Source of the DNA: Candidatus Aminicenantes bacterium
GTDB lineage: Bacteria; Acidobacteriota; Aminicenantia; UBA2199
NCBI GenBank assembly: GCA_029938635.1
Contig: JAOZUQ010000004.1
Span: forward strand, 8,513-72,512
Length of the DNA stretch: 64,000 bases
Direction: 5' to 3'
Shown here: one piece after another, positions 1 to 64,000 of the stretch
Layout: each line of letters begins with the position of its first letter
Position numbering within the stretch: position 1 is the stretch's first letter
Notes under the pieces: model-generated
What the model was told of the DNA's origin: nothing
The model's input: the letters and a program-made list of their open reading frames with translations, nothing else
The model's database searches: none
Made by a program: the position numbers and the translations under genes

Positions 1-2256
1 GTGGCTGAAATGAACAACAATGAGGTCATTAAGCATGTGAGGGGAGAATCTCAATTTATTGATGACCTGAAACTTCCTCATGATATTCTTTATGGGACTG
101 TTCTTACTTCTGAAATACCGCATGGAAAGATCGAAAAAATAGATCTGGGAAATGCCCTTTCTATCAAAGGGGTAGTACAAATAATAGACCATCATGATAT
201 CCCGGGTGAGAATCAGATTGGTGCAATTATCAGAGATGAAGAATTATTGTCTGAAGGTATAGTAAAATTTGCCGGAGAGCCTATCCTTTTAATCTTATCA
301 GAGAGTCTTGATTCCGGAAGAGAGGCTTTGAAGGAGATCAAGGTTGACATATCACCTATTCCTGCAATTACAGACCCGAGAGAGTCGTTTCGAGCAGGCA
401 ATCTGATCGTTCCGCCTAGGACGTTTGATTATGGTGATACCGATTCTGCCTGGGAGAAGTGTGAGATTGTGGCTGAAGGGAGAGTTGAATCCGGAGGTCA
501 GGAACATTTTTATATGGAAACTCAGGCATCACTTGCGTACCCTGTTGAGAAGGATAGTGTGAAAGTTCTCTCTTCCACACAATCACCAACTGCCGTTCAG
601 AAAACTGTATCAGGTATCCTCGGGATACCCATGAACAGGGTTGAGGTAGATGTCAGGAGGCTCGGAGGCGGTTTCGGAGGAAAAGAAGATCAGGCAACAC
701 CCTGGGCTGCAATGGCTGCACTGGGTGCTTATATAACCAAAAGGCCTGTTAAAATTGTATTATCAAGATCAGACGATATCCGGAATACAGGCAAGAGGCA
801 CCCGTTCTCATCAGATTTTAAGATAGGGCTTGACAGTTCAGGGAAGATAATTGCCTATGAAGCAACCTTTTATCAGAATTGCGGAGCTTATGCAGATTTA
901 TCAACGGCTATCCTTGAGAGGGCACTCTTTCATGCAACAAATTCATATTATATACCTAACGTCAGAGTGACTGGGATAAGCTGTTATACAAATCTTCCCC
1001 CTTTTACTGCATTCAGAGGTTTCGGAGGGCCGCAGGCGATGTTTGTTATTGAATCAGCAATAAGTAAAGCGGCAACTGAAATTAATATGAGTGCCAGAAA
1101 GATTCAGGAGATGAACCTTCTGAAGGAAGGGGATGTTTTTCCTTATGGAATGGTAACTGAAAACTGTAATATATCAGCAACATGGAAAAAGCTCGAGGAA
1201 AAATTTCAGGTCGAAGAAACTTATAAAAAGATCGGTGAGTTCAACCGTAAAAATGATCATATTAAAAAAGGGGCGGCTGTTATGCCGGTATCATTCGGGA
1301 TCTCTTTTACAAATAAAATGTTGAACCAGGCAGGGGCTCTTGTCCATATTTATACAGATGGAAGTGTGTCGGTCAGTACAGGTGCAGTCGAGATGGGGCA
1401 AGGTGTGAACAAGAAGATGATAAATGTAGCAGCTGAGACCCTTTCCATCCCATCTTCACGAGTGAGGGTTGAGACCACCAACACTACCAGAGTTGCCAAT
1501 ACTTCACCTACAGCAGCAAGTTCCGGTGCCGACCTGAACGGTATGGCTACCAGATCAGCCTGTATCGGGCTTGTTAAGAGATTACGTTCCGTTGCTGCAA
1601 AAAGTATGGGTGTTGATATTGATCAAATCAAATTTGAAAGTGGAAAAGTGTTCAATACTGGTAATGGTCAATCTATTATGTGGGAAGAACTTATCGGCAA
1701 AGCTTATGCAGAGCGTGTATCACTCACATCCCAGGCTTATTATGCAACTCCGGATATTTATTTTGATAAAACCAAAGAGAGAGGGAAACCTTTCGCTTAT
1801 CATGTGTTCGGTACCGCCCTGATTGAAGCGGAGTTGGATGTTTTGAGAGGTGTTTATAAATTCAACAGAGTGAGCATTGTTCATGATACCGGGAAAAGTC
1901 TTGATCAGCAGACCGATCTGGGGCAGATTGAGGGGGGATTCATTCAGGGATTAGGCTGGGTGACCGTTGAGGAATTATTATTTGAGGAGGGCGGAAAGAT
2001 AATTACAGGAGGCTCTTCCACATATAAAGTGCCGGATATTAAATTTATTCCTGATGAGATAAATGTGGAAATGATGCAGGATCTTAAGAATCCGTATGCA
2101 GTTCTCGGGTCAAAAGCTGTTGGCGAGCCCCCGTTTATGTATGGTATCGGCGGGTATCTTGCAGTCAGGGAGTGTCTCTTTGCAGCAAAACCTGATGTTC
2201 AACTTAAATATGACTGCCCGTTGACACCTGAAAAGATTACTATTTCCTTAATGTAG
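1..2256 (+). CDS. Xanthine dehydrogenase / aldehyde oxidase family molybdopterin-binding large subunit. Probably 5' partial at the window edge (GTG at position 1).
   Basis: 751-aa ORF with the GGGFGGKE motif and other conserved Mo-co binding blocks typical of the XdhA/CoxL family. Reading frame is open to the window start. Confidence 0.8.
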   Translation: MAEMNNNEVIKHVRGESQFIDDLKLPHDILYGTVLTSEIPHGKIEKIDLGNALSIKGVVQIIDHHDIPGENQIGAIIRDEELLSEGIVKFAGEPILLILSESLDSGREALKEIKVDISPIPAITDPRESFRAGNLIVPPRTFDYGDTDSAWEKCEIVAEGRVESGGQEHFYMETQASLAYPVEKDSVKVLSSTQSPTAVQKTVSGILGIPMNRVEVDVRRLGGGFGGKEDQATPWAAMAALGAYITKRPVKIVLSRSDDIRNTGKRHPFSSDFKIGLDSSGKIIAYEATFYQNCGAYADLSTAILERALFHATNSYYIPNVRVTGISCYTNLPPFTAFRGFGGPQAMFVIESAISKAATEINMSARKIQEMNLLKEGDVFPYGMVTENCNISATWKKLEEKFQVEETYKKIGEFNRKNDHIKKGAAVMPVSFGISFTNKMLNQAGALVHIYTDGSVSVSTGAVEMGQGVNKKMINVAAETLSIPSSRVRVETTNTTRVANTSPTAASSGADLNGMATRSACIGLVKRLRSVAAKSMGVDIDQIKFESGKVFNTGNGQSIMWEELIGKAYAERVSLTSQAYYATPDIYFDKTKERGKPFAYHVFGTALIEAELDVLRGVYKFNRVSIVHDTGKSLDQQTDLGQIEGGFIQGLGWVTVEELLFEEGGKIITGGSSTYKVPDIKFIPDEINVEMMQDLKNPYAVLGSKAVGEPPFMYGIGGYLAVRECLFAAKPDVQLKYDCPLTPEKITISLM

Positions 2257-2270
2257 TGATTAAGCCTGGA

Positions 2271-2747
2271 TCAGAAACCGATCCCGACCTGAACACCTAC
2301 AACATTACTTGCAAAAAGGTCATTAAAAGGAGTTATAATGTATACTCTGAACTTGAAGTTGTCTCCCCTGAATCCTCCATTCACTTTCAGAGCAAAATCC
2401 GAGGACTCTCCGAAATCGTTTCCGGAAATTATAATGAATTTTGATAATCCTGCTCCGGCAAATAAAGTTCCTAACTTGAAATTTGCCATAACCGCCGGCT
2501 CAAGCAGGAAAGTTGAGAATTCAAATTTATAGGTAATAACGTTAAGTTCCGGGCTTATCATGAACAGGTCATTTATGCTGAAATCAATATTTGCACCCAT
2601 GGTCCATACATAAAAATCGAAGCTGAATGAGTCATCTGTCATCATTCCGAAGTTAGCAAAGAACTTGGTTGAGTCTGCTTTCAGATCGCCGGAAAAAGCA
2701 ACAGATAAAATAATAAAGATCAGAATTAATGGTAATAGCTTTTTCAT
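2271..2747 (-). CDS. Small exported protein, possible outer-membrane beta-barrel (C-terminal Phe).
   Basis: 158 aa with an N-terminal signal peptide (MKKLLPLILIFIILSVAFSG). Alternating amphipathic strands, ends ...VGIGF. AGGAGA RBS upstream. Confidence 0.4.
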   Translation of the reverse strand: MKKLLPLILIFIILSVAFSGDLKADSTKFFANFGMMTDDSFSFDFYVWTMGANIDFSINDLFMISPELNVITYKFEFSTFLLEPAVMANFKLGTLFAGAGLSKFIIISGNDFGESSDFALKVNGGFRGDNFKFRVYIITPFNDLFASNVVGVQVGIGF

Positions 2748-2771
2748 GTTTTCTCCTGTTTGAAAAGGGGT

Positions 2772-3239
2772 CTAAAACTCGAAACCAATTTGTGCGGATA
2801 CCCAATTATCTCCAAAAAGATCATCGAAAGGAGAGAAGTGGATAATTCGCAGGACCATATCTCCAAGCCTGAATCCGATATTGATCTTAAGGCCTGTAAA
2901 TTCCTCGACCAATTCATCTCCGGCTATTCTGAACAATCTCATCGGGCCTGCTCCTATAAATGCATTGTTGAGCTTAAGGTTTAATATAATAGCAGGTTCA
3001 AAATAGATCACCTTGCAGATCGGTTTGACAAAAATATTTGCTTCCGGGGTTATCATAAAAACTTTTGAAAAGTGATAGTCCCAATTTACTCCAAAATAAA
3101 AGAACAGGTTCTGGGTTGTATCATTGTACAAAAGTCCGTATTTGTGAAAAAGCCTGTTGTAGTCCTTTCCCGAAACGGTCATTGTAGATATGGAAAAAAG
3201 TATTAAAATCAGGGTCAAGATAATTATTAATTTTTTCAA
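2772..3239 (-). CDS. Paralog of the preceding small exported OMP-like protein. TTG start after a GGGAGG RBS.
   Basis: 155 aa with a signal peptide, ends ...IGFEF. Shares blocks with the 2271..2747 product (FSxDFY, LGTLFAGAG vs NNAFIGAGP, FKxRVYIITPFNDLF vs LRIIHFSPFDDLF). Confidence 0.4.
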   Translation of the reverse strand: MKKLIIILTLILILFSISTMTVSGKDYNRLFHKYGLLYNDTTQNLFFYFGVNWDYHFSKVFMITPEANIFVKPICKVIYFEPAIILNLKLNNAFIGAGPMRLFRIAGDELVEEFTGLKINIGFRLGDMVLRIIHFSPFDDLFGDNWVSAQIGFEF

Positions 3240-3364
3240 AATTTCCTCCCTCTTGATTTAATTATAACAAAAAGGAGAAAAAGAAATCAATAGAAATAGA
3301 TTTGCTGTTCAATTTATTTGAATTTTGCTTTTAGAAGAAGTGAACATTATGTTATAATTTCAGC

Positions 3365-5872
3365 ATGAGAAAACACAATGATCTTTATGTCAGGATCACC
3401 CTGTTTGTCATCATAACCCTGGGTTTTCTTCTGAGGATAAATCACTGGTTTGATTTTCTCGGAGCAGATGAAATTGGGAAGACAGGGCTCATGACATGGT
3501 CATGGGATTTTCATAAAGATCCTTTCCCGATCCATTATTATCCCCCATTCTTTATGTATCTTAACTTTGTTTTTTCTTTTATCCTTAATAAACTGGTAAT
3601 ATTTCTCGGGATTATAGATTTTAATAATATTTTCCAGAATACTGATTTTGGTTTCATATTTACACTTAAGACCGGGAGGATCCTTTCTGCAATTTTCGGA
3701 ACATTCAATATCTATATGGTATATCTGCTTGGAAAAGAGTTCTTTAATAAATATGCGGGGATTTCAGCCGCTTTGCTGCTGTCGGTATTCTGGCCTCATG
3801 TCATAGACTCACACAACTTTAAGTCCGATGTGCTTCTTACACTTCTGATCACGATTGTTGTATATTATGCATTAAAATTTCTCAGGACAAAAAACAAACT
3901 TAATTTATTCCTGGCTTCATTTTTTTTCGGGCTTTCGGTAGCAGCAAAATTCAATGGTGTATTCTTCGGGATCGTATTACTGATCCCTCTTTTCTATCTC
4001 CGAAAAGAATTCTCTTTTGTTAAAGGCTTTTTTTATGTAGCTGTAGGGAGTGCAGCAGGATTCTTTTCCGGAGCACCAAACTGGCTGGTCCACCCGGTAA
4101 GCAATATTAAGGTAACACTTAAATATTTGAGTAGACTTTCAGAGGAACTTGTCTGGTATGATCCCTTCCCTTCATCATTTATCCTGTATGGCAAGAATTT
4201 GTTGGAACATTTCGGGATATTGCTGATCATTATTTTTATTGCCGGTATGATTTTGTCTTTTATAAGGAAAAACAGAGAAGCTGTTTTAATCTCGTTTTCA
4301 TTATTGGTTTATTTTATTATGGCAGGCAGGGAAAATTATCTGAATTACAGAGCAATCCTGCCCCTCATCCCACTGGTAGCTATAATAATAGGAAAAGTTA
4401 TCTTTGTAGATACAAAAGAACTTTTTCGCGGGAGCCGGATTCGGTGGAGTGTTACTGCTCTGCTTCTAATTCCGGTTTCTATCTATTCCTTTGTTAATTT
4501 CACAAGGAGTTACAAAAGCTTTGATCTGCTGAAAGGGATAGCATCACATCCGGTCAGGGAGAGAGCCGGGATCGGCGAACCGGACTATTCGGCATATTAT
4601 ATGAGAAATCACTTTGGGAGATCCAGTTTCACTTTCCGTGAAATGTGGACCCCACCGGCTGTAGGATTCAGGGGATCTGTGTTCGGAAGGGATGTTACGA
4701 AGGTCCCGGAAAAAATGTTCACAGGGAAAAGAAAATTTGATTTCCTTATAACTAGTTTCAGAACTGATTATATTTTACGTAAGACAAAGAGCATGAAGTT
4801 TAAAAATGCAGCAAAAAACAGGCTGAAAAATTATTCTCCTTTTTATGAGGTTGAAAGGCCGGCAATTTTCACCTGGAGTGATGATATTCTTTTCTGGTAT
4901 AGAAAACCGAATTATATAAAAGGAAATTTGAGATTGGATAAAGGGATGCCGCTTCCCCGTACATTTGTACCGTTGAACGAGAATCCTTCCATTCACCTTC
5001 CTCTTCAAAGATATGAAAAGGATCCGTGTTACGGAGTTGTAAAGAATGGGATTGCAGGGAAATATATTTTTTCAAAGAAGGAAATTGAAAAGATAGTTTT
5101 CAGTTTTATTTCAAGAGAAAAATTAAAGTTAAAAGTTGATGTGAACGGGGAAAAAGCGGTTCATATTTCAGAAAAAGGTGCTTACACATGCAGCATTGAA
5201 ATATCCGATATGGTCCCACAGGAATTCAGTAAAACTGCTATAAGAAAATTGTTTGAAGCTTCTCTGGATCCGGATGAACTGAAAAAAGAATACTTTATTT
5301 ATAAAATAGAGATCAGGTCTAATACCCATGACAATATTCCATATACTTTTAGTGTTGAATATACCGGGGAGGGGATTTCGAAGACAGAATACAAAAGACC
5401 TGTAGATGAAATCCATGATACTCAGGGAGAAATTCCGGAACTGTTCAGCGATAGTGTGACCCCTCGTTGGGTGAAAACTTTTTTCAAAAGAAATGGAGTT
5501 GACCTGATTCTTCTCTCATATATTAATTCTCTGACGATCTATGAGAATAAAAATAGTTCTATTGATAAAATTGACACAGGATATATGCCGATAAATTGCG
5601 GGCAGTATAATGTGGCAGTTGTTTCTGAGCAAATTGTAAGGAATTCACCGGCATATAAAAAAGGAGAGCTGAAAATTATTCTGATATCAGGTGAGTCCAG
5701 AGAAGAGATAAATCTGGATCCTGGAGATGGAGATTCAGGAAAAGATATATATTTCAAACATGAGTCAGGGTTCTTCCGAATAATCAGTTCAGGGATAAGA
5801 GATTCAAATCTTATGATTAAAAAGATCACAATTGTCCCTGACTTTAAAAAAAGTATTAGAAAATTGCAATAA
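3365..5872 (+). CDS. GT-C fold integral membrane glycosyltransferase (PMT / ArnT / GT39-GT83-like) with a large C-terminal soluble domain.
   Basis: 835 aa. About 11 TM helices in the N-terminal 400 aa, with a DE pair (GADEIGKTG) in the first extracytoplasmic loop as in PMT/ArnT-type GT-C enzymes. About 400-aa hydrophilic C-terminal domain. Confidence 0.45.
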   Translation: MRKHNDLYVRITLFVIITLGFLLRINHWFDFLGADEIGKTGLMTWSWDFHKDPFPIHYYPPFFMYLNFVFSFILNKLVIFLGIIDFNNIFQNTDFGFIFTLKTGRILSAIFGTFNIYMVYLLGKEFFNKYAGISAALLLSVFWPHVIDSHNFKSDVLLTLLITIVVYYALKFLRTKNKLNLFLASFFFGLSVAAKFNGVFFGIVLLIPLFYLRKEFSFVKGFFYVAVGSAAGFFSGAPNWLVHPVSNIKVTLKYLSRLSEELVWYDPFPSSFILYGKNLLEHFGILLIIIFIAGMILSFIRKNREAVLISFSLLVYFIMAGRENYLNYRAILPLIPLVAIIIGKVIFVDTKELFRGSRIRWSVTALLLIPVSIYSFVNFTRSYKSFDLLKGIASHPVRERAGIGEPDYSAYYMRNHFGRSSFTFREMWTPPAVGFRGSVFGRDVTKVPEKMFTGKRKFDFLITSFRTDYILRKTKSMKFKNAAKNRLKNYSPFYEVERPAIFTWSDDILFWYRKPNYIKGNLRLDKGMPLPRTFVPLNENPSIHLPLQRYEKDPCYGVVKNGIAGKYIFSKKEIEKIVFSFISREKLKLKVDVNGEKAVHISEKGAYTCSIEISDMVPQEFSKTAIRKLFEASLDPDELKKEYFIYKIEIRSNTHDNIPYTFSVEYTGEGISKTEYKRPVDEIHDTQGEIPELFSDSVTPRWVKTFFKRNGVDLILLSYINSLTIYENKNSSIDKIDTGYMPINCGQYNVAVVSEQIVRNSPAYKKGELKIILISGESREEINLDPGDGDSGKDIYFKHESGFFRIISSGIRDSNLMIKKITIVPDFKKSIRKLQ

Positions 5873-6001
5873 GTGAGAAAAAGGTGAAGGGTTTTTATCA
5901 ATTTTAAGTAATTTAGAAAGCTTGGGACACTAAAGATCAATTTGACCTGAACTTGAATTTATGGTATTTAAAAACCTCGGATTTTGTTAAAAGGAGTCCC
6001 T

Positions 6002-6781
6002 TTGTTTAAAAATATAATGAAGAATAACAGGCGTGTAATTTTATCATTTGATGTAGATGGAGAGAGAGCTTTTAGTTCATTTGATAAAATGGAAAAGGAT
6101 ATCTTTCTTGATGATGGCGTTCCTGCGATTACAGGTTTTCTTAAAAAGAACGGACTTGATGCTACATTCTTTGCTGTCGGAAAGAATATCCAGGATTTTC
6201 CCCGGACACATGAATTGTTAAAAGATTTCGAGATCGGGAATCATACTTTTTCACATCCAAGATATTTGACAAAAAAAAGTTATAAAGAAAAGGAAGCTGA
6301 GATAAAGAAAAATCATGAAATCATTGAAAAGTTTTTCGGTGTTTCACCAACAATGTTTCGTGCTCCTGATTATTCAATAGATGGTGATATTTTAGATATC
6401 CTCAGGGATATGGATTATATCGGTGATTCTTCTTTGATCAGGGTTCTCCTTCCGTTCAGATATTTTACTAATTATATAAAACAAAGGAAACTGGCATTAC
6501 AAGAGATGGAAATACCCATGACAAGTTTTGTAATTCCATTTAACGGAACATCTGTGATCTCTTTAGGTATGACATATGCAAAAACAATATTTAATATTCT
6601 TCTCATGTTCAACAGGACTATTGTTCTTAATTTCCATCCGAGAGATTTTGTGAATATTGATATTAAAGATATAGGATTTATGAACAGGGATAAGGCCCTG
6701 GATACTTCCATGGAATTTCTTGACTATATAAAAGGAAAATGTGAGATTCAAAGCTTCAGGCAGTACTATAGTAATAAATAA
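6002..6781 (+). CDS. Polysaccharide deacetylase (CE4 / NodB homology domain).
   Basis: VILSFDVDGE and IGNHTFSHP motifs (Asp-Asp and His-His metal/catalytic motifs of CE4). The start is uncertain: TTG 6002 is 6 nt after GGAG; alternatives are TTG 5984 or ATG 6017. Confidence 0.6.
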   Translation: MFKNIMKNNRRVILSFDVDGERAFSSFDKMEKDIFLDDGVPAITGFLKKNGLDATFFAVGKNIQDFPRTHELLKDFEIGNHTFSHPRYLTKKSYKEKEAEIKKNHEIIEKFFGVSPTMFRAPDYSIDGDILDILRDMDYIGDSSLIRVLLPFRYFTNYIKQRKLALQEMEIPMTSFVIPFNGTSVISLGMTYAKTIFNILLMFNRTIVLNFHPRDFVNIDIKDIGFMNRDKALDTSMEFLDYIKGKCEIQSFRQYYSNK

Positions 6782-6821
6782 CCTATGAAAGCTGTAAATT
6801 GAAAATTATTGAGGTGAAATT

Positions 6822-8618
6822 ATGAATATACTTGGAATTATTTATCATCCTGAGTTTGCTCACCCTTCAGCATGTTTGCTGAAGGATGGTAAATTGATAA
6901 GTTTTATAGAAGAAGAAAGGTTAATAAGAGTGAAGCAGGCATCAGGTTATTTCCCATCTAAATCGGTTGCTTTTTGCCTGAAACAGGGTGGTCTCGATCT
7001 GAATGATGTTGATCTTATAGCTGTCGGATGGGATTCTAATTATTATAAAGTTAAATATCCGCTTTTCCTGATGAGGTCTTTTCTCAAATTCAAATTATTC
7101 GGGAAAAAGGGAAATAGTTTAAAGAAGATCAGTAAAGGGAGAAAGAATCTCGGATCAGGTGTTATCTCGGGATTTAAAGATATCCTTAATTACCATCCTA
7201 AAAATATTGAGCAGAATATTGTTTTCGGGCTTAATGATGCCGGATATGCAGGACAGAAAATCCCACCGGTCATATATGTGAAACACCATTATGCTCATGC
7301 AGCTTCTGCATATTACAGTTCGGGATTTGAAGATTCGGCAATCCTTGTTTTTGATGGACATGGTGAAAATTCAACGATCACGATCTGGTCAGGGAAAGAG
7401 AAAAAGATCAAATTATTGAAAGAGATCAGCATTCCAAACTCCCTCGGATGGTTCTATTCTGCATTTACTGAGTATCTCGGTTGGGGCCCTAACGAAGGAG
7501 AAGTGAAGCTTATGGGACTTGCTCCTTTCGGGAAACAGAATCCGGAGATAAAAAAACTTGTTGATGAAGTAGTTGTCCTTACAGACAATGGAGTAAAAAT
7601 TAATCCTGAGTATCTTTTCTACAATAAGAGGACATACGGCTATTTTTACAGTGATCTTATCGTTGAAAAATTCGGCCCTCCGAAGAAAAAGGGGGAGGAA
7701 TTTACACAGCATCATAAAGATCTTGCATTTGCAGTTCAGTCAAAACTTGAAGAGGCCGGAATACATCTTGCAAATGCAGCTGTCAAAATGGCAGGCAGTG
7801 CAAACCTCTGCCTCTCAGGTGGTGTAGCTCTTAATTGTAAAATGAATGGTGAGATTCATAAACATTCGAATGCAAAGGAGATGTTTGTCCAGCCTATTTC
7901 ACATGATGCGGGAGTTTCACTCGGAGCGGCAATGGCAATTGCAATGGAAAAAGGAGACGATCCCCGCTATAAAATGGATCATGTCTATTTTGGTACATCC
8001 TTTACTGATGCTCAGATCGAAAAGGTCCTGGTAAGAAACAAAGTAAACTTTGAAAAACGAAAAGATATTACGAAATATGGCGCGAAAAAAATTAAAGATG
8101 GAAAAATCGTAGGATGGTTCCAGGGTGCAATGGAGGCAGGCCCCAGAGCTCTTGGCGGAAGGTCGATCCTGGCAGATCCGAGTGATCCGGATATGAAAGA
8201 TAAGGTGAACGATTTTGTCAAATTCCGTGAAAACTGGAGACCATTCGCTTTATCTCTTCTTGAAGAGTATAAAGATAAATATCTGAAGAAACCTGCAGAT
8301 TCACCATTTATGATAATGGCTTTTGATGTTCCTGAAGATAAGTATAAGGAGATTCAGAGTGCAATGCACTGGATCGACAATACTACAAGGCCTCAAACTG
8401 TCAGTAAAAAAACAAATAAGATCTACTGGGAAGTTATTGATGAATTCAGGAAGATTTCCGGTATTCCCGGGGTTCTTAACACCTCCTTCAATATTAAGGG
8501 AGAGCCGATAGTCAGTTCTCCGGAAGATGCTTTGAGGTGTTTTTACGGGACCGGGATGGATGTCCTGATAATTGGTAATTTTGTGATTGATAAAGAAAAG
8601 TGTAAGCCTGTTAGATAA
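6822..8618 (+). CDS. Carbamoyltransferase, NodU/CmcH (HypF-like) family.
   Basis: 598 aa. N-terminal MNILGIIYHPEFAHPSACLLKDGKLISFIEEER... and VKHHYAHAASAYY blocks are typical of NodU/NovN O-carbamoyltransferases. GAGGTGA RBS. Confidence 0.7.
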   Translation: MNILGIIYHPEFAHPSACLLKDGKLISFIEEERLIRVKQASGYFPSKSVAFCLKQGGLDLNDVDLIAVGWDSNYYKVKYPLFLMRSFLKFKLFGKKGNSLKKISKGRKNLGSGVISGFKDILNYHPKNIEQNIVFGLNDAGYAGQKIPPVIYVKHHYAHAASAYYSSGFEDSAILVFDGHGENSTITIWSGKEKKIKLLKEISIPNSLGWFYSAFTEYLGWGPNEGEVKLMGLAPFGKQNPEIKKLVDEVVVLTDNGVKINPEYLFYNKRTYGYFYSDLIVEKFGPPKKKGEEFTQHHKDLAFAVQSKLEEAGIHLANAAVKMAGSANLCLSGGVALNCKMNGEIHKHSNAKEMFVQPISHDAGVSLGAAMAIAMEKGDDPRYKMDHVYFGTSFTDAQIEKVLVRNKVNFEKRKDITKYGAKKIKDGKIVGWFQGAMEAGPRALGGRSILADPSDPDMKDKVNDFVKFRENWRPFALSLLEEYKDKYLKKPADSPFMIMAFDVPEDKYKEIQSAMHWIDNTTRPQTVSKKTNKIYWEVIDEFRKISGIPGVLNTSFNIKGEPIVSSPEDALRCFYGTGMDVLIIGNFVIDKEKCKPVR

Positions 8619-8639
8619 ACAGAAAAGGCTTTGTGATTT

Positions 8640-9401
8640 TTAGTTTCCCGGATCTTTAACACATCTGAATCCGAGCCAGGGGAGCGACCGTTTTACAGGA
8701 AAGGGTGTCCGGGTGGAATATTTTATATCATTTCTGATGTTAGTCCATGCACCACCTCTGATTACTCCTACCTTCTGGCTGTTCCTGTTTTTCCCGATCA
8801 ATAGATCAGTCGGATAAGCACTTGTTGTCCACTCGAAAATATTCCCTATATGATCATAAAATCCTATATCATTTGGTGGAGTTGAAAAAACAGGAGAAAT
8901 GGTTTTTCTCTCCATCTCAAAAAAAACACCGTTTTTTTCTTTGTAGAACATGGAAAGGGTCGATTGATAGTCTTTCTTCAATGCCCTTGCAGCAATTTCC
9001 CATTCCCATTCTGTCGGAAGCCTTTTGCCGGCGAATTCAGCATATCTCTCAGCATCTTTAAGACTAACTCCCGTTACCGGATTTGCCGGCATCTTTTCAG
9101 CCGAAGTTTTATTGAATTTCCCATCCGGCTGAAAGTCTGTTCTCTCCAAAAAAACAAGAAATTGGGAATTCGTAACAGGATGTATATCTATATAAAAACC
9201 TTCAAATACCCTCTTTGTGGGAGGAGATTTATCTCTGGAACCCTTGTCTCCGGTAAAATATTCACCTTTCGGAATGAAGATCATTGATGATCCTCCCGGT
9301 TTGAGAGATTCCAGATACCGGCTCTGATTCTTCAAATTCATATAGGATGATGGTAGCAGCATGTAAAATGAGAAAATTAAGATTAATAATTGTTTTTTCA
9401 T
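8640..9401 (-). CDS. FGE-sulfatase (SUMF1/formylglycine-generating-enzyme-like) domain protein, secreted.
   Basis: 253 aa with a signal peptide. Blocks GFYIDIHPVTNSQF, GVSLKDAERYAEFAGKRLPTEWEWEIAAR, GNIFEWT and RGGAWTN...GFRCV match the FGE-sulfatase domain family. 4-bp overlap with the upstream gene. Confidence 0.65.
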   Translation of the reverse strand: MKKQLLILIFSFYMLLPSSYMNLKNQSRYLESLKPGGSSMIFIPKGEYFTGDKGSRDKSPPTKRVFEGFYIDIHPVTNSQFLVFLERTDFQPDGKFNKTSAEKMPANPVTGVSLKDAERYAEFAGKRLPTEWEWEIAARALKKDYQSTLSMFYKEKNGVFFEMERKTISPVFSTPPNDIGFYDHIGNIFEWTTSAYPTDLLIGKNRNSQKVGVIRGGAWTNIRNDIKYSTRTPFPVKRSLPWLGFRCVKDPGN

Positions 9402-10708
9402 TTTTTCAGGTATTTCCTCATGTAAAAAAGGATCTTCTGTTGTTCAGAGCTTCTTATGAACCTCACGGCAGGGCCATTTTCGGACCTGGACTTCTCGAGA
9501 TCCAGAAATTCACGAAATTTCCTGAAGTTCATTAACATAATGAGATCAACTGATAGTTCATTGTTATTTACAGCTTTTATTGCGAAGTAATGATAGAAAC
9601 CCGGGAATAGGACTGCAATCCTTTCAGGATCGATATCAGGGTCTTCCCGAAGGAAATTGAGCGCTCCGTTAACTTCCATATCACAAAGATTTATCTTTGT
9701 CTTTTTTCTGCATGCCCTCTTTGTATTCGGAGCAAGAACAGCAAATCCTTTATCAACAAGAGTATTAATAAGTTCATCATAATAGAGCCTTGTTTCTGAT
9801 TCGGGGGGATATATCAGCAGAGCCGGAATTATTGATTTTCCGGCAGGTTTTCTGAATGTTGCATTTATCGGCATGTTATCGGTCGAAAAAAAGGTGATCA
9901 TATCCTTTGGTTTAGGGTTTTTCACAATCCCGTCAGCTTCCTTATCGATTCCGAATACTTCTGCAAAAAAATCGGCTATATGGTTTTGTATCTCAGGTAT
10001 TTCATCAAAAACAAATGTTCCGTGAGCGGGGAGTGTAAAAGGGGTTTCTGTTTTTTCAATCAGCAAATTTCTTGACAAGGGATTCAGGCTTCTTGCTGTA
10101 TATTCTTCCATAAGAAGATAATGGTTCCCGTCTAAAATACTTGCAATATTGAAAATAGCCAGGTCAGAGTTCCTTGTTATCCATTCCCTCGATTCTTCTC
10201 TCAGGATAGGGCCGGATATGATAACATTTGCTATTATGTCCGGATTGTTCTGTATTGCATACATCCCTGTCTCTACTGTAAAACTGGCTGTGATTATCCC
10301 CGTCTTCCCCTTCCTGGTAAAGTCAAGTGAGCTTAAGTATTCTAAAGCATCTTTCAGATCGGTTATTCTTTTAGCGCTGAGGTTTGCCCTCTGCCTGACA
10401 AAATTGGGCGCAAGTGTAACAATACCCTTTTTTGCAAACATCGGGAAAAGTTTTAAAAAATCATCGCGGTTCCCTGATAGTTGATGGAAGCATGCAACAG
10501 AAGGGTATTTGTTTTTCCCCGGATTCTCCGGTCTCAGCAGAAAAGCACTCAATTCAAATCCATCCCGGGTTTTAAAAGTAATTTCATCAATAACCCAGTC
10601 CCTCTCTTTTTTCATACTCAGATATACGAAAAGTGATGCAGCGAAAAGGAGGGCAAAGGTGAAAATTATAATTTTAATTGAACGGCTGTTTATTTTTATT
10701 GCTCTCAA
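9398..10708 (-). CDS. Membrane-anchored hypothetical protein with two tandem alpha/beta-hydrolase-like (dienelactone-hydrolase/S9-like) modules. No canonical GxSxG.
   Basis: 436 aa with an N-terminal TM anchor. Two ~200-aa halves each carry a 'P(S/A)(V/L)xxxH/P...(K)GxxxLAPN' core (…YPSVACFHQLSG…AKKGIVTLAPN / …IPALLIYPPE…VDKGFAVLAPN). 4-bp overlaps (ATGA-type) with both neighbours. Confidence 0.3.
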   Translation of the reverse strand: MRAIKINSRSIKIIIFTFALLFAASLFVYLSMKKERDWVIDEITFKTRDGFELSAFLLRPENPGKNKYPSVACFHQLSGNRDDFLKLFPMFAKKGIVTLAPNFVRQRANLSAKRITDLKDALEYLSSLDFTRKGKTGIITASFTVETGMYAIQNNPDIIANVIISGPILREESREWITRNSDLAIFNIASILDGNHYLLMEEYTARSLNPLSRNLLIEKTETPFTLPAHGTFVFDEIPEIQNHIADFFAEVFGIDKEADGIVKNPKPKDMITFFSTDNMPINATFRKPAGKSIIPALLIYPPESETRLYYDELINTLVDKGFAVLAPNTKRACRKKTKINLCDMEVNGALNFLREDPDIDPERIAVLFPGFYHYFAIKAVNNNELSVDLIMLMNFRKFREFLDLEKSRSENGPAVRFIRSSEQQKILFYMRKYLKK

Positions 10709-12054
10709 TTTCCGATATATCCCAGGGTTTCCAGCTTTTTCTGTTCTTCCGCTGTCAATTTTGTTTTTTGGGAGATGTGCTTGTTATCCTCTATCATACG
10801 GATATATCTTTTCAGTATCTTGTACATACTGAAGAACATTTTTTTATTTGAATCAAACTGATTGTTTTTTTCCGGTTTGTCCCCGCTAAGGTCATATAAT
10901 TCAAATTTGTTATTTTCAAAATCCCTGATTAGTTTCCAGCCTTTATGGACGATCGCACATTGATTATATAGAGTGTCATATTTTTTTTCATTAACCTCCA
11001 TAAAGATCGTCTCCGGCCCTTTTTCAGCCAGAATACTTGTTCCCCTGAAAGAATCCGGAATTTCGATCCCGGCAACATCCAGGATCGTTGGAGAAATATC
11101 AATATTTGAAAAGTTCGGGCGAATATTCGCATTTCTTTCAAAATCTTCGGGTAATTTTAGAATAAATGGAATTTTAGTCTGCTCATTAAACAATGACTGG
11201 CCGTGTCCGAGTGTTCCCCGTTCGCCAAATTCTTCTCCATGATCTGAAACTATCACAATTATTGTATTTTCATAAAGGTGCTGCTGTTTAAGTTTTTCGA
11301 TAACTCGTTCTATATACATGTCTGTAAATCTGATCTCGCTCCTGTAGCACTCATTAAAATAATCGAGGTCATTCTGAGAGAAAAGGTTTTTCTTTATGAT
11401 CTCAGCTTTTTCGGACTCATTCCTGTCGGGGAGAAAAGGGCCCGAATAAGAGGATTTGTTTTCATGATCAACATATCTGTAATGAGGGTCAAAATAGTGG
11501 AGGAACATGAAGAAAGGTTTCCCCCGGCTCTCCTCAATTATTTTTATTGCTTCGGAAGTGACAACCGGTGATGTTATGGAAAACAGATTGTTGTCCGAAG
11601 AATCGATCTTTTCCAGATATGTGTCAAAGCCCTGCCCGAGGCCATATTTTTTCTTCAGGAATATGTGTGTTATTACACCGTGGGTTTTGTATCCGTTCTC
11701 TTTTAGAACCTCTGCCAGAGTAATGAATTTTTCATCTATTTTAGAATTTCTCTTTACAACACCTATCTCAGAAGGGAATTTAGATGTGATCATTGATGAT
11801 ATCGAAGGGAGGGTCCAGGGCGCATTAGAATAAGATGCTCCGAAATATGCGGAATTATTTTTGAACAATTTTTTTAATGCCGGTGTTTCTCCGGACTTAT
11901 CGTTGCCCATATTCGTATGATCGGCTCTTAATGTATCAATTATTATGAAGACCACATTTGGTGGTGGATCTTTCTTGAAAATCATTAATCCGATGAAAAA
12001 AAAAGCTGTTATTAACAATATAACAAAGAATGATTTTTTCACTGATGATCTCAT
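10705..12054 (-). CDS. Sulfatase/alkaline-phosphatase superfamily (PF00884-type) protein, membrane-anchored. Thr at the nucleophile position.
   Basis: 449 aa. IIDTLRADHT metal-binding block, and SDHGEEFGERGTLGHG near the C-terminal end of the catalytic domain. The CxPxR position reads W-T-L-P-S-I (Thr, no Arg) by by-eye alignment. Ends ...KLETLGYIGN. Confidence 0.65.
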   Translation of the reverse strand: MRSSVKKSFFVILLITAFFFIGLMIFKKDPPPNVVFIIIDTLRADHTNMGNDKSGETPALKKLFKNNSAYFGASYSNAPWTLPSISSMITSKFPSEIGVVKRNSKIDEKFITLAEVLKENGYKTHGVITHIFLKKKYGLGQGFDTYLEKIDSSDNNLFSITSPVVTSEAIKIIEESRGKPFFMFLHYFDPHYRYVDHENKSSYSGPFLPDRNESEKAEIIKKNLFSQNDLDYFNECYRSEIRFTDMYIERVIEKLKQQHLYENTIIVIVSDHGEEFGERGTLGHGQSLFNEQTKIPFILKLPEDFERNANIRPNFSNIDISPTILDVAGIEIPDSFRGTSILAEKGPETIFMEVNEKKYDTLYNQCAIVHKGWKLIRDFENNKFELYDLSGDKPEKNNQFDSNKKMFFSMYKILKRYIRMIEDNKHISQKTKLTAEEQKKLETLGYIGN

Positions 12055-12167
12055 GTTTAAACTCTTGTTTTTACCCCTTTCACCTGCTTAAATAATATAT
12101 CATAGTGGTATGGCCTAATCAAGTCAGGTATACACGAAATGGATTAAAAGCTAATTGCAATCGGCTC

Positions 12168-14027
12168 TTATAAATAGCCCAGAGTTTTCAATTTCTCTCT
12201 ATCTTTATCAGTTACTTTCAGAGGGATGCCTTTTATTTTATGAGCAAAAACTTTCCTTTTTATCTGTCTTATCTTCTCTTTGAGATCTGTTAGAACTTTC
12301 TTAAACTTCGGATCTCCGGAGAGGTTGTTTCTTTCTGAAAAATCAGTACTAAGATCGTAAAGTTCATATTCTTTGTAGTCGGGGAGAGGAAATTTTGTGT
12401 AAAAAATATTCATTTCATCTGAATATTTAAAATTATATATGAGTTTATATTTCCCGTTGATCACAGATATCATCTGCGGTACCTGGGATAGCTTTAATTT
12501 TGACCCCATATGTATTAGAATCGACTCAATATCTCTCTCATTTCTGTAACTTTCAGGATCTTTCAGCAATGGTAGAAGTGATATCCCGTCTGTATCAAAT
12601 TCGTAAGAAATATCAAGGTAATCAAGAATAGTAGGAAGAATATCAATTATAGAACAATTCTGATTGATCCTATTCCCTTTATATTCTCCCGAAGGGAATT
12701 TTATCAGGAGGGGGATGTGAATAGTTTCATTATAGAGGTTGTTCCCATGCCCCCATGCTCCGTGTTCAAAGAATTCTTCTCCATGATCAGACATGAATAT
12801 TATCATCGAATTTTCATACATTCCTGATTTTTTCAAGGCATTGATGAAGTATCCGAACCAGTGATCGAAGAATTCAAGCTCGGCATCGTAAGAAGATATG
12901 ATCCCGCTCTTTTGTTTTTCACTTCTGGGCCTGTAAGTGAATTTACGATCATGCTCTGCCAGTTTGTATGGAAAAGAGAAACCTGTTGTATGTTCTGTTG
13001 TATGGACACTATCTGAATATTTCAGTCCGGGATGGAGTCTGAAAGGGCTGTGAACCTGATAGGTATGGAGGAAGTTAAAGGAATTGCCAAGGCCATTTGT
13101 TTTTGCCAATTTAATCGCATGTTCAAACATTTTCTTTGAAAATATAGAGGATCTCCACTTCCTTGAAATATATTGGTCAAATCCCCTGTAGAACCCATAT
13201 TTGTAATTCACAAATACTCCTTCATTCATACTTATTGAATATCTGTCTTCAGAGAGCAATTCTGTGAAAACTGGAATCTTTTCTGAAAGTCTCAAGTGCT
13301 TGTTGTAAACCCCGTGGTTGTAAAGATTTTTTGATGTAAAAAGGGATAAATGTGATGGTAACGTCCAGGAAGTTGTAGAAAAACAATTATCGAAAATCGC
13401 ACAATCCTCTGCGAACCTGTCAATATTCCTGGTTACATTCATGTCATATCCGTATATTCCCAGATGATCTGCCCTCAGTGTGTCTGCAACTATCAGGAAT
13501 ATCGGGTTTTTATTTCTGACCTTCAGATAAACCGGTTCAGATACAAATATCTCCGAATTTCCTTCAATATCTACGAATATTTCCGAAGAGCCGGTAAGTT
13601 TCAGGATCTGATCGAATTTAACACTTCTTCCTACTTTTGAGAATTCACTGACTGTTTTTCTTCTCCCGTTCGAGGCAAGGCTTACAATGATCTTCAGATC
13701 AGGATCATTGGTTTTTTTAAATTGTCCGATAGTAAAATATACAAAAGTATCACCCTTTAATTCAGGTTTGAATACCAGGGTTTTTGATTTTTTGATCTTA
13801 TAAAATTTTGATCTGTAAGTGGTTTTTTCCCTTTGAACAAAATGATATCTTGATTTACTATCTATGCCCAGAAGTGGTTTTATTCCCTTGTAATCTGATT
13901 TTTCAGACTCAGTTAATTCAAGTTTTCCCCTTTCGAATTTTATGTCTTCTTTTGAGCAGGATATCAGAATTGTAAGTAACATTAACAGGATGATCCATTT
14001 ATTCACTTTGTGAAAATTTTCCCTCAT
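12168..14027 (-). CDS. Sulfatase/alkaline-phosphatase superfamily lipoprotein with a ~170-aa N-terminal extension. Thr-type.
   Basis: 619 aa. Lipobox LISC. IVADTLRADHLG and SDHGEEFFEHGAWGHG blocks. Active-site position S-W-T-L-P-S-H. Ends ...KLKTLGYL. GGAGGA RBS. Confidence 0.6.
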   Translation of the reverse strand: MRENFHKVNKWIILLMLLTILISCSKEDIKFERGKLELTESEKSDYKGIKPLLGIDSKSRYHFVQREKTTYRSKFYKIKKSKTLVFKPELKGDTFVYFTIGQFKKTNDPDLKIIVSLASNGRRKTVSEFSKVGRSVKFDQILKLTGSSEIFVDIEGNSEIFVSEPVYLKVRNKNPIFLIVADTLRADHLGIYGYDMNVTRNIDRFAEDCAIFDNCFSTTSWTLPSHLSLFTSKNLYNHGVYNKHLRLSEKIPVFTELLSEDRYSISMNEGVFVNYKYGFYRGFDQYISRKWRSSIFSKKMFEHAIKLAKTNGLGNSFNFLHTYQVHSPFRLHPGLKYSDSVHTTEHTTGFSFPYKLAEHDRKFTYRPRSEKQKSGIISSYDAELEFFDHWFGYFINALKKSGMYENSMIIFMSDHGEEFFEHGAWGHGNNLYNETIHIPLLIKFPSGEYKGNRINQNCSIIDILPTILDYLDISYEFDTDGISLLPLLKDPESYRNERDIESILIHMGSKLKLSQVPQMISVINGKYKLIYNFKYSDEMNIFYTKFPLPDYKEYELYDLSTDFSERNNLSGDPKFKKVLTDLKEKIRQIKRKVFAHKIKGIPLKVTDKDREKLKTLGYL

Positions 14028-14118
14028 TTATCCTCCGGTCACAATTATTGCCATCAACAATTTCTTCATGATCCTGATACTATTATAACATATACTTCAA
14101 GTTCTCCGGCCCGGGCAA

Positions 14119-14135
14119 GTGACAATTATTGTCAC
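14119..14135. promoter_or_regulatory. Perfect 8-1-8 palindrome GTGACAAT-T-ATTGTCAC in a divergent intergenic region. Candidate operator.
   Basis: Read directly from the sequence. A related half-site, GTCACAATTATTG, lies at 14038..14050, abutting the RBS of the minus-strand sulfatase-like gene. Confidence 0.35.
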
Positions 14136-14264
14136 TATTGTATGGTTTTTGTAAAAATGGTTGAAAAAAAAATCTGAATATGTAATACTATAGTGGGATT
14201 TCGGATTGGCATGAAAGTTGCATTGTAAGTAATGGTTAAAAAAAGCACATTGAATGGAGCATTT

Positions 14265-17200
14265 ATGAAAAAGCTAATATTTCTCTCTTTTATTATATTT
14301 ATCTCATTTTTTACCATAAATAGTCAGACTGTAAGCTCTCTCGGGATCACAGGGACCTATTATGACATAAGAGCAGATAATAACGGTAATATCCATATTC
14401 TATGGATCGATAACGGATGGGCTAAGTATGGACAGATCGTAAACCGACAGGTTGTCAACCAGGTCACTATAAATGTTGTTGACTGGAATGAGGTGAATTA
14501 TAGAAAGGTTCGCCCCAGGCTGTCTGTAAAACCGGATGGCAGCGAGGTCCATTTTGTATGGGTAACACCTTTTTTCAAATCAAAGGACTTCATACACTGC
14601 TGGAGAGATTCGGGAGGGACCTGGAGAAGGGAGAAAATAGTCACAGTTAAAAACTTTTGTCTTGCTCCTACTTTTACGGTCGATTCGAGCGGAGTGTACC
14701 ATGCTGTTGTTATTGAAGATACCGGCGGTTCCCTTCTTCATCCTGTTGCCTATTGGCGGAAAGCTCCGGGCGGGGGATGGATAAAGAAGACAAATCTCGC
14801 TCCTGCAACAAAAGAACATTTATGGCCGAATCTTTTTACCGATATGAACGGTAACGTACATATCACCTGGGATGAGGATAAAGATATAATCAAATACAGG
14901 TATGCCGCTTCCGGGGGAGATCTTTCGACAAGTGCAACAATGACATTATCTAATCTCCATCCCCATAATAAGCAGAGTGAAATATTTGCCGATGCATCGG
15001 GAAATGTTTATGTTGCGGCTCTCTCATATTATACCCCCGGGACCCAGGGTGGAATTGATTATTGGGTCAAACCGGTCGGCGGATCTTTTTCAACATCGGT
15101 GAGAATTTCCGGCCCGGATTTTCCTTTAAAGGAATATTTCCCTTTTCCGGCAGTCATTGCACGATCACCTGACATGGTAGCTGTTTCCTGGGCTCAGACT
15201 AAATATCTAACACAACCTGCTGCGATAGGTGTTGCTGTCTATGACGGTGCCTGGCAGCCTGTAGAGTATCTTTCTACAACAGCAAACTTCAAGGCAGATA
15301 CAAGAACAACGATGGCAATGAACGATGAAACTGCATTTATGGTTTGGAGAGAAGGAGACCAGATGTTATATCTGGCAACATTTGATTATGCACTTTTCGG
15401 AGTCCTTTCCCCGAATGGAGGAGAGAACTGGAGTATTAATAGAACTTATGAGATTCGATGGAATCTTGAGAATGCAACAGGCAATGTTAATATAAACCTC
15501 TATAAAAATAGTGTAAACCTGGGCCCGGTTGCATCTGATGTAGCAGATGCCGGTTCTTTCAATTGGACTATCAATACTCTTGAAAGTGGAGCCTCTATTG
15601 AGACAGGAGTAGATTATCAGATCGAAGTTAGAGCAGTGAATGATTCTGATTCTGATATGTCAAGTGCTTTTTTTACTATTGATTATGCATTTGAAATTAC
15701 TTCTCCTGTTTCCAGTAGTGCCTGGGAGATCGGACAGAACTATAACATTACATGGACTAGTCCCGCGATTTCATCACCAACTGTAAAGTTAAATATATAC
15801 AAAGATTCAATACTTGTTGAAAATTTTGTTGAACAGCTTACCGGCCCCAATTCCGGTTCGTACAGCTGGACAATTCCATCTTCTTATGTAGCGGGGAATT
15901 ATATAATAAGATTAAAAACAGAAGACGGCCTTCTTATTGATGACAGTGACTTATTTAGTATTACCGGAACTTCAACTCTTCCATCGATCACGGTAACCTC
16001 TCCGACCTCAAGTGATACCTGGGACAAGGAGAGTACGTACGACATAACCTGGGAAAAAACCGGGACCCAATCTGCTAATGTGAAAATAAATGTATTCAGA
16101 AATTCGATCGATGTTGCAAATTTTGTGGAACAATTAACCGGGCCGAATTCCGGATCCTACAGTTGGACGATCCCCGGGACCTATGCTACCGGTAATTATA
16201 TCCTCAGGCTTAAGACCGATGACGGGCTTTTATCCGATGATAGTGATGTTTTTGCCATCTCAGGCGGCGGTTCGACCACTCCGTCGCTCACGATCACTTC
16301 TCCCACTTCGAGTGATACCTGGGACAAAGGAAGCACGTATAACATAACATGGGACAGGAATGGTACATTGTCGGCCAATATAAAGATCAATGTATATAAA
16401 GATTCAATACTGGCTGGAAATTTTATTGAGCAGTTAACAGGACCGAATTCCGGTACATACAGCTGGACCATCCCCGGTACCTATACAGCAGGGAATTATA
16501 TTCTCAGGATGAAGACAGATGATAATCTGGTAACAGATGACAGTGATGTGTTTGTTATTGCAGAGAACTCAACAACTCCCTCTATCACGATCACTTCTCC
16601 CACTTCGAGTGATACCTGGGACAAAGGAAGCACGTATAACATAACATGGGACAGGAATGGTACATTGTCGGCCAATATAAAGATCAATGTATATAAAGAT
16701 TCAATCCTGGTTGAAAATTTTATTGAGCAGTTAACAGGCCCCAATTCGGGTACCTACAGCTGGACCATTCCGGGAACTTATACAGCAGGGAACTATATTC
16801 TCAGGATGAAAACAGACGATAATCTGGTGTCAGATGACAGTGATGTTTTCCAGATCACTGACGGAGGAAGTGTAACACCTACAATGACCATAATTTCTCC
16901 TTCGTCATGCAGCTCCTGGCCGAGAAATAATACTTATACAATAACCTGGCTGAAAGACGGAACGATGTCAGCTAATGTTATAGTTAACATTTATAAAGAT
17001 TCAATTGATGTGGGGAATTTTGTTGAACAGTTGGCCGGTCCTAACACAGGATCCATGATCTGGGCAATTCCTAGTTATTATGAGGCCGGGAATTACATCA
17101 TAAGATTGAAAACTGATGATGACCAGGTCTCAGATGACAGTGATCTGTTTGCGGTTAACAGTTCTATAGTGAGTACTCCGAAAATAACTGTAACTTCTCC

Positions 17201-17465
17201 AACATCATGTGATACCTGGAGTAAACTGAAAACCTATAAAATTGCATGGTCAAAGGCCGGGACAATGTCTGATAATGTGAAAATAAATATTTACAAAGAT
17301 TCAATAGAGACCCCAAATTTTGTTCAGCAGCTCACCGGGCCTAATACAGGATCTATTGACTGGACCATTCCCGGAGCTTATGTGAACGGGAATTATATTT
17401 TACGTATAAAAACTGTTGATAGTGCAGTTATCGGTGATAGTAATGTATTTGTAGTAACAAACTAA
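14265..17465 (+). CDS. Large secreted repeat protein: beta-propeller-like N-terminal region plus about seven tandem ~99-aa Ig-like (Kre9/KNH-like) domains.
   Basis: Signal peptide MKKLIFLSFIIFISFFTINSQ (an in-frame upstream ATG at 14232 is also possible). The N-terminal ~380 aa carry repeated 'DxxGNxHxxW'-type blades. Then come repeated units ITSPTSSDTWDKGSTYNITW...NIKINVYKDSI...NFIEQLTGPNSGTYSWTIPGTYTAGNYILRMKTDD...SDDSDVF, separated by Ser/Thr-rich linkers. Confidence 0.6.
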   Translation: MKKLIFLSFIIFISFFTINSQTVSSLGITGTYYDIRADNNGNIHILWIDNGWAKYGQIVNRQVVNQVTINVVDWNEVNYRKVRPRLSVKPDGSEVHFVWVTPFFKSKDFIHCWRDSGGTWRREKIVTVKNFCLAPTFTVDSSGVYHAVVIEDTGGSLLHPVAYWRKAPGGGWIKKTNLAPATKEHLWPNLFTDMNGNVHITWDEDKDIIKYRYAASGGDLSTSATMTLSNLHPHNKQSEIFADASGNVYVAALSYYTPGTQGGIDYWVKPVGGSFSTSVRISGPDFPLKEYFPFPAVIARSPDMVAVSWAQTKYLTQPAAIGVAVYDGAWQPVEYLSTTANFKADTRTTMAMNDETAFMVWREGDQMLYLATFDYALFGVLSPNGGENWSINRTYEIRWNLENATGNVNINLYKNSVNLGPVASDVADAGSFNWTINTLESGASIETGVDYQIEVRAVNDSDSDMSSAFFTIDYAFEITSPVSSSAWEIGQNYNITWTSPAISSPTVKLNIYKDSILVENFVEQLTGPNSGSYSWTIPSSYVAGNYIIRLKTEDGLLIDDSDLFSITGTSTLPSITVTSPTSSDTWDKESTYDITWEKTGTQSANVKINVFRNSIDVANFVEQLTGPNSGSYSWTIPGTYATGNYILRLKTDDGLLSDDSDVFAISGGGSTTPSLTITSPTSSDTWDKGSTYNITWDRNGTLSANIKINVYKDSILAGNFIEQLTGPNSGTYSWTIPGTYTAGNYILRMKTDDNLVTDDSDVFVIAENSTTPSITITSPTSSDTWDKGSTYNITWDRNGTLSANIKINVYKDSILVENFIEQLTGPNSGTYSWTIPGTYTAGNYILRMKTDDNLVSDDSDVFQITDGGSVTPTMTIISPSSCSSWPRNNTYTITWLKDGTMSANVIVNIYKDSIDVGNFVEQLAGPNTGSMIWAIPSYYEAGNYIIRLKTDDDQVSDDSDLFAVNSSIVSTPKITVTSPTSCDTWSKLKTYKIAWSKAGTMSDNVKINIYKDSIETPNFVQQLTGPNTGSIDWTIPGAYVNGNYILRIKTVDSAVIGDSNVFVVTN
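15400..17460 (+). repeat. In-frame tandem coding repeats, period about 297 bp (99 aa), about 7 units. Units starting at 16291 and 16588 share about 125 bp of perfect identity.
   Basis: Direct sequence comparison: 16291..~16415 is identical to 16588..~16712, with about 90% identity over the rest of the unit. Flanking units are about 75-80% identical. Reflected in the near-identical antisense shadow ORFs 16196..16471 and 16496..16744. Confidence 0.7.
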
Positions 17466-17574
17466 AATATATTAAGGTTTAATTACTGAGTATTTCGCCT
17501 GCCTATAAGTCTATTCCTGCTTTGTTAAAAAATTTTTACGCTCCGGAAAAAAATAATTGAAAATTTATTTTTTT

Positions 17575-17603
17575 TTGAGATATACTTCTTGTAGTTCTAT
17601 ATA
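17575..17603 (+). promoter_or_regulatory. Sigma70-like promoter, TTGAGA-N17-TATATA, for the first paralog.
   Basis: -35 TTGAGA at 17575..17580, 17-nt spacer, -10 TATATA at 17598..17603. The same architecture recurs before the two following paralogs. Confidence 0.45.
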
Positions 17604-17629
17604 TAAAGATGATAAACAAGGAGGAAATC

Positions 17630-19009
17630 ATGAAAAAACTATTTATATTTTCATTCATTCTGGCAGTAACGATGGGGATGATCTATTCACAGAGTATTAC
17701 TGTGACATCACCATCGGGTGGTACATGGTACAAAGGTTCTACACATAACATCACATGGACAGCGACAGGGTGTTCAAGTTCCAGTTATAAGATCAATATT
17801 TTCAGGGGTTCAATTGATCCTGCAAATTTTGTTGAACAACTTACCAAAACAGGAACGCCTGCGAAGAGCTGGACAATACCTATGGGTTATACAAACGGGA
17901 CCTATTACATCAGGATTAAGACTGACCCGGCTCAGCCCGGATGCCAGGGAGACAGTAGTGCTTTTACAATCACAGATCCTTCCTCACCCGGGCCGGGGAC
18001 AGCAGCTTCAATTACGGTTACCAACCCTACTACCGGGACTAAATGGGGCAGAGGTACTACAAAGACTATAACCTGGGATAAGAGTGGGGATCTGGATTCA
18101 AATATCAAAATAAATATCTTCAGGAATTCTATTTCTGAAGCTAATTTTGTTGAACAATTAACCGGGTCTAATAATGGTTCTAAAAGTTGGAATATCCCGG
18201 CATCTTATGATCTGGGGACATATTATTTGAGGATAAAAGAAGCTGTTGGTACAGTACAGGGGGACAGCAGGGCGTTTGAGATCATTAATCAGATGTATGT
18301 ATTTACACCGCTTGTAGCGACCATGTTTAAACCTCACTCAATTAAGATAACAGAACCGAGCGGCAGGGATCTTGCCCTTAACAGCAGGATGAAGATATTG
18401 TGGAGACCTAAAAACCTTACCAACAATGTGAAGATCTCCCTGATGAAGAACGGAGAATTTTTCGGTGTTATTGAGGAGAATCTTGCTCCCGGAAGGATTT
18501 CTACTGAATGGACAATCGGAAGGACGCTGATTAAAACTGCAACACCTGATTCAGGATTTAAAATAAAAATTGAAGAGACTGGTGTCGCTAATGTATCTGC
18601 TGAAAGTGCTGTCTTCAGTATAATAGATGAAAAGAACATTGATCTGAGCTGTTATATCTCAGGACACAGCTCCAGGGATTACGGGAGAGTTGTCAGGCTG
18701 ACCGTAAAAGTGAGGATAAACAATTTTGGTGGCCCCCCTCTTGCGAGAGTTCCGGTTCAGGTTTCTGTCAGGACCCAGGGTTCTACACCAGGATCTGGAG
18801 AGACAAAGACCAAATATCTTGAAAATGTCACTTACAGAGGACACAGCTATGAGTATAGTCTCAGTTTTGATTTCAGGCTGCATAGCGGAAGCAGGTATGA
18901 TTCACGGAGGTCACTAGGTAGAGTGGCTACGGTAGTTGTTGATCCCGGAGATTCTTTCCGTGACAGAAGGATAAGGAACAACACTTCAACTTATACTTTT
19001 AGTTTTTGA
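17630..19009 (+). CDS. Secreted repeat protein, paralog A: signal peptide, two Kre9/KNH-like Ig domains, a third divergent Ig-like domain, and a CARDB-like C-terminal domain.
   Basis: Start moved to the ATG at 17630, 7 nt after AAGGAGG (the ORF track starts at 17609). MKKLFIFSFILAVTMGMIYSQ signal. ITVTSPSGGTWYKGSTHNITWTATGCSSSSYKINIFRGSIDPANFVEQL... C-terminus ...VVVDPGDSFRDRRIRNNTSTYTFSF is CARDB-like. Confidence 0.6.
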   Translation: MKKLFIFSFILAVTMGMIYSQSITVTSPSGGTWYKGSTHNITWTATGCSSSSYKINIFRGSIDPANFVEQLTKTGTPAKSWTIPMGYTNGTYYIRIKTDPAQPGCQGDSSAFTITDPSSPGPGTAASITVTNPTTGTKWGRGTTKTITWDKSGDLDSNIKINIFRNSISEANFVEQLTGSNNGSKSWNIPASYDLGTYYLRIKEAVGTVQGDSRAFEIINQMYVFTPLVATMFKPHSIKITEPSGRDLALNSRMKILWRPKNLTNNVKISLMKNGEFFGVIEENLAPGRISTEWTIGRTLIKTATPDSGFKIKIEETGVANVSAESAVFSIIDEKNIDLSCYISGHSSRDYGRVVRLTVKVRINNFGGPPLARVPVQVSVRTQGSTPGSGETKTKYLENVTYRGHSYEYSLSFDFRLHSGSRYDSRRSLGRVATVVVDPGDSFRDRRIRNNTSTYTFSF

Positions 19010-19033
19010 TGCTTAAAATAGATCACAATTTAA

Positions 19034-19066
19034 GGCTCCCGGAGAGATCCGGGGGCCTTTTTTTTT
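19034..19066 (+). terminator. Rho-independent terminator (GGCTCCCGG-AGAGAT-CCGGGGGCC plus T9).
   Basis: GC-rich hairpin followed by a T-run immediately after the stop at 19009. The identical hairpin recurs after the next paralog. Confidence 0.7.
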
Positions 19067-19129
19067 ATCTGTAATTAGATCGATGTCTATATTGCTAAAA
19101 AAAGGGTGAGTGAAATTCTGAATAATAAG

Positions 19130-19158
19130 TGAGATATTTTTTTAAAACTTCTATTATC
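19130..19158 (+). promoter_or_regulatory. Sigma70-like promoter, GTGAGA-N17-TATTAT, for the second paralog.
   Basis: -35-like GTGAGA at 19130..19135, 17-nt spacer, TATTAT at 19153..19158. Followed by an AAGGAGG RBS and ATG at 19187. Confidence 0.45.
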
Positions 19159-19186
19159 TTAATGTAAGCAAATTAAGGAGGAAGAA

Positions 19187-20389
19187 ATGAAAAAGTCAGT
19201 AATAATTTTATTTGTTTTGTTTGTGTCGATTGGGATGATATATTCTGCCAATTTGACAGTTAATCAACCATCAGGAGGCACCTGGTATAAGGGAACCACG
19301 CACAACATCACCTGGACAGCAACCGGATGTAGCAGTACCAGTTATAAGATCAACATTTTCAGGGGTTCAATTGATGAGTCAAATTTTGTCGAACAACTTA
19401 CCAAAACAGGAACGCCTACGAAGAGCTGGACAATACCTATGGGCTATACGAACGGGACTTACTACATCAGGATCAAAACAGATCCGGCACAGCCCGGATG
19501 TCAGGGAGACAGTGCTGCATTTACGATCACTGATCCCTCCTGTGCGCCTTCGATCACTGTAACAAATCCGACCGGATCATCACAATGGTGCCGTGGACAA
19601 AGCAGCAACATAACGTGGACTTCTTCAGGTTCCCTTAATGCGAATGTAAAGATCAATATTTTCAAGAATTCAATTAATCAGGCAAATTTTGTACAACAAC
19701 TGACAGCTACAACTGCCAGCGGTTCAAAGAGCTGGGCGATCCCGGCCTCTGCTGCAACCGGCACATATTTTGTAAGGATAAAAGAGGCGGTTGGGACAGT
19801 TTACGGAGACAGTCCCGGATTCCAGGTTAAAGATTGCGGAACAACACCAAGTGGTCCTTCATGTTCATCTTTTGTGGTTTATAAACCTGCAAAAGATGAT
19901 GTAAAGTGGATTGGTTTCCCTATGGTAGTAAAATGGAAATATAAGAAGCTGATGTTTCCGGGCACTTTGAAGTCAAAAAAAGTTCTTCTGGCTCAAAAAG
20001 CTCATCTGGCTGTAAAACCGGTCCTGGAAGCGTCATTGGTAAAGATGGTCAAGATTGAGATCAAAAGTGTGAAATGTTTTTCAATTGGACAATTAGTACC
20101 CAGATTAAGAGAAATGTATGTAAAGAAGAAAGTATCTCTCGAAAAGATCAATACTCTAATGAAGATTCCGTTCCTTGTTGAGATGTTAAAATGGAAAACA
20201 CTTAAAGCAATGACCCCTGATGATGGATCTGAATTAGTAATAATTCCTTCATCCTATAAAAAGGGGTGTTATGTGATAAGAGTTACCAAGTTGTGGTGTA
20301 CTTCAAGTGATTCGGACAGAAGAGCTACTTCAGAAAAATTTTCACTGATCCCGTTGCAAATTCCCGGGTATTTAGTAGAAGCATTATAG
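19187..20389 (+). CDS. Secreted repeat protein, paralog B: conserved N-terminal signal plus two Ig-like domains, then a divergent Lys-rich C-terminal module.
   Basis: The N-terminal 190 aa are about 85-90% identical to paralogs A and C. The C-terminal ~180 aa are lysine-rich (…KWKYKKLMFPGTLKSKKVLLAQKAHLAVKP…). The other two frames contain stops, so this is not a frameshift artefact. The ends retain a weak Ig-repeat pattern (VVYKPAKDDVKW…GSELVIIPSSYKKGCYVIRVTK). Confidence 0.6.
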   Translation: MKKSVIILFVLFVSIGMIYSANLTVNQPSGGTWYKGTTHNITWTATGCSSTSYKINIFRGSIDESNFVEQLTKTGTPTKSWTIPMGYTNGTYYIRIKTDPAQPGCQGDSAAFTITDPSCAPSITVTNPTGSSQWCRGQSSNITWTSSGSLNANVKINIFKNSINQANFVQQLTATTASGSKSWAIPASAATGTYFVRIKEAVGTVYGDSPGFQVKDCGTTPSGPSCSSFVVYKPAKDDVKWIGFPMVVKWKYKKLMFPGTLKSKKVLLAQKAHLAVKPVLEASLVKMVKIEIKSVKCFSIGQLVPRLREMYVKKKVSLEKINTLMKIPFLVEMLKWKTLKAMTPDDGSELVIIPSSYKKGCYVIRVTKLWCTSSDSDRRATSEKFSLIPLQIPGYLVEAL

Positions 20390-20418
20390 TAATAATAAAC
20401 AGACAGCAAATATAAAGG

Positions 20419-20451
20419 AGGCTCCCGGAGAGATCCGGGGGCTTTTTTTTT
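20419..20451 (+). terminator. Rho-independent terminator, same hairpin as at 19034 (GGCTCCCGGAGAGATCCGGGGGC plus T-run).
   Basis: Identical stem-loop sequence to the terminator after paralog A, followed by T9. Confidence 0.7.
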
Positions 20452-20499
20452 AACTACATTTTTTATTGTTAAAATAATTATAAATAAAACTTTAAAAAA

Positions 20500-20528
20500 A
20501 ATGAGATATTTCTTTTTTACTTTTATAT
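20500..20528 (+). promoter_or_regulatory. Sigma70-like promoter, ATGAGA-N17-TATATA, for the third paralog.
   Basis: ATGAGA at 20500..20505, 17-nt spacer, TATATA at 20523..20528. AAGGAGG RBS and ATG at 20559. Confidence 0.45.
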
Positions 20529-20558
20529 AATAGCTAGAATAAATTAAAGGAGGAAAAT

Positions 20559-21689
20559 ATGAAAAAATTATTTATATTTTCATTAGTTTTTGTAGTAGCA
20601 ATGGGCCTGGTATATTCAGCCGGGCTTACAGTAAATTCACCATCGGGTGGAACATGGTACAAAGGAACAACTCATAACATCACATGGACAGCGACAGGGT
20701 GTTCAAGCTCCAGTTATAAGATCAATATCTTCAGGGGGTCAATTGATCCTGCTAATTTTGTAGAACAACTTACCAAAACAGGAACTCCCACAAAGAGCTG
20801 GACAATACCTATGAGCTATACGAACGGGACCTATTACATCAGGATCAAAACAGATCCGGCACAGCCCGGATGTCAGGGAGACAGTGCTGCATTCACGATC
20901 ACGGATACTCCTACACCCGCCACATCAGCGATAACTATTACACACCCGACAGCAGGCGAAGAATTCTGCAGGGGACAGGGGGAGACAATATCATGGACCC
21001 ATACCGGTACATTGAGTGCAAATGTAAAGATCAATATATTCAGAGGTTCAATTGATCCTGCAAATTTTGTAACACAGCTTACGGCTACTACTGCAAGTGG
21101 ATCCAAAATATGGAATGTTCCTGCGGCTCAGGCATTAGGAACAAATTATCATGTTCGGGTGAAAGAGGCTACTCTCGGAACAACAAGTGGAGACAGCCCT
21201 GCATTTACAGTTGCAAATTGTGACGGAGGAAGTGGTCCGGGACTCGATCCGGGACTTATTGAAAGGCTTAAGGACTTGATGAGACGTCTTGAAAGGATCC
21301 CATGGTGGAGAAATCCAAAAGGCCCATGGCCTGGACCCGGACCGGGACCATGTCTTTCCTGCCCGGTGTTTGATCTTCAAAAACTTAGGGACTTGCTGAA
21401 AGAAGTTGGGTTAAAGGAAGAGATCGGAATTGCTCTGTATAATGGCGGACAGAAAATTGCTGATTTTGGAAAATTCGGCCCTCCCTCGCGCTTAGGAAGA
21501 AAGGGTTTGAAATTAAACAGACTAAAAGGGATGAAACTTATGCAAAACAGAGTAGGTCTGAAAAGTATTAAGATGGAACATACTAAAATGTTGAGCAGAG
21601 GTACAGGTTTTAAACTTGTATTCATCAATTCGAAGGGAAAAATGATCGGAGACTCCGGGATAAAACTGGAAGAGAAAGTAATGAAATAA
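20559..21689 (+). CDS. Secreted repeat protein, paralog C: conserved N-terminal Ig-like domains, a PGPGPGP linker, and a basic Gly/Lys/Leu-rich C-terminal module.
   Basis: MKKLFIFSLVFVVAMGLVYSA signal. Two Kre9/KNH-like domains. C-terminus …PWPGPGPGPCLSCPVFDLQKLRDLLKEVGLKEE…RLGRKGLKLNRLKGMKLMQNRVGLKSIKME…. Confidence 0.6.
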   Translation: MKKLFIFSLVFVVAMGLVYSAGLTVNSPSGGTWYKGTTHNITWTATGCSSSSYKINIFRGSIDPANFVEQLTKTGTPTKSWTIPMSYTNGTYYIRIKTDPAQPGCQGDSAAFTITDTPTPATSAITITHPTAGEEFCRGQGETISWTHTGTLSANVKINIFRGSIDPANFVTQLTATTASGSKIWNVPAAQALGTNYHVRVKEATLGTTSGDSPAFTVANCDGGSGPGLDPGLIERLKDLMRRLERIPWWRNPKGPWPGPGPGPCLSCPVFDLQKLRDLLKEVGLKEEIGIALYNGGQKIADFGKFGPPSRLGRKGLKLNRLKGMKLMQNRVGLKSIKMEHTKMLSRGTGFKLVFINSKGKMIGDSGIKLEEKVMK

Positions 21690-21713
21690 GCTTTGTAAAA
21701 GATTTTAAAATAA

Positions 21714-21743
21714 AGCCCCCGGCAAAAACCGGGGGTTTTTTTT
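21714..21743 (+). terminator. Rho-independent terminator (AGCCCCCGG-CAAAAA-CCGGGGG plus T8).
   Basis: Perfect 9-bp GC stem with an A-rich loop and a T-tract, 25 nt after the stop of paralog C. Confidence 0.7.
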
Positions 21744-21788
21744 ATGAAAGAATTGAATTTAGTGAAATAGCCTTATCGCGGAGGGGAA

Positions 21789-22802
21789 ATGCAGAACAAT
21801 ATTGCATCTTCAAAAGAATTGATATTTGCTGATCTGATAAAAATTACTAAAAAAAGGGCAATCTTGCTTTCCACAGTATTAATATCAGGAATAATTCTTA
21901 TAACACTTTTTTTTACTTTTAAATATCCTCCCGAGGCCTTATCATCAAGGATCTTCTCAGATGATCTCGGAAATATTTTCAGTATAATCAATAGTAAAAA
22001 TAGTTTTTTATCTCCTGATGATATCAACAAACTGATTGATCCCATTATTCAATTAAATATAGAAAAGAAGAAAAAATATAAGATTTCAGTAAAAAACACA
22101 TTTAAAAAAGGGAAAATACACAATTCAGTTGTTGGAGTCCTTGACCTGAATATAAGTAGAAAATTTGCAAAATATGATGAAAAAAGTAAAGTAAAATTTA
22201 CTAGGGATATTGAGGATTTTTTCAGGAAATTTGAGCATCAACTTTTTTTATGGTTTGTTTACAGAGAGAAAATTGAAAAGCTGAAGATCATAGACAACAT
22301 TATAAAAAAAAAAAAAGCAATTGAAGAAGAAGAGAAGAAAATTAGTATTGTAAAAAAATTCAAGGATATCCCCTCAGAAAATTACCGGGATATACTTGAT
22401 ATAGACCCTAGTTATCTTCCTCCTTCCCAGCAATATTACGGGCTTGTTATTGAAATGAATAACCAAAAAAGGCTTCTTGATTTGTTTAATGAAGCCCTTA
22501 TTGAAATAGATGGAATATTGAAAATTATTTCAGATAAAGAGTTGTCATTATTTTCTGAGATTGTAATTATCAAAGACCTGAAGCAGTATGAAATATTATA
22601 TAACAGAGTAAAGTTAATTTCTGAAAATATCCGGATTTTAAAGAATAAACTTATTTTAAGAGGATTTTATCGGTCTGAAAATATCCCGGGAATTTATCTG
22701 ATAGTTTTTTCCTTTTTAATACTCTTTATATTCCTGGTCATTTTAATAAGCTTTATTGAATGGTGGTCCAAAAATAAAGATAAGATTAACATCAGAATAT
22801 AG
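21789..22802 (+). CDS. Wzz-like polysaccharide co-polymerase (chain-length determinant) candidate. Called from topology only.
   Basis: 337 aa. TM1 at about aa 23-44, a Lys/Glu-rich predicted coiled-coil region of about 250 aa, and a C-terminal TM (IYLIVFSFLILFIFLVILISF). This is the PCP-1 architecture. GGAGGGG RBS. Confidence 0.4.
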   Translation: MQNNIASSKELIFADLIKITKKRAILLSTVLISGIILITLFFTFKYPPEALSSRIFSDDLGNIFSIINSKNSFLSPDDINKLIDPIIQLNIEKKKKYKISVKNTFKKGKIHNSVVGVLDLNISRKFAKYDEKSKVKFTRDIEDFFRKFEHQLFLWFVYREKIEKLKIIDNIIKKKKAIEEEEKKISIVKKFKDIPSENYRDILDIDPSYLPPSQQYYGLVIEMNNQKRLLDLFNEALIEIDGILKIISDKELSLFSEIVIIKDLKQYEILYNRVKLISENIRILKNKLILRGFYRSENIPGIYLIVFSFLILFIFLVILISFIEWWSKNKDKINIRI

Positions 22803-22997
22803 TCTCATGTTTCTTTCAATATGAATTTATTTATCTTCAGGTTGTCTTTAATGAAAACAGAACTTATTGTCAATGGAATTATCGTATAATTTTTCAATTG
22901 TGATGTAATATGTTAAAATATATACACAGATATTGAATCTTTTAAAGTTTAACAAAACTGATTTAAATCATTAAATTTATAATGAAGAATTGAAATA

Positions 22998-23717
22998 ATG
23001 CTATTAGTAACTGGAATGCACAGATCTGGGACTTCAATAACAACACAGTTGCTTCTTGAAGCTGGAGCTAAGCTTGGAAATCCTGACAAGCTATTTCCAG
23101 GAGACAAATGGAACCCCGATGGATATTTTGAACAAATGGAGATCCTGGATGTTAATATTTCATTAGTTAACGGGCCTTGGGGGAAATTTTCCTATTTCTC
23201 TCCACCTTCCGAGAATTTAATACTGAAAAGAGCGGAAAAGTTAGAAAATAAAATTAAGGAATTGTCCAGAAATCATATAGACCTAATTGTTAAAGACCCA
23301 AGGTTTTGTCTTACACTATCGGCCTGGAAGCAGTATTATGATGGTATAAAAAAGGTTCTGATCAATGTCAGAGAACCAATTCAAGTGGCCTATTCATTAA
23401 AAAAGCGAAATCATATTTCTATTAGATTGGGATTGAAGTTATGGTATGAACACAATAAAAGGATACTGGAATATGTAAATGATATTCCTCATATTTTTTT
23501 TAATTTTAATAATTTGTTTTCTCCTGAATTATCAACTCTGGAAATTAAGAAAGTATTTAAGTTTTTTGATTTAAATGTAAAGGATTCAAAAATAGATTCT
23601 ATTCTGAACAAATGTGTTAAATCATCTTTAAAACACAATACTATCACTGAATATAAGTATGAAAAAAATATAAGGGAACTTTGGGATCACTTAAAAAACA
23701 AGTGTGGAAGTTATTAA
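22998..23717 (+). CDS. Sulfotransferase (Stf0/NodH-like, PAPS-dependent).
   Basis: N-terminal LLVTGMHRSGTSITTQLL is a 5'-PSB P-loop-like motif. A downstream IVKDPRFCLTLSAW is a 3'-PB-like block. 239 aa. Confidence 0.6.
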   Translation: MLLVTGMHRSGTSITTQLLLEAGAKLGNPDKLFPGDKWNPDGYFEQMEILDVNISLVNGPWGKFSYFSPPSENLILKRAEKLENKIKELSRNHIDLIVKDPRFCLTLSAWKQYYDGIKKVLINVREPIQVAYSLKKRNHISIRLGLKLWYEHNKRILEYVNDIPHIFFNFNNLFSPELSTLEIKKVFKFFDLNVKDSKIDSILNKCVKSSLKHNTITEYKYEKNIRELWDHLKNKCGSY

Positions 23718-23753
23718 TAAGCTAATAATTATAAAGGAATTAGATATAAAAAA

Positions 23754-24416
23754 ATGATAAGTTTAAAAAAAATGAAGTTGAAAATATTTGGGGGGTTGGT
23801 CCCGGAAGGGGAATTGGGGTTGAAAATTATTGGATATCGTAAATATGTCGGAGGCAAATGGGATGAGATAGGAAATTTGCAATTTGATTATCTGATAAAA
23901 CAGGGATTAAAATCTTCTCACAGTTTTCTTGATATCGGTTGTGGTGCGCTAAGGGGCGGGTCAAGGTTTATTGAATACCTAGATGCCGGTAACTATCTTG
24001 GATTTGATAAAGAAAAAAAATTAGTTGAAATTGGTAAGAAGAAAGTTCTTCAAGGAAACTTGTTAAAAGAAAAAAATCCTGAATTTGTAATATCTGATAA
24101 GTTTGAGTTTGACGGATTTTTAAAAAAACCGAATTATTCACTTGCCCTGTCTTTGTTTTCCCATCTAAGTGAAGAAGATATATTGCTTTGCCTGAAAAAT
24201 CTCAGAAAATTTGTCAATAAAGAGCATATATTTTTTGCCACATTTTTTGAGGGTGAATCCGATAGAAACCCAGATAAATCTCATAGTCTTGACCATTTTG
24301 ATTTTACTAGAGAAGAGATGATCAAATTCGGGGAAAGAACAAGCTGGAAGTCGGAATACATCGGAGATTGGGACCATCCGAGAGACCAGAAAATGATCAA
24401 ATATATTGCCGAATAG
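23754..24416 (+). CDS. Class I SAM-dependent methyltransferase.
   Basis: LDIGCGALRGGSRFIE motif I (GxGxG) with a downstream acidic motif II. 220 aa. Confidence 0.65.
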   Translation: MISLKKMKLKIFGGLVPEGELGLKIIGYRKYVGGKWDEIGNLQFDYLIKQGLKSSHSFLDIGCGALRGGSRFIEYLDAGNYLGFDKEKKLVEIGKKKVLQGNLLKEKNPEFVISDKFEFDGFLKKPNYSLALSLFSHLSEEDILLCLKNLRKFVNKEHIFFATFFEGESDRNPDKSHSLDHFDFTREEMIKFGERTSWKSEYIGDWDHPRDQKMIKYIAE

Positions 24417-24429
24417 GAATAGTTAAGAA

Positions 24430-25374
24430 ATGGGATGTTTGTCAGAAAAAAAAACAAAAATCGGAATTAAGTTTTTTATTGGGATAATTTTACTGGGGAT
24501 ACTTGTATTCAAGTTGTACAATAATAAAATAGAATTCTTCAATTATACATTTAACAATTATTATTTTTTCTTCGGATTTTTTTTTATTTTATTTTCATTT
24601 TTTATTATTACTTTAAGGATTCATATTTTAGTGTCTGATTATGTTGAGAGTTATATTGAAACTTTAAAAATGTTTTTAATAGGATGGTTTTTTTCTAATA
24701 TACTTCCAACTAATATCGGAGGAGATGGATATATGATCCTCCATCTGAAAAAAAAATCTGTTTCAATGACAGAGGCAGTTACACTTGTAACTTTCCAGAG
24801 ATTTATAGGTTTGATTGTCCTTGTTGTTTATGGAATAGGATATTTGTTTTTTTATCCAAACTGGATCTATAAAATAGATATGAACCTGAATATTAGTTTT
24901 AATTTCGTTATTTTAATATCTGTGATTTTTATTATATTACTTTGCATTTTTTTCATTCTCTTCAAGGGAGTAATAAAAAAACAATTAAAAAAAGCAAGAA
25001 AATTCTTTATGGATTACAAAAGTATACTTAATGATTTCAAGTTTATTAAACATCTAAACCTGATACTTCTCTCAATTTCCTATCATTTGATCAGATTGGC
25101 AGGTTTATCATTTCTTTTACTAAGTTTTAATCAAAAAGTTGATCCTCCGGATATACTGTTCATTATGGTTATTGTTACAATTGGTTCTCTGATACCTATA
25201 AGCATCGGTGCTCTGGGTGTGCAGGAATCTCTGTTTACATTAGGATTGTCAACTTTTGGAGTTTCTGTTCCAATAGCTATTATAGTTTCCTTTATTAACA
25301 GAGGAATATATATTCTTGTTGCATTAATCGGCGGACTTCTTTTTTTGTTTGACAAGAAAAAAAAAGCAACATAG
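24430..25374 (+). CDS. Polytopic membrane protein, UPF0104 / LPG-synthase-TM 'flippase-like' family candidate.
   Basis: 314 aa, about 8 TM helices. An ILPTNIGGDGYMILHL block resembles the PxxGGxG(E) signature of that family. Low certainty. Confidence 0.3.
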   Translation: MGCLSEKKTKIGIKFFIGIILLGILVFKLYNNKIEFFNYTFNNYYFFFGFFFILFSFFIITLRIHILVSDYVESYIETLKMFLIGWFFSNILPTNIGGDGYMILHLKKKSVSMTEAVTLVTFQRFIGLIVLVVYGIGYLFFYPNWIYKIDMNLNISFNFVILISVIFIILLCIFFILFKGVIKKQLKKARKFFMDYKSILNDFKFIKHLNLILLSISYHLIRLAGLSFLLLSFNQKVDPPDILFIMVIVTIGSLIPISIGALGVQESLFTLGLSTFGVSVPIAIIVSFINRGIYILVALIGGLLFLFDKKKKAT

Positions 25375-25395
25375 AATATTAAAAAATCAAAAAAT

Positions 25396-27408
25396 ATGTC
25401 TTTTAATAAATTTAAAATTTTGTCATTTTCAAAATATGGATTAATAATTTTTTCAATTCTTTTGATTCTTTTCTTGTACACTCCATCAATCTTTTTTTTC
25501 TTCAGGGACTCTAATCAAGGAGCACAACTCTCAAAAGCTCAGGAGATCCTGAATGGATTTCATCCATTTGTGGATATTATGGGAAATATATACGGACCTC
25601 TTGTATTTTATTTTAGTACCCTGGGGCAACTTCTCTCTGGCAATAGATTAATAGGTGAGATTTTTATCATTGTTATCGGATATTTATCATCCTATTTGCT
25701 CCTTTATTATTTAATGGAAAGATTCACAAAAAGCTTTATGATCTCCTATCTATTATTAATAACTTTGTTATTATTTTTACCAAGATTCTATAAATATTAT
25801 ATTGTACTAGCTCCGATCTTAGTTCTATTTTCAATTTATTACCTTATTTTCAGAAATAGAAATTATAATGGAGTTGTTTTTTTAGGAATTTCCTGTGGGA
25901 TTTCTATTTTGTTTAGATTTGATTTTGGAGTATATGCTTTTATTGTCGGACTTTCAGTTATTTATCTGAGTTTAAAGGATAAGGGAAAAAAGATATTAAG
26001 GAATAATTTCATATATTTTACTGCATCTGTTTTTTTTGTGGGATTACCTTTCTTATTATTATTAATTTTGAATAACAGATTCCCGGGTGCAATAATTGAA
26101 ACTTTTGAAGTAGTAGTCGGGATGGCACACGGAATGGATCTGCCTGTTCCTGTATTCAATTTTCATCAATCTCTTTTTTCCTTATATAACAATATATCTC
26201 TATTTTTCTGGTTTTTTAGAATTTTACCTTTTATAGTATTGATAATTTTACTTACACTAAAAAAAAAAATAGAGCAAAAAGAGAGATTATTTATTTTTGT
26301 AACTTCTGTATTTTCTATTCTACTATATATTCAAGCCTTAAACAGGCCTCATATTTTCCATACACTTCAAGCTATACCTATGCAGTTTATTTTGATAGCA
26401 TGGATATTTGGTTACTCTAATAAAAAAATTGTAAGGAAAAGCTTTAGCATTAAACTGGCAATTGTATCTACAACATTGATTTTGTTATTTCTTATTATTC
26501 CATTTGTTAAAAACCATCATTTAATAAAAAAACATGGTGAATATAATTCTAATCTAAAGAATTGGTTTTCAAATTACAAGGAATTATTCTTAACAAAAGA
26601 GAGTTTAAGGGAAAAATACAAAAAGAAAAACGGGTTAATAAGAATAACAGATTTTGTGAATAGAAGAACAAAGAAGGATGAATCTGTTTTATTCATCCCT
26701 GTGGCCCCTCAGCTTTACTATTTTTCAGAAAGGGTTTTTAAAACATCTCTTGGTGTTTTGGGACCGGGAAGATTAACCACCAGGGAGAAACAATCAGCTT
26801 TCTTCCGGGAGTTAATAGATACAAACACAAATATTATAGTTGATTTCTACGAGTTTAGTTATGATAAAATTGCAGAAAGGAACCCAAGATATTATTATCC
26901 GTATTTAATGAATCTTATTTATTCAAATTACAAAATAGTTAGTAAATTTGGAAATAGAACTTTACTATGCAGAGACAATCGTTTTAATAAATTTCTTACA
27001 AACAAATTGCCTTCATTCAGCAATATGACATATGAGAAAAATATTTTTATAAAAAAAAAAATTCCGGCAAATATTTATAGAATAAATACTTTATTTGCAA
27101 AAAACATAACAAAAGTCAGCATAGTGAAAAAAGGAGTTCTGTTTTGTGAGATAAAGATCTCCCTGGAAAAAAGTATAATTAAAAAATATTTTCTGGGACT
27201 AATAAAGGGGAGTAAATTATATTTTACAGATATAAAGCCATTGAAAAGGAAAAAAGCTAAAAATAATTTTAAGTTTGAAGTTTTTTCTTCAACATCTAAT
27301 GTCCCGGAAGGATCATATAAAATGATTGTTTTTTATTCTGAAGATCAGAATAAATGGTATTATGAAGAGTTACCAATAGAAATTTTGATTACAAAGCCGA
27401 TAAATTAA
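25396..27408 (+). CDS. GT-C-like polytopic membrane protein with a C-terminal soluble domain. Paralog of 30036..32024.
   Basis: 670 aa. About 11-12 TM in the first ~390 aa. Conserved first-loop motif FFFRDSNQGAQLSKAQEILNGFHPF. About 65% identity to the 30036 product over the N-terminal 100 aa. Confidence 0.35.
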   Translation: MSFNKFKILSFSKYGLIIFSILLILFLYTPSIFFFFRDSNQGAQLSKAQEILNGFHPFVDIMGNIYGPLVFYFSTLGQLLSGNRLIGEIFIIVIGYLSSYLLLYYLMERFTKSFMISYLLLITLLLFLPRFYKYYIVLAPILVLFSIYYLIFRNRNYNGVVFLGISCGISILFRFDFGVYAFIVGLSVIYLSLKDKGKKILRNNFIYFTASVFFVGLPFLLLLILNNRFPGAIIETFEVVVGMAHGMDLPVPVFNFHQSLFSLYNNISLFFWFFRILPFIVLIILLTLKKKIEQKERLFIFVTSVFSILLYIQALNRPHIFHTLQAIPMQFILIAWIFGYSNKKIVRKSFSIKLAIVSTTLILLFLIIPFVKNHHLIKKHGEYNSNLKNWFSNYKELFLTKESLREKYKKKNGLIRITDFVNRRTKKDESVLFIPVAPQLYYFSERVFKTSLGVLGPGRLTTREKQSAFFRELIDTNTNIIVDFYEFSYDKIAERNPRYYYPYLMNLIYSNYKIVSKFGNRTLLCRDNRFNKFLTNKLPSFSNMTYEKNIFIKKKIPANIYRINTLFAKNITKVSIVKKGVLFCEIKISLEKSIIKKYFLGLIKGSKLYFTDIKPLKRKKAKNNFKFEVFSSTSNVPEGSYKMIVFYSEDQNKWYYEELPIEILITKPIN

Positions 27409-27420
27409 TATGTTTATAAA

Positions 27421-28161
27421 TCAGTCATAAGCTGATCTGATTTTCCCGGAACTGATCCTGTCAGATTTCTTCCATTTATAGGCTCTTATCCTGCGAAAAA
27501 AAAGGAACTTGAAATAATTGATGTAGCCTATATCTGAGATTGAATAATTGTAGTTTTTTATTTTATTGTAAATCAGAAAAGGTCCGAATATTATTTTAAT
27601 AAGTTTTTCAGGAACATCACTCTTTCCTTCAATCTTATTAGTTGGATTGTATAGTGGTAATTTCCTTTTTTGATCTATTCCTGCCTTTTTCAACATTTCA
27701 GAAAATCCTTTATTCAATTCATCAAAATATATCCATTGGTTAACATAATTCCTGTTTTCAGATATATAACTGTCATATGGAATAAATGAATACACATTCT
27801 TAAGATATTCCAGGAAATCCCAATTGTTTTTCTTTACCTGATGAAAAGTTCTTCTTGCTTTTTTTGAAACATGGCCGCCATTTTCTAAAAAATATTTCCT
27901 GTCGGTATAAACACCATTTGCATTTGTTTTAAGTTTATTGAATACCGAGAATACTATATCAACAGGATCTCTTTGAACAGCTGTTATATGGAATTGATTA
28001 ATATCCAATCCTTTGAAAATTTTAATCAAATAAGGGATATTCGCATGTTTATGAAGTAAAGGTTCACTATTGTAATTTTCGATCAACTCCTTTATTATTG
28101 CACTCGAAGCGGAATAGGGTATCCCGATAAACAGTAATTTATACTTTTTGTTAATGACCAT
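27421..28161 (-). CDS. Sulfotransferase-like protein with a degenerate PAPS-binding motif. Opposite strand to the surrounding cluster.
   Basis: 246 aa. LLFIGIPYSASSAI is P-loop-like, but Tyr sits where the 5'-PSB Lys is expected. ITAVQRDPVDIVFSVF is a 3'-PB-like block. Confidence 0.3.
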   Translation of the reverse strand: MVINKKYKLLFIGIPYSASSAIIKELIENYNSEPLLHKHANIPYLIKIFKGLDINQFHITAVQRDPVDIVFSVFNKLKTNANGVYTDRKYFLENGGHVSKKARRTFHQVKKNNWDFLEYLKNVYSFIPYDSYISENRNYVNQWIYFDELNKGFSEMLKKAGIDQKRKLPLYNPTNKIEGKSDVPEKLIKIIFGPFLIYNKIKNYNYSISDIGYINYFKFLFFRRIRAYKWKKSDRISSGKIRSAYD

Positions 28162-28409
28162 TCTATATATATTATCATGAGAAATGTTTTTTTTGAATTA
28201 AGGAATAATTTCTGGCATTACCCCATTTTTTCATATCATATCTCTGTAAATTACTGCCTCCGGATAACGTCATGTCCATCATCATTTCCAACATGAACTT
28301 CTACTCTAAAATATGGGGTGATGACAAAATAGTTTGATTAGATAAGCAATATATTTCATTTTTTTTATGCTATAATTTCAAATTGAAAAATGCTATCAGG
28401 TTTTCCAAT

Positions 28410-29972
28410 ATGAGAATCGAACTAAAGAAAAAAAAATATTCTATCATCGGATTTTTTCTATTATTAATTCTAATAATTCTTTTTCTTGAAAAACCAGTAA
28501 ATAATTTAATATCAAAGAATAAACAACTAAAGAAAAATATTATTCTGATTGTTTCCGATGCATTACGAAAAGATATTCTCGGATGTTATGGTGGCAAAGC
28601 AAAAACTCCAAATATAGATAAACTGGCCAAAAGAGGAATATTATTTGAAAATGCTTATACAATATCTCCTGTGACAATCCCTTCCTCTGTAGTTTTATTA
28701 ACAGGGAACCATTCGGGATCATACTCACTTTTTTCTGCTAAAGTTAATAATACTACAAAAAAGTTTTTTTTCCATGTTAATAACAAGGATGAACTATTCT
28801 CTGAAATTCTCAGAAAGAATGGTTATGATGTTAAAATGGATATCGAAAACCCCTTGGCTAAAAGTTCAAATAATACTCAGGGATTTGAAAATCTCTACAG
28901 TTTTAAATTAATTAAAAAATTCGATATTTTTAAAATGTTTAATCTTTTTGTAAATAATCAGATTAAAAACATAGAAAAAAAAATCGGAATATTAAAAAGT
29001 GTTCATGAACTCCCTCGCGGTCATTCCAATGATTATTTAAGGACTTATAGCATTCTTGACTATATTCTTACTATTCCAAATAAAAAGAACTTCTTTATTC
29101 TGAAATGGTTTATGGATCCACATGCTCCTTATAACCCTTTAAAAAAATTTAGGGAGAAAATAAAATTCAATCCAGTAGATCTTATAGAAAACAAAAATTA
29201 TTATTCTCGAAATAATGTTAGAAAACTCTTAGAAAGAGAAAAAAAAGGAAAGGAATTTACAAAAGAAGAAATTTCCTATATCAAATCTCTTTATATAGCT
29301 GAAATTGAGTCCGTTGACGAAAGAGTGGGATACATAATGAAAGCGCTGGAAATTAAAAACCTTTTAAACAATACAATTATTATTTTTACTTCAGATCACG
29401 GTGAATTCTTTAACGAGCATGGAGAATTGGGTCATAGTTTATTATATTATGATCAGCTTATACGAATTCCGCTTATTATTTCAGGATCTGGTATACCTGC
29501 CGGAGAAAGAATAGTTAGCAGAGTTTCAAATATGGATATTATTCCTACCCTGAAAGAATTGATGAAAATGAATTATAAAAGTAAAATGTCAGGGAAAAGT
29601 TTCAAAGATCTGCTATTAAATCAGGAATCAAATCCAAATCAAAAAACAATCTATTTTGATACTCTCGGGCATTCTGTAAAAAGAGTTACTGCGAGAGATG
29701 CAATTTTGTATAAAGAATTTAAGCTGATTATTACAAGAAATAAGGGTAAGACAAAATATGAACTATATAATATAATAAGCGACCCGGCAGAGGAGAATAA
29801 TCTTGCTTCATTTAATTTACCGCTTATCAGGAAAATGCTCAGTGAAGTAATAAAAAACAGGAATAGCATAAGAAACCAATACAAAATCAATCTGAAAAAA
29901 AAAGATAATACAAAACTTGATAAGAAGTGGGAAAAAACAAAAAAACACTTAAAAACTCTGGGATATATTTAA
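28410..29972 (+). CDS. Sulfatase/alkaline-phosphatase superfamily protein, membrane-anchored. Thr-type.
   Basis: IILIVSDALRKD, TSDHGEFFNEHGELGHS. Active-site position V-T-I-P-S-S-VVLLTGNH. Ends ...KTLGYI. Start ambiguous: ATG 28410 (MRIELKKKK…) or TTG 28383. Confidence 0.6.
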   Translation: MRIELKKKKYSIIGFFLLLILIILFLEKPVNNLISKNKQLKKNIILIVSDALRKDILGCYGGKAKTPNIDKLAKRGILFENAYTISPVTIPSSVVLLTGNHSGSYSLFSAKVNNTTKKFFFHVNNKDELFSEILRKNGYDVKMDIENPLAKSSNNTQGFENLYSFKLIKKFDIFKMFNLFVNNQIKNIEKKIGILKSVHELPRGHSNDYLRTYSILDYILTIPNKKNFFILKWFMDPHAPYNPLKKFREKIKFNPVDLIENKNYYSRNNVRKLLEREKKGKEFTKEEISYIKSLYIAEIESVDERVGYIMKALEIKNLLNNTIIIFTSDHGEFFNEHGELGHSLLYYDQLIRIPLIISGSGIPAGERIVSRVSNMDIIPTLKELMKMNYKSKMSGKSFKDLLLNQESNPNQKTIYFDTLGHSVKRVTARDAILYKEFKLIITRNKGKTKYELYNIISDPAEENNLASFNLPLIRKMLSEVIKNRNSIRNQYKINLKKKDNTKLDKKWEKTKKHLKTLGYI

Positions 29973-30035
29973 AAGAAATTATGATGAATATATTCTTTGG
30001 TACTATAGTTTATATATTTTTTTAGAGGTCAAAAT

Positions 30036-32024
30036 TTGAGTGTAATTAAAAAATCTGTATATTCTAAAATAATAAAATCTTTACTGTTATCTTTATATAT
30101 ATTGTTCTTTCTTTTCTTAAACATCCCATCTATTACATTTTTTTTTAGAGATCCCGACCAGGGAGCTCAACTTGCAAAAGCGATGGAAATATTAAATGGA
30201 TTTCATCCTTTTATTCATATTAAAGGTAATATATATGGCCCTTTAGTATATTACTTCAGTGCATTGGGGCAATTTTTATCTGGAGGCAAGCTTATTGGAG
30301 AGGTTATTGTCATATTGGGCGGATATCTTACTGCATATCTAATCATATATTACCTTATTGAGAAGATAACCGGAAAAATTTTAATATCATTATTGTTACT
30401 TACTATAGCGTTAACGTTATTACCAAGGTTCTATAAGTATTATATAGTACTTGGGCCGGCTGTATTTTTGTTGGCATTATATTATTTTGTTAACAATGAT
30501 AATTCACAAAAGAAACTTTTTTTCCTGTCTGCTGGTACTGCTATAACGGCTTTGTTTCGTATTGATTTTGGTGTTTATTCTATAGTTGTCGCTCTTATTG
30601 CAATAGTAATTTACAAGGGGAGTGACCGATCAAATACATGGATTAAATGTATTGTTATTTATTTTGCATTTCTAATCATGATAGTTTTACCGTGGATTGT
30701 TTTGGTTATTATATTAAGTGGATCATTAAAACCTTTTCTGGAATTATTTCCGATAATTAAAAATATGGCAACGGATCTTTCTCTCCCTATCCCTGTTTTC
30801 ACCCAGCATCAAGTCTGGTTTTCAAAGTATAATAATTTTTCTCTACTTTTTTGGGCCTTCCGAATATTACCTTATTTTACTCTTATCATATTATATTTTA
30901 ACAAAGGAATTATAGAACAGAAGAAAAAGAATTTTATTATCTTAACTTCAATTTATACTGCTATAATATTTATCCAGGCACTTCACAGAACGAGTTTTAC
31001 TCACCTGCGTCATTGTATCCCGTTAACATTTATTCTTATTGGATGGTTGATCGGGAAGCTGATAAAAAATAAATCAGAATGGAAAAAGTTTTATGTTGTC
31101 CCAATAATAATGTATTTGATCATTCTTCTGTCAGGTTGGACTGTTTTTATGATTAATAACAGAGTGCTGAAAAGGTACAAAATTGCTTTGAATAAAGGGG
31201 TAACAAATTTTTCCTATATTTCTTATTCCAATGCTGATCTACGTATCAAGTTTAAGAAAAATATGTATATAAAAACAGCTGCCATAATAAATAAGTACTC
31301 AGATAAAAATGAACCGGTCATGTTCTTTCCGATTGAATCTCAATTATATTATTTCTCGGAAAGGATGTTTAAAAAATCAATGGGAATGCTGGGACCTGGC
31401 AGGCTAAATACCGAGGATCAGCAGGTTTTATTTTTTAAAGAACTTATAAATAGCGGCACAAATCTTATGGCAGACAGGCCTTTTTTTGCCTATGATAAAA
31501 TACCGGAAAGAAATCCAAGATTCTATTATCCTCATCTTATGAGATTAATATATGCTGAATATAAAATTGTTTGCAAATCTGGTGATTTTATAATTTTATG
31601 CAGGGATGATCGTTTTAATCAATATTTATCAAATAATAATCACTTCTCTAAATTTTCAGAAATCCAGAGTCCCGGGAAAGGATCAAATCGTGTTAATATC
31701 TCTTTTGATACTGTAAATACTTTCCCCTCTGAAGAAATATATCATCTGGCTCATAATGAAAGTATGCTTTATATTACAGGTAGTATTGAGTTAGAAAAAA
31801 AAGGTTTTAACAAAAAATCGTTTTTATTAGGGCTCCGGAAGGGTGAGAAATTATTTACATCCGGTGTAGCATTTACTGATAGAAGAGATCAATTAAATCT
31901 AAGATTCGAATTATTCTCATCACTTTTTTATGTTAATCCGGGAGAGTATGAATTAATAGCATTGGTCAAAGAAGGAGAGAAGTTTAGGATAATTGATTCA
32001 AATATAGTAATAGCTGTGATATAA
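30036..32024 (+). CDS. GT-C-like polytopic membrane protein with a C-terminal soluble domain. Paralog of 25396..27408.
   Basis: 662 aa. TTG start 6 nt after AGAGGT. Conserved loop FFFRDPDQGAQLAKAMEILNGFHPF. Same TM plus C-terminal-domain architecture as its paralog. Confidence 0.35.
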   Translation: MSVIKKSVYSKIIKSLLLSLYILFFLFLNIPSITFFFRDPDQGAQLAKAMEILNGFHPFIHIKGNIYGPLVYYFSALGQFLSGGKLIGEVIVILGGYLTAYLIIYYLIEKITGKILISLLLLTIALTLLPRFYKYYIVLGPAVFLLALYYFVNNDNSQKKLFFLSAGTAITALFRIDFGVYSIVVALIAIVIYKGSDRSNTWIKCIVIYFAFLIMIVLPWIVLVIILSGSLKPFLELFPIIKNMATDLSLPIPVFTQHQVWFSKYNNFSLLFWAFRILPYFTLIILYFNKGIIEQKKKNFIILTSIYTAIIFIQALHRTSFTHLRHCIPLTFILIGWLIGKLIKNKSEWKKFYVVPIIMYLIILLSGWTVFMINNRVLKRYKIALNKGVTNFSYISYSNADLRIKFKKNMYIKTAAIINKYSDKNEPVMFFPIESQLYYFSERMFKKSMGMLGPGRLNTEDQQVLFFKELINSGTNLMADRPFFAYDKIPERNPRFYYPHLMRLIYAEYKIVCKSGDFIILCRDDRFNQYLSNNNHFSKFSEIQSPGKGSNRVNISFDTVNTFPSEEIYHLAHNESMLYITGSIELEKKGFNKKSFLLGLRKGEKLFTSGVAFTDRRDQLNLRFELFSSLFYVNPGEYELIALVKEGEKFRIIDSNIVIAVI

Positions 32025-32053
32025 ATAGTAAATACTTCTATGGGGATAAAAAT

Positions 32054-32941
32054 ATGATAATTAAAAGAGCTCTTTTAAAATCATGGCGTGGTATTACTTT
32101 TATTCCTCATTGGATTCTGGATTCAGTCTTCCTTGGAATTGATAAAAAAAATATTATCTGGACAAGGAATATCAGGTTGATCCCCCGGAAGAAATTCAGG
32201 AAAGGGGCAAGGACCTCATATGCTGAGTATGGCCATGTGATCGGGATTTTTCAGACTTTGATAAAGCAGAACCTTAAAAGTGAAAACAATGTACGTATCC
32301 TCGATATCGGCTGTGGTACCGGCCTTATGGGTATGGCATCCGAGCCGATTTTATTTGAAGGCGGGCATTATACAGGTATTGATTTAATTGACAATAATGT
32401 TAAATACTGTAAAGCCCATTTTGATCCAAAGTATTTCAATTTTATTTTATCAGAAGCAACTAACTCCGCATATAATCCCGGTGGCATTGTAAAAAAAACA
32501 AAATGGGATCTGAAAGACAATACATTTGATTTGGTAACAGCTTTATCCGTTTGGACACATTTAGATGAAGATGATGCCGTATTTTATTTAAAAGAAGTGA
32601 AAAGGGTTCTGAAACCGGGAGGGAGGGCTATAATTACATTCTTCTTTTTAAATGAACTCTATAGAGCCGGCATTGATCAAAGAGTAAAGAGGGAAAGTTT
32701 TTTTCACATGACCTCTCCCGGTAAATGGGTTTTTGATAAACCGGTATATGATTCAAAGAACTGGTTTTGCCCTCAATGGGCGAGAGTTCCGGAAAGTGCT
32801 ATAGGGATTAATGAAAAAGGGATGGATAAGCTTTTAAAAGAATCAGGACTTGAAATTAACTCAATAATGGCTGGGAACTGGAAAGAAATACCGGGAGTCT
32901 ATTTTCAGGATATTATTATTTTTGAAAAACCAAAAAAATAA
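32054..32941 (+). CDS. Class I SAM-dependent methyltransferase.
   Basis: ILDIGCGTGLMG motif I, and a LKPGGRAIITFF post-motif II/III region. 295 aa. Confidence 0.65.
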   Translation: MIIKRALLKSWRGITFIPHWILDSVFLGIDKKNIIWTRNIRLIPRKKFRKGARTSYAEYGHVIGIFQTLIKQNLKSENNVRILDIGCGTGLMGMASEPILFEGGHYTGIDLIDNNVKYCKAHFDPKYFNFILSEATNSAYNPGGIVKKTKWDLKDNTFDLVTALSVWTHLDEDDAVFYLKEVKRVLKPGGRAIITFFFLNELYRAGIDQRVKRESFFHMTSPGKWVFDKPVYDSKNWFCPQWARVPESAIGINEKGMDKLLKESGLEINSIMAGNWKEIPGVYFQDIIIFEKPKK

Positions 32942-32964
32942 AATTAATAAATGGAAATTAGTTT

Positions 32965-34347
32965 TTGAAACATTTAAATTTGATCAACAATAGATTTATA
33001 AAAGATAAAAATCTACTTGAAGTATTGAAAGGCTCATCTGCAGCTTTCCTGCTAAGGGTTGCAGGAATGGTATCAAGTTATTCACTGATTTTCCTTATCT
33101 CTCATGTATACGGGGCTGATGTCCTCGGTATTTTTGCCCTGTGTCTCACTCTTCTTCAGGTGTTTACTGTTCTCGGAAAATTAGGGGTAGATACAGCGAT
33201 GATGAGGTTTGTCTCCGAATACTCAACCTCAGGTGAATTCATTTTTATCTCAAGGATGTCAAAACTTGCACTGAATATACTACTGCCATTGTCTTCTGTT
33301 ATATGCATTCTGGTATTTTTTTATTCACGTGAGATTGCAGAAGTTGTTTTCAAAAAAGGGTATCTTACTCCATATTTTAAGATTGCTGCACTTGGGATAG
33401 TACCGAATATATTTATAATGCTCAATTCTGAAAGGCTTAGAGGATTAAAGAAAATAAAAGAATACTCATTTCTTAGAAATGTAGCTATTCCCCTTTTTGC
33501 TTTTGGAATACTCGGAATTTCATCTGTATTTATTTCCCACAAAGTACTTCCGGTTTTAATTTATATGATAGTAGTGGTAATTACAGCAATTATCAGTTTT
33601 ATATTCTGGAGAAAGGCATTCACTGCTGAGAGTGGAAACTCAAATGTGTTGTCAATGAATCAAGGGAAATCAAGACCAGATTACAGAAAACTGCTTGGAT
33701 TGGCAATCCCCATGCTCTTCACCACTTCACTTCTGTTGATAATGGGATGGACAGACACGATAATGCTCGGTATCTTCAAAACCACCGCTGATGTAGGTAT
33801 TTACAGAGTTTCTCTTCGACTTGCTGCTATAATCTCTATTACTTTGATTGCTTTTAATGCAATTTTGGGTCCAAAAGTTACTGAATTATGGGAAAAGGGG
33901 AAAGTTAATGAATTAAAAAAAGTTGTCAGACAGGCAACAGCAATAGTTTTTGTGTCATCAATGATTGGATTTATTATTTTGGTAATTTTTCGACATTTGA
34001 TTCTGGGGATGTTTGGACCGGAGATTCGATCCGGATCCACTGCTTTTATTTTTTTGCTGCTTGGGCAGTTATTTAATTCAGCTGTAGGGTCTGTGGGACT
34101 GATATTGATGGTAACCGGCAAGCAAATTGTCATTCAAAACGTTATGATTGCTGGAACCATTATTAACATAACTCTAAATTTACTATTGATACCAAATTAT
34201 GGTATTAATGGTGCTGCTTTTGCGAGTATGACAAGTATGATATTTATTAATATTATTCCTTTCATCTATGTTAAGAAATTTATGGGTTTTTATACTCTAT
34301 CATTTAGTATGATGCGGGTCAGAAGGAGAGGTGTAAAAAAACAGTAA
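32965..34347 (+). CDS. Wzx-type oligosaccharide flippase (MOP superfamily polysaccharide biosynthesis protein).
   Basis: 460 aa, about 12-14 TM helices, Wzx-like length and hydropathy. Located in a GT/Wzy/WbaP context. TTG start. Confidence 0.55.
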   Translation: MKHLNLINNRFIKDKNLLEVLKGSSAAFLLRVAGMVSSYSLIFLISHVYGADVLGIFALCLTLLQVFTVLGKLGVDTAMMRFVSEYSTSGEFIFISRMSKLALNILLPLSSVICILVFFYSREIAEVVFKKGYLTPYFKIAALGIVPNIFIMLNSERLRGLKKIKEYSFLRNVAIPLFAFGILGISSVFISHKVLPVLIYMIVVVITAIISFIFWRKAFTAESGNSNVLSMNQGKSRPDYRKLLGLAIPMLFTTSLLLIMGWTDTIMLGIFKTTADVGIYRVSLRLAAIISITLIAFNAILGPKVTELWEKGKVNELKKVVRQATAIVFVSSMIGFIILVIFRHLILGMFGPEIRSGSTAFIFLLLGQLFNSAVGSVGLILMVTGKQIVIQNVMIAGTIINITLNLLLIPNYGINGAAFASMTSMIFINIIPFIYVKKFMGFYTLSFSMMRVRRRGVKKQ

Positions 34348-35684
34348 TGATACCTGTATTGATTTTTACAGTGGCAGTCATTTTTTTGTTATCATCAATT
34401 TTATTTCCGCGAAAGATATTTTTTTTGATGTTATTTTTTATTATCTTATGGCCGGATCTTATTTTTTATAAATATAATGACTTTCCAGGTATAACCCCTA
34501 CAAGAATAATGATTTTTGTTTTATCTGTTGCATTTATAATCAATGTATTACTGCTTAATGAAAAAACTATTGTTATTTGGGACCAGATAAAAAAGAACCG
34601 AAAAATAAAATATATATTGACTCTGATTATTATCTTCTTTTTTGTTCAGTTCTCTTCTTCGCTATTAATGTCTTCCAATATTTTTAAATCTCTTTATGCT
34701 TTCTTCAATAATTTTATATCCGGGTTTTTATTATTATTGTTTATTCTGTTTTTCTTTAATACAAGTAAGGATATTCGTAAAATTTTCAATTTCCTTTTTC
34801 TCTGTGCACTTGTTGTAAATTTAGTTGCATTATATGAATATATATCAGGAGATTCTGTTTTTTCAAATTTTCTTTTAACTCAAAATGAATTTAATGTAAA
34901 GGCAGTGTTAATTCAGTCTAGAAGTGGAATTCACAGGTTGAAGTCTGTTTTCTCAAATACATTAATTTATGCTCAATATATGGTCTCAATGATCCCCATT
35001 GCCATTTTTTTACTTAAGAATGAAAAGAAAAAATTTTTCAGATTTATTATAACTCTTTATTTATTATCAAATGTGTTTTTTGTTTTCCAAACAGATTCAA
35101 GAACGGGAATGGGTTTAATAGTTCTAATTCCTTTGGTTATACTAATATTCAAATTTTTCCAGAAAATTGAAAATATGTTTAAAAGGAATGTGATTTATTC
35201 TATTATTATCGGAGTGATTTTATTATCTGTTTTCTTAATTGCAGTTAATGCAGATTATGCTCTGGAATATAGTGAGCTGAATCCAATTTCCGAAAAAGAT
35301 AAAAGTACTATTCATAGAATCAGGCAGTTTGAACTTGCAATGAAACAAATTCCAGGCTCTCCTCTTATAGGGTATGGTGCAGGTGAAGGAGTGAATTGTG
35401 TAGCTCCGTATACGACCATAGATAGTTTTTACTTAAGTTTATTACTTGAGGTTGGAATTTTGGGGTTGTTGGTATTTGTTGTTTTTAATATTAAATTGTT
35501 AGACCTATTTCTTAGTGGATCAGGAGATATTCTATCAGAGAAATTTTATTTAGCAGTTTCTATAAGTATAATGTTAATGTTTTATTTTATATTATCACTT
35601 GATAAAATGAATTCGATATATTTTATTCTTATAGGTATGGGAATGTCAATGATTCTGAATACTGAGAAAGCAGAAACCCGATAA
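34347..35684 (+). CDS. Wzy / O-antigen-ligase-like (Wzy_C) polytopic membrane protein.
   Basis: 445 aa, more than 10 TM. Extracytoplasmic loop with QTDSRTGMG. 1-nt overlap with the wzx stop. Confidence 0.45.
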   Translation: MIPVLIFTVAVIFLLSSILFPRKIFFLMLFFIILWPDLIFYKYNDFPGITPTRIMIFVLSVAFIINVLLLNEKTIVIWDQIKKNRKIKYILTLIIIFFFVQFSSSLLMSSNIFKSLYAFFNNFISGFLLLLFILFFFNTSKDIRKIFNFLFLCALVVNLVALYEYISGDSVFSNFLLTQNEFNVKAVLIQSRSGIHRLKSVFSNTLIYAQYMVSMIPIAIFLLKNEKKKFFRFIITLYLLSNVFFVFQTDSRTGMGLIVLIPLVILIFKFFQKIENMFKRNVIYSIIIGVILLSVFLIAVNADYALEYSELNPISEKDKSTIHRIRQFELAMKQIPGSPLIGYGAGEGVNCVAPYTTIDSFYLSLLLEVGILGLLVFVVFNIKLLDLFLSGSGDILSEKFYLAVSISIMLMFYFILSLDKMNSIYFILIGMGMSMILNTEKAETR

Positions 35685-35797
35685 GTTTTTTTGGAGGCAA
35701 AGATAAAAGAAATAGGGAAGTTAAATAAGGAACTTAATTATTTGTTGAAATCCAGGATTCCGATTATATTCGCAAAATACAATATATATATATCAAA

Positions 35798-36769
35798 ATG
35801 GTTAATAATTTAGATAGTGCAGCCAGAGTGTTTATTGTTGTTCTCAATTTTAATAATTGGCGAGATACTGTAGAATGTCTTGACAGCCTTCTTGAGATAA
35901 CTTATAAAAATTATTCAATCGTTATTGTAGATAATGATTCAAATGATGGTTCTCCTGAAAAAATAGTTACTCACTGCAGGGGAATTAGCGAAGAGATTGA
36001 TATTTTGAATACTAATGAGCAGATTACTGCACATAAGAAAACTGTCAGAATAAAACTTTTACGGGCGGACAAGAATGGAGGATACGGATATGGGAATAAT
36101 CTCGGTATTAAATATGCACTTTCAGAAAGAGCTGATTATGTCCTTATTATCAATAATGATACAATAGTCGATCCTGATTTTTTGCAGCCCCTGGTTAATA
36201 CTTGTGAAGATGATAAAACGATGGGAATTGTTTCGGGGAAAATTTATTATTATGACAAACCGGATACAATATGGTCTAATGGAGGCCATTTTCATTCATG
36301 TACCGGGAAAGTAGAACAGTTTAATTTTAATGAGAAAGATAATGGCCTGATCCCCGAAGGGGAGATTAATTTTATCAGTGGGTGTATGTGGTTTATCCCT
36401 GTAGATGTGATACGGGAAGTCGGATATATTAACGAAGAGTATTTTATGTATATGGAAGATATTGATTATTGTCATAGAGTGCTTGAGAGAGATTATAAAC
36501 TTGCTGTTGTCCCGGAAAGCAGGATCTTCCATAAGGCAGGAGACAGGGATAAAAGTTTTTCAAAGTTCAGTGTTTACTGGAGAAGTAGAAATTACATGAT
36601 TTTATTAAAAAGAACAGAACCTTTTTTTTTCAATAGAATACTAAAGGCATTAGTATTTAATATTTTTTATTCGATAAGGTTGATAAAATATATGAAAATG
36701 AGCAGAATTCCGGATCAGTTAAGGGGGATGTTGAATGGGAGCTTACGTGGAAAACAAAAAACCACCTAA
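35798..36769 (+). CDS. Glycosyltransferase family 2.
   Basis: FIVVLNFNNWRDTVECLDSL…VIVDNDSNDGS is the GT2 N-terminal signature, with a DxD-type region downstream. 323 aa. Confidence 0.7.
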   Translation: MVNNLDSAARVFIVVLNFNNWRDTVECLDSLLEITYKNYSIVIVDNDSNDGSPEKIVTHCRGISEEIDILNTNEQITAHKKTVRIKLLRADKNGGYGYGNNLGIKYALSERADYVLIINNDTIVDPDFLQPLVNTCEDDKTMGIVSGKIYYYDKPDTIWSNGGHFHSCTGKVEQFNFNEKDNGLIPEGEINFISGCMWFIPVDVIREVGYINEEYFMYMEDIDYCHRVLERDYKLAVVPESRIFHKAGDRDKSFSKFSVYWRSRNYMILLKRTEPFFFNRILKALVFNIFYSIRLIKYMKMSRIPDQLRGMLNGSLRGKQKTT

Positions 36770-37661
36770 TCTACTGATTATAGGTGTTCATAAAGCGGGG
36801 ACCACCTCTGTTTTTGAATATCTGTCTGCTCATCCTGAAGTTTGCGGAAGCAGGAAAAAGGAACTCCATTATTATACTCCTTTAAGATTCAACAGGCCTT
36901 TGACAGATTTTGATGATTACCTGAGTAAATTCTCACATTGCCGTAAAGTAAAATATCGCCTTGAGGCCAGCCCCTCCTATCTTTATGGAAAGGGAAAGAT
37001 AGGGGGGAGGATCAGAAATGATCTTGGAAATGTCAAACTGATCCTGATCCTGAGAGATCCGGTTTCAAGGTTTATTTCATTTTATAAATCTCTAAAAACC
37101 ACTCTACGTCTTGATGTAAAGACAGAATTTGATAATTTCCTTGAAGATTCGGTTAAGGCATCATCAGGTGAGGAGTCGGAAGATGTTTATTTCAGGGGTT
37201 TCCAGGAGGGTTTATATTCAGAATATATTAAGGACTGGATTAAAATGTTTGATAGAAACTCATTAAAAATTGTTTTTTTTGAACATCTGAAAGATGATCC
37301 TTCCCGTTTCATGATCGAACTTGCTGACTGGCTTTCAATTGACGGAACTTTATATAAAGATACCGGGTTATTTAAGATCTCAAACAGAACCAGAATGCCT
37401 TCAAGTATAATGGTTCATAAATTTGCCATGTTAATGAATAAAAGGTTTGAATTTTTCTTCAGGTCACAGAAAAGATTAAAACAATCACTGAGAGAATTTT
37501 ATTTTAAGATTAACAGGGAAGAAGATATGGAAATAATTTCTGAAGCTTCTGTTAAAAGAGTGAAAGATCTGTATATCGGAGAAACAATAAAATTAAAACA
37601 GATTTTAGATAACCTGGGGATTGATTATATTCCATTATGGTTGGATAATATTAATAATTAA
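36735..37661 (+). CDS. Sulfotransferase (heparan-sulfate-sulfotransferase-like fold).
   Basis: LLIIGVHKAGTTSVFEYL is the 5'-PSB. LILILRDPVSRFISFYK is the 3'-PB. 308 aa. Overlaps the GT2 gene by 35 nt. Confidence 0.7.
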   Translation: MGAYVENKKPPNLLIIGVHKAGTTSVFEYLSAHPEVCGSRKKELHYYTPLRFNRPLTDFDDYLSKFSHCRKVKYRLEASPSYLYGKGKIGGRIRNDLGNVKLILILRDPVSRFISFYKSLKTTLRLDVKTEFDNFLEDSVKASSGEESEDVYFRGFQEGLYSEYIKDWIKMFDRNSLKIVFFEHLKDDPSRFMIELADWLSIDGTLYKDTGLFKISNRTRMPSSIMVHKFAMLMNKRFEFFFRSQKRLKQSLREFYFKINREEDMEIISEASVKRVKDLYIGETIKLKQILDNLGIDYIPLWLDNINN

Positions 37662-37706
37662 TAACAATCTATTATCAAATTATTTAGGTTTGTGAGGGGG
37701 GGATAA

Positions 37707-38573
37707 TTGCTTCCTGATTTTTTTATTGTTGGTGCTCCAAAATGCGGTACAACAACACTATATCATTTTCTGGCTTCCCATCCGGAAGTATCAATGTCGG
37801 TTCCGAAGGAGTTGAATTTTTTCTCCGGAAAAGAGATTCTTGATCAGAGACTATATTATAAAACATTTCTGGTAAAAAATCTGAATGAATATAAAAATCA
37901 CTTTAAAAAAATCAAAAACGAAAAAATTACCGGGGAGTCCAGCGTATCCTATCTTTATTACAAGGAAGTTCCCGGCAAGATTCATAAACTTATCCCTGAA
38001 GCAAAGATAATTATAATGCTTCGGGATCCGGTGCAAAGAGCGGTATCGCATTATATGATGGACAGAAGGCTTGGATACGTAAATATTCCGTTTGAAGATA
38101 TTGTTTTCAAAAATAATAATTCTGAAAAACTGGAATTATATTATCAGCAGTATATAAAGTTGGGAATGTATTATAATCCGGTTAAAAGGTATATGGATGT
38201 TTTTGGTGAAGATCAGGTATGGATAGGTTTTACAGATGATCTGAATAATAATCCGGAGACAGTATTGGGGGACCTGATTGATTTTCTGGGAGTGAGCAGA
38301 AACAATTCTAAAAATATTTCTGAAAAGCGCAATGTAAATAAAATCCCCAAATTAGATCTGATTGCAAATTTATATAAGTCCGGGAAGTTAAGGAAAACTC
38401 TAAACCTGATATTGCCTGATAAAATAAAAAAAAATATAAAAAAGATACTATTCAAATCGAGTGTGAAACAAGTTGTTGATAAGGATCTGGAGATGCATTT
38501 AAGAAAATTGTACTCTGAAGATATATTAAAACTCAGGAAACTGGTTAATAAAGATTTGGGAGAATGGGTGTAG
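37707..38573 (+). CDS. Sulfotransferase.
   Basis: FFIVGAPKCGTTTLYHFL is the 5'-PSB. IIMLRDPVQRAVSHY is the 3'-PB. TTG start after a G-rich RBS. 288 aa. Confidence 0.7.
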   Translation: MLPDFFIVGAPKCGTTTLYHFLASHPEVSMSVPKELNFFSGKEILDQRLYYKTFLVKNLNEYKNHFKKIKNEKITGESSVSYLYYKEVPGKIHKLIPEAKIIIMLRDPVQRAVSHYMMDRRLGYVNIPFEDIVFKNNNSEKLELYYQQYIKLGMYYNPVKRYMDVFGEDQVWIGFTDDLNNNPETVLGDLIDFLGVSRNNSKNISEKRNVNKIPKLDLIANLYKSGKLRKTLNLILPDKIKKNIKKILFKSSVKQVVDKDLEMHLRKLYSEDILKLRKLVNKDLGEWV

Positions 38574-38577
38574 TAAG

Positions 38578-39729
38578 TTGAACCAATCTGAAAAAATTAA
38601 GATTGCCATTATTGATCCTGTGGGAATTAAAGCGGGAATGAATTATTATGATAGTTCATTGATGAATTCTCTGGCAAAAAAGGGTTTAGGTACTTATATT
38701 TTCAGTAATTATCAGGGGACTGCCGGAGAACCTACTAAATATTTCAGTTTTTTTAAAAATCATATAAACAATTTTTTGTTGAAAAAGATTGTTTTGATGC
38801 TCAAGGGGATATTATTGTCGGTATTAAAATGCAGGAAAGAAAAAATTAATTTTATTATTATTCATATTTTCTCTTCCGGATATTTAAATTTATTTATGAT
38901 TTTGTCTATTAAAATATTTGGTTTGAAAACAATTGTCATTTCTCATGATGTGTCCAGTTTTGTTGAAAATGATCTGAAATTTGTTCAGAACATAATATAT
39001 AATAGAATTTCCGATTATATTATTGTTCATAACAGGTTTTCATTAAAAGAATTAATAAAAAATATAAAAATTGATGATCAAAATAAAATAAATATAATCA
39101 GACATGGAGCATATTCAGAATTTATAGATAAAAATATTAAAAAGAATTCTGCAAGAAAAATGCTTAGGCTTGATCCGGGAGGAAAGTATCTGCTTTTTTT
39201 TGGGCAGATTAAAAAAGTTAAAGGATTGGAAATTTTGCTTAGTGCAATGCCTTCCATCAGAAATAATATTAAACTTATAATTTGTGGAAAGCCATGGAAG
39301 GATGATTTTTTCATTTATGATCAGATCATTGAAGAATATAAAATCCAGAGCAGAGTTATAAAATTTGTCAGATATATTGAAGATCATGAAAGAGAACTAA
39401 TCTTTAAAGCTTCAGATGCTATTATAATACCATATAAGAGAATATATCAAAGTGGTGTTTTACTTATGGGGATGAGTTACGGGTTACCTGTGATTGCTTC
39501 TGATCTGGAACCGATAAAAGAGATTATTCAAGACCAGAATAATGGTATTCTATTTAAAACAGGAAATGCCGGGGATTTGGCAGAGAAAGTTAATTTACTG
39601 TTTCAAAACAATAAACTTAGAAAAACAATAAGTGAAAAATCACTTGAAACAATAAGATCAGATTTTTCATGGGAAGGGATAGCTGATAATTACATAAAAA
39701 TGATAAATTGGAATCAAGGTGAAACTTAA
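38578..39729 (+). CDS. Glycosyltransferase family 4 (GT-B, Glycos_transf_1).
   Basis: 383 aa. C-terminal half has the typical GT4 E-x7-E-like region (…GLPVIASDLEPIKEII…). TTG start. Confidence 0.6.
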   Translation: MNQSEKIKIAIIDPVGIKAGMNYYDSSLMNSLAKKGLGTYIFSNYQGTAGEPTKYFSFFKNHINNFLLKKIVLMLKGILLSVLKCRKEKINFIIIHIFSSGYLNLFMILSIKIFGLKTIVISHDVSSFVENDLKFVQNIIYNRISDYIIVHNRFSLKELIKNIKIDDQNKINIIRHGAYSEFIDKNIKKNSARKMLRLDPGGKYLLFFGQIKKVKGLEILLSAMPSIRNNIKLIICGKPWKDDFFIYDQIIEEYKIQSRVIKFVRYIEDHERELIFKASDAIIIPYKRIYQSGVLLMGMSYGLPVIASDLEPIKEIIQDQNNGILFKTGNAGDLAEKVNLLFQNNKLRKTISEKSLETIRSDFSWEGIADNYIKMINWNQGET

Positions 39730-40818
39730 TTGAAAATTGCAATTCTTGGGTCAAGGGGAATTCCTAACAACTATGGTGGTTTTGAAGAGTGTGCAGCCAG
39801 GTTATCTGTTAATCTGGTGAGGGGTGGGCACGATGTAACGGTCTATAACCCCGACACTCACCCCTATGAAGGTAATGAGTGGAAAGGAGTTAAGATAAAA
39901 AAAATATTTTTCAAGGAAAATATTTTCAGGTTTTTTGCTGTTTTTATTTTTGACTTCTTATCATTAAAAGATGCAGTGAAAGATCAGAATGATATAATTC
40001 TGGAGTTGGGATATTCTCCTGCTTCACTTTTTTACAAGTTTGTTCGAAGGGGAAGATCAAAGATAGTTACGAATATGGATGGCCTTGAGTGGAAGAGGGA
40101 TAAGTGGGGTTATCTGACCAGAAAACTTCTAAAACATTGTGAAAAAAATGCAGTAAGGCGAAGTGATGCACTTATATCAGACAATATTGGAATTCAAGAT
40201 CACTTATATAGTGAATACAATGTAAATAGTTGCTTTATTCCTTATGGAGCTGAGAAATTGACCTCACCTGGTGATCCGATACCTGGAAATTTAAACTTGA
40301 AAAAAGGTGAATACTTTCTCTCCGTTGCAAGACTTGAGCCGGAAAATAATATTGAAATGATTTTAGACGGGTATAAACGCTCTGAATCAAATTATCCATT
40401 TGTTGTAGTAGGGCCGTTAAATACAAGTTATGCCGGATTCCTGATGAAAAAATACAGGAATGAAAAAAAAATAAAGTTTATGAATGGGATCTATGATAAA
40501 AGAGTCCTGGATAATCTAAGGTGTCATTGCAGATTATACTTTCATGGCCATTCTGTAGGAGGGACAAATCCTTCACTGCTTGAAGTGATGTCTTGCGGAA
40601 CTCCAATTGCTGCTCATGACAATATATTTAACAGAAGTGTATTGGGTGATGCTGCCTATTTTTTTAAATCTTCAGAAGACGTATCATTGAACATTATAAA
40701 TAAGGACGTTGAAGTTTGTAACAAATTCTCAGATATGAATATTAAAAAGGTCAAAAATGTGTATAATTGGTCAAAAATAACTGACTCCTATTTAAAATTA
40801 TTCCTTGAAATTACTTAA
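39730..40818 (+). CDS. Glycosyltransferase, GT4-like.
   Basis: 362 aa. MKIAILGSRGIPNNYGGFEE N-terminus, and a C-terminal GTNPSLLEVMSCGTPIAAHD nucleotide-sugar-binding block. Confidence 0.6.
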   Translation: MKIAILGSRGIPNNYGGFEECAARLSVNLVRGGHDVTVYNPDTHPYEGNEWKGVKIKKIFFKENIFRFFAVFIFDFLSLKDAVKDQNDIILELGYSPASLFYKFVRRGRSKIVTNMDGLEWKRDKWGYLTRKLLKHCEKNAVRRSDALISDNIGIQDHLYSEYNVNSCFIPYGAEKLTSPGDPIPGNLNLKKGEYFLSVARLEPENNIEMILDGYKRSESNYPFVVVGPLNTSYAGFLMKKYRNEKKIKFMNGIYDKRVLDNLRCHCRLYFHGHSVGGTNPSLLEVMSCGTPIAAHDNIFNRSVLGDAAYFFKSSEDVSLNIINKDVEVCNKFSDMNIKKVKNVYNWSKITDSYLKLFLEIT

Positions 40819-41002
40819 AAAGGGAAATAATAGCTAATATTTTGATATAATCAGATTAAGGACTTTTAATATTCAGAGTTGTAAATCGAATAATACTGAA
40901 AAACCCTGATTTGTAGAATTAAAAAGTATAAATGCACGCAATTGAGCAGGAGGATATTTTTTCTTAGAGGGGAATCCGGGAAAAAAATATGGTCAAAGTA
41001 AG

Positions 41003-41518
41003 ATGATTAAGCGAGTACTATCCACTTCATTTCATTCGATAATTTCAAGATTTTTTATAACGGCTACAAATCTTTTTTTAGTTTTCTTTATTTCAAAAAA
41101 TCTGGGAAAGGTCCAATTAGGTACCTATGGAATTGTTTTCTTCTTCTTCATGTTCTTTGCATTAATATTTTCAGTTTCTCTCTTATTAAGCAGGAATCTG
41201 ATTGTTGCAGCATTCTCCCCCGAATTTCTCCATGATACCGGCAAATATCTTTTCTATTTTTCATTTATTTTAATTTTCAGATTCTTTTCATTCTCTACAG
41301 GTATTATTCTTACTTCTGCAGATGCTCAGAAGACCAGGTTTAATATAATGTTCACTGCTTCAATAATAATGATTGCTCTTGACATAATTCTCGGATCTCA
41401 ACTTCAAGTGACAGGTATGATTATTTCAAGGGCAGTTACAGAAATATTTATATTTTTTATTTTTGGGTACTATGTAAACAGGATCATTTCCAGATACGAT
41501 GTAATTAGACATACATGA
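41003..41518 (+). CDS. Small polytopic membrane protein, possibly a remnant of a flippase-like gene.
   Basis: 171 aa, 4-5 TM, no recognisable motif. Flanked by 184-bp and 144-bp non-coding gaps, unlike the tightly packed neighbours. Confidence 0.25.
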   Translation: MIKRVLSTSFHSIISRFFITATNLFLVFFISKNLGKVQLGTYGIVFFFFMFFALIFSVSLLLSRNLIVAAFSPEFLHDTGKYLFYFSFILIFRFFSFSTGIILTSADAQKTRFNIMFTASIIMIALDIILGSQLQVTGMIISRAVTEIFIFFIFGYYVNRIISRYDVIRHT

Positions 41519-41662
41519 AAATCCTGATTGTACATATTTCTGCTGTATCTCCCCAATGCTTAGAAAGAAAATGGAAAAAAGGTTATAATATAAACGTAAT
41601 GGAAAAGAAGTGTTCAATCATAAGATTTTAAAAAAGATAGATTCGGTGTAAAATAGGAAGAA

Positions 41663-42727
41663 ATGAAAATATTAATTACAGGGACAGCCGGATTCATAGG
41701 GTATCATCTTGTAAAGAAGCTTGCCGGAAAGGATCTGGAAATAGTTGGAATAGACAATATTAATGATTATTATGACGTCAATCTGAAATATGCCCGGTTG
41801 AAAGAGACAGGGATACTTAAAGAAAGGATCGAAGATGGCAAAGTTGTAAAGAGTGAGATATTTCCGGATTATTCTTTTATAAAGATGGACTTAAAAGATA
41901 GTGCCGGAGTCAATGATATTTTTAAAAAAAATAAATTTGACATGGTTTGTCACCTTGCTGCACAGGCAGGTGTAAGATATTCGATTGAGAATCCAAAAGC
42001 ATACATTGAGAGTAATCTTAACGCCTTTGCAAATATTCTTGAAGGAGTACGGAATTTTAAGACAGGGCACCTTGTCTATGCCAGCAGCTCTTCGGTTTAC
42101 GGTTTGAATGAAGCCATGCCGTTCTCGACCCATCACAATGTCGATCATCCGGTAAGTTTGTATGCCGCGACCAAGAAAGGAAATGAGCTTCTTGCACACA
42201 GTTATAGTTATCTCTATGGGATACCGGTTACTGGCCTCCGGTTCTTCACTGTTTACGGGCCATGGGGGCGGCCTGACATGGCTTTGTTTAAATTTGTCAG
42301 GAATATTCTTGAGGGGAATCCGATCGAAGTTTACAATTTCGGGAAAATGGAGAGGGATTTCACATACATAGATGATATTGTACTCGGTATCGAAAAAGTT
42401 TTATCCATACCTCCGAAAGGGAATCCAAACTGGAACGGAATGCAGCCTGATCCTTCATCCAGCACATCTCCCTACAAAATTTATAATATCGGAAATGGCA
42501 AACCGGTAAAACTGATGGATTTTATCAGTGTAATGGAAAAAACACTTGGAATAGAAGGGGAAAAAAAATTGATGCCCATCCAACCTGGAGATGTTAAGAA
42601 AACCTGGGCAGATACGGCAGATCTCGAGAGAGATACAGGATATAAACCTTCCACCCCTGTTGAGATTGGAGTCAGGAATTTTATAGATTGGTATCGGGAT
42701 TTTTATAATTTCAGAAATGATGGCTGA
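41663..42727 (+). CDS. NAD-dependent nucleotide-sugar epimerase (SDR), most similar in pattern to UDP-glucuronate 4-epimerases.
   Basis: MKILITGTAGFIGYHL Rossmann motif. YASSSSVYG and YAATKKGNE (catalytic YxxxK). TVYGPWGRPDMA block characteristic of the Cap1J/WbpP-like UDP-GlcA/GalNAcA epimerase group. Confidence 0.7.
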   Translation: MKILITGTAGFIGYHLVKKLAGKDLEIVGIDNINDYYDVNLKYARLKETGILKERIEDGKVVKSEIFPDYSFIKMDLKDSAGVNDIFKKNKFDMVCHLAAQAGVRYSIENPKAYIESNLNAFANILEGVRNFKTGHLVYASSSSVYGLNEAMPFSTHHNVDHPVSLYAATKKGNELLAHSYSYLYGIPVTGLRFFTVYGPWGRPDMALFKFVRNILEGNPIEVYNFGKMERDFTYIDDIVLGIEKVLSIPPKGNPNWNGMQPDPSSSTSPYKIYNIGNGKPVKLMDFISVMEKTLGIEGEKKLMPIQPGDVKKTWADTADLERDTGYKPSTPVEIGVRNFIDWYRDFYNFRNDG

Positions 42728-42753
42728 TCAAATAGTGAACAGGTAACAATTAA

Positions 42754-44172
42754 ATGAATGGAATAAGACGTTCATTCTTCTATATTTTCCTGTTTTTTGA
42801 TGCGCTAATCCTTATAGTCACTTTTTCAATTGCAGATATTATTTCAAGAAGCAGACTAAATGAAAAAATTCTGAATGAGATCGGGAACCCGGGCCTCTCC
42901 GAAATATTTACAATTCTTATATTTATTATTATCTGGTTCTTTTCAGCGAGGATAACTTCACTCTATGATGAATTGAAAAATTTCAACTTCGGGTCAGAAT
43001 TTTTTACTCTTCTACAGAATATATCAATTCAATTAATTGCCGGAGTGGCTGTTTTTTTCTCTTTGAAAGATATGCTGTTGTCCAGATATTTCCTGATGGC
43101 CTATTTGATCCTGGTATTTTCAGGGACACTTTTTCTAAGAGTTGTGTACAGATATGTAAAGAGATTGTTGATAAGACAGGGGAAATTAAGGAAAAATGTT
43201 CTATTAGTAGGTGATAGTGATTTCGGGAATAATTTGTTTGGTACACCGGAACGGTCAGCAACAATGGGCTATAACATAACCGGATATATTGCTGACAGCC
43301 CTGACACTGATAACCCCGGATATCTTGGGACTTTTTCCGATATTGGCAAAGTGATTACTGAGTACAATGTTGATGAAGTATTGATCACTTTAAGTACAAA
43401 AGACTCAGAAAAGCTCGATAGTATTATTGCAACTCTCTCGGCATTCCCTGTCCGTGCAAGGGTAATACCTGAATATTTTAAATTTATTTCAAATAAATAT
43501 CAGATCTCATTTTTCAATAATGTCCCCGTAATAGATATAAGGAATGATCCGCTTGATGAACTCCATTGGCGCCTGATAAAGCGGGGATTTGATGTTTTCT
43601 TTTCAATTATGTTCATTCTGTTGATTTACTCATGGCTCGGCCTTCTGATATCAATTGGTGTTAAAATAAGTTCTAAAGGCCCTGTTTATTTCAAGCAGGA
43701 GAGGTGGGGGCGAAAGAACAAACGGTTTACTTTATTTAAATTCAGGTCAATGGTAAAAGACAGCAGCGATCTGGATGGTGAAGGAAAGTTTGTACAGGCG
43801 ACCAAAGAAGATGCTCGTATTACTCCATTCGGGAAGTTTCTAAGGAAGACAAGCCTTGATGAACTGCCGCAGTTTTTTAATGTACTTTTTGGAGACATGT
43901 CCGTGATAGGGCCAAGGCCTCATGCTGTCCCCATGAATATTGAATCGAAGGATAAGATAGAGAACTATATGCTGAGGCACCTTGTTAAGCCCGGGATAAC
44001 CGGGTGGGCCCAGGTGAACGGATACAGGGGTGCAACTTTAAATAAAAAAAGGCTTGAGCGGAGGATTGAATTTGATATGTTCTATATTGAGAACTGGTCC
44101 TTCTGGTTTGATTTGCGGATCATCTTCCTTACAGTCTGGCAGGGTGTGAGGGGAGATCCGAATGCATATTAA
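42754..44172 (+). CDS. Undecaprenyl-phosphate sugar-1-phosphate transferase (WbaP/PglB-like initiating 'bacterial sugar transferase').
   Basis: 472 aa. N-terminal TM segments, then KRGFDVFFS…GPVYFKQERWG…FTLFKFRSM…DELPQFFNVLFGDMSVIGPRPH blocks of the Bac_transf domain. Confidence 0.75.
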   Translation: MNGIRRSFFYIFLFFDALILIVTFSIADIISRSRLNEKILNEIGNPGLSEIFTILIFIIIWFFSARITSLYDELKNFNFGSEFFTLLQNISIQLIAGVAVFFSLKDMLLSRYFLMAYLILVFSGTLFLRVVYRYVKRLLIRQGKLRKNVLLVGDSDFGNNLFGTPERSATMGYNITGYIADSPDTDNPGYLGTFSDIGKVITEYNVDEVLITLSTKDSEKLDSIIATLSAFPVRARVIPEYFKFISNKYQISFFNNVPVIDIRNDPLDELHWRLIKRGFDVFFSIMFILLIYSWLGLLISIGVKISSKGPVYFKQERWGRKNKRFTLFKFRSMVKDSSDLDGEGKFVQATKEDARITPFGKFLRKTSLDELPQFFNVLFGDMSVIGPRPHAVPMNIESKDKIENYMLRHLVKPGITGWAQVNGYRGATLNKKRLERRIEFDMFYIENWSFWFDLRIIFLTVWQGVRGDPNAY

Positions 44173-46084
44173 CAAAACTGATCTGATATATTATATTTTT
44201 GCGTCACTGGCCTTAGTACTATCATTTTATATTATTGTATTTCACATAGGTTTTATATTTCTTCCTGTTACTTTCCTGATTGCAGGAGCTGCAATATCAT
44301 TACTTCCGGGTGGGAACGGGTTGAAAGTTTTCTTTTTTCTACTCCCTCTGATCAATTCTCTTCCTGCACTATTTTTTAACGGTTATCCATTCAATCTGAT
44401 GGCGATCGTTTTATTCTTTCTGGCGGGTGTGGTCGCAGGATCATTACTGAAGGGTGTTAATCCCGGTTTTAAAGATTTCAACTGGGCATCTTCTTACCTT
44501 ATATTCCTATCGATCTTATGGATATCATTTGTTTTTGTTTTATTAAGGTGGTCGAATATTTTTATGCCTTCCGGAGCATTTTTAGCCGATACACCTGTCG
44601 GCCCGGGAGTTCCTCAGAGCCCCAGGGTCTCTTTTGCTGTTATTTTCCCGGTCATTACAATATTTCTTTTTTCTTTGACCCCTTTTACTGCAGCTTTGAT
44701 CAGAAAATATTCCTTGAAAAAAGAACAGATATTCAGACTGATCATCTTCGGGTATTCCTTTTCTTTTCTCATTGCTTTGTATCAGAAATTAATTGATAAA
44801 GGGTTCCTGTCCCTTGTATGGTGGGGGGAAAAATTGAATCGGTACAATGGGGGATTCTCAGATTTTAACGGGTTCGGGTTCTTCGGAGGAGTCCTGTTTC
44901 TATACTCCTCTCTGGCATTAATGAACTCTCCTGATGATGGAGCAGGGAAATGGTTTGGCAGAAACCGTACTTTTTTGATTTTTGCTGCTCATATTTCTTT
45001 CTTCGGAATAGTTTTATCCGGAAGCCGCACTGCGTTTATTTTTGTGATCTTTGCATTTATATATTTGATGTTCAGTAGAGTAAAGAACACCATAAAGATT
45101 ATAATTCCTTCATTGTTTATCGTTATACTGCTTTTTTCCGGAGGAGAACTAGTAAAAAGACTGGAAAAAGCATTTGATTCTCCCAGTATTGGTAAAGGGA
45201 ATACGCGTTTTATAAAAGTCATTGATGGTTTTTCAAACGGAAGAGTCCGGATGGTTGAAACCTCCATACAGATAGTTAAAAAATACCCGGTTTCGGGTAT
45301 TGGAGCAGGCAATTTCATTTTTCATCTGAAATTTCTGAAACATGGAGAAAAATTTCTTGAAGACCTTCCACTTAACCAATACCTCCTTTTCCTGGACGAA
45401 ATTGGAGTTATCGGCCTTTTATCTTTCCTGCTTTTTATTTTTATTATAATAAGGGGGAGATATAAGGATATGTATTTCAAGATGCTTATGGTTGTTTTAC
45501 TTGTTATGCTTGTCGGTAATTCTTTATGGCTGCCTGAAATATTTATCCTGTTCTGGATACTTGTTATATCTGTAACGGGGCCTCCAGAACTTAAACAATT
45601 TGATATAAAGAAGTTTAAACCTGTTATATATTTATTGTTAATAATTTTTGTTCTATCAAATATCGTTTCTTTTAATTCTCTTCACCCGTCAAAACTAATG
45701 TCAATTCGGGGACTCCCGTATGACTTTGGTTTCTGGACGGAATCTGCTAATTCAGGATTCCGCTGGACAAAGACTAATGCAGGGGTGTTATTGGAGATAG
45801 ATGAGAGCGGAGTTTGCGGCCCTATAAAATTTTTCTGTGGAGCTCCTCTTGGTAATATTCCAGGAAAAATTCAAATTTTAAAGATATTTAAAAATGGTAA
45901 GCCTGCAGGTACAAAGAGTTTTAATTCAAATGAAGAACACCTGTTTTATATTAAAGGTGAACCAGGAGAAAAGTTCTTTCTCGGAGTTGAAGTTGATCCT
46001 GCTTTTAATTTGAAAAAAATGGGTATTAGCCCGGAATCGAGAGATCTTGGCGTTCAGTTCTTTCCTGTTGCTGATGAGCTGTGA
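44162..46084 (+). CDS. O-antigen-ligase-family (Wzy_C) membrane protein with a ~190-aa C-terminal extracytoplasmic domain. Candidate polymerase or O-oligosaccharyltransferase.
   Basis: 640 aa, about 12 TM. SGSRTAFIFVIF loop block typical of the Wzy_C/WaaL family. Hydrophilic C-terminal ~190 aa. Confidence 0.45.
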   Translation: MHINKTDLIYYIFASLALVLSFYIIVFHIGFIFLPVTFLIAGAAISLLPGGNGLKVFFFLLPLINSLPALFFNGYPFNLMAIVLFFLAGVVAGSLLKGVNPGFKDFNWASSYLIFLSILWISFVFVLLRWSNIFMPSGAFLADTPVGPGVPQSPRVSFAVIFPVITIFLFSLTPFTAALIRKYSLKKEQIFRLIIFGYSFSFLIALYQKLIDKGFLSLVWWGEKLNRYNGGFSDFNGFGFFGGVLFLYSSLALMNSPDDGAGKWFGRNRTFLIFAAHISFFGIVLSGSRTAFIFVIFAFIYLMFSRVKNTIKIIIPSLFIVILLFSGGELVKRLEKAFDSPSIGKGNTRFIKVIDGFSNGRVRMVETSIQIVKKYPVSGIGAGNFIFHLKFLKHGEKFLEDLPLNQYLLFLDEIGVIGLLSFLLFIFIIIRGRYKDMYFKMLMVVLLVMLVGNSLWLPEIFILFWILVISVTGPPELKQFDIKKFKPVIYLLLIIFVLSNIVSFNSLHPSKLMSIRGLPYDFGFWTESANSGFRWTKTNAGVLLEIDESGVCGPIKFFCGAPLGNIPGKIQILKIFKNGKPAGTKSFNSNEEHLFYIKGEPGEKFFLGVEVDPAFNLKKMGISPESRDLGVQFFPVADEL

Positions 46085-46257
46085 GAACTCCTGTCTATCT
46101 TTACATTAAAGGCACATCCGCCAGTAAATGCTGATATTAATGTGAATACTCCCAGAAATCCGACCCAGTTCCTGTAGTAGATCCCGAGCCCGATAGCCAG
46201 TAGTGAAAGTGCTATTCTTGTATATTTTATAATTGGATTTGTATTACATGCTTTCAT
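46054..46257 (-). CDS. Small membrane protein, DUF2892/YgaP-TM-like.
   Basis: 67 aa. RIALSLLAIGLGIYYRNWVGFLGVFTLISAFTGGCAF matches the G…L…G…W…G…TG.C pattern of DUF2892. Convergent, overlapping the last ~30 nt of the preceding gene. Confidence 0.3.
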   Translation of the reverse strand: MKACNTNPIIKYTRIALSLLAIGLGIYYRNWVGFLGVFTLISAFTGGCAFNVKIDRSSHSSSATGKN

Positions 46258-46320
46258 AATTATTAATTATATTTCAACCAGGCTTAGAAATCAATATGGT
46301 TTATATGATGTGATTGTATG

Positions 46321-48069
46321 TTATTTGGTGAACTTAATTTTAAGTTCCTCCAATTGTTTTTCCGAAACTGTGGACGGGGAACCGGTCAGCAGGCAGAGAG
46401 ATGAAGTGGTCTTCGGGAATGATATAACTTCTCTGATCGATTCCTCTCCGGTCAGAAGCATAATTATCCTGTCCATACCCAGTGCTATTCCAAGATGGGG
46501 TGGTGCCCCGAATTTCAGAGCATTGATGAAAAATCCGAATTTTTCATCGATCTCCTCTTCGGAGAGCTTTAATAATCTGAAGATCTTTTTTTGAAGGTCT
46601 ATATTGTTGATCCTCCTGCTGCCGCCACCGATCTCTACTCCGTTCAGGACCAGGTCATATGCGATCGAGTTTACTTTAAGAGGATCGGAATCAAGGAGGC
46701 CGATCTCATCGAGTTTTGGTGATGTGAATGGATGATGGTTGGAGTCAAACCTCTGTTCGTCTTCATTATAGAAGAACAATGGGAAATCCACTACCCATAA
46801 AAATTCAAGTTTATCTTTATCTATCATATCTTTGCCAAGATATTCTCTCAGCCTTCCCGTGAGGCTCAATGCCTGCTCTTTCTTGCCTCCTATCAGGAAA
46901 ACAATATCACTCTCCCCGACAGATTCGGCTTTAAAGAATTTTTCTATGGACGAGCTGTCAATTTTTAAAGAAGATTTGAACCCCTCTTCACCTTTTTTCA
47001 TCCATATGGCTCCTGCTCCACCCAATTCTCTTATATACTCGTTTATATTATCGAGTCTTTTTCTGGAGTATCCTGATCCATTTTCAAGCACGAGACCTTT
47101 TACAACATCTCCTTTACTTAAAATTGAGTCAAGAATATTTGATCCCAGTGATCCCGAGTTTGATGTAAAGTCCCTGATCTCAAGAGGAATTCTCAGATCA
47201 GGTTTGTCGGAACCGTATTTTTCCATTACCTCTTCATAAGTTTTTATAAGAAACTTACCTCTGATATCTTTTCCATTGATAGAAAAAATATTTTTTATCA
47301 TACCTTCGATGATTTCAAAAAGCTCTTCAGGCTCACCAAAGCTCATCTCTATATCGATCTGGGTAAATTCCGGTTGTCTGTCTGCTCTGAGATCTTCATC
47401 CCTGAAGCATTTTACTATCTGATAATACCTTTCAAATCCGGATATCATCAATAATTGTTTGAACAGCTGCGGGGATTGAGGAAGAGCGAACATTTTCCCT
47501 TTGTAAATTCTGGAGGGGACCAGATAATCACGGGCTCCTTCCGGTGTGGCTTTAGTAAGCATGGGTGTTTCAATATCAAGAAATCCCTTTGAGTTCAGAT
47601 AATTTCTGACATTAAGATTAACTTCACTTCTGATCCTGAAATTTTTCTGGAGTTTACTATTCCTGAGATCAAGATATCTATACCTGAACCTGAGTTCTTC
47701 AGAAACATCATCATTGTTTTCGGGGAAGAATGGTGGGAGTTCTGATGAATTCAGAATAGTGATATCTTCCGCAATTAATTCGATATTGCCTGTAAACATT
47801 TCAGGGTTCGGATTAGATCTTTTTATCACCTTCCCCTTCACTGCGATGACATATTCATTGTTGATCTCCCTGATCAATTCCTTTTCAGCAAAGTTTTCAT
47901 TGATGACGATCTGAAGTATTCCCTCTCTGTCTCTGAGATCGATAAATGTAAGTCCGCCAAGTTCCCTTTTTTTATTAACCCATCCGTAAACTATAATTTC
48001 TTTGTCGAGATATTTCTCGTTTATTTGTCCGCAATATAGATCTCTCTTTAGCAATTTTTCTTCAGCCAT
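46321..48069 (-). CDS. aspS: Aspartyl-tRNA synthetase.
   Basis: 582 aa. N-terminal OB-fold anticodon-binding region (…IIVYGWVNKKRELGGLTFIDLRDREGILQIV…), class II motifs, and an insertion domain. Typical bacterial AspRS. Confidence 0.9.
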   Translation of the reverse strand: MAEEKLLKRDLYCGQINEKYLDKEIIVYGWVNKKRELGGLTFIDLRDREGILQIVINENFAEKELIREINNEYVIAVKGKVIKRSNPNPEMFTGNIELIAEDITILNSSELPPFFPENNDDVSEELRFRYRYLDLRNSKLQKNFRIRSEVNLNVRNYLNSKGFLDIETPMLTKATPEGARDYLVPSRIYKGKMFALPQSPQLFKQLLMISGFERYYQIVKCFRDEDLRADRQPEFTQIDIEMSFGEPEELFEIIEGMIKNIFSINGKDIRGKFLIKTYEEVMEKYGSDKPDLRIPLEIRDFTSNSGSLGSNILDSILSKGDVVKGLVLENGSGYSRKRLDNINEYIRELGGAGAIWMKKGEEGFKSSLKIDSSSIEKFFKAESVGESDIVFLIGGKKEQALSLTGRLREYLGKDMIDKDKLEFLWVVDFPLFFYNEDEQRFDSNHHPFTSPKLDEIGLLDSDPLKVNSIAYDLVLNGVEIGGGSRRINNIDLQKKIFRLLKLSEEEIDEKFGFFINALKFGAPPHLGIALGMDRIIMLLTGEESIREVISFPKTTSSLCLLTGSPSTVSEKQLEELKIKFTK

Positions 48070-49298
48070 TTGTCCAGGTCCTCCCTTCCTATTTTGATCT
48101 GTTCTCTCGTTTGCATATTTTTTATCGAAATTTCATTATTTGCAATTTCATCTTCTGCAAGGATCAGTGTGAAATCTGCACCCAGTTTTATCCCTTTCTG
48201 AAGTTGTTTGCCAAATTTTTTTGATGAATAATCCTGGTAAATTATATAACCTTTCTTCCTTAATTGATTTGAAAGTTTGAAAGCTTCGGCCATTGCATCG
48301 TCTCCCTGATAAGCAATGAACAATTTCTTTGTATTATCAGAAGGGGGAGTATCCATATTGAGAAGAATTCTTTCAATGCCTCCCGAGAATCCTATTCCGG
48401 GCAGGTCCTGCCCTCCGAGTTCTTTTACAAGATTGTTATATCTTCCTCCGCCGAGAATGGCATTCTGGGCACCCAGCTTTGAAGATGTAATTTCAAAAGC
48501 AGTTTTTGTGTAATAGTCCAGCCCCCTTACCAGTTTCTTATTTTCAGTGAAATCCATCCCGAGCAATTGAAGATTGTTCTTTACTTCTTTGTAGTGTGAA
48601 CTGCAATCTTCACAAAGGTGATCTGTGATATTAGGCAGGTTATCAGCGAGGGATATACATGATTCGACCTTGCAGTCAAAAATTCTCAATGGATTGGTGT
48701 CTATCTTTCTCTGACAATCGGTGCAGAAATGTTCTTTGTTTTTTTTTGCTTCAATTGTCAGCTTTTCAAGGTAACCGGGCCTGCAGTCGGAACATCCTAC
48801 AGAGTTAATATAAAGTTTCATGTCGGTTACATTAATTGTATGTAAAAAATCAAGTGCAGAAAAAATTACTTCAGCATCAACATAAGGAGAATTATCTCCA
48901 AACACTTCAACACCGAATTGATGGAATTGTCTATATCGTCCTTTCTGAGGTTTGTCATATCTGAACATTGGGCCGATATAATAAAATCTGTGCGGGAAGA
49001 GCTCATTCATGAGATTGTGTTCGATCAAAGACCTGACAACAGAGGCCGTGTTCTCCGGGCGGAGTGTCATACTCCTTCCGGCCTTGTCTTCAAATGTGTA
49101 CATCTCTTTCTGAACAACTTCAGTTTCGTTTCCTATCCCTCTTGAGAACAGTTCACTTCTCTCGAATATGGGAGTTCTGATCTCTTTATAGTTGAACAGA
49201 GTGAAGTATTTTCTTATACGATCTTCAAAATATTGCCATTTTTCAATTTCAGGAGAATAGATATCTTTTGTTCCCTTCGGTGCATTTAATTTATTCAT
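48048..49298 (-). CDS. hisS: Histidyl-tRNA synthetase.
   Basis: 416 aa. Class II motif 1/2 region (…YYIGPMFRYDKPQKGRYRQFHQFGVE…) and a C-terminal anticodon-binding domain. 22-nt overlap with aspS. Confidence 0.9.
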   Translation of the reverse strand: MNKLNAPKGTKDIYSPEIEKWQYFEDRIRKYFTLFNYKEIRTPIFERSELFSRGIGNETEVVQKEMYTFEDKAGRSMTLRPENTASVVRSLIEHNLMNELFPHRFYYIGPMFRYDKPQKGRYRQFHQFGVEVFGDNSPYVDAEVIFSALDFLHTINVTDMKLYINSVGCSDCRPGYLEKLTIEAKKNKEHFCTDCQRKIDTNPLRIFDCKVESCISLADNLPNITDHLCEDCSSHYKEVKNNLQLLGMDFTENKKLVRGLDYYTKTAFEITSSKLGAQNAILGGGRYNNLVKELGGQDLPGIGFSGGIERILLNMDTPPSDNTKKLFIAYQGDDAMAEAFKLSNQLRKKGYIIYQDYSSKKFGKQLQKGIKLGADFTLILAEDEIANNEISIKNMQTREQIKIGREDLDKWLKKNC

Positions 49299-50878
49299 AG
49301 GTACCCCAATGATTTTAATATATCTTGATGTATCCTTTTCCTCTTTCCGATCTTACCCTTTGTTGCAGTTATGGATCTTGAGATACTGAGGATAGATTTT
49401 AATAATTTTGATCTTGAATTTGCGGAAATGTTCTTGTTGTTGGTAATAGTGCCTGAAGGGTCATTTTCCAGATCGATGTATTCTGTTCTGTTTTCTGATC
49501 TCCCGGGATAGAATATTATCTGGTTGGGATATTCGATCACTGAGAATGCATCGAAATATGCTTCGGGAGAGAATGTTTCCAATATGAGTTTTCTATCACC
49601 TTTTGAAGATATAACAGAGCTACCCTGCATGAATTCAGGTTTCTTTATTCCTGCCATTTCAAGGATTGTCGGCGCTATGTTCAGATTGGATGTCAGATCG
49701 CTCCTTATCTCTCCTTTTTTGATCCCCTTTCCATATAAAATAAATGGCACATGTGAATATATCTTATTCAGATAATGGATGTGGCCGTAATTGTCAAGGT
49801 ATTCTCCAAACCCTTCACCATGATCTCCTACCACCATAATAATTGATCTGTTGAGGATTTTTTCTTTTTTCAGAAAATTAATAAGCTCTCCGATCTGATG
49901 ATCCAGATATTTTACACTTTCCAGATATAGTTTCTTCTTACTGCTGTTGTCCTCATTAAGAGAGTATAAAAAGCTGAGATTCATTCTTGCAAGTTTCCCG
50001 CTATTATTAATGATTGTAAAAACAGATTCAAGGTCCTCCGAAAAGTAATCTTTCGATTTATTTCCCTTCAAACGCAAGTTGCCGGGATAAATAACTTTAA
50101 TGTTCTCCGTGTCCTCCGGTTCAAAGATGAGATCCGAATAGGTAACACCGGTAATGGTTAATCCGGGGTTACTATCTATCTGTGATGCAGTCTTTGATAT
50201 GAACTTTATTTTTGTCTCACCGGGCTTAAGTTCGATACTCTTTTTCACAAGAGGATAAAGGCTGTTGCTGATCGAAAATATATTAGTACTTTCTGACCAT
50301 ATCTCAAATTTACCGTCAAAATAGGGAGGAAAATATGGTTCGTGAGGATCAGAATAATGGGCCCATATAAATGATCTTTCGCTTTTCATATCTTTTATCA
50401 GGGGGAAAAGGTCCCGGTTAACTTCTTCTGCTGATTTTGTCCATACGGATGGTGAAAAATTTTCAATATACTTATCAAACCCCCTGTCCAGGCCAAAATC
50501 GGTTTTAAGGACTCCGAGTGAAATTACTGCTGCTGTCCTGAATCCGTTTTTTTTCATTAATTGTGTCAGGGATGGATGCCGGGAGTTGTTAACCTGCCCG
50601 TTATTATATAACCGGAGATCATGGGGATATTGTGAATAGAACATTGAAGTGTGTGAAGGGAGAGTGATCGGAATGACCGAATAGCAATTTTTGAAAGTTG
50701 TTCCTCCGGATGAAAGTGACGCAATATTAGGTGTGTCAGTGTTCCTGGTGCTGTAATTAACAGCATCAGCTCTCATCGTATCAATTGTTATGAGAAATAT
50801 GTGCGAGGCCTTGCTGTTTTTGCATCCGGTTAATAAGAGAATTAGTGTAAGAACAATTATCAGCTTTATGAACTTCAT
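49295..50878 (-). CDS. Sulfatase/alkaline-phosphatase superfamily lipoprotein, Thr-type, embedded in a housekeeping operon.
   Basis: 527 aa. Lipobox LLTGC. FLITIDTMRADAVN and VVGDHGEGFGEYLDNYGHIHY blocks. Active-site position I-T-L-P-S-H. Ends ...ILKSLGYL. 4-bp overlaps with hisS and the HIT gene. Confidence 0.6.
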   Translation of the reverse strand: MKFIKLIIVLTLILLLTGCKNSKASHIFLITIDTMRADAVNYSTRNTDTPNIASLSSGGTTFKNCYSVIPITLPSHTSMFYSQYPHDLRLYNNGQVNNSRHPSLTQLMKKNGFRTAAVISLGVLKTDFGLDRGFDKYIENFSPSVWTKSAEEVNRDLFPLIKDMKSERSFIWAHYSDPHEPYFPPYFDGKFEIWSESTNIFSISNSLYPLVKKSIELKPGETKIKFISKTASQIDSNPGLTITGVTYSDLIFEPEDTENIKVIYPGNLRLKGNKSKDYFSEDLESVFTIINNSGKLARMNLSFLYSLNEDNSSKKKLYLESVKYLDHQIGELINFLKKEKILNRSIIMVVGDHGEGFGEYLDNYGHIHYLNKIYSHVPFILYGKGIKKGEIRSDLTSNLNIAPTILEMAGIKKPEFMQGSSVISSKGDRKLILETFSPEAYFDAFSVIEYPNQIIFYPGRSENRTEYIDLENDPSGTITNNKNISANSRSKLLKSILSISRSITATKGKIGKRKRIHQDILKSLGYL

Positions 50879-51354
50879 TTGCTGAAACCTTCTTTCATTT
50901 TCTCATAAACATGGTAAATATCATAAGATACTACTTTAGTGTCACCTATCACACCCATATAGTTGGCATCACCGTTCCACCTGGGGACGACATGAAGGTG
51001 GGTGTGTTCTTTGATCCCTGCTCCTGCCGCTCCGCCTATATTCATCCCGATATTGAATCCGTCGGGGGAGAAATTTTTTTTCAGTATACTTATTGCTCTG
51101 TTCATCAAATCCCATAATTCAGTGGAAGATTCCGGAGATATCTTTTCCGGGGAATTGATGTGATCGTAAGGAACTATCATAAGGTGTCCTGAACTATAAG
51201 GATATTTGTTCAATATCACAAAAAATTCATCACCCAGATAACAGATCAGAGAATCCCTGCTCAGATCTTTCGGGATTTTACAGAATATACAGCCTTTTTG
51301 TTTGCCAGAACTGGAAATAAAATCCCATCTCCACGGTGCTGACAGAAATTTCAT
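50875..51354 (-). CDS. HIT-family nucleotide hydrolase/transferase.
   Basis: 159 aa. Histidine triad EHTHLHVVPRW (HxHxHxx) and an upstream CIFC zinc-ribbon-like motif. Confidence 0.7.
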   Translation of the reverse strand: MKFLSAPWRWDFISSSGKQKGCIFCKIPKDLSRDSLICYLGDEFFVILNKYPYSSGHLMIVPYDHINSPEKISPESSTELWDLMNRAISILKKNFSPDGFNIGMNIGGAAGAGIKEHTHLHVVPRWNGDANYMGVIGDTKVVSYDIYHVYEKMKEGFSK

Positions 51355-53063
51355 TTCTTTTTGTCTAGTGCACTCTCAAAGAGATCTCCTACGGTAGTAA
51401 CCGATTCACTTTCGGACTTGCCATATTTTTCAAGATCCTCTTTATCTTTCTTTCTTTTCAATTCTCTGAAACTCAGATAGACTCTTTTCCTGGTTCTGTC
51501 AGTAGATTGGACAACCACTTCATATTCCGTACCTGTCAGGAATTTTTCTTTAGCTTCTTCAAAAGTGATCTTTTTTTCATCTAACTCGCCAAGCCGGATG
51601 AAACCTTCAACAAATTCACTTATCTCACATCTGATCCCTGTTTCAGTAACAGCTTTGACCTTAACCTTAATTTTGTTACCGGGCCTATTTGTAGCAAAAA
51701 ATTCATTCCACTTATCTTCATGAAGCTGTTTGTATCCAAGCTTTACTTTATAGTTCATGTCAAGATCATCACTGATGATCATTGCTTTGATTGTTTCTTT
51801 TTCTTTGAGGTAATCTTCAGGTGAGTCAATTCTAAAATAGCATATGTCAGATATTTTGATCACACCTTCTATCCCCTTTTCAAGCTCAACAAATACACGT
51901 GATTTGATTATCTTTTTAACAAGGCCTTCAACAATTTCACCCTTGTTATGATTTTCCATATATTTGAGCTCCGGCCTCATTCCGAGCTGTTTCAAGCCGA
52001 GCTTGATCCTTCTCTCTTCCGGGTTAAGCTCTATTACCTGAACCCACATCCTTTCTCCTACTCCCACATATTCTTCTACGGATTTTGGTTTCCCTTCCCA
52101 GGTAAGGTCTGATATGTGAAGTAATCCTTCAACACCCTCTTCGAGTTCGATGAAAGCTCCGAAATCTACAGTTTTCATGACTTTTGCCTCAAGGCGATGT
52201 CCTACGGGATATTTATCTTTAATATTAATCCATGGATCCTGATATTTTTGTTTCAGTCCGAGAGATACTTTGTTGTTCTCTTTATCAATGCTGAGAACTT
52301 TTACTTCCAGTTCATCATCTTTTCTCAGTTTTTCCTTAGGATGGTTAACTCTGCTGTAAGAGATATTATCCTTATGAAGAAGTCCGTCAATGGCTCCAAT
52401 ATTAACAAAAGCACCGTAATCTTCTATTCTGGTGACGACTCCTTTCAATAAGTCGCCTTCTTTTAGAGTGGAAAAGAGGATTTCCAGTTCCTTTGATCTC
52501 TCTTCCTCCATGAGGATTCTTCTTGATAATACTCCGGATTTTTCTTTAGGATTGAGCTTTACAACCTTGAAATCAAATTTCTTCCCGACAAGGCTGTTAG
52601 GATTTTTTATTTTTCTGATATCTGCCTGTGTCATAGGCAGGAACATTTCAGCCCCTGCATCAACTTTAAAACCTCTGCCATCAATGGAAACATTCAAGAT
52701 CCTTCCGGGAATTGTTGAATTGTTATCATAAGCATCTGAGATCTTTTTCCACCCTTCAGCCCGATCCACATTCTTTTTTGAAACAATAAGATATCCCTGT
52801 TTCATGTTTACATTCTGGCATACAACGGTTACGCTATCTCCTATCTTATGGTTGAAGTTCCCTTCCCAGTCGAGAAGTTCTTCTTTATTTAATATCCCTT
52901 CTGTTTTCTGCCCGATATCCACTATAACATTATTATCAATAATATCGATGATAACCCCTTCAACATGACTGCTTTGTTTGATCGATTTGAGACTATATTC
53001 CTCCATCAGTTGGGAAAAATCTTCATTTTCCTGTTGGTCCTTTTTCTCTTTATTCTCATCCAT
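51351..53063 (-). CDS. rpsA: 30S ribosomal protein S1.
   Basis: 570 aa with six consecutive S1 (OB-fold) repeats (…GxxVxGxVxxIxxxGAFVxI… recurring). Sits directly downstream of ispH, as in many bacteria. Confidence 0.8.
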   Translation of the reverse strand: MDENKEKKDQQENEDFSQLMEEYSLKSIKQSSHVEGVIIDIIDNNVIVDIGQKTEGILNKEELLDWEGNFNHKIGDSVTVVCQNVNMKQGYLIVSKKNVDRAEGWKKISDAYDNNSTIPGRILNVSIDGRGFKVDAGAEMFLPMTQADIRKIKNPNSLVGKKFDFKVVKLNPKEKSGVLSRRILMEEERSKELEILFSTLKEGDLLKGVVTRIEDYGAFVNIGAIDGLLHKDNISYSRVNHPKEKLRKDDELEVKVLSIDKENNKVSLGLKQKYQDPWINIKDKYPVGHRLEAKVMKTVDFGAFIELEEGVEGLLHISDLTWEGKPKSVEEYVGVGERMWVQVIELNPEERRIKLGLKQLGMRPELKYMENHNKGEIVEGLVKKIIKSRVFVELEKGIEGVIKISDICYFRIDSPEDYLKEKETIKAMIISDDLDMNYKVKLGYKQLHEDKWNEFFATNRPGNKIKVKVKAVTETGIRCEISEFVEGFIRLGELDEKKITFEEAKEKFLTGTEYEVVVQSTDRTRKRVYLSFRELKRKKDKEDLEKYGKSESESVTTVGDLFESALDKKK

Positions 53064-53064
53064 T

Positions 53065-53925
53065 TTAACTCTCCTTTTCTGTTTTAAAATTTCTGAAGAA
53101 AACCTTTACATCCTCGATCTCTTCCGGTGGGGTAGATGCCCCTGCAGTTATACCAACAGAATTAAAGCTCTTATATCTGATTTCTAATTCAGGATCTCTT
53201 AATTCTCTGCTGTTTTCTATATGAAAGGTATTTTCATTTATTTTTTTTGAAATATTATACAATTTTTTTGTATTTGAAGAATTTTTTCCTCCAATAACAA
53301 TTACAAAATCAACTTTCGGGGCAAGTTTTTTTACTGCTTCCTGCCTTTCTATTGTTGCGCTGCAGATCGTGTTGAATATCTCAACATGCTCTACACGGCT
53401 GACGATCTCACACATCATCATTTTAAAGAAGCCCGAATCAAGGGTTGTCTGAGCAACAACAGTTACAGGTTCTTCATGTTTTAAAACACTTAATTCTTCT
53501 ATGGAGTTTACTACCAGGCTATTTTCGGCATAGCTTCTTATCGCCATGATCTCCGGGTGATCCTTGTTGCCAATTATTAAGATTTTATTTTTTGACAGAT
53601 TAATTTTTTCAATTATTCTGTGTATCTTCTTCACAAGGGGGCAGGTTGCATCTACATAAAAGATATCTTTCTCTTTAAGTAATTCTTCATCACTTTTTAA
53701 TATTCCGTGAGTTCTAATAATTAGTTTCTTCTTCTTATTTATACATTTCAGGTCATCAATGTAGTTGATACCTTTCTTCTTGAGATTGTTTAGAACTGTA
53801 TTGTTGTGGATGAGCTGTCCGTAAATTTCAATGCTCTCATTACTTTCATGAAGTCGATCAATTATATTCAAGGCCCTTTTCACTCCAAAACAAAATCCAG
53901 CCTCATCAGCTGTATAGATTTTCAT
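53065..53925 (-). CDS. ispH: 4-hydroxy-3-methylbut-2-enyl diphosphate reductase.
   Basis: 286 aa. N-terminal GFCFGVKRA Cys-ligand motif, with further conserved Cys and His residues of LytB/IspH. Confidence 0.85.
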   Translation of the reverse strand: MKIYTADEAGFCFGVKRALNIIDRLHESNESIEIYGQLIHNNTVLNNLKKKGINYIDDLKCINKKKKLIIRTHGILKSDEELLKEKDIFYVDATCPLVKKIHRIIEKINLSKNKILIIGNKDHPEIMAIRSYAENSLVVNSIEELSVLKHEEPVTVVAQTTLDSGFFKMMMCEIVSRVEHVEIFNTICSATIERQEAVKKLAPKVDFVIVIGGKNSSNTKKLYNISKKINENTFHIENSRELRDPELEIRYKSFNSVGITAGASTPPEEIEDVKVFFRNFKTEKES

Positions 53926-54078
53926 AGATTATTAAGCGATATAATAAACTATATTGTCAGTTTTGTCAATTTCAAACAGTAGTTTGATGCTGTGTCATGG
54001 GGAAGAAGTATGAATGGAATAATTGACAAATAGTTAAGAGTTGAATTATTTATTTCTTAATATTATTATAATACCAAT

Positions 54079-55038
54079 ATGGTTAAGAAAATATTATGTA
54101 TAGATGCCGATATGGCAGCTGTTCAGGAGTGTGTAAATGGACTGAGGAAACTAGAACCTGAAATTCTCACTGATTTCTGTGAATCGCTGGATGAAGGACA
54201 GGAACTTTTTAAAGAGAACTATTATGGACTGATAATAATTGATCTTTCTATATTGAACAAAGATATACTCGAATTCATTGAGGATATAAGGAGAGGGAAT
54301 TTTTACGGAGATATTGTCTTCACGGGCAACTATAAGGATCCGTCAACATTAAAGAAGATCCAATTGTTAAAAGAGATTGAAGTTTTGTTAAAGCCGTTTG
54401 ATATTGAATGGTTCGTTTCCAAGGTAAACAGGTATTTCAGGGAAAATATCTCGATCGGGAACAGAATAGATTCCATCGGGCCCTGTTTTTTTATCCGTTT
54501 GCTGAACCTCGGAAGCTGTACCATTACCTGCAAAATATCAAAAGATGATAAGACGGGAATGATATTTTTTGAGACTGGCCAGATAGTTAATGCAAAGTCC
54601 TGGAAGAACTCCGGAGAACTTGCACTTGTTGATCTGCTTGATCTTGCTGATGCAAGGATTGATATAATCGGGGATAAAAAATCAATATCAAGAAAGATCA
54701 ATATGGATTTTAATTCGCTCATTTCAGTCGTATCATCTCAGTCTTCAAAAGGTTGTGTTGACAAAGTGACAGATGAAGGACCTGATAGTTCAGGCTTCAT
54801 TGAGTTTATTATTGATGAGATAAAAAAGAGCGGGGGAATTAACGGGGAGATGATTGTCAATGATGCGGTTATGGCAATGGGATTGAGCACATTTTCATTT
54901 CCGTCGGAAAGCGAAATAGACCTTATCGAACGTGTTTCCGGAGATTTTAAGGACAAGTCAAAAGTATTGAAATTTAAAAAGAATATGATGTCTTATCTGA
55001 AAGACAGAGAGATAGGAAAGATCAGGAAGGGAGGTTGA
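54079..55038 (+). CDS. Receiver-domain-like regulatory protein with a DUF4388-like central domain.
   Basis: 319 aa. The N-terminal ~120 aa have a CheY-like layout (ILCIDAD…IIIDL…LKP). A middle segment (…GPCFFIRLLNLGSCTITCKISKDDKTGMIFFETGQIV…) resembles DUF4388. No HTH seen. Confidence 0.35.
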   Translation: MVKKILCIDADMAAVQECVNGLRKLEPEILTDFCESLDEGQELFKENYYGLIIIDLSILNKDILEFIEDIRRGNFYGDIVFTGNYKDPSTLKKIQLLKEIEVLLKPFDIEWFVSKVNRYFRENISIGNRIDSIGPCFFIRLLNLGSCTITCKISKDDKTGMIFFETGQIVNAKSWKNSGELALVDLLDLADARIDIIGDKKSISRKINMDFNSLISVVSSQSSKGCVDKVTDEGPDSSGFIEFIIDEIKKSGGINGEMIVNDAVMAMGLSTFSFPSESEIDLIERVSGDFKDKSKVLKFKKNMMSYLKDREIGKIRKGG

Positions 55039-55041
55039 ATA

Positions 55042-55407
55042 ATGGAATTTAATTTGATTGTTTCTGTGCTGTTGATCCTGGCCGGTGCAATTTTTCTGGC
55101 TGCATCGATATCGGTTACGAACAGAATCAAAGAGAATGTTCCTGAAGAATTAAAGAAAAAGTGGATGGTTTCATTTGGGTTGATGATATTCTTTCTTGCC
55201 GGGTATGTTTTTGCAATGTTCATCATGTTTTTCAAAGTCTCTGTCCCCCTGGAGATCATTACCGGGGTAATATTCATGGGCGGTGGTGTATTTGTATATA
55301 TAATAATAAGCCTTGCCAGGACTACGATCCAGACCATCGAGGAAAAGGAAGTTGATCTCTGGTTATCAAAAGAAAAACTGAGAAAAAAACTGGAAGAGAG
55401 CGAATAG
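55042..55407 (+). CDS. Small 3-TM membrane protein, hypothetical.
   Basis: 121 aa. GGAGGG RBS 6 nt upstream. Three hydrophobic helices, then a charged tail. Confidence 0.3.
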   Translation: MEFNLIVSVLLILAGAIFLAASISVTNRIKENVPEELKKKWMVSFGLMIFFLAGYVFAMFIMFFKVSVPLEIITGVIFMGGGVFVYIIISLARTTIQTIEEKEVDLWLSKEKLRKKLEESE

Positions 55408-55464
55408 AATTAAAGGAGGAGGTCGGGAGCTATCCTTTTATCAAAAAAATATATAAAAGTCCGG

Positions 55465-56523
55465 TTATAATTCTTCGACGTGGAGTTCCCACTCTTCTTC
55501 ATCTTCATTTTCTAACAGATAGTATAACTTGCCGTTATTGATACTGGAAATGCTCCCTCCTGCAATCTGTGAATTAATGCTGAGTTCGAAGGAATTTGAG
55601 ATATAGACCTTTTTCTTTACCTTTCCCTTCAGGTCCATCACTATGTACTCATCTTTTCCATCCTTTAGATTATATGTCCGGACATAAAGCCTGTCGCCTG
55701 AAGCCTCAATTCCCTTAATGGGGGGGAAATATGCAGAGAAATCCATCTTTATAAATTTTTTCATCTCTTTCCATCCGCCCATTCTGCTGGCTTGCTGTTT
55801 TACCTGCGGGTCATTCTTCAATTTGTTTTCCAACTCTTCTCTGTCCTTTGCTGTTACAGGAAGTTTCGTATACTTTTTTTCTATATCATAAAGTTTGTTT
55901 CCGTTCAGATCGAATACTTCGATAATGAAGCCTTTCGGACTCTCCTCCAGAAATATCTTTTCTTCTGTAATCACAATCGAAACAAATTCCATGGTCATAT
56001 CCAGGACGATTCCGGGAGATCCCTGCTGCTGAACAAATGGCTGACGGTAGAGTTCTTTAAGTTTTTTCATGTCAGAGTTGTAAAGGGTTATGGTCATGTT
56101 ATTTATTTTTCCGTCCTTTGATCGAGCAAACTCTTTTGCGATAAAATTGTTTCCTGCCGGGATCAACTGAAAAACAGCCTGAGTTGTTTTAAACTCACTG
56201 ATAAATTCTCCTGTTTTTGAAAATGATATAGCTTTTCCTATTCCTGTAACAAATATCTTTCCCTTCTGTACTGATATCTTGTTAGGAACATGTGGCAGTT
56301 CAATAAGTTCTCCCGGGCCCTCTCCTTTTTTTCCAAACTTAAATAATAATTTCTGATCGTTAATTGAATATATTGAAAAAGTTGCTCCCTCTGCTAAATA
56401 CAATTTGTTATTTTTTACTACTATCATCGAAGGTCTCATTACTTCCGGCAGAGTGCCTATGAACTCCGGAAATAACATAGAACATAAAAGTACAAGAAAA
56501 ATAAATAGTTTAAATTTTTTCAC
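55465..56523 (-). CDS. Exported hypothetical protein (beta-rich, possibly beta-propeller-like).
   Basis: 352 aa. Signal peptide MKKFKLFIFLVLLCSMLF. Repeated short beta-strand-rich segments. No motif recognised. Confidence 0.3.
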   Translation of the reverse strand: MKKFKLFIFLVLLCSMLFPEFIGTLPEVMRPSMIVVKNNKLYLAEGATFSIYSINDQKLLFKFGKKGEGPGELIELPHVPNKISVQKGKIFVTGIGKAISFSKTGEFISEFKTTQAVFQLIPAGNNFIAKEFARSKDGKINNMTITLYNSDMKKLKELYRQPFVQQQGSPGIVLDMTMEFVSIVITEEKIFLEESPKGFIIEVFDLNGNKLYDIEKKYTKLPVTAKDREELENKLKNDPQVKQQASRMGGWKEMKKFIKMDFSAYFPPIKGIEASGDRLYVRTYNLKDGKDEYIVMDLKGKVKKKVYISNSFELSINSQIAGGSISSINNGKLYYLLENEDEEEWELHVEEL

Positions 56524-56720
56524 ATTAATCTCCTATGCCCGGTTTTTAATATCTGCTATACGAAATAACTGACCGGTTTGTTCCAACACTGTTCAGATTT
56601 TGAGTATTCTTTTGTAGAGGGGTCATCCATTAGCACCATGTGTCCAATATAGTTGCAAACTAAATGTGATATACTTTTTCAACAGAAAAGATACACTGAA
56701 AAAAGGGAATATCAGGAAAA

Positions 56721-59072
56721 ATGGATTTTGATATGAATCGATTGTTCGGCAAGTTAAAAAGATATAAAAAAATATTCATAACTTTACTATCCCTAGTTAT
56801 CTTTTATTCTATTATCCCCCTGCCCGGAGAGATGTTTGACGTTGATCACAGTATAGTCATCAAAGACCGGAACGGGGAATTGCTAAGGGCATTTCTGAAT
56901 GAAGATGAACAATGGCATTTCCCGGATGATCCTGATATTAAATTTTCTGATAAGCTGATCAAGTCTGTAATTAATTTTGAGGACAGGTATTTTTATTATC
57001 ATCCCGGTGTTAATCCGGTCTCACTTTTAAGAGCTTCCATCGGTAATATCACTGCTGGCAAAATAAAGAGTGGTGCCAGTACTATTTCAATGCAGGTTAT
57101 CCGGCTTTCAATGAAGAAAAAAAGAACTCTCCTGAATAAATTGATCGAGATATTTCAGTCAATGAAAATGGAGATAAGATATTCCAAAAAAGAGATATTA
57201 AGGATGTATCTGAACAATGCACCTTATGGAGGGAATATAATCGGGGCCAATGCTGCTTCACTAAGATATTTCGGAAAGGCCCCCTTACACCTTACATGGA
57301 ACGAGGCTGCAATTCTTGCTGTCCTTCCCAACTCTCCGGGGCTGATCTCTCCTCTTTTAAACAGGGATCACCTTATCAGAAAAAAGAACAGGCTCCTTAA
57401 AAAATTGTTTAACAGAGATATTATTTCTGAGGATGTTTACCGGCAGAGTTCATCAGAAAGTGTACCTTCGGGCCTAATACGTTTCCCTTCAATCTCTCCC
57501 CATTTCTCCGAATATATGAAAGGTTTTTATGGAAATAACGGTACTCTGATAAGAACGACCATAGATAGAGAACATCAGATTAGAATTGAGCATCTTATAA
57601 AGGAACATCTAAAATACCTGTCAACATTCGGAATAATGAATGGTTCTGTAGTAGTTGCAGAAACATCCAGTGGAAAAGTGAGAGCATATTGCGGATCCCA
57701 GGATTTTTTTGATTTTGAGAATAATGGCCAGGTGGATGGAGCTAGGGCAGCAAGGTCCTCAGGATCGATCCTGAAGCCATTCCTCTATGCATTGGCCATA
57801 GACGAAGGTGCAGTTCTTGAAAAAACAATCCTTAAAGATATACCTTCCTATTTCGGGTCTTTCTCTCCATCGAATGCTTCCATGAAATTCAGCGGTGTGG
57901 TTACAGTTAAAGAAGCACTTATAAGGTCATTAAATGTCCCTGCTGTAAGGCTTCTGAATTTTTACGGCCTGCATAAGTTTTATCTTTTCCTGAAGAGCAG
58001 CGGATTGACCTCGCTTGTAAGAGATCCGGATGATTATGGCCTTACGTTGATCCTAGGTGGTGCTGAAACAAAACTTACAGATCTGGTGAGGTTATACAGA
58101 GGGCTTGGAAATTATGGCAGGTTTTCTCCTCTGGTATTTTCTCCGGATCATAAGCAGAGAGGTGAGACGAGAGATCTGATAACCCCTGAAGCATCTTACC
58201 TGACACTTAATATGATGAGAGAATTGAAGAGGCCGGGGGCAGAGTTTTACTGGGAACAATATCAGAGCAAAACCCCGATAGCGTGGAAGACCGGAACAAG
58301 CTACGGACAGAGAGATGCATGGTCTGTCGGTGTTAGTCCGGAATGGACAATCGGAGTATGGATTGGCAATTTCAGAGGAGAGGGAAACCCGAAGATAGCC
58401 GGGTATTCATGTGCCGCTCCGATGATGTTCGATATTTTCAATTATCTCCCGAAAGAGAGGTCAGGTGAATGGTTCAAAAGAGATAGATTGAACTTCAAAC
58501 AGGTGGAGCTTTGCAGCAAGACAGGATTCCTGGCAGGGGAAAATTGTAAGGATACAGTGGTTGAAGATGCGCCTCCCGGACCGGGTGTTGTTCCTCTCTG
58601 TCCCTATCACAAGTCTGTTTATGTGACCTTAGATGAAAAATACAGTGTTTGTTCTCTCTGTTGGACGGAGGGGAAATACAAAAAAGTAAAAAAATTATTG
58701 TTTCCCCCTGACGTATCTCAATTTCTCCGGGAAAAAGGGGATATAGTTGATTCCATACCTCCCCATACAAAAGGGTGCTCATTCGGATCGGACTCCAATC
58801 CAATTCAGATACTCTACCCGGTGAAAAATGCCAGAATTCTGATTCCTGTAGATTTCAAAAGAAAAGTTCAGAACATAACTATAAGGGTTGCTCATAAGTT
58901 CAAAGGTAAAGAGATATTCTGGTATATAGATAAAATTTATAAAGGAGTTACAAAAAACAAACATAAAATGATAATTGATCTATCTCCCGGGTGGCATATT
59001 CTCGAAGTTTTAGATTCGGATGGTAACAATGCAAAGAGGAGATTTTATATATCATTCACCAGAAGTTCCTGA
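56721..59072 (+). CDS. pbpC: Penicillin-binding protein 1C-like bifunctional transglycosylase/transpeptidase.
   Basis: 783 aa. GT51 motifs (…FEDRYFYYHPGVNP…, …RLLNFYG…), a transpeptidase domain with SxxK-type region, and a PbpC-type C-terminal domain. Confidence 0.75.
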   Translation: MDFDMNRLFGKLKRYKKIFITLLSLVIFYSIIPLPGEMFDVDHSIVIKDRNGELLRAFLNEDEQWHFPDDPDIKFSDKLIKSVINFEDRYFYYHPGVNPVSLLRASIGNITAGKIKSGASTISMQVIRLSMKKKRTLLNKLIEIFQSMKMEIRYSKKEILRMYLNNAPYGGNIIGANAASLRYFGKAPLHLTWNEAAILAVLPNSPGLISPLLNRDHLIRKKNRLLKKLFNRDIISEDVYRQSSSESVPSGLIRFPSISPHFSEYMKGFYGNNGTLIRTTIDREHQIRIEHLIKEHLKYLSTFGIMNGSVVVAETSSGKVRAYCGSQDFFDFENNGQVDGARAARSSGSILKPFLYALAIDEGAVLEKTILKDIPSYFGSFSPSNASMKFSGVVTVKEALIRSLNVPAVRLLNFYGLHKFYLFLKSSGLTSLVRDPDDYGLTLILGGAETKLTDLVRLYRGLGNYGRFSPLVFSPDHKQRGETRDLITPEASYLTLNMMRELKRPGAEFYWEQYQSKTPIAWKTGTSYGQRDAWSVGVSPEWTIGVWIGNFRGEGNPKIAGYSCAAPMMFDIFNYLPKERSGEWFKRDRLNFKQVELCSKTGFLAGENCKDTVVEDAPPGPGVVPLCPYHKSVYVTLDEKYSVCSLCWTEGKYKKVKKLLFPPDVSQFLREKGDIVDSIPPHTKGCSFGSDSNPIQILYPVKNARILIPVDFKRKVQNITIRVAHKFKGKEIFWYIDKIYKGVTKNKHKMIIDLSPGWHILEVLDSDGNNAKRRFYISFTRSS

Positions 59073-59936
59073 TGAAACTGATATTCTTTTTTTTCTCTCG
59101 GATATCTCATTGTAGATAAGCGCGGATATTATTATCGAGCATCCTGTAAATATTCTGGCCAGGTCTCCCTGCTCTCCGAACACGGTCATGGAAATGATTA
59201 TTGCAAGTGGTATTTTTAGATTATTTAAAACAGAAATTGTTCCTATGCCGGAGCGCCTGACTCCGAAATTCCATAAAAAGAATGCAATACCTGATGATAT
59301 TGTTCCCAGATAGAGGAGGGTAAGTGCTTCCTTTCCTGTTATATAAATGGAGTTGAGATCTACAGTTATCAGGACAGAGATTAAAGTGATTATCATGGCT
59401 CCGAAATAAAGATATGCAAATATATCTCTGTCCCTGATATCTTCTCTGACCTTCATTATCTCTCTATAATATACCTGTCCCCATGCGAAGAAGATATTTG
59501 AAAATTGAAGAAGTATAAATCCGGGGAGAAAAGCTGCGGAAGAGATCCCTTTATAAACAACTACGGCTGTTCCGGATATTACCAGTATAGAGATGATAAA
59601 ATAGTTTCTGTGAAGTTTTTTTTTCATTAAGTCATGTATGACAGAAACATAAAGAGGAGTGAAGATTGTAAAAAGGGCAACTTCATATCCTTTCAGGAAT
59701 CTGTATGAATATATATATGTGATATACATAAGACCGAATTGGATTGCTCCCGTCAAAATCAATTTTAATTTTAATTTTATCTCGATATTCCTGATTTTTA
59801 TGAATGGAAGAAAAACAATAAAAGAAAGGGCAATTCTGATGAATGATATCAGATTTGGATGAAGATCTGTCAGGTTATTTTTGATCAATCCGAAGGAAAA
59901 AGACCAAATAAGAGATGCTGAAAGAAGATAGAGCAT
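59052..59936 (-). CDS. EamA/DMT-family transporter.
   Basis: 294 aa, 10 TM helices in two 5-TM halves. 21-nt convergent overlap with the pbpC 3' end. Confidence 0.55.
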   Translation of the reverse strand: MLYLLSASLIWSFSFGLIKNNLTDLHPNLISFIRIALSFIVFLPFIKIRNIEIKLKLKLILTGAIQFGLMYITYIYSYRFLKGYEVALFTIFTPLYVSVIHDLMKKKLHRNYFIISILVISGTAVVVYKGISSAAFLPGFILLQFSNIFFAWGQVYYREIMKVREDIRDRDIFAYLYFGAMIITLISVLITVDLNSIYITGKEALTLLYLGTISSGIAFFLWNFGVRRSGIGTISVLNNLKIPLAIIISMTVFGEQGDLARIFTGCSIIISALIYNEISERKKRISVSSGTSGE

Positions 59937-61210
59937 TATGGTTTAAGGCCGGCTATGAATCTTGAAATTTCGAAGGAACGTATTTCAAATATATAATCAA
60001 TAATAGCTGCGGCTTCAAGAGAATGTTTACGAAACGCCGGAATATTTACTGCTATTTTCTTCAGTACAGAACCTGAGCTGTAGTACAATGAAATAAGATT
60101 GTCCATGAATGGGAATATCCGTACAAAATCCCTGGCTTTTCTCAGGTTTGCAAGGACTCTCGCTTTGTTCTTCAGTCCGGATCTGGAAACACTCTCCTCC
60201 ATGTAACATTTTTTTGAAAACTCTTCAGGTTCTGAATCATCTCCCGCCGGGTACAACCCGGAAATATAGTCGGTGTAAATTCCGTATGCAGGTTTTTCGG
60301 TAAAGTCACTTTTTAGTATTCCCCATGGCCTTATTTCCGGAGTGGCATCATCCATTATCTTATAAAAAAAGATCTTATCAGGATAATTCCTCTTTTTCAT
60401 CTCCTGTAGAAATTCCAGATACCTGTTCCCCTGTTCCTCTTCTGAGAATAATTCTGTATCCCAACCTGTTTCTGTTATCCAGAATGGCACAGAAGAAAAA
60501 CCGGAGTCATATATAATTTCTTTAACAGAAGGTGTTATGTTTTCTCCGATCACAAGGGATTCAAATATTGCATAAACTCCTGTGTTTTTATAAATATGGT
60601 GGGAAACTATATCTATATATTCTGAACATTCTGTAAGGATATATTTCATCCAGAAATACCACTCACTTCCCTGATTTACGAGATGTGCAAGTTCCGGCCC
60701 TGCAATAAGTGAGAGCGGGCTGTATTTTCTTATAGTTTCAGCTGCAGGCAGGAAAATTTCATCTACAAAGATATCTTTCCCGAGCGCAAAGAAATTTTTC
60801 ACATTAGGTTCGTTCCAGATGTTCCAGTATTGTATATCATTCTTATAACGGCTTACTGTGACTGATACGAAATTCCTCCAGTATTCCAAGTTGTCGGGGG
60901 GGTAGTTCCGGCCTTTATTATTGTTACTCCAGCCCGGAGAAGAACTGAGTACACCGAGAATAGCTAATTGATTCTCTCTACTGTATTTTACTATCCTGTC
61001 TATTTCGCTATAATCAAACTTTCCCTTTTCTTTCTCAATTTGTGACCAATAGAGGTCGATCCGGATCCATTTTATTCCTGAGTCTTTTACCTTGGCGAGA
61101 ATTTCATTACTGCCTGAATGCGCATTGATCCCGAAAGGGGAATCGTTCCCGAAAAAAATAAGAGGGATGAAGATAAGGAAAATAACAAATAATAATTGCT
61201 TTCTTTTCAC
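59936..61210 (-). CDS. Secreted TIM-barrel glycoside hydrolase (GH5/cellulase-like).
   Basis: 424 aa. Signal peptide. NIWNEPNV is the acid/base NEP motif. A downstream WITETGW block is a candidate nucleophile Glu motif. Confidence 0.5.
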   Translation of the reverse strand: MKRKQLLFVIFLIFIPLIFFGNDSPFGINAHSGSNEILAKVKDSGIKWIRIDLYWSQIEKEKGKFDYSEIDRIVKYSRENQLAILGVLSSSPGWSNNNKGRNYPPDNLEYWRNFVSVTVSRYKNDIQYWNIWNEPNVKNFFALGKDIFVDEIFLPAAETIRKYSPLSLIAGPELAHLVNQGSEWYFWMKYILTECSEYIDIVSHHIYKNTGVYAIFESLVIGENITPSVKEIIYDSGFSSVPFWITETGWDTELFSEEEQGNRYLEFLQEMKKRNYPDKIFFYKIMDDATPEIRPWGILKSDFTEKPAYGIYTDYISGLYPAGDDSEPEEFSKKCYMEESVSRSGLKNKARVLANLRKARDFVRIFPFMDNLISLYYSSGSVLKKIAVNIPAFRKHSLEAAAIIDYIFEIRSFEISRFIAGLKP

Positions 61211-61241
61211 TGGTTTATTATAGATTTACAGGCAGATATTG

Positions 61242-63083
61242 TCAATCTGATCTACTGGTGGCATCTTTTAAAAGGCCAGTTAGTTCAGGGGGCAGTTTTA
61301 TCAATGCATCAAGATATTGAGATTTTCTTTTCACCCAATTTGAAGTTGATCTGAGTATCTTCCTGATCTTATTATTAAACAATTCATCCTTTCCAAAATA
61401 GTTGAAGTTTTTCTGCAAAAAATATAATGCCGAAATATAATCAGGTTCCAATTCAATTGCCCTGATTGCTTCTGCTTTTGCCGATTCAGGCTTGTTGAAC
61501 TTTAGCAGTATATGCGCCTTTTCCATTTTTATAAAAGGGTTGAATGGATCGATCTTTTCAAGTTGTTCCAGAGGTGTGATTATTTCTTCAGAAAGCCCGG
61601 GGTAATGCATCCCTTTTTCCAAAATAGTGCGAAATATATCAGATTCAAGGAAGTATGCTTTACTGAAATATGGATTGATCTTCTTGATACTTTTTACATT
61701 ATCGAGGGCGGAATAAAAATAGACCGGATCTGAAGTTTTACGAAATTGTTCAAGCAGGAGAATTGCTCTGTAATTGTAGGGCCTTAAATTCTGCCTGTTG
61801 AATTTCCCTGCTCTTTTTAGAGAATCAAAAATTGTAACCAGATCTTTCTGATTGATCCCTCTGCCTGCCAGAAGTTCTGAATAATAAGGGAATACATACC
61901 CTGTAAATATTATAATGATCAGTATTGATACTGAAATAAATTTCATTATATTCGAGTTGCTAAAAAAGTTTATTTCGCCCTTAAAGAGTATTTTAAGTAA
62001 AAAAATGAAGAGAAAAAAGAAAAATGTCTGGAAAATTATATTAAAAAAGAGAGACTGAAAAAGGAGATAAAGTATCAGTATCTTTGAAATATTGAATAAC
62101 GGCCCTTTAAGTATTCTTCTTAATATAAAGAACAGCGAAAACGAAAGTATAAATATTCCCCATAGCCCGAGTTCAGAAATCATTTTGATATAATCACTAT
62201 GAGGCATCCTTGGAATCTTGAAATAGTTAGCCGGCCCATATTTTTGCTTGAAATTATAGGTTTTTGAAAGTTCACTGAAGTTGTCAGCACCAGAACCGGA
62301 AAATATATTATCTCTGAATATTTTAAGGCCTGTGTTCCATATTTGCAGTCTGTCTGCCGAGTATGGATCTTCATAAATAGAAAAATGGAACATACTTCTG
62401 ATCGGATTCGGGATGATAAATGTCAGCAATATCAGAATCAGGATGACGGGTATTGCTTTTTTATTCTTAGTAAGTACCAGAAGCAGAGAGAAGATCGCAA
62501 CACCCAGGAAGGCTGCTTTTGATTGAGAAATGTACAGAGCTGCAAGATTAAGAAAAATCAGTGACAGGTAGGTATAGTTGATCTTTTTCAGAAAATAGTA
62601 AAGAAAAATTAATGATCCGATTCCGGAAGTTATCCCGGCCATGATCGGATTGAGGAAAAACAGGTCGCGTGTATCTGAAAAGAGAAAAATGATAATTGAA
62701 ATAAATGAAAACACAGAAATAATAGTTCCGAAAATCTTAATATTTCGCTCTTCTTCTTTCTCCTCTATCAAATGGAGTATAAAATAAGCGGAGATCAAAA
62801 ACACATCAAAAAAGAATAAAAGGGACTTAAAAAAATAGACAGAAAATATTGTTGAAACCAGGAGTAGGGTGTTTACAAGTAATAATGCTCTTGTAAAATT
62901 TGAAATACCTATGTTTTTCGAAATTATTATTTTCCGGATCAGGAAAGTGATCATCAGGACAGCAAATATCATAAAATAATAGAATGAGGATTTTTCAGGA
63001 AAGAAGATCAGGAATATCAGGATCGAGATCAATTCAACATCTTCATTCAGAGATCTGAGTTTAAAAAGGAGATTAGAAATCAT
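61242..63083 (-). CDS. O-antigen-ligase-like (Wzy_C) polytopic membrane protein with C-terminal TPR-like repeats.
   Basis: 613 aa, more than 10 TM in the first ~400 aa. Helical-repeat C-terminus (…AIRAIELEPDYISALYFLQKNFNYFG…). 4-bp overlap with the upstream ORF. Confidence 0.4.
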   Translation of the reverse strand: MISNLLFKLRSLNEDVELISILIFLIFFPEKSSFYYFMIFAVLMITFLIRKIIISKNIGISNFTRALLLVNTLLLVSTIFSVYFFKSLLFFFDVFLISAYFILHLIEEKEEERNIKIFGTIISVFSFISIIIFLFSDTRDLFFLNPIMAGITSGIGSLIFLYYFLKKINYTYLSLIFLNLAALYISQSKAAFLGVAIFSLLLVLTKNKKAIPVILILILLTFIIPNPIRSMFHFSIYEDPYSADRLQIWNTGLKIFRDNIFSGSGADNFSELSKTYNFKQKYGPANYFKIPRMPHSDYIKMISELGLWGIFILSFSLFFILRRILKGPLFNISKILILYLLFQSLFFNIIFQTFFFFLFIFLLKILFKGEINFFSNSNIMKFISVSILIIIIFTGYVFPYYSELLAGRGINQKDLVTIFDSLKRAGKFNRQNLRPYNYRAILLLEQFRKTSDPVYFYSALDNVKSIKKINPYFSKAYFLESDIFRTILEKGMHYPGLSEEIITPLEQLEKIDPFNPFIKMEKAHILLKFNKPESAKAEAIRAIELEPDYISALYFLQKNFNYFGKDELFNNKIRKILRSTSNWVKRKSQYLDALIKLPPELTGLLKDATSRSD

Positions 63084-63985
63084 TGTTCTGTGTCTCCATC
63101 TGAATCGTCTTTGCTAAGATCTTTGCTTAGATTATCGTTCAGGAAATCATACCAGGATTTGTATTCACTATTCCTTTTGTTAAGAGATATGGCTTTTCCT
63201 GCATGATAAAATGAAGTGAGATATTTTTTCTTCATATACAATATCCTTGATCTGAGGAAGTGGGCATAAGGGGTCAGCCCGTTAAGTGCAATTACTTTTT
63301 TCAGATATTTATTGCTTTTGTTAATATCTCCTGCTGCATAAGAGGTTTTTGCCAGTCCCAAAAGCGATTTGTGATTGAATTTATTAAAGCGAAGGCTTTT
63401 CAGGAAATATCCTTCCGCTTTACTTATCCTGTTGAAATTAAGATGAAAGGACCCGGTCTTTCTTACACCGGAGGAAATGAAAATGAAAAGCTGAGGGATC
63501 ATCAATATCAATGTGACAAAGACTGTAATTTTTGGAAGTGGTGCTTTTCTTCTGTACAATTGAGAAAGAACCAAAGCAAGCAGGAGGGATGCGGAGAAAA
63601 AATATAATCCGATATCGATAAGGTTGTATAGAAGAATAATAAATAAAATTGATATATATAGAGCATTTTCCTTATTAAATTCAGGGATGAGCTTTTTTCG
63701 TAATAAAATAATAAGTGATAATACAAGCAAAATAAAAACCAGCCCTCCTTCTGCGGTTATTTGAAGAATGAAATTATGTGAGTAAATTGAGCGTGCTTCA
63801 CCAGGGAGTGTAAACATTGATATTTTCGACTCATAATTGCCAAGGCCGTTTCCAAAAAGAGGCCTGGCCTCTATCATTCTAGCCGCCTGGTTCCAATTAG
63901 AAATTCTTAATTTAACAGGGTCAAGTTTTTTTGCTTCTGAAAATCTTAAACCAATAATAATAAAAAGGAATACTGACAAGGTCAT
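63080..63985 (-). CDS. Membrane protein with a TPR-like C-terminal region. May be 5' truncated at the window edge.
   Basis: 301 aa. TM helices plus TPR-like segment (…LAKTSYAAGDINKSNKYLKKVIALNGLTPYAHFLRSRIL…). The frame stays open to position 64000 on the minus strand, so the true start may lie outside the window. Confidence 0.3.
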   Translation of the reverse strand: MTLSVFLFIIIGLRFSEAKKLDPVKLRISNWNQAARMIEARPLFGNGLGNYESKISMFTLPGEARSIYSHNFILQITAEGGLVFILLVLSLIILLRKKLIPEFNKENALYISILFIILLYNLIDIGLYFFSASLLLALVLSQLYRRKAPLPKITVFVTLILMIPQLFIFISSGVRKTGSFHLNFNRISKAEGYFLKSLRFNKFNHKSLLGLAKTSYAAGDINKSNKYLKKVIALNGLTPYAHFLRSRILYMKKKYLTSFYHAGKAISLNKRNSEYKSWYDFLNDNLSKDLSKDDSDGDTEQ

Positions 63986-64000
63986 AAGGAGGGGTATTAA

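Follow-up and report, generated by a model that had tools for sequence, protein, structure and literature searches.

A conserved palindrome ahead of a secreted repeat-protein gene in Candidatus Aminicenantes is a probable PilR-type upstream activating sequence for a sigma-54 promoter

We suggest that the palindrome GTGACAATTATTGTCAC (GTGACAAT-T-ATTGTCAC; positions 14119..14135, unstranded) is an upstream activating sequence (UAS) to which a PilR-type enhancer-binding protein binds as a dimer, and that through this site the protein drives, by way of sigma-54, the gene for a secreted protein with Kre9_KNH repeats. We regard this as the probable explanation of the site. All positions are those of the window, by which we mean the whole 64-kb stretch of DNA that was analysed. 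What we saw directly are the elements themselves, how they are conserved and spaced, and that the palindrome is identical to sites in pilR-pilA promoters, some of them from the same phylum. From these we infer three things: binding by PilR or by a close paralogue that recognises the same DNA, the use of sigma-54, and control by activation. PilR belongs to the NtrC family of response regulators and combines a receiver domain with an AAA+ module for sigma-54 activation and an HTH of the Fis type; its partner is normally the kinase PilS, and it normally switches on type IV pilin genes.

The earlier note on this DNA had drawn attention to a perfect 8-1-8 inverted repeat at 14119..14135, and reading the sequence confirms it. 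Counting the flanking A and T extends the repeat to 9-1-9 (AGTGACAAT-T-ATTGTCACT, 14118-14136). Such a palindrome is by itself not rare: there are three perfect 8-1-8 palindromes in the 64-kb window, and first-order Markov simulations give an expectation of 2.3 +/- 1.6. Since they occur at the chance rate, the case for the main palindrome depends on conservation and on its context in other genomes. Conservation was followed in seven orthologous Aminicenantes loci, which together with the window make eight sequences; their sulfatases are 65-79% identical to those of the window and the divergent gene order is the same at all seven. Related genomes include GCA_030626145.1, GCA_942492175.1 and GCA_964400545.1. 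In the alignment of the eight intergenic sequences, AGTGACAAT-NN-TTGTCAC is invariant in every one, and 16 of the 18 columns of the palindrome are invariant against a mean column identity of 79%, while the flanks, about 25 columns on each side, contain no invariant column at all. One orthologue (L008) has the palindrome as a variant, GTGACAATTTTTGTCAC. The alignment thus supports a conserved, predicted protein-binding site in the divergent regulatory region. We considered an RNA element and rejected it, as neither the window nor the intergenic region has an Rfam match and the hairpin that the palindrome can form has a fold z-score of only -1.8, which is not significant for stability. A terminator was looked for here and none was found.

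To the right of the palindrome, a predicted sigma-54 (-24/-12) promoter, TTGGCATGAAAGTTGCA, is located at 14206..14222 on the plus strand, with its GG at 14208-14209 and its GC at 14220-14221. The extended -24/-12 consensus is mrNrYTGGCACG-N4-TTGCW, and the promoter fits it well. Its core, TGGCATGAAAGTTGCA, is the sole exact match to TGGCA-N6-TTGCW in the window, where 0.19 matches would be expected. In the intergenic alignment none of the eight sequences departs from TTGGCA or TTGC, and the spacer and the next base vary; fixed GG and GC elements around a free spacer are the pattern expected of a sigma-54 promoter. The promoter faces the repeat-protein gene and is 43 nt ahead of the ATG at 14265, which has an RBS; transcription is predicted to start at about 14233, 32 nt 5' of this ATG. 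We take the start codon to be ATG 14265, which is conserved among the orthologues, follows a recognisable RBS (GGAG) and marks the beginning of the signal peptide; ATG 14232 is not conserved. We note that the latter, the start of the longest open reading frame, coincides with the predicted sigma-54 transcription start. The intergenic length of 204 bp given previously holds only if translation begins at 14232; measured from the conserved start, the region is 237 bp long.

The spacing of the two elements is that of an enhancer and its promoter. Counted from the transcription start predicted for sigma-54, the centre of the palindrome (14127) is at about -106, and the 71 nt between palindrome and TGGCA fall within the approximately 70-150 bp 5' of the promoter at which a UAS is placed, with helical phasing kept. 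Seven of the orthologous loci were measured: five have a gap of 71 nt, L007 has 72 nt and L006 has 61 nt; in L008 it is about 70 nt, read off the alignment. The intergenic region of L006 (GCA_942492175.1, 5785-6000) has a deletion of 10-11 bp between palindrome and promoter. As the difference between 61 and 71 nt is one helical turn, the face-of-helix relation is preserved.

A consensus scan also picked out a conserved block between the UAS and the promoter (14161..14189, plus strand), which reads as a sigma-70-like TTGAAA-N17-AATACT with a TG before it and an A-tract. All eight sequences share TTGAA and TATGTAATACTA-A without change (14161-14193), and each has a T/A tract. The block may be a second promoter, of the sigma-70 type, with a start at about 14196, or it may be an architectural or bending element; the repeat-protein gene may therefore have, or even depend on, a sigma-70 start. 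Within the block, the 15 nt of TATGTAATACTATAG (14180-14194) are invariant in all eight sequences, which exceeds the needs of a -10 element; this stretch may serve as a further site for a protein, or may help to bend the DNA that separates enhancer and promoter. Inspected by eye, the interval between UAS and promoter contains no good match to the IHF site WATCAA-N4-TTR.

The identity of the probable binding protein comes from other genomes. A scan for exact copies of the 17-mer, with one genome per species, returned at least 120 loci in many phyla, all counts being lower bounds, and most of the exact copies are expected to be chance matches. The earlier note had proposed that the motif would lose its meaning if it occurred at random intragenic positions genome-wide with no promoter enrichment; with most exact copies due to chance this test discriminates poorly, and about one-fifth of the matches listed sit in pilA promoters. 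Among the 120 matches listed, 26 have a prepilin N-terminus (GFTLIEL) encoded 140-450 bp downstream and 13 also encode a GAFTGA enhancer-binding protein. An exact TGGCA-N6-TTGC is found within 160 bp at about 15 non-orthologous loci among the matches listed, where about 0.15 would be expected. In eight of the listed loci that are associated with a pilin, the enhancer-binding protein is encoded 700-870 bp beyond the palindrome on the opposite side from the pilin, so that the order is pilR, palindrome, sigma-54 promoter, pilA. The palindrome of the window matches in sequence these sites between pilR and pilA. At L072 a histidine kinase gene is also present directly upstream; the regulator of this locus is an NtrC-family REC-AAA+-HTH protein whose homologues are named PilR by JGI and whose closest relative (91% identical) is labelled Aminicenantes. 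In Ca. Aminicenantes UBA2190 (L098) and UBA6072 (L130) the exact palindrome is followed by a 71-nt gap, TGGCAC-N5-TTGC and then the pilin gene, and in Aminicenantes pilA promoters the gap from palindrome to TGGCA is 69-71 nt, like the 71 nt of the window. A metagenome scan for the palindrome together with the sigma-54 motif found pilin genes in at least 10 of 16 loci. Viral contigs served as a control; none of their 16 exact copies has a pilin neighbour, and the association with pilins is thus no artefact of the motif search.

A motif-independent test gave the same picture. Four loci (L148, L152, L156 and L159) were retrieved through PilR homologues, one of the four query proteins (P0194) being labelled Aminicenantes. 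At each of these loci the genes run pilB-pilT-pilC-pilS(6TM_PilS)-pilR-pilA; their GC content is 0.41-0.47 and they are not assignable to the lineage of the window. In all four, the spacer between pilR and pilA contains palindrome-like sites followed by TTGGCAC-N5-TTGCA. The best sites of three of them have two mismatches each (L152: GTGACAATAAATGTCAA, L156: GTGCCAAAAATTGTCAC, L159: GTGACAATAATTGTCGT), and L148 has two sites, ATGTCAATTATTGGCAT and TTGACAAAAAATGTCAA, that are more degenerate. Across phyla, the regulators adjacent to the palindrome share the motif LG-x-x-F/Y-R-x-x-R-Y in their C-terminal HTH, which fits a single conserved DNA specificity. In most pilA promoters the site is accompanied by another 20-22 bp away. 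The window is not of this tandem type: at +/-20-22 bp it and most of its orthologues show seven or more mismatches (six in L006), and its sole extra site is a weak one at -81, to the left of the palindrome.

The palindrome and a sigma-54 promoter also occur together ahead of genes that do not encode pilins. In L068 (Ca. Poribacteria, 1649-1745) the pair precedes genes for flagellar rod proteins with FlgF/FlgG-like N-termini, and in L012 (Deltaproteobacteria, 1599-1741) a gene for a small secreted protein; both copies of the palindrome are exact, and these loci indicate that the box serves wider regulons in other phyla. Three metagenome contigs (L133, L138 and L146), which are of low GC content and phage-like, have the same pair before small hypothetical genes, with tandem sites in L138, and the pair is also found on the IMG/VR viral contigs L169 and L175. 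These phage-like and viral occurrences may represent mobile elements that borrow the PilR/sigma-54 circuit of their host. Two bins labelled as 'uncultured Clostridia' (L046 and L067, GC content 0.61-0.63) have the same promoter layout as Ca. Aminicenantes UBA2190 and UBA6072. In L067 the pilin N-terminus is the same as in the two Aminicenantes genomes and in L046 it is almost the same, and the label is probably wrong.

Following the standard scheme for enhancer-binding proteins, we propose that a phosphorylated regulator dimer would bind at 14119-14135, oligomerise and contact sigma-54 RNA polymerase waiting in a closed complex at 14206-22, with the A/T-rich conserved DNA in between bending to permit the contact. 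ATP hydrolysis would then open the promoter and the secreted Kre9_KNH repeat-protein gene would be transcribed. The three Kre9_KNH genes that are 3' of the target gene (at 17609, 19187 and 20559) are possibly transcribed with it; no additional sigma-54 promoter was found ahead of any of the three at one mismatch or fewer. A search with Pfam and NCBIfam of essentially all open reading frames of at least 120 aa in the 64-kb window found no enhancer-binding protein, no sigma factor (sigma-54 included) and no HTH regulator, and the flanks of the seven orthologous loci contain no HTH-type regulator. PilS-PilR is encoded in other Aminicenantes and, judging from the phylum, we assume that PilR and RpoN are present in the genome of the window. 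The receiver protein at 54079 (open reading frame 54079-55038) had been put forward as a candidate regulator. It is unsuitable, as its Response_reg match is below the Pfam cut-off and is accompanied by DUF4388, and no AAA+ or DNA-binding domain was detected.

The gene on the other side of the palindrome is the first of a divergent operon (8640..14027, minus strand) which Pfam shows to encode a lipoprotein-type sulfatase of 619 aa, a sulfatase of 449 aa, a 436-aa protein of unknown function and an FGE-type sulfatase-maturing enzyme. The operon has an extended -10 element, TGTTATAAT, at 14082..14090 on the minus strand, with a predicted transcription start at about 14075; T-TG-TATAAT is invariant in all eight sequences and has no recognisable -35. 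The centre of the palindrome is at about -52 from this start and the palindrome overlaps no core element. Most likely it is this extended -10 promoter, of the sigma-70 type, that drives the sulfatase operon. The earlier note had taken the palindrome to be an operator through which one factor co-regulates the glycan-modifying operon and the surface-protein gene. Of this, a predicted regulatory site for a dimeric protein stands; its geometry and its relatives are those of a sigma-54 enhancer, not of a generic operator that overlaps a sigma-70 promoter, and co-regulation of the sulfatases in the form proposed is not supported, given that the operon has its own invariant TGTTATAAT and the palindrome lies off its core elements. 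That the bound activator, or a weak second site, influences the sulfatase promoter is speculative.

The weak second site is the near-copy of one arm that had been noticed at 14038..14050. The sequence there is indeed GTCACAATTATTG, one base from the RBS of the minus-strand gene (CCTCC, 14032-14036), and this apparent half-site belongs to a full-length degenerate copy, GTCACAATTATTGCCAT (14038..14054, unstranded), that agrees with the palindrome at 13 of 16 specified positions and has three mismatches. The copy is 81 bp from the main palindrome, within what is predicted to be the 5' leader of the sulfatase transcript (about +21 to +37). In the whole 64-kb window only 14119-14135 and 14038-14054 match the palindrome with three mismatches or fewer, against 0.33 expected, and the chance expectation of a second site this good within 110 bp is about 0.001; the copy thus exceeds chance. 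It resembles the weaker, half-degenerate sites of pilA promoters, such as ATGTCAATTATTGGCAT in L148. Among the orthologues the corresponding sequence survives in the closest relatives only, with four mismatches in L002 and five, which is marginal, in L004, and it is absent from the others. A further short palindrome that had been reported at 14107..14115, CCGGCCCGG, is present one base to the left, at 14106..14114 (unstranded). It lies outside the element and is not conserved in the orthologous alignment, and we have ruled it out as a second operator on this ground.

These observations allow other explanations of the palindrome to be weighed. That it is a chance palindrome, or a structural RNA or DNA hairpin with no regulatory role, seems to us extremely improbable: the chance-level number of 8-1-8 palindromes in the window and the possible hairpin fold are what could be said for it, but the site is invariant between variable flanks in orthologues whose proteins are only 65-79% identical, it lies upstream of all predicted transcription starts, and neither the z-score of -1.8 nor the Rfam search favours a structured element. 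A conventional operator, at which a dimeric repressor or activator of the sigma-70 type would control both divergent sigma-70 promoters (TGTTATAAT and TTGAAA-17-AATACT), deserves more attention, as both of these promoters are conserved, the palindrome is placed between them (about -52 from the sulfatase start and about -69 from the repeat-gene start) and there is a weak second copy in the sulfatase leader. However, no -35, -10 or start site falls within the palindrome, which is 32 nt upstream of the sulfatase -10 and ends 25 nt before TTGAAA; the only second site is weak, poorly conserved and in a leader; neither the window nor any orthologue has such a regulator gene nearby; and the identical sequence is tied elsewhere to sigma-54 promoters and pilR, while here an invariant sigma-54 promoter is present at the canonical distance. 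We therefore consider an operator of this kind improbable.

A dual function of the site is a further candidate. The PilR-type protein would activate the sigma-54 promoter and at the same time modulate the sulfatase promoter by bridging the two sites 81 bp apart, and the outcome would be a switch between surface protein and sulfatases. In the window and in L002 the main and weak sites bracket the sulfatase -10 (TGTTATAAT), the weak site looks like the degenerate sites of pilA promoters, and a second site as good as this within 110 bp would seldom (about 0.001) be there by chance. Against this, six of the eight lineages have lost or never had a clear weak site, which persists in the window and L002 and, marginally, in one of the six, L004; if it is real it is a recent addition, and bracketing would permit looping or repression without demonstrating either. 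We judge a dual function unlikely. An extension of the same idea, which we also judge unlikely, is a single bidirectional enhancer: the ancient PilS-PilR pilin circuit would have gained a surface-glycan module in a low-GC clade of Aminicenantes, switching on a cluster of Kre9_KNH surface proteins by way of sigma-54 and, in some lineages, looping to the weak second site to shut off the sulfatase/FGE operon. If it were true, surface contact sensed by the pilus would be coupled to remodelling of a sulfated matrix, and GTGACAAT-N-ATTGTCAC would be a pan-bacterial PilR box.

A PilR-type UAS acting on the sigma-54 promoter alone has close precedents. Control of pilA by PilS-PilR and sigma-54 in Pseudomonas aeruginosa, Geobacter sulfurreducens, Myxococcus xanthus and Xanthomonas has the same layout, with an inverted-repeat enhancer about 100 bp upstream of a GG-N10-GC promoter, and the identical 17-mer lies between pilR and pilA in Proteobacteria, Acidobacteriota/Aminicenantes and other phyla. 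The window differs from these systems in that its gene encodes Kre9_KNH repeats, there is one strong site, pilSR is not adjacent and a sulfatase operon diverges from the same region. NtrC-family promoters in general (NtrC-glnA, DctD, ZraR) share the palindromic UAS, the A/T-rich bendable spacer, the -24/-12 element and the helical phase (61 versus 71 nt in our orthologues), but the DNA specificity in the window is that of pilA promoters and differs from the consensus for NtrC, TGCACC-N5-GGTGCA, and from that for NifA, TGT-N10-ACA. The outer GTGAC...GTCAC arms recall matS, the site of MatP in enterobacteria (GTGACRNYGTCAC). This candidate was rejected, as matS (GTGAC-RNY-GTCAC, 13 bp) has a centre of 3 bp where the palindrome has one of 7 bp (AATTATT), and neither the promoter context nor the association with pilA fits it. 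To our knowledge, MatP is restricted to Enterobacteria and Vibrio.

We found no description of the window palindrome in the searchable literature, where GTGACAAT and ATTGTCAC returned unrelated papers and MatP/matS. The PilR literature that we examined describes TGT-N11-ACA or GTCT elements and gives no logo. For P. aeruginosa PilR the consensus is quoted as TGT-N11-ACA (PMC8035640) or as TGT-N11-AGA with GTCT elements (PMC6058289). The window palindrome differs from this consensus; in its core, TGTC/GACA, it does agree with elements of the GTCT/TGTC type given for the same protein (PMC6058289). Extended regulons of PilR include non-pilin genes: predicted sites in Geobacter sulfurreducens, surface proteins of Dichelobacter nodosus, fleSR of P. 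aeruginosa and lchD of Lysobacter (PMC6058289, PMC8035640). The window resembles these in placing a secreted, surface-type protein under a PilR-type site; those targets are experimental or come from cultured Proteobacteria, whereas ours comes from comparative genomics of an uncultured phylum. Kre9_KNH repeats beside sulfatases are not reported as a PilR target in the literature examined. As PilR is known to act on non-pilin surface and envelope genes, the window gene would be a new target of a known regulatory kind.

The regulatory principle is a textbook one and the finding extends known biology. Its use is that a conserved locus whose function is unknown, in a phylum (Aminicenantes) that has no cultured model, now has a testable class of regulator, PilS-PilR acting with sigma-54, and it suggests that Kre9_KNH repeat proteins belong to the same programme of surface behaviour as type IV pili. 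The data from other phyla also provide a working definition of the PilR box as GTGACAAT-N-ATTGTCAC, in most cases as tandem copies 20-22 bp apart, 60-130 nt upstream of a -24/-12 promoter, with which PilR regulons could be predicted in metagenome-assembled genomes.

A large cluster of polysaccharide genes at 22998-46084 has a markedly low GC content (0.28-0.30 versus about 0.38) and encodes three sulfotransferases, methyltransferases, several glycosyltransferases, a Wzx-type flippase, Wzy/O-antigen-ligase-like proteins, a priming sugar transferase and another sulfatase (28383-29972). Together with the sulfatase/FGE operon, the cluster suggests a sulfated exopolysaccharide system.

The target gene itself (14265..17465, plus strand) encodes a secreted protein of 1066 aa that, according to Pfam and its translation, has a signal peptide and at least seven Ig-like repeats of the Kre9_KNH family. 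The signal peptide is of the Sec type, there is no prepilin motif and the product is not a pilin. A search of solved structures gave no match to the protein. The N-terminal region of approximately 375 aa matches no Pfam family and no solved structure. In this part of the protein (window 14265-15400) the pattern G-x-(V/I)-H-(I/F/A)-x-W recurs every 45-60 residues or so, and this recurrence suggests a putative beta-propeller-like domain ahead of the Kre9_KNH repeats.

Follow-up and report, generated by a model that had tools for sequence, protein, structure and literature searches.

The secreted protein encoded at positions 14265..17465 (+ strand) of the window, by which we mean the whole 64-kb stretch of DNA analysed here, contains an old tandem array of seven Ig-like Kre9_KNH units. 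We consider it likely that these units diverged over a long period, that a short tract in one adjacent pair was homogenised later, and that units have been gained and lost in the middle of the array. The gene belongs to an uncultured, environmental lineage of Aminicenantes (Acidobacteriota) and specifies 1066 residues, comprising a signal peptide, a beta-propeller head and the seven units. In the database the gene is called from 14265 (MKKLIF...), and its longest open reading frame begins at 14232; translation from 14265 matches protein P0050 of the protein collection (NCBI 123-kb contig) exactly. Searches for exact products of the array gene and of the next gene, each with both starts, and for P0001, the counterpart of the array protein in a second assembly of this species, returned no record. 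Judged by its architecture, the secreted protein would carry the array as a C-terminal stalk behind an N-terminal head and would be located at the cell surface.

The original prediction of seven in-frame tandem repeats at 15400-17460 was borne out by several methods. TRF reported a tandem array with a period of 297 and a score of 1031, a repeat search recovered six in-frame copies spaced by 297/300 bp, and an HMM built from the units found seven (15396-17462; lengths 294-300 bp), with starts at residues 390..986 of the open frame beginning at 14229. No other tandem array scoring >63 and no tRNA gene was found in the window. All units lie on the + strand: U0 (15396..15689), U1 (15690-15986), U2 (15987-16286), U3 (16287..16583, 297 bp), U4 (16584..16883, 300 bp), U5 (16884-17183) and U6 (17184-17462). 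Over the whole protein, Pfam model PF10342 (Kre9_KNH) scored 160.1 bits against a gathering cutoff of 24.6 (E=2.3e-47), with seven matched stretches. The families that the Pfam scan (E<=0.01) matched to the units were all Ig-like, and the head (residues 1-388) had no match. An AF2 model of U3 (pLDDT 95) predicts a nine-stranded beta-sandwich, the Ig-like fold expected of PF10342, and its best fold matches in the PDB are MG domains of complement C3, Fn3-like modules of CbhA and Ig domains, at an E of only ~2e-3. A profile of the unit alignment gave marginal matches to PDB sequences, the best being the 'bacterial immunoglobulin domain B1' (9kvu; E=0.01).

Most of the array is considerably more diverged than had been proposed. 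Distal units were expected to be 75-80% identical, yet nucleotide identity among all pairs of U1-U6 other than U3/U4 is 60-71%, with the old units U1 and U2 showing 62-71% identity to U3/U4. The divergent U0 shares 44-47% of its nucleotides and 24-29% of its residues with the other units. At third codon positions, the distal unit pairs shown are 37-47% identical, which is near saturation, so that the duplications that built the array are old. U3 and U4 are sisters, and for this pair the predicted identity of ~90% is close to the observed value (87% over the whole unit and 92% in a 281-bp core).

The relationship between U3 and U4 is a mosaic. The predicted identical stretch is present as an exact tract, although of 121 bp rather than ~125 bp, with one copy in U3 (16288..16408, + strand) and the other in U4 at an offset of 297 (16585..16705, + strand); it is the sole exact direct repeat >59 bp in the window. 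No difference separates the two units over these 121 bp; the 141 bp that follow hold 16, and 14 of the 17 post-tract differences in a 266-bp core are synonymous third-position changes. Third positions differ at 1/41 sites in the half containing the tract versus 13/47 in the rest (Fisher P=0.0011). Run-length permutation gave P=1.75e-4 for all sites, 1.1e-3 for third positions and, in a repeat run, P=1e-4; these tests presume that all sites are equally variable, which the third-position version corrects in part. Third-position identity between U3 and U4 is 98% inside the tract and 72% outside it, and between orthologous units of the window and a MAG contig of a sister species (L001) it is 47-60%. 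Ranked by third-position identity, the distal unit pairs would thus be the oldest, followed by the separation of orthologous units from that sister species, the U3/U4 split outside the tract and finally the identity within the tract. This pattern fits a recent gene-conversion-like exchange, as the original prediction had suggested. Two other origins for the tract were considered and rejected. Nucleotide-level constraint is contradicted by the comparison between species, in which the half of the unit that holds the tract is conserved less well than the other (75% nucleotide and 51-54% third-position identity). That U3 arose from U2 and U4 as a hybrid by unequal crossover is contradicted by the lack of any U2-like block within it, since the informative sites (63 with U3=U4, 10 with U2=U3 and 6 with U2=U4) show no block structure.

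It should be noted that the exactness of the tract is known from assemblies rather than from reads, and assembler behaviour may contribute to it. Among the alternatives, the one that survives best, although we regard it as unlikely, is that short-read metagenome assembly or consensus calling produced some or all of the 121-bp identity, in which case the unit count may also be under-called. Two almost identical copies would give rise to bubbles in the de Bruijn graph, and popping these, or assigning reads to the wrong copy during polishing, would leave both copies with the same bases. The array protein differs at a single residue between the two assemblies of this species, D697 (GAC, 16353-16355) here versus E in P0001, and this residue falls within the tract copy carried by U3; the tract makes up ~3.8% of the gene. 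The true tract may therefore consist of 67+53 bp with one mismatch; the difference may also be a polymorphism between strains or have arisen when a bubble was popped. The two assemblies come from slightly different strains, and since their AspRS proteins also differ by 1 aa, D versus E may simply be a SNP. Collapse, which the original prediction had named as a risk, probably occurred at this locus in the sister species, where the Logan contig L002 matches L001 at 100% identity over 4112 bp but lacks precisely one unit of 300 bp (5 units versus 6). The junction lies at a shared tract of 31 bp, equal to the k=31 of the Logan assembly, and the loss is therefore probably a collapse artefact. In the window's own gene, however, the NCBI and JGI assemblies concur on 1066 aa and seven units, and 150-bp reads or read pairs span a tract of 121 bp. 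Bubble popping can remove a few SNPs but cannot yield 1/41 versus 13/47 from even divergence; at the rate of the second half, the half with the tract should show ~11 third-position differences. Logan contigs from SRR21545381 are 99.95-100% identical to the window and represent the same population; one of them (L018) is 100% identical to window positions 9222-14308 and ends at 14308, short of the array.

Comparison with orthologues shows that unit number does change, but on an evolutionary scale. Orthologous proteins contain 6, 7, 7, 11, 13 and 6 units, and the unit tree places edge units with their positional counterparts and middle units with others of their own species. U0, U5 and U6 are positional orthologues across species, and U5 and U6 each carry one conserved Cys (SPSSCSSW and SPTSCDTW, respectively). 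Near-identical units occur in two orthologues: L003 (CAYNUG010000016.1) contains an 827-bp perfect repeat at an offset of 873 bp, corresponding to a three-unit duplication, and L006 has five units that are 77-89% identical. The copy-number variation proposed for the array, and the comparison of repeat numbers suggested along with it, are thus upheld between orthologues (6-13 units) but find no counterpart at finer scales. A sister lineage sampled twice (L005 and L008, 99.85% identity) has seven units each time with no SNP in the array, and both assemblies of this species (the NCBI 123-kb contig and the JGI 42-kb contig of P0001) encode 1066 aa with seven units. Variation in unit number was therefore seen only between species.

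These data also bear on the idea that the locus is actively variable in length, with frequent unit change in the population and seven units as the majority form. In E. coli, rearrangement of tandem repeats, both RecA-dependent and RecA-independent, needs roughly 25-50 bp of homology, and the 121-bp tract at a spacing of 297 bp exceeds this requirement. The wide range of unit numbers among orthologues, the near-identical units of L003 and L006, and an N-terminal head on a tandem stalk like that of the Periscope Proteins (PMC8201768) point in the same direction. However, usable homology is confined to one unit pair, as no other pair shares an exact tract of at least 25 bp (at most 17 bp in register), which leaves the U3/U4 tract as the only recombination-competent site. 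With the remaining synonymous sites saturated, the proposal that the array as a whole is a hotspot does not hold. Given also the equal length in two assemblies of this species and in L005 and L008, and the k=31 artefact that best accounts for the one apparent difference in copy number (L001 versus L002), we consider active length variation distinctly unlikely. A single recent whole-unit duplication without conversion, after which the second half diverged faster, would account for U3 and U4 being sisters over their whole length, but is very improbable indeed, as 13/16 of the second-half differences are synonymous third-position changes, conservation across species is higher in the second half than in the first, and we know of no process that lifts the synonymous rate >ten-fold in half of a 264-bp segment.

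We therefore favour an old array with a later, local homogenisation of U3 and U4. The array would have arisen by old tandem duplications, with synonymous sites subsequently saturating under purifying selection on the fold. U3 and U4 would be the youngest pair, whose split postdates the separation of this lineage from the closest relative sampled. A short non-reciprocal exchange between misaligned units, through intragenic gene conversion or template switching, would later have homogenised the N-terminal 121 bp of both. The tract would be the only homology in the array long enough for recombination or replication slippage, and each event there would delete or insert a single in-frame unit of exactly 297 bp (99 aa). 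Over evolutionary time, the same process may alter the number of mid-array units while the first two and last two stay fixed.

The head (14328..15395, + strand; ~370 aa) contains repeated DxxGxxH motifs and is predicted to be a six- or seven-bladed beta-propeller. An AF2 model based on an alignment of eight orthologues (pLDDT 87, pTM 0.87) is all-beta, and Foldseek matched it in the PDB to a putative neuraminidase (4irt), the Photorhabdus PLL/PHL lectins, the GH145 protein BT3686 and a PL42 lyase. Matches including 4irt, 5mul, 7esl and the PLL lectins have TM scores of 0.65-0.69 and E ~1e-10 at 10-15% sequence identity. The modelled fold is thus a glycosidase/lectin-like beta-propeller, and the likeness to sialidase/BNR-like and GH145/PL42-like enzymes is one of fold. 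A single-sequence query with the head against metagenome and genome contigs retrieved no relatives; alignment-based rescans did, with this species' own contigs not among them. Downstream lie three tandem paralogous genes on the + strand (17609-19009, 19187-20389 and 20559-21689), each encoding two N-terminal Kre9_KNH units and an unrelated C-terminus and each followed by a closely similar terminator-like hairpin. The order of the array gene and its paralogues is kept in the sister-species contig L001, and the locus is linked to what is probably a sulfated-polysaccharide (sulfatase/sulfotransferase) cluster.

Repeat arrays of this general kind are known from several systems. In concerted evolution of tandem arrays through gene conversion, edge repeats are conserved and central repeats are homogenised. 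The present array resembles this model in having edge units that are positional orthologues, central units that cluster by species, and a discrete identical tract in otherwise diverged sister units; it differs in that homogenisation is weak and confined locally to a single tract of one unit pair rather than array-wide. Fibrillar adhesins reportedly combine, following Monzon and Bateman, an adhesive domain with stalk domains. The array protein, which is secreted and multidomain, likewise combines a stalk of Ig-like repeats with a different domain at one end, but its head folds most like glycosidases, lyases and lectins rather than a recognised adhesive domain, and no anchor motif was found by Pfam. 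The adhesin/S-layer-like label of the original prediction was accordingly not established, as the Pfam scan (E<=0.01) found no SLH, sorting, T9SS anchor or recognised adhesive domain. By Pfam, no anchor or sorting domain follows at the C-terminus, where the last unit forms the end of the protein. Por_Secre_tail (PF18962), the mark of T9SS cargo, is likewise absent by Pfam scan; it is found in distant Kre9_KNH-array proteins (e.g., P0010, P0018 and P0019). PF10342 takes its name from fungal cell-wall proteins, and NCBI names proteins of this type 'Ser-Thr-rich GPI-anchored membrane family protein'. Although all seven units match the model, there is no sign here of a GPI anchor or of beta-1,6-glucan synthesis, and the bacterial units serve as tandem modules. 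A full-text literature search for Kre9_KNH returned fungal papers only.

The closest parallel is with the Periscope Proteins (Whelan et al. 2021, PMC8201768), bacterial surface proteins that vary in length and whose tandem arrays consist of highly similar domains; examples are Sgo_0707 SHIRT, SasG/Aap, Rib/alpha-C, Esp and CdrA. Shared features are an N-terminal head on a rod of ~100-aa tandem beta-sandwich domains, a unit number that varies among relatives (6-13), near-identical units in L003 and L006, and intragenic recombination as the proposed mechanism. The long, highly identical DNA repeats of those proteins are not seen here, where only U3/U4 reach 87% and other pairs show 44-71%; L003 and L006 come closer. 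Further differences are that most of the array is not recombination-competent, that no variation in length was seen at strain level (two assemblies; L005/L008), that Pfam found no cell-wall or outer-membrane anchor, that the repeating domain is Kre9_KNH (PF10342), and that the host is uncultured and environmental rather than a pathogen.

The array protein is an ordinary, routine addition to the variable-length repeat-stalk surface proteins, and its analysis raises no new question. The main value of the results is practical: counts of Ig-like units should not be trusted from k-mer-limited assemblies, of which L002 is a clean example, and repeat 'hotspots' are better judged by the length of exactly shared tracts than by the presence of repeats, here one pair among seven units. 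The locus also offers an example, from an uncultured phylum, of a head-plus-stalk architecture in which evolutionary turnover is limited to the middle units. A broader possibility, which we hold to be quite doubtful, is an undescribed Aminicenantes 'periscope' system in which a propeller head on a Kre9_KNH stalk always lies beside three short Kre9_KNH paralogues in a sulfatase/sulfotransferase polysaccharide island, with the U3/U4 tract as its active switch point. If this were true, mid-stalk recombination would tune the projection of a glycan-binding or glycan-cleaving head through a sulfated capsule.

The longest open reading frame across the repeat region, 14232..17465 (+), encodes 1077 aa, and the public gene call begins at its second Met (14265, MKKLIF...), giving a 1066-aa product that is matched exactly by a database protein (P0050) from a 123,038-bp NCBI contig. 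The protein begins with a hydrophobic signal peptide that lacks a lipobox Cys. This is followed by a head of ~370 aa for which the Pfam scan gave no match, and then by seven stretches that match PF10342, the Kre9/KNH-like N-terminal Ig-like domain (160 bits versus a cutoff of 24.6). An HMM made from the units likewise gives seven units, and TRF and a direct-repeat finder both recover the same array, bearing out the original prediction of seven in-frame tandem units. These Ig-like units start at 15396 (U0), 15690 (U1), 15987 (U2), 16287 (U3), 16584 (U4), 16884 (U5) and 17184 (U6), all on the forward strand and in frame, with a size of 279-300 bp and a start-to-start spacing of 294-300 bp. The 75-80% identity claimed for the distal units was wrong, as pairs among U1-U6 other than U3/U4 share 60-71% nucleotide identity and U0 shares 44-47% with the other units (about 25% in amino acids). 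Third-codon-position identity in the distal pairs shown is 37-47%, near saturation for a genome of ~37% GC, which argues that most of the array is ancient and upheld at the protein level only. When all array units were compared, no pair except U3/U4 contained an exact shared tract of at least 25 bp.

The longest exact match between U3 and U4, at an offset of 297 bp, spans 121 bp (16288-16408 = 16585-16705), so that the predicted ~125 bp of identity at 16291/16588 was essentially right; the predicted overall identity of ~90% likewise agrees with 87% over the whole unit and 92% over its 281-bp core (90% in amino acids). The differences between U3 and U4 are spread very unevenly, as a mosaic: only two fall in the first 123 nt of the unit, at its first base and at the base directly after the tract. 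The following 141 nt contain 16 differences (13 at third positions), and in the linker beyond, the two units are unlike at almost all codons and also differ by an indel. Permutation of the longest run gave P=1.75e-4 for all sites and 1.1e-3 for third positions only (P=1e-4 in a repeat run), and third-position differences number 1/41 in the tract half versus 13/47 in the rest (Fisher P=0.0011).

A second assembly bears on the exactness of the tract. The array protein of a 42,430-bp JGI contig (P0001) is equal in length to that of the window, with seven units in both assemblies, and differs at one of 1066 residues, D697 in the window (GAC, 16353-16355) being E in the JGI protein, at a site within the tract as it occurs in U3. 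Since its AspRS is also one residue off, the JGI assembly represents a slightly different strain, and an ordinary SNP may thus account for the D/E difference. Alternatively, it may reflect a copy-specific base that was smoothed away by one assembler; with the E base counted, the tract splits into 67+53 identical bases around a single mismatch, which still leaves the mosaic in place. DNA-level selection as the cause of the identity was rejected, as conservation between species is lower in the half that holds the tract (75% nucleotide identity versus 78-81% in the other half; 51-54% versus 57-66% at third positions). An origin of U3 as an unequal-crossover hybrid involving U2 was also rejected, the informative sites (63 with U3=U4, 10 with U2=U3, 6 with U2=U4) being without block structure.

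To place these events on a relative time scale, we used third-position identity, which is 37-47% in the old intragenic pairs shown, 47-60% between orthologous units of the window and its nearest relative (L001), 72% between U3 and U4 outside the tract and 98% inside it. The simplest account of U3/U4 would be a two-step history, in which a unit duplication, or the last full-length homogenisation, postdated the species split and was followed much later by a short non-reciprocal exchange that took in the first 121 bp of the unit or more. The U3/U4 finding is real, holds up statistically and is of an ordinary kind.

Orthologous loci were retrieved with a profile of the head domain, and their units were counted by HMM: six in L001 and L006, seven each in the window, L005 and L008, 11 in L004 and 13 in L003. 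In a neighbour-joining tree, U0, U1, the penultimate unit (SPSSCSSW type) and the last unit (SPTSCDTW type) cluster by position across species, and the middle units cluster by species. This is the classical pattern of unit turnover limited to the interior of the array, and between species such turnover is real. In the 13-unit orthologue a block of three units is duplicated in tandem, as a perfect direct repeat of 827 bp with an offset of 873 bp (11960-12786 and 12833-13659). Either the event is of very recent date, or the number of copies assembled for that co-assembled MAG is uncertain, the repeat being longer than short reads. Five units of L006 share 77-89% identity, and several of the identical runs among them are significant. 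No change is seen at the strain level: L005 and L008, with seven units each, match at 99.85% over 14.8 kb, and all 22 SNPs between them lie outside the array. The MAGs carrying L003 (CAYNUG01) and L005 (CAYRAO01) are titled 'uncultured Clostridia bacterium', a label that looks doubtful; other orthologues and the relatives of the window's AspRS carry Acidobacteriota or Aminicenantes labels. By its named AspRS relatives, the source of the window belongs to an Aminicenantes/Acidobacteriota lineage.

The only apparent copy-number difference was found in the sister species, with six units in L001 (NCBI MAG GCA_039714475.1) versus five in L002 (a Logan contig, SRR27843389). L002 is 100% identical to L001 across all its 4112 bp, bar one 300-bp in-frame deletion whose junction lies in a 31-bp tract common to two adjacent units (L001 6888-6918, +300). 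Logan assemblies are built on 31-mers, all of them distinct, and therefore cannot retain a repeated 31-mer twice; the difference almost certainly stems from assembly collapse and says nothing for biological variation. The original reading of the array as a hotspot of copy-number change, conversion or collapse was correct in part, its collapse warning being supported for the family by the loss of exactly one unit in L002. Another Logan contig, L018 (SRR21545381, the same population as in the window), is 100% identical to window 9222-14308 and ends ahead of the Ig array, at an imperfect 18-bp tandem repeat in the signal-peptide-coding region (14277-14313).

The unit is modelled as a nine-strand beta-sandwich (pLDDT 95) resembling complement C3 MG domains, Fn3-like modules and Ig domains, with weak fold-search E-values (~2e-3). 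The head is modelled as a six- or seven-bladed beta-propeller (pLDDT 87, pTM 0.87), and its nearest solved folds (TM 0.65-0.69, 10-15% sequence identity) are a Bacteroides 'putative neuraminidase' (4irt), Photorhabdus fucose-binding lectins, GH145 (BT3686) and the PL42 rhamnose-glucuronate lyase, which suggests a putatively carbohydrate-binding or carbohydrate-active head. The Pfam scan found no anchor or sorting domain in the array protein, and the last unit forms the C-terminal end in all orthologues. U5 and U6 (16884-17462) each have one conserved Cys at matching positions (SPSSCSSW / SPTSCDTW), and three orthologues have both types as well, as the terminal pair in P0004 and P0007 and as an adjacent internal pair in P0002; this Cys may form an inter-domain or intermolecular disulfide or serve as an attachment site.

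Gene order around the array gene matches that in L001. Upstream and divergent are two sulfatases, an unknown protein and an FGE-type sulfatase-maturing enzyme; the sulfatase of 619 aa on the minus strand (12168-14027) carries a lipoprotein-like N-terminal extension of ~170 aa that the L001 homologue lacks. Downstream are three tandem paralogues with two Kre9_KNH units at each start, gB (17609-19009), gC (19187-20389) and gD (20559-21689), the latter two with Lys-rich C-termini. Their first 420-650 nt are held in common (the two units being 72-83% identical), their C-termini are unrelated, and behind each gene stands a terminator-like hairpin, much alike in all three cases (19033-19065, 20419-20451, 21713-21745). 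A 59-bp exact tract is common to gC and gD (19463 / 20835). These genes form a second layer of duplication, at the level of whole genes, with conversion possible there. Further downstream, a low-GC island (22000-42000; 28-30% versus about 37-40% GC) encodes a Wzx-like flippase, Wzy-like (Wzy_C) proteins, GT2/GT4 glycosyltransferases, methyltransferases, a sulfatase and three sulfotransferases (22998, a weak match; 36735; 37707), and probably serves the biosynthesis of a sulfated polysaccharide. The window has three separate membrane proteins of the Wzy_C (O-antigen ligase/polymerase-like) type (34347-35684, 44162-46084, 61242-63083). Four sulfatases and the FGE-type maturase (8640-14027, 28383-29972, 49295-50878) share the 64 kb with several sulfotransferases, and sulfate-ester making and removal are thus encoded side by side. 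It is reasonable to infer that the array protein is a surface or matrix protein, whose stalk would keep a glycan-directed head at a fixed distance within a sulfated polysaccharide layer.

In E. coli, RecA-dependent recombination requires ~25-50 bp of exact homology, and RecA-independent slippage between close tandem repeats climbs steeply with homology length. By analogy, the 121-bp tract at 297-bp spacing would provide enough homology for recombination or slippage; the other units share at most 17 bp in register, which would be too short, and the array outside U3/U4 would be frozen. The closest concept is the class of Periscope Proteins, in which a head is carried on a tandem stalk and length variation is driven by high DNA identity between repeats (PMC8201768). 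The array protein is like these in architecture and interspecies length variation, but the defining high DNA identity, tested here across the array, was found only in U3/U4, and strain-level length variation was not seen in the assemblies compared. We class it not as a demonstrated Periscope Protein but as working in the manner of a Periscope type that is weakly active and has largely decayed. If the gene does change in length, the predicted change is a gain or loss of 297 bp at U3/U4, which would leave a protein of 6 or 8 units, still able to fold fully.

Follow-up and report, generated by a model that had tools for sequence, protein, structure and literature searches.

The window analysed here, a stretch of 64,000 nucleotides from an Aminicenantes (Acidobacteriota) bacterium, carries a Wzx/Wzy polysaccharide locus that contains the genes U, A, B and C (Table 1), and also encodes FGE-sulfatase, sulfatases, sulfotransferases, methyltransferases, Wzx, Wzy and GT2 proteins. 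A, B and C are consecutive plus-strand open reading frames with the same boundaries as in the original prediction, and the start codon of A is the ATG at 17630 with AAGGAGG just ahead. Each of the three proteins begins, as read from the sequence, with a Sec-type signal peptide lacking a lipobox cysteine, and PF10342 (Kre9_KNH) matches each of them twice (E 2e-12 to 9e-12). The PF10342 scores were 48.2, 46.0, 46.3 and 160.1 bits for A, B, C and U, respectively, all above the Pfam gathering score of 24.6 bits by which membership was defined.

Table 1. Features of the array and its immediate surroundings, in window positions
Feature	Position	Strand	Description
Gene U	14232..17465	+	1077-aa secreted protein; first gene of the conserved array
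Promoter-like element of A	17575-17603	+	TTGAGA-N17-TATATA
Homogenised tract, A copy	17576..17980	+	promoter to end of domain 1; blastn 82.8% over 408 nt to 20502-20909
RBS of A	17618-17624	+	AAGGAGG
Gene A	17630..19009	+	459 aa
A, signal peptide	17630-17689	+	
A, shared domain 1	17690-17977	+	
A, own domain 2	about 18005-18295	+	
A, third Kre9-type domain	18326-18628	+	hhalign
A, basic terminal domain	18629-19006	+	possibly CARDB-like
Intrinsic terminator of A	19032..19066	+	12-bp stem, GAGA loop, T-run; contains the 23-mer common with B
Homogenised tract, B copy	19033..19541	+	terminator, promoter, RBS, signal peptide, domain 1; blastn 77.9% over 503 nt to 20419-20906
Promoter of B	19129-19157	+	GTGAGA-N17-TATTAT
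RBS of B	19175-19181	+	
Gene B	19187..20389	+	400 aa; signal peptide, domain 1, own domain 2, Lys-rich tail
B, shared domain 1	19247-19534	+	
B, Lys-rich tail	19862-20386	+	175 aa; net +19
Homogenised tract, C copy	20419..20909	+	B terminator, promoter, RBS, signal peptide, domain 1
Intrinsic terminator of B	20420..20451	+	same 23-mer hairpin, then T-run
Promoter of C	20501-20529	+	ATGAGA-N17-TATATA
RBS of C	20547-20553	+	
Gene C	20559..21689	+	376 aa; signal peptide, domain 1, own domain 2, C tail
C, shared domain 1	20619-20906	+	
C, tail	21225-21686	+	154 aa; net +17
Intrinsic terminator of C	21712..21739	+	different hairpin
Conserved 337-aa protein	21789..22802	+	one N-terminal and one C-terminal hydrophobic segment; always 3' of the array

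The common promoter architecture proposed for the three genes, xTGAGA-N17-TAT(A/T)(A/T)T followed by AAGGAGG, was found at A, B and C, and the same promoter element recurs 5' of their orthologues in five more genomes (L001, L002, L027, L030 and L035). The claim of an identical terminator hairpin after A and B was also borne out, as the 23-mer GGCTCCCGGAGAGATCCGGGGGC has exactly two copies in the 64 kb, at 19034 (after A) and 20420 (after B), against a chance expectation of 0. The B terminator was absent from the pattern-scan results, probably because the extension of its stem runs into the T-run. Hairpins orthologous to the C terminator stand 3' of C in L001 and L002. The intergenic spacers (167-180 nt) contain nothing but a terminator and a promoter; ORFs of at least 60 aa are absent. 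Runs of T7-T9 and A8 are located beside or inside the promoters, and such runs are frequent in AT-rich spacers.

Gene U encodes an N-terminal region of ~390 aa of unknown fold and then seven Kre9_KNH Ig repeats, which together are very acidic (net -36, pI 4.2); the gene also contains an internal 297-nt tandem repeat at 16118-16846. Orthologues of U stand ahead of the small genes in L002, L025, L027, L030 and L035, and the U-type partner proteins range from 1077 to 1529 aa. The 337-aa protein encoded downstream has orthologues in L001, L002 and L035 and gave no family match; its topology may resemble that of a polysaccharide co-polymerase. The association with a polysaccharide locus also holds in L025, L027, L030, L032, L034, L035 and L036, i.e., in every readable context, and a C-tail protein without an Ig domain is likewise located in a polysaccharide locus. 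The type IX sorting tail (Por_Secre_tail, TIGR04183) gave only weak matches without a significant stretch, and these lie inside Ig domains (U residues 545-566, B residues 151-201), not at the extreme C-terminus.

The C-terminal parts of A, B and C are mutually unrelated, as first proposed, with 19-25% identity and negative global alignment scores. All three tails are strongly basic (net +12 to +19), a charge kept in their orthologues, and Pfam/NCBIfam searches of the tails found no domains, toxin domains included. The A tail is composed of a third Kre9-type domain (hhalign 96%, E=1e-8), which was missed in the first reading, and a basic terminal domain; it has seven homologous clusters, every named one of which comes from Ca. 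Aminicenantes. A CARDB assignment (PF07705) was taken to need the Pfam gathering score of 22.7 bits or a significant profile or structure similarity. Protein A of the window had no Pfam CARDB match at E<=1, and the best family member reached a sub-threshold 14.7 bits (E=0.037). The terminal domain matched two genuine CARDB domains from L003 by hhalign with E=0.044 over 43 columns, and its best PDB match, 2KUT_A, had E=0.23 with an alignment spanning nearly the whole domain, including the VVDPD...NN motif. The domain is possibly CARDB-like, but the earlier assignment is not established. The terminal Phe noted for A is present in the window but is not conserved in distant orthologues.

The Lys-rich tail of B was confirmed. 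It retains a 23-column Kre9 remnant (hhalign 89%, E=2e-6), its homologues P0001/P0002 are 56-69% identical, and it is a rare orphan module. The C tail is a new domain of ~140 aa, found behind 0-3 Kre9 Ig domains in a family of 15 clusters among 1.84 billion representatives. Its most conserved motif is WWRNPKGPWPGPGPxPCLSCP; the PGPGPGP stretch once taken for a linker lies inside this motif of a conserved domain, so it is no linker. Domains of known function were not found in the B and C tails, and the two AlphaFold models (pLDDT 34 and 51) were too low for use. The tails are conserved modules and not swapped cassettes.

High similarity among the three genes is confined to their 5' parts. Domain 1 is 81-86% identical at the nucleotide level over 285 nt, and domain 2 only 58-65% (55-63% at the amino acid level); the claim of a near-identical signal peptide plus two Ig domains therefore stands for domain 1 but not for domain 2. 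The blastn matches among the copies (78-83% over 368-503 nt) include the upstream region, starting at the terminator or the promoter and stopping at the end of domain 1. As a description, a conserved 'handle' of promoter, signal peptide and domain 1 with differing 'heads', and one transcription unit per gene, holds.

The genome L002 carries U', A', B' and C' in identical order with the same downstream genes; these two arrays are the complete ones compared directly, and all sequences come from metagenome assemblies. Between the window and L002, orthologues share 84%, 62% and 61% identity in their tails and 69-77% in their second domains. For domain 1, the amino acid identity is 89-94% within the window and 74-90% within L002, versus 57-70% between the genomes. 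In neighbor-joining trees, domain 1 split by genome with 100% bootstrap (84% with third codon positions alone), and domain 2 joined each orthologue pair with 100%. We conclude from this pattern, domain 1 by genome and domain 2 by orthologue, that the array is old and its 5' module homogenised. A genome-specific indel in domain 1 (PAQPGCQGDS in the window, DNSCFGDS in L002) agrees with the trees. The alignment originally suggested for locating identity breakpoints gave a sliding-window crossover at codons ~111-119, and the tracts stop at the end of domain 1. The terminator hairpins form genome-specific pairs with compensated stem changes. At the signal-peptide codons (60 sites only), by-genome grouping had 0% bootstrap and the pattern breaks down, which makes the 5' end of the tract patchy. 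For the intergenic regions, the gapped identity matrix did not outperform shuffled controls, so the evidence for non-coding conversion consists of the blastn tracts and the hairpins.

The same homogenisation pattern was seen in three further Aminicenantes genomes, with similarity in one case changing sharply where domain 1 ends. Two adjacent genes of L027 are 86-87% alike in domain 1, and their tail-orthologues in L030 only 55%. In L035, the A-type gene, the C-type gene and a third gene have a common, different Kre9 subtype (83-86%). Protein A of the window and its close relative P0006 are 88-89% identical from the linker onward and 56% identical in domain 1.

Taken together, our sequence comparisons demonstrated that U-A-B-C is an old conserved array of predicted Sec-secreted, separately transcribed Ig-repeat proteins, and that a 5' module of about 410-500 nt has been kept alike within a genome by recurrent gene conversion between neighbouring paralogues. 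Besides the first Kre9/KNH Ig domain and the signal peptide before it, the converted module comprises the preceding terminator, the sigma-70-like promoter and the RBS. The conversion tract stops at the linker after domain 1, and the remainder of each gene follows ordinary orthologue evolution under purifying selection. The hallmarks of concerted evolution are present: grouping is by genome inside the tract and by orthology outside it, the signal extends to synonymous and non-coding sites, the breakpoints are discrete, and the pattern recurs independently (L027/L030, L035, P0006). The dS among the window copies of domain 1 is 0.6-0.9, an estimate from 94 codons only that is noisy and near saturation; this means that nothing here is recent and that homogenisation is not ongoing at a high rate. 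We give a probability of roughly three in four to the whole explanation, in which a converted 5' module in an old array is combined with exported, polysaccharide-associated proteins, the functional part being inferred.

In the original prediction, a recent triplication of one gene was followed by cassette exchange that gave the copies unrelated C-terminal modules. This fits the window alone, where the 5' parts are alike and the 3' parts unrelated, but it is highly improbable in view of L002, which has the same tails in the same order and orthologous second domains. It also conflicts with the dS among copies, and compared with the close relative P0006 the replaced part is domain 1, not the tail, i.e., the handle has been exchanged and not the heads. 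The likeness to cassette or polymorphic-effector families drawn at the same time was not upheld, as the ~170-nt spacers have no immunity-like ORFs, and toxin domains and promoterless orphan cassettes are absent. Lineage-specific selection without any DNA exchange, e.g., co-evolution with one partner that makes the domain 1 paralogues alike, would agree with the strong constraint on this domain (dN/dS about 0.1), yet it is just as improbable. The by-genome grouping persists at third codon positions, and pS is lower among the window paralogues (0.42-0.52) than between the genomes (0.68-0.82). The similarity moreover reaches non-coding DNA, with the identical 23-nt hairpin and its loop, and is accompanied by shared indels and a sharp breakpoint. 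A repeated 5' module from a mis-assembled metagenome bin can practically be dismissed: the L001 contig does stop inside an A-type gene just upstream of a C-type gene, which means that the repeats may break assemblies, but the copies differ at 14-19% of positions, too much for collapsed or duplicated reads, NCBI and JGI sources both record identical proteins A, B and C, and the same design appears in independent assemblies.

As to function, A, B and C are likely secreted proteins that bind an anionic surface polysaccharide. Once exported, they would act as capsule- or matrix-associated structural proteins whose basic tails bind an anionic partner. For this partner, the putatively sulfated or otherwise acidic polysaccharide of the surrounding locus is the best candidate, and the very acidic Ig stalk of U may be an alternative. 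The shared domain 1 would contact one common, genome-specific partner, in which case a homogenised domain 1 would be tolerated or even favoured. It is conceivable, though rather doubtful, that domain 1 is a dockerin-like, genome-specific docking tag for a common receptor (U or the polysaccharide), that conversion keeps the tags matched to the receptor, and that the B and C tails are new families binding sulfated or anionic glycans.

Among the alternatives to structural proteins, it is possible but unlikely that A, B and C assist polysaccharide assembly and export (modification, chain handling or export) as accessory factors in the periplasm or outer membrane and are not part of a capsule or matrix. 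Their position is tight and consistent, between nucleotide-sugar/regulatory genes on one side and the two-transmembrane protein and glycosyltransferases on the other, and the C-tail protein without an Ig stalk sits between an epimerase and a glycosyltransferase. However, the genes are each equipped with a strong promoter, a consensus RBS and a terminator of their own, an arrangement that suggests abundant products and not machinery in fixed proportion. Long Ig stalks and a partner of 1077-1529 aa would also be commoner in surface structures, and the known Wza, Wzc and Wzz families were not matched. Still less likely, U, A, B and C are substrates of the locus, i.e., surface-layer glycoproteins glycosylated, and perhaps sulfated, by the neighbouring transferases. 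The Ig domains read as Ser/Thr-rich, a PMT_2-type membrane glycosyltransferase lies directly 3' of the A-type gene in L025, and fungal PF10342 proteins are described, in the literature found, as Ser-Thr-rich GPI-anchored wall proteins. Against this, the Wzx and Wzy genes point to a polymer made on a lipid carrier, and S-layer or anchoring domains or signals were not found in the U, A, B and C proteins.

The array corrects a tempting misreading, since a conserved 5' half with unrelated 3' halves here marks an old converted array and not a recent duplication with cassette swapping. It provides a well-controlled bacterial case of segmental concerted evolution, regulatory DNA included, in several lineages of a little-known uncultured group. 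The evolutionary process itself is a known one, of which this polysaccharide gene cluster offers a clear new example; the array does not constitute a new type of system. The B and C tails are two delimited, uncharacterised domain families and candidate glycan-binding modules, because they are tied to polysaccharide clusters wherever the context is readable. These results are relevant mainly to Acidobacteriota envelopes or the evolution of surface-protein families, and less to the wider field.

Several known systems resemble the array in part. In polymorphic toxin, Rhs and CDI systems, the tips vary between close strains and are toxins, with immunity genes 3' and often promoterless orphan cassettes. 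The likeness is superficial, in a conserved N-terminal part with unrelated C-terminal parts and copies side by side; here, the tails are conserved across genera (61-89%) and domain 1 is replaced instead, Pfam/NCBIfam toxin domains and immunity genes are lacking, and each gene is intact and has a promoter of its own. RbmA, RbmC and Bap1 of Vibrio cholerae are secreted beta-sandwich repeat proteins from the vps region, which bind polysaccharide and build the matrix. They offer a functional analogy only, without sequence relationship; we know of no shared homogenised module in RbmA, RbmC and Bap1. Fungal Kre9/Knh1 and Ser-Thr-rich GPI-anchored proteins share the Pfam family PF10342 with the Ig domains described here, but a GPI signal is missing from the bacterial proteins, whose partner domains also differ. 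In the PF10342 literature found, the proteins are fungal wall or effector proteins throughout.

Phase-variable surface-protein families of the Mycoplasma vlp/vsp type are marked by silent copies, by a site-specific recombinase close by, or by homopolymer or repeat tracts of varying length at the promoter or within the 5' coding region; silent copies of the shared module were not seen by blastn. In the bab genes of Helicobacter pylori, intragenomic conversion of part of a gene, its 5' region included, yields chimeric paralogues (PMC4552749, which cites Pride and Blaser 2002 on concerted evolution). The array is similar in that conversion is confined to a gene segment including the 5' region. 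Unlike the bab genes, which encode outer-membrane adhesins at dispersed loci and whose conversion serves phase and adhesion variation in the host, the genes here are in tandem, encode predicted soluble Ig-repeat proteins and give no sign of phase variation. In Leptospira Fiocruz L1-130, ligA and ligB are identical from -266 nt to +1890, recombination among the lig genes of related strains has been reported, and ligA is described as a duplicate of ligB that lost its C-terminal region (PMC7821625). Both LigA/LigB and the proteins described here are Ig-domain secreted or surface proteins in which the promoter region and N-terminal Ig domains are near-identical and the remainder unique. The Lig domains are Big_2 and those here Kre9_KNH, and the Lig proteins are host-binding virulence factors, whereas here 3-5 tandem genes in the polysaccharide locus of an environmental bacterium form an old array that has been homogenised in several lineages.

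The tandem genes for Kre9/KNH Ig-repeat proteins, the giant gene U and the small genes A, B and C, form with one further gene the stretch listed in the table. Read from the sequence, the N-termini of A, B and C consist of MKK, a hydrophobic stretch and YS(Q/A) with no cysteine there, so these are Sec-type signal peptides and the proteins are not lipoproteins. Alignment of the three small genes is good up to about codon 116, beginning just 5' of the start codon, and poor beyond it. Among them, domain 1, the first Kre9_KNH domain (codons 21-116), is 81-86% identical in nucleotides and 89-94% in amino acids, domain 2 only 58-65% and 55-63%, and the C-terminal modules (tails) are at background level. 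The original prediction was a shared N-terminal module of signal peptide and two Ig domains joined to unrelated C-terminal halves. This holds for the tails and for the signal peptide with domain 1, but domain 2 lies beyond the sharp break and outside the common part, and the predicted 85-90% nucleotide identity was close, although somewhat too high. By blastn, the A-C repeat (408 nt, 82.8%) begins exactly at the promoter motif, the B-C repeat (503 nt, 77.9%) begins at the hairpin terminator of the gene before, and the A-B repeat covers 368 nt (80.2%); of this, U's own repeats share only a 57-nt motif (~75%).

Genes of the Kre9/KNH array and the gene that follows it
Feature	Position	Strand	Basis
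Five-gene stretch, U-A-B-C and the 337-aa protein gene	14232-22802	+	ORF calls
Gene U, 1077-aa protein, seven Kre9_KNH (PF10342) stretches	14232-17465	+	Pfam
Gene A, two Kre9_KNH (PF10342) stretches	17630-19009	+	Pfam
Gene B, two Kre9_KNH (PF10342) stretches	19187-20389	+	Pfam
Gene C, two Kre9_KNH (PF10342) stretches	20559-21689	+	Pfam
337-aa protein gene, hydrophobic segment near both ends	21789-22802	+	ORF

The flanking signals were as predicted. A promoter-like element, xTGAGA-N17-TAT(A/T)(A/T)T, and then AAGGAGG stand before each of A, B and C, and the 23-mer GGCTCCCGGAGAGATCCGGGGGC of the terminator has exactly two copies in the window, 3' of A and 3' of B (0 expected by chance), the hairpin of C being different. 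The promoter element is kept in all compared genomes (L001, L002, L027, L030 and L035, homologous loci in other uncultured genomes), which argues that it is functional. Runs of T9 (17566-17574), T7 (19138-19144) and A8 (20493-20500) lie beside or inside the three elements, and variation of their length could give on/off switching. Upstream of U lies a perfect palindrome, GTGACAATTATTGTCAC (14119-14135), and after it come about 50 nt of non-coding DNA (…GAATATGTAATACTATAGTGGGA.TTCGGATTGGCAT…). Synonymous sites are saturated between the window and L002, yet this DNA (14119-14225) is kept almost base for base there (~3755-3860), and it may comprise an operator together with a leader or small RNA. 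Rfam gave no family anywhere in the window, this stretch included.

The scan of reference genomes with domain 1 returned three close loci. In L002 (MAG HOU_bin.0035) the counterparts U', A', B' and C' keep the order of the window, and the genes downstream of them are the same too. In L001 (Acidobacteriota MAG103) a C-type gene lies directly 3' of an A-type gene end, which leaves no B in that array. Between orthologues, identity of the tails is 84% (A), 62% (B) and 61-75% (C), and that of domain 2 is 69-77%; the named relatives all belong to Candidatus Aminicenantes or Acidobacteriota. An exact-sequence contig look-up with the window's B and C proteins gave no match. The U-A-B-C array is old, and the recent duplication first proposed is contradicted by the same array with orthologous tails in L002 and by a dS of 0.6-0.9 in the window. 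The L001 C-type protein has a domain 2 unlike those of the window and L002 (42-57% to everything), which suggests that this domain was replaced.

Domain 1 has a different history from the rest of these genes, and the 5' module of A, B and C appears to have been homogenised within each genome by gene conversion (concerted evolution). Its amino acid identity, 89-94% among the window's paralogues and 74-90% among those of L002, falls to 57-70% between genomes, with genome-specific indels and motifs. In neighbour-joining of codon alignments, domain 1 split {window A, B, C} from {L002 A, B, C} with 100% bootstrap, whereas domain 2 united every orthologue pair with 100%; third codon positions of domain 1 alone gave the by-genome split 84%. 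Within the window, domain 1 had pS 0.42-0.52, dS 0.6-0.9 and dN 0.05-0.09, and between genomes pS was 0.68-0.82 and saturated. In a sliding-window comparison, paralogues are the more alike up to codons ~111-119, in the linker after domain 1, and orthologues from there on. The terminators are also genome-specific: the window has one hairpin sequence twice, and L002 has its own pair, GGCTCTCCGGA(TA/AT)GATCCGG(G/A)GAGCC, in which both copies carry compensated stem changes. In L001 (1-251) the window's hairpin, with its loop deleted, stands between the A-type 3' end and the C-type gene. For intergenic regions, the gapped identity matrix was set aside, since shuffled AT-rich controls score as high as 75 +/- 5%. 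Together, the grouping of domain 1 by genome and domain 2 by orthologue, the synonymous differences, the breakpoint and the terminator pairs are the signature of gene conversion. Recent duplication as the cause of the likeness in domain 1 does not fit the by-genome versus by-orthologue pattern, and convergence at the protein level alone does not fit the third-position, synonymous and terminator signal.

The database protein P0011 (JGI), which is protein C of a second assembly, differs from the window's C by only 5 residues, all of them inside the 8-residue linker between domains 1 and 2 (TDTPTPATSAITI vs TDEPTLETTAITI; window 20904-20930). This linker is the exact end point of the homogenised tract, and recombination may have left a scar here, or the linker may be hypervariable. 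In U, neighbouring Ig domains make up a 297-nt tandem repeat (16118-16846; 2.4 copies, 85% matches), so U's own repeats too are undergoing duplication or homogenisation; the length of U orthologues varies between 1077 and 1529 aa.

The same pattern recurs in other lineages. P0006 is an A-type orthologue found in a close relative. Starting with the linker ITDPSSPGPGTAASITVT, it matches A at 88-89%, against 56% in domain 1 and 40% in the signal peptide. In L027 two adjoining genes with different tails are 86-87% alike in domain 1, their L030 orthologues are 55% alike, and domain 1 of the second L027 gene is 90% identical to that of the L030 A-type gene. L035 has a giant Kre9 protein and then five small genes, each with a TGAGAT(A/T)T...TATATAAT-like element and an AGGAGG site. 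Its A-type gene, C-type gene and a third gene have a common first domain (83-86%; 75-83% in nucleotides) that belongs to a quite different Kre9 subtype and has only 34-44% identity to domain 1 of the window; identity to the window's tails is 56% for A and 41% for C. A scan of metagenomes with the alignment of domain 1 found at least one locus, L031, where related genes with other tails lie outside a polysaccharide locus. There (8712-12992), the first Kre9 domain of three adjoining genes is of a related, Cys-containing type, and the middle gene has two tandem copies of it. The tails of these genes are quite unlike one another, and one of them is also found on a gene of the L035 array (33% over 317 aa).

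The tail of A begins with a third Kre9-type domain (blastp to U's repeats E=1e-7; hhalign 96%, E=1e-8) and ends in a 124-aa basic domain, for which the predicted CARDB relationship is unproven, the likeness being at motif level only. The B tail has just 2 homologous clusters among 5.8 billion proteins, an orthologue in L002, and a 23-column Kre9 domain remnant (hhalign 89%, E=2e-6; reversed control 0.7%). For the C tail, an exhaustive HMMER search gave 15 clusters, in which it stands behind 0, 1, 2 or 3 Kre9 domains, which makes it an autonomous domain of ~140 aa with a conserved core; the PGPGPGP once read as a linker belongs to a conserved motif. The C tail has no relative in Pfam, NCBIfam or PDB, profile searches of PDB sequences with the A-terminal and C-tail families gave nothing significant, and NCBIfam and a PDB search with the N-terminal region of U were uninformative. 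AlphaFold2 models were too poor to use (B tail pLDDT 34 from a 3-sequence alignment; C tail pLDDT 51 from 2 sequences, an alignment predating 13 further relatives from the exhaustive search). Foldseek with the weak C-tail model had no PDB match at E<=0.001, its top matches being antibody-type beta-sandwiches (TM ~0.3), and hhalign weakly matched the C tail to A's third domain (34%, E=4e-4), which is at most a hint, and not evidence, that it conceals a diverged sandwich. The C-terminal Phe of A was rejected as an outer-membrane signal because it is not conserved in distant orthologues, and type IX cargo was rejected because the weak Por_Secre_tail matches gave no significant stretch and fell inside Ig domains.

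The B and C tails carry a net charge of +12 to +19 and the terminal domain of A +9 (+3 in L002); the repeat region of U has -36. Upstream of the array lie divergent genes for an FGE-sulfatase, a protein of unknown function and two sulfatases, and downstream are sulfotransferases, methyltransferases, one more sulfatase, an LPG_synthase_TM-type membrane protein, Wzx, Wzy and GT2. Giant and small Kre9 proteins also accompany polysaccharide genes in L025, L027, L030 and L035, and the polysaccharide clusters of L032, L034 and L036 contain distant C-tail genes, one without any Ig domain. From this context and these relatives, we infer that A, B and C would be exported and that their basic tails would keep them on an anionic surface polysaccharide, domain 1 probably serving an interaction common to all three. 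It is unlikely that they act at this locus as accessory factors of polysaccharide export or modification, and that they are its glycoprotein substrates is more doubtful still. The G+C content is 26-31% over ~22-32 kb (22000-32000) and mostly <36% to ~42 kb, through the polysaccharide genes, and ~38-43% in the array and upstream genes, which fits a compositionally distinct, possibly exchangeable glycan-synthesis segment. The loci of two distant genomes (L035 1-4800; L032 4960-7764) begin with a NusG-family gene, then a phosphodiesterase-family gene and nucleotide-sugar genes, and in L035 an ECF sigma/anti-sigma pair lies just upstream. Antiterminator-led capsule operons occur in other bacteria, and the start of these loci resembles them in arrangement.

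The PF10342 literature found was fungal only, and none was found on these Aminicenantes proteins. The likeness to cassette-like polymorphic effectors did not survive, since the defining features of polymorphic toxin cassettes are absent in A, B and C, toxin domains having been sought with Pfam and NCBIfam. The array is real and well organised and its mechanism is ordinary, namely an old tandem family whose 5' module is gene-converted; what is new is the example itself and two uncharacterised, polysaccharide-linked tail domains. The closest precedent for the 5' module is LigA/LigB, Ig-repeat surface proteins of Leptospira, in which a nearly identical stretch opens 266 nt 5' of the start codon, so that upstream DNA is included, and takes in the first six and a half Ig domains (PMC7821625). 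The bab paralogues of H. pylori are a second precedent, where conversion is limited to a gene region (PMC4552749), as in A, B and C.

Follow-up and report, generated by a model that had tools for sequence, protein, structure and literature searches.

The locus at 21789-46084 of the analysed window, a 64-kb stretch of DNA from a MAG of an uncultured Candidatus Aminicenantes (Acidobacteriota) bacterium, is best explained as a variable surface-glycan (O-antigen-like) cluster, a reading held as a whole with moderate confidence. This cluster contains four sulfotransferase genes, two of them clear and two divergent, so its product is probably a sulfated, methylated polysaccharide. Such surface polysaccharides with sulfate groups are already established for cyanobacteria and certain marine bacteria, and there is no report of one for the phylum Acidobacteriota (Aminicenantes). 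A preliminary description had proposed a Wzx/Wzy-type locus in which several sulfotransferases of the PAPS type are accompanied by two SAM methyltransferases. All of the open reading frames that it named are present, the motifs that it quoted are found in the translations, and Pfam and NCBIfam agree with this picture, which leaves a sulfated, methylated glycan as the best reading.

The locus shows a GC content of about 27 to 33%, against 38 to 42% in the flanks, and its genes are close-packed, with intergenic gaps of -35 to 221 nt and nearly all on the plus strand. A terminator-like hairpin (21712..21739, plus strand; 11-bp stem with 7 GC pairs, followed by a T-run) follows the last Kre9_KNH gene, just before the locus starts with the gene at 21789, and marks the upstream boundary. 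The signature of a variable locus consists of the GC trough, conservation at the 3' end and a remnant of Wzx where the two parts meet. The remnant (41003..41518, plus strand; 171 aa, 5 TM helices) is homologous to the C terminus of a full-length Wzx-like flippase in the relative L004 and marks the junction of the variable and conserved parts. The aspartyl-tRNA synthetase encoded by aspS shares 84 to 95% identity with those of three Aminicenantes MAGs, in support of the assignment of the organism. No regulator genes are contained in the locus.

A sister locus, L013, from another Acidobacteriota MAG (GCA_039714255.1) has the same gene order and four sulfotransferase-like genes, and the genes common to both show 47 to 74% protein identity; the window locus is therefore not a chance assembly. 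L013 keeps ST1, ST2 and the candidate ST4cand (58 to 66% conserved, ST2 at 66%) and carries a different fourth-type sulfotransferase in place of ST3. Absent from it are an ST3 ortholog, the sulfatase-fold enzyme at 28383 and the methyltransferase at 32054, and the Wzy polymerase is replaced by an unrelated 419-aa protein. In L004, the site formed by aspS, the initiating transferase and the SDR gene holds a different gene set, again with a Sulfotransfer_1 gene, so that sulfation recurs in the lineage.

ST2 (36735..37661, plus strand) and ST3 (37707..38573, plus strand) are the only two of the four sulfotransferase-like proteins with the full canonical motif set. ST2 carries the PSB loop HKAGTT, EAS at the position of the catalytic Glu and the 3'-PB motif RDPVSRFIS (GVHKAGTTS and LRDPVSRF in the translation), and ST3 carries PKCGTT, GES and RDPVQRAVS (GAPKCGTTT and LRDPVQRA). 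The PSB Lys and the 3'-PB Arg and Ser are present in both, and the Glu of ST3 aligns with that of the EKTPSY segment of 3-OST-3. Pfam Sulfotransfer_1 recognizes ST3 with 69 bits (E 5e-19) and ST2 with 52 bits (E 9e-14), at 29% identity between them. The top PDB match of both is the bacterial sulfotransferase 3rnl (E 7e-17 for ST2 and 9e-39 for ST3), followed by human heparan sulfate 3-OST-1/3/5 and the NDST1 sulfotransferase domain (E 1e-16 to 1e-6). By these motifs and matches, ST2 and ST3 clearly belong to the heparan-sulfate 3-OST/NDST-like family of PAPS-type sulfotransferases, with which they share the xKxGTT loop, the Glu at the EKTPSY position and the RDPxxRxxS motif. This homology is at the family level only: identities are low, and heparosan-type backbone genes are absent from the Aminicenantes locus.

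The preliminary description had counted ST1 (22998..23717, plus strand; 239 aa) as a third clear sulfotransferase; it is real, and its Pfam Sulfotransfer_1 score is marginal (23.1 bits, cutoff 22). This cytoplasmic protein shows GMHRSGTS after the first strand (MLLVTGMHRSGTS in the translation), E45 and the 3'-PB motif REPIQVAYS. For ST1, 113 homologs were found, and GMHRSGxS, E45, K99 and RxPx5S are near-invariant among 37 of them. All significant PDB matches (E<=0.001) of the ST1 profile, A1, are sulfotransferases, with a best E of 1e-5. Structure prediction yields a model with a pLDDT of 94, whose best Foldseek match is TPST2/PAP; the top matches are mostly sulfotransferases (TPST2/PAP, SULTs and Teg12) with a few P-loop kinases. 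Profile and predicted fold thus place ST1 as a real member of an uncharacterised sulfotransferase family.

ST4cand (27421..28161, minus strand; 246 aa, sulfotransferase fold) had been described as degenerate, which fits its translation: the 3'-PB motif RDPVDIVFS (within QRDPVDIVFS) and an invariant HKHAN are present, and the 5'-phosphosulfate loop PYSASSA (within IPYSASSA) lacks both the Lys and the Gly, so that its activity is uncertain. Pfam gives no Sulfotransfer_1 match for the protein, and Foldseek and sequence searches gave nothing significant; its pN/pS is 0.16, and it is under purifying selection. With the full motif set in two enzymes only, the earlier expectation of a heavily sulfated glycan is uncertain. 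TM helices are predicted in none of the four sulfotransferase-like proteins and no N-terminal signal sequence is obvious by eye, which therefore places them where PAPS is. Genes for PAPS synthesis (cysD/N/C) and cysQ are absent from the 64-kb window and from ~7.5 kb beyond its left end. This absence, the altered loop of ST4cand and the marginal score of ST1 would suit sulfotransferase-like genes whose products are for the most part inactive or modify something other than glycans, for example lipids or small molecules, leaving the glycan unsulfated or barely sulfated, as would the little phenotype seen on deletion of one of the two synechan sulfotransferases (PMC8205485). Such an outcome is quite improbable given the complete catalytic motif sets of ST2 and ST3, the placement of these two between glycosyltransferase genes with gaps of only -35 to 45 nt, the conservation of ST1, ST2 and ST4cand in L013, the low pN/pS of ST4cand and the recurrence of sulfotransferase genes at the locus in related genomes.

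ST1 usually heads a separate Arn-like cassette rather than tailoring a repeat unit, and this cassette is truncated in the window, a context missed in the preliminary description. Of 20 assessable metagenome loci, 17 have an ArnC-like GT2, whose C terminus carries two TM helices, within 300 nt after the ST1 homolog; 14 continue with an SDR and 12 with a DegT aminotransferase. The same pattern occurs in L015, L022, L023 and L024. NCBIfam gives ArnC as the best match of the GT2 and matches the aminotransferase to PseC and ArnB, with ArnC and ArnB scores far below the equivalog cutoffs. L015 contains the whole cassette (ST1-GT2-SDR-DegT, flippase-like gene, methyltransferase and two GT-C genes), and the rest of that locus is syntenic with the window. 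These loci resemble the Arn (L-Ara4N) and Gtr systems in clustering a polyprenyl-phosphate GT2 with two C-terminal TM helices, an SDR, DegT, a flippase-like and a GT-C-like gene. They differ in having ST1 and a methyltransferase instead of a formyltransferase or deformylase, and the Aminicenantes window differs further in lacking the GT2, SDR and aminotransferase of the cassette.

Next to ST1 in the window, a class I SAM methyltransferase of 220 aa (23754..24416, plus strand; motif DIGCGALRG, Methyltransf_12 sub-threshold at 27.7 versus 30) is 70 to 72% conserved in L013 and L015, adjoining the flippase-like and GT-C genes there. The following polytopic protein (24430..25374, plus strand; LPG_synthase_TM, TIGR00374 above cutoff) is a candidate translocator of a polyprenyl-phosphate-linked sugar. 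Paralog A (25396..27408, plus strand; 670 aa) has ~10 TM helices and a C-terminal soluble domain of ~300 aa, and paralog B (30036..32024, plus strand; 662 aa) shares 42% identity and the FFFRDxxQGAQL loop after TM1 with it. Their GT-C assignment is transitive only: paralog A has no Pfam match of its own, its distant homolog P0138 matches PMT_2 with 27.2 bits (cutoff 26.1), the JGI annotation of P0134 is ArnT-like, and hhalign and PDB profile searches for a GT-C identity were negative. The two paralogs and the flippase-like protein probably form a periplasmic side-branch module; a polyprenyl-phosphate glycosyltransferase able to feed them is absent from the window.

It is possible that ST1, the 220-aa methyltransferase, the flippase-like protein and the GT-C-like paralogs together constitute a separate Arn/Gtr-like side-branch module, here a truncated relic or dependent on genes elsewhere, with ST1 not sulfating the repeat unit and only ST2 and ST3, with or without ST4cand, tailoring it. 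The recurrent cassette, its NCBIfam matches and its complete form in L015 speak for this tentative view, whereas the low ArnC and ArnB scores weaken it, and ST1 remains intact in the window and L013 without the GT2, SDR and DegT genes, which suggests a role independent of them. This view refines the surface-glycan reading, and both can hold.

The sulfatase-fold enzyme (28383..29972, plus strand), anchored by one TM helix, belongs to the alkaline phosphatase superfamily. PF00884 (141 bits), SGSH_C (54 bits) and a best PDB match to GlcNAc-6-sulfatase (E 4e-31) agree with this fold, and the N- and C-terminal subdomains and DHG metal site of S1 sulfatases are present. In contrast to the C/S-x-P/A-x-R motif of those enzymes, its nucleophile motif is T-I-P-S-S, in agreement with its whole clade, where 81 of 82 representatives have Thr and none of the 82 has Arg at +4. 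A formylglycine sulfatase is ruled out by this replacement of C/S-x-P-x-R; since formylglycine maturation is thus precluded, the enzyme probably works like phospho(di)esterases or transferases that use a Thr nucleophile. Within 24430-32024, the preliminary description had listed 27421 and passed over this enzyme, the flippase-like protein and both GT-C-like paralogs. A second class I SAM methyltransferase (32054..32941, plus strand; 295 aa) matches Methyltransf_11 with 55 bits.

Pfam assigns each of the backbone genes listed earlier. The Wzx-type MOP flippase (32965..34347, plus strand; Polysacc_synt) and the Wzy-type polymerase (34347..35684, plus strand; Wzy_C, 43.9 bits) each have 11 predicted TM helices. 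The GT2 (35798..36769, plus strand) shows weak similarity to a rhamnosyltransferase subfamily and has no C-terminal TM helices. The first GT4 (38578..39729, plus strand) has a counterpart of only 30% identity in L013 and is therefore a variable gene. The second (39730..40818, plus strand) carries an N-terminal DUF1972 domain, is Cps2T/WchF-like (185 bits, below the equivalog cutoff) and probably adds the second sugar onto Und-PP-Glc. The SDR nucleotide-sugar epimerase (41663..42727, plus strand), assigned by Pfam and PDB matches and 80 to 81% conserved in the relatives L003 and L004, resembles UDP-uronate 4-epimerases. UDP-GlcA 4-epimerases (6zl6 and MoeE5) are its second and third best PDB matches, so the uronic acid proposed earlier is plausible. 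The accompanying label "glycosaminoglycan-like" is not supported: the locus lacks both hexosamine pathway genes and a polymerase of the GAG type, initiation is of the WcaJ type, and the next glycosyltransferase resembles the rhamnosyltransferase Cps2T. The initiating polyprenyl-phosphate hexose-1-phosphate transferase (42754..44172, plus strand; Bac_transf) had been called WbaP-like; it exceeds the cutoff of TIGR03023 for WcaJ-type Und-P glucose-1-P transferases (449 versus 411 bits), in contrast to 248 bits against a WbaP cutoff of 403. The "Wzz-like" protein (21789..22802, plus strand; 337 aa, 62% conserved in L013) has no Pfam, NCBIfam or PDB match, and its label as a PCP-type chain-length regulator comes from topology only, a TM helix at each end of the chain.

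From gene content, family assignments, motif conservation, predicted folds, synteny and locus variability, we infer the product, the sulfate donor and every enzymatic step as follows. The WcaJ-type transferase would load Glc-1-P onto undecaprenyl phosphate, and the Cps2T-like GT4, the other GT4 and the GT2, all soluble, would assemble a short repeat unit at the cytoplasmic face, which may hold a uronic acid supplied through the SDR. The lipid-linked unit would then be tailored by the SAM methyltransferases and cytoplasmic PAPS-dependent sulfotransferases, very likely ST2 and ST3, probably ST1 and possibly ST4cand. Flipping by Wzx and polymerisation by Wzy would follow, with chain length perhaps set by the two-TM protein. 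On the outer face, the GT-C-like paralogs, supplied via the flippase-like protein, would probably add side branches, and another ester-linked group may be attached or trimmed off by the Thr-type sulfatase-fold enzyme. Finally, the Wzy_C-domain protein at the 3' end would join the polymer to its acceptor.

That protein (44162..46084, plus strand; 640 aa, 12 TM helices), 80% conserved in L003, is a candidate WaaL-like ligase or PglL-like O-oligosaccharyltransferase. The Wzy_C domain is common to WaaL ligases and PglL/PilO enzymes, and lipid A-core genes were not seen in the window. Directly upstream of the locus lie genes for four paralogous Kre9_KNH/GEVED proteins, which have signal peptides and linkers rich in Ser, Thr and Pro, and L013 and L017 show the same order of Kre9 gene, two-TM protein and ST1. 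A protein-glycosylation or S-layer-glycan system could therefore be imagined, in which a PglL-type enzyme moves the lipid-linked sulfated glycan onto these secreted Ig-like proteins instead of lipid A-core. It is nevertheless unlikely: the strong hairpin splits the Kre9 genes from the locus, the Wzy polymerase and the chain-length-regulator-like protein argue for a polymer, and L004, which does have the locus, showed no 640-aa protein within 10 kb of aspS.

Several sulfotransferases in one Wzx/Wzy locus were fairly called uncommon, with precedents in Vibrio and Synechocystis. The CPS locus of Vibrio sp. KMM 8419 has three sulfotransferase genes with surface-polysaccharide genes, one adjoining a Wzx/Wzy O-antigen set (PMC11641403). 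It differs in extending across an 80-gene region with ABC-transporter export and co-located cysNDC, a hallmark of sulfated-CPS loci in that study (PMC11641403), whereas the Aminicenantes window has no PAPS genes. Pontiella sulfatireligans F21, likewise of an anaerobic, uncultured-type lineage, has a putative cluster for a sulfated GAG-like exopolymer with sulfotransferase, methyltransferase, GT2 and GT4 genes, the GT-C-type membrane protein YfhO, a polyprenyl-phosphate GT2 and the small flippase-like GtrA; the measured exopolymer is sulfated, mostly N-sulfated (PMC7356697). That cluster contains one sulfotransferase and an aminotransferase (PMC7356697), in contrast to four sulfotransferase-like genes and neither an aminotransferase nor a polyprenyl-phosphate GT2 in the Aminicenantes locus. 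The xss cluster of Synechocystis sp. PCC 6803 has two sulfotransferases, eight glycosyltransferases and the regulators XssQ/R/S on a megaplasmid (PMC8205485). The Aminicenantes locus, from another phylum, has two canonical and two divergent sulfotransferase-like genes, three soluble glycosyltransferases, two methyltransferases and no regulators, and adds the GT-C-like paralogs, the flippase-like protein, the Thr-type sulfatase-fold enzyme and the ligase-like Wzy_C protein. An outer-membrane exporter (Wza/OPX) gene is absent from the window, as it lies outside the cluster for synechan (PMC8205485). Both are Wzx/Wzy/PCP-type clusters with sulfotransferase genes among the glycosyltransferase genes, and synechan, with about two sulfates per 8-sugar unit, provides the model of cytoplasmic sulfation of a lipid-linked repeat unit (PMC8205485).

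The region from 21789 to 46084 is a real and coherent bacterial gene cluster, predicted from the genes of a metagenome-assembled genome (MAG) to produce a sulfated polysaccharide. The core of a Wzx/Wzy pathway is present in one locus, with an initiating polyprenyl-phosphate hexose-1-phosphate transferase (PHPT), a MOP flippase and a Wzy polymerase. Twenty-one ORFs with gaps of −35 to 221 nt make up the region, all but one on the plus strand. A terminator-like hairpin (21712-21739) lies between the block and the upstream genes, and the GC content is 27 to 33% over ∼22 to 41 kb, compared to 38 to 42% in the flanks. The first gene encodes a 337-aa protein (21789-22802) with the two-TM topology of a Wzz/PCP co-polymerase but without similarity in Pfam, NCBIfam or the PDB. 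It is followed by the sulfotransferase ST1 (22998-23717, plus strand), a class I methyltransferase of 220 aa with a sub-threshold match, a flippase-like protein (24430-25374; LPG_synthase_TM), a polytopic 670-aa protein without a family match (25396-27408), a fourth sulfotransferase candidate of 246 aa, likewise without a family match (27421-28161, the single minus-strand ORF), a PF00884 "sulfatase" (28383-29972, plus strand; 141 bits), a 662-aa paralog of the 670-aa protein (30036-32024), a 295-aa methyltransferase, Wzx (Polysacc_synt, 54 bits), Wzy (Wzy_C, 44 bits) and a rhamnosyltransferase-like GT2. The sulfotransferases ST2 (36735-37661, plus strand) and ST3 (37707-38573, plus strand), a GT4, a GT4 with DUF1972 (Cps2T-like, 185 bits), a 171-aa TM fragment (41003-41518, plus strand), an SDR epimerase (41663-42727), the PHPT (42754-44172) and a 640-aa Wzy_C protein (44162-46084) complete the order. 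No Poly_export (OPX) protein or Wzc-type tyrosine autokinase was found among the window ORFs scanned; given this lack of Wza/Wzc genes, the product looks O-antigen-like or glycoconjugate-like rather than capsule-like. An Rfam scan of the window gave no match, and a promoter scan, with 51 sites compared to 42 ± 6.7 expected, gave no useful signal in DNA of such high AT content. The number and diversity of sulfotransferase-like genes are unusually high, and a locus of this kind is previously undescribed in the host phylum.

All motifs quoted in the preliminary description of this DNA were found in the translations. ST2 and ST3, which share 29% identity, are predicted PAPS-dependent sulfotransferases, each with a 5′-phosphosulfate-binding (PSB) loop, a 3′-phosphate-binding (3′-PB) motif, a conserved Glu and a Pfam score above gathering (Sulfotransfer_1, 52 and 69 bits, respectively, with a cutoff of 22). 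The PSB loops contain the lysine (HKAGTT in ST2 and PKCGTT in ST3) and align with those of the bacterial sulfotransferase 3rnl and of 3-OST-3, and the 3′-PB motifs RDPVSRFIS (ST2) and RDPVQRAVS (ST3) follow the pattern RDPxxRxxS. The GES of ST3 aligns with the MEK of 3-OST-3 in the EKTPSY segment, and the Glu conserved in both enzymes at this position is taken here to be the catalytic base. The top PDB match of both is 3rnl (E values of 7e-17 for ST2 and 9e-39 for ST3), followed by the human heparan sulfate 3-OST-1/3/5 and the sulfotransferase domain of NDST1.

In the PSB loop of ST1, Arg replaces Lys (GMHRSGxS). An alignment of 37 homologs from a family of 113 mostly unnamed proteins of ∼240 aa each shows little or no variation in this loop, E45, K99, R102/F103 and R125-x-P-x5-S. 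In a profile search of the PDB, every significant match was a sulfotransferase (best E value, 1e-5). Structure prediction covered ST1 and the fourth candidate; the model of ST1 has a pLDDT of 94 and matches TPST2/PAP, SULTs, Teg12 and StaL, with a few P-loop kinases among the top matches. The earlier reading of ST1 as a sulfotransferase is thus upheld by PSB loop, 3′-PB motif and fold, with a marginal Pfam score (23.1 bits against the cutoff of 22). The fourth candidate had been described as a degenerate sulfotransferase. It has the 3′-PB motif and the sulfotransferase fold, but the Lys/Arg and Gly of the PSB loop are missing (PYSASSA). The family is small, with only ten homologs; H37-K38-H39-A-N and R64-x-P66 are invariant in it, and two members matching Sulfotransfer_2 carry the PSB loop PHTGSTA, again without the lysine. 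A strain variant of 93% identity differs from it by 13 synonymous and 9 nonsynonymous changes (pN/pS of 0.16). The protein is a maintained one with a sulfotransferase fold and is a putative enzyme.

None of the four sulfotransferase-like proteins contains a predicted TM helix or, by eye, an obvious signal sequence, which is consistent with a cytoplasmic site of action, the compartment that contains PAPS. None of the PAPS genes cysD, cysN, cysC and cysQ was found in the window or its left flank. The proposal of a heavily sulfated product finds no support in these data.

The initiating transferase had been called WbaP-like, implying transfer of Gal-1-phosphate. This identity is rejected: the PHPT scores below the WbaP cutoff and above the curated cutoff for WcaJ-type undecaprenyl-phosphate glucose-1-phosphate transferases (TIGR03023, 449 bits compared to 411). 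The DUF1972-containing GT4 resembles Cps2T, the pneumococcal enzyme that transfers the second sugar to Und-PP-Glc. With a WcaJ-type Glc-1-phosphate initiator and a set of glycosyltransferases consisting of two GT4s and the rhamnosyltransferase-like GT2, the description of the glycan as glycosaminoglycan-like is not supported. ABC transporter (KpsMT-type), aminotransferase and N-acetyltransferase genes are absent from the locus, and a capsule of the heparosan or chondroitin type, which is made by a hexosamine-uronic acid co-polymerase and exported by KpsMT, was rejected as that combination was not found. A uronic acid in the glycan is plausible, judging from the matches of the SDR. The closest PDB entry, 5u4q (E value of 9e-135), is deposited as a dTDP-glucose dehydratase, but true RmlB enzymes match at only ∼1e-23, and the next entries are 6zl6 and MoeE5, both UDP-GlcA 4-epimerases. 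In the pathway proposed for the locus, the repeat unit would be assembled in the cytoplasm and then O-sulfated and O-methylated, followed by flipping by Wzx and polymerization by Wzy. The polymer would next be decorated in the periplasm and, in the last step, ligated by the 640-aa Wzy_C protein.

The two large polytopic proteins are candidates for the periplasmic decoration. They share 42% identity and consist of a polytopic N-terminal part with 8 to 10 TM helices and a C-terminal domain of ∼300 aa, a topology that fits GT-C glycosyltransferases. A distant homolog, P0138 (E value of 4e-44 to the query), matches PMT_2 at 27.2 bits, just above gathering, and another homolog is labeled ArnT-like by JGI. 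The two proteins themselves show no Pfam match, a PDB profile search with them was negative, and an hhalign comparison with the PMT_2 protein encoded in the window gave a probability of 0.4%. Together with the flippase-like protein, the paralogs would make up a putative Arn/Gtr-type side-branch module in the periplasm; a polyprenyl-phosphate GT2 forming the donor for the GT-C-like proteins is not found in the window. A second glycan-modification set is located at 3365-8618 (plus strand), with an 835-aa PMT_2 (GT-C) protein, a polysaccharide deacetylase and a NodU/CmcH-type carbamoyltransferase, and its gene order is repeated on a Logan contig (L018).

The genomic context of the ST1 family bears on the same module. 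The usual order is ST1, GT2, SDR and DegT aminotransferase, and genes for a methyltransferase and for a large membrane or flippase-like protein are often present as well. In 17 of 20 assessable metagenome loci, the gene directly 3′ of the ST1 homolog encodes a GT2 with two C-terminal TM helices; the SDR comes next in 14 of these and the DegT aminotransferase in 12. The best NCBIfam matches are ArnC for the GT2 and PseC and ArnB for the aminotransferase. The loci in which the ST1 family usually heads this cassette are L015 2058-11866, L022 10001-14949, L023 8001-14054, L024 8001-13858 and L026 to L057; L022 shows the cassette outside a Wzx/Wzy locus, and L015 contains the full cassette in an arrangement otherwise syntenic with the window. 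The GT2, SDR and DegT genes of the cassette are absent from the window, with no copy anywhere in the 64 kb, and from L013, a sister locus in another Acidobacteriota MAG (GCA_039714255.1). The Arn-like context indicates that ST1 may belong to the side-branch module rather than to the tailoring of the repeat unit. A bolder reading, which we consider improbable, has ST1 define a distinct route to sulfated surface glycans, as the head of an Arn-like cassette comprising ST1, an ArnC-like polyprenyl-phosphate GT2, SDR, DegT aminotransferase, methyltransferase, flippase-like protein and GT-C. Here, ST1 would act in the cytoplasm and sulfate a 4-amino sugar bound to its nucleotide or lipid carrier, with N-sulfation possibly replacing the N-formylation of ArnA, followed by flipping and periplasmic attachment by GT-C; the module in the window would be a truncated one within an O-antigen-like locus. 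If true, this would be a previously unrecognized route delivering a presulfated sugar to the periplasm, where PAPS is unavailable, and the ST1-headed cassette is the most novel lead of the locus.

The sulfatase-fold protein at 28383-29972 shows the scaffold of S1 sulfatases, with a GlcNAc-6-sulfatase as the best PDB match (E value of 4e-31), and one N-terminal TM helix. At the site of the formylglycine motif (C/S-x-P/A-x-R), it contains T-I-P-S-S, and a motif scan of its clade found Thr in 81 of 82 representatives and Arg at position +4 in none. The role of a formylglycine sulfatase editing the sulfation was rejected, as this maturation motif is missing; the sequence rather describes an extracytoplasmic Thr-nucleophile enzyme of the alkaline phosphatase superfamily, not a canonical sulfatase. 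The other PF00884 proteins of the window also contain Thr at the nucleophile position (WTLPS at 10705-12054 and 12168-14027 and ITLPS at 49295-50878, all on the minus strand, compared to VTIPS at 28383-29972). C/S-x-P-x-R occurs in none of the four, which also pass the Pfam Phosphodiest threshold and are probably not formylglycine sulfatases. In annotation, these "sulfatases" should not be taken to indicate turnover of a sulfated glycan. A gene with an FGE-sulfatase domain (8640-9401, minus strand) shares a gene string with one of the Thr-type PF00884 genes; neighboring sulfatase and FGE-domain genes were rejected as support for sulfate metabolism.

Comparison with related loci points to serotype-like variation of the locus, the 3′ end of which is conserved, and to recurrence of sulfotransferase genes at this hypervariable site in Aminicenantes. 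The AspRS adjoining the locus is 95, 90 and 84% identical to those of three Candidatus Aminicenantes MAGs. In these relatives, aspS, hisS, the downstream sulfatase-family gene, PHPT and SDR are kept with 61 to 93% identity and the 640-aa Wzy_C protein is present in one. None of the interior genes turned up in the 10-kb flank. At the same aspS-PHPT-SDR site, the relative L004 (14548-21722) carries a WecG/TagA glycosyltransferase, a full-length Wzx, a Sulfotransfer_1 gene (284 aa, 64 bits), an SDR, a DegT aminotransferase and GT4s. The 171-aa ORF of the window, with five TM helices, is a remnant of a Wzx-like flippase that shares 47% identity with the C-terminal portion of this 410-aa MOP (Wzx) protein, indicating a recombination junction. 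It sits where the GC content changes from the variable to the conserved part of the locus. In the relative L003 (UBA647; 11813-17794), ∼6 kb are inserted between aspS and a Wzy_C ligase-like gene, including genes for an ODP metallo-beta-lactamase-fold protein, a DUF4388 response regulator and a hybrid PAS histidine kinase.

The sister locus L013 shares genes of 47 to 74% identity with the window. Its order comprises a Kre9 gene, the two-TM protein, ST1, a methyltransferase, the flippase-like protein and a 662-aa protein, followed by the fourth candidate and another sulfotransferase on the opposite strand, a 662-aa protein, Wzx, a different Wzy, GT2, ST2, a different GT4 and the GT4 with DUF1972. 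The additional sulfotransferase belongs to Sulfotransfer_3 and shows no relationship to ST3, and L013 lacks both the 295-aa methyltransferase and the sulfatase-fold gene. Wzy, one glycosyltransferase and one sulfotransferase vary together, as expected if the structure of the repeat unit differs.

Aminicenantes are an uncultured group common in anoxic sediments and bioreactors. In bacteria outside the cyanobacteria, sulfated polysaccharides were long believed to be nearly absent. A literature search returned no mention of Aminicenantes together with sulfotransferases, and synechan was the only Wzx/Wzy sulfation system found with genetic proof. The synechan cluster xss, which is of the Wzx/Wzy type, contains two sulfotransferases, and its product carries about two sulfates per 8-sugar unit (PMC8205485). 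Vibrio KMM 8419 contains three sulfotransferases together with cysNDC (PMC11641403), and the cluster of Pontiella F21 combines a sulfotransferase, a methyltransferase, YfhO, a polyprenyl-phosphate GT2 and GtrA in an organism with a measured sulfated exopolymer (PMC7356697). Sulfated glycosaminoglycan-like polymers have been detected in granular sludge and anammox granules, with no known producers (work cited in PMC7356697). The conserved yet variable sulfotransferase-bearing surface-glycan locus nominates Aminicenantes as a producer lineage and offers enzyme discovery three families of candidate polysaccharide sulfotransferases.

Directly upstream of the locus, an array at 14232-21689 (plus strand) encodes four secreted Ig-like proteins of the Kre9_KNH/GEVED type (1077, 466, 400 and 376 aa). 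The three shorter ones are nearly identical over the N-terminal ∼120 residues and have divergent C termini; in the ORF at 19187-20389 (plus strand), the C-terminal half is Lys-rich, unlike its paralogs, and a frameshift or assembly error is possible. A Kre9-type gene also directly precedes the glycan locus in L013 and L017, and these proteins may be glycoprotein acceptors or cell-surface proteins. At the other end of the window, 59936-63985 (minus strand), two more Wzy_C proteins (613 aa and 301 aa, the latter with TPR) lie beside a glycoside hydrolase-like protein with GH39, GH10 and GH5 matches, bringing the total to at least four Wzy_C proteins within 64 kb.
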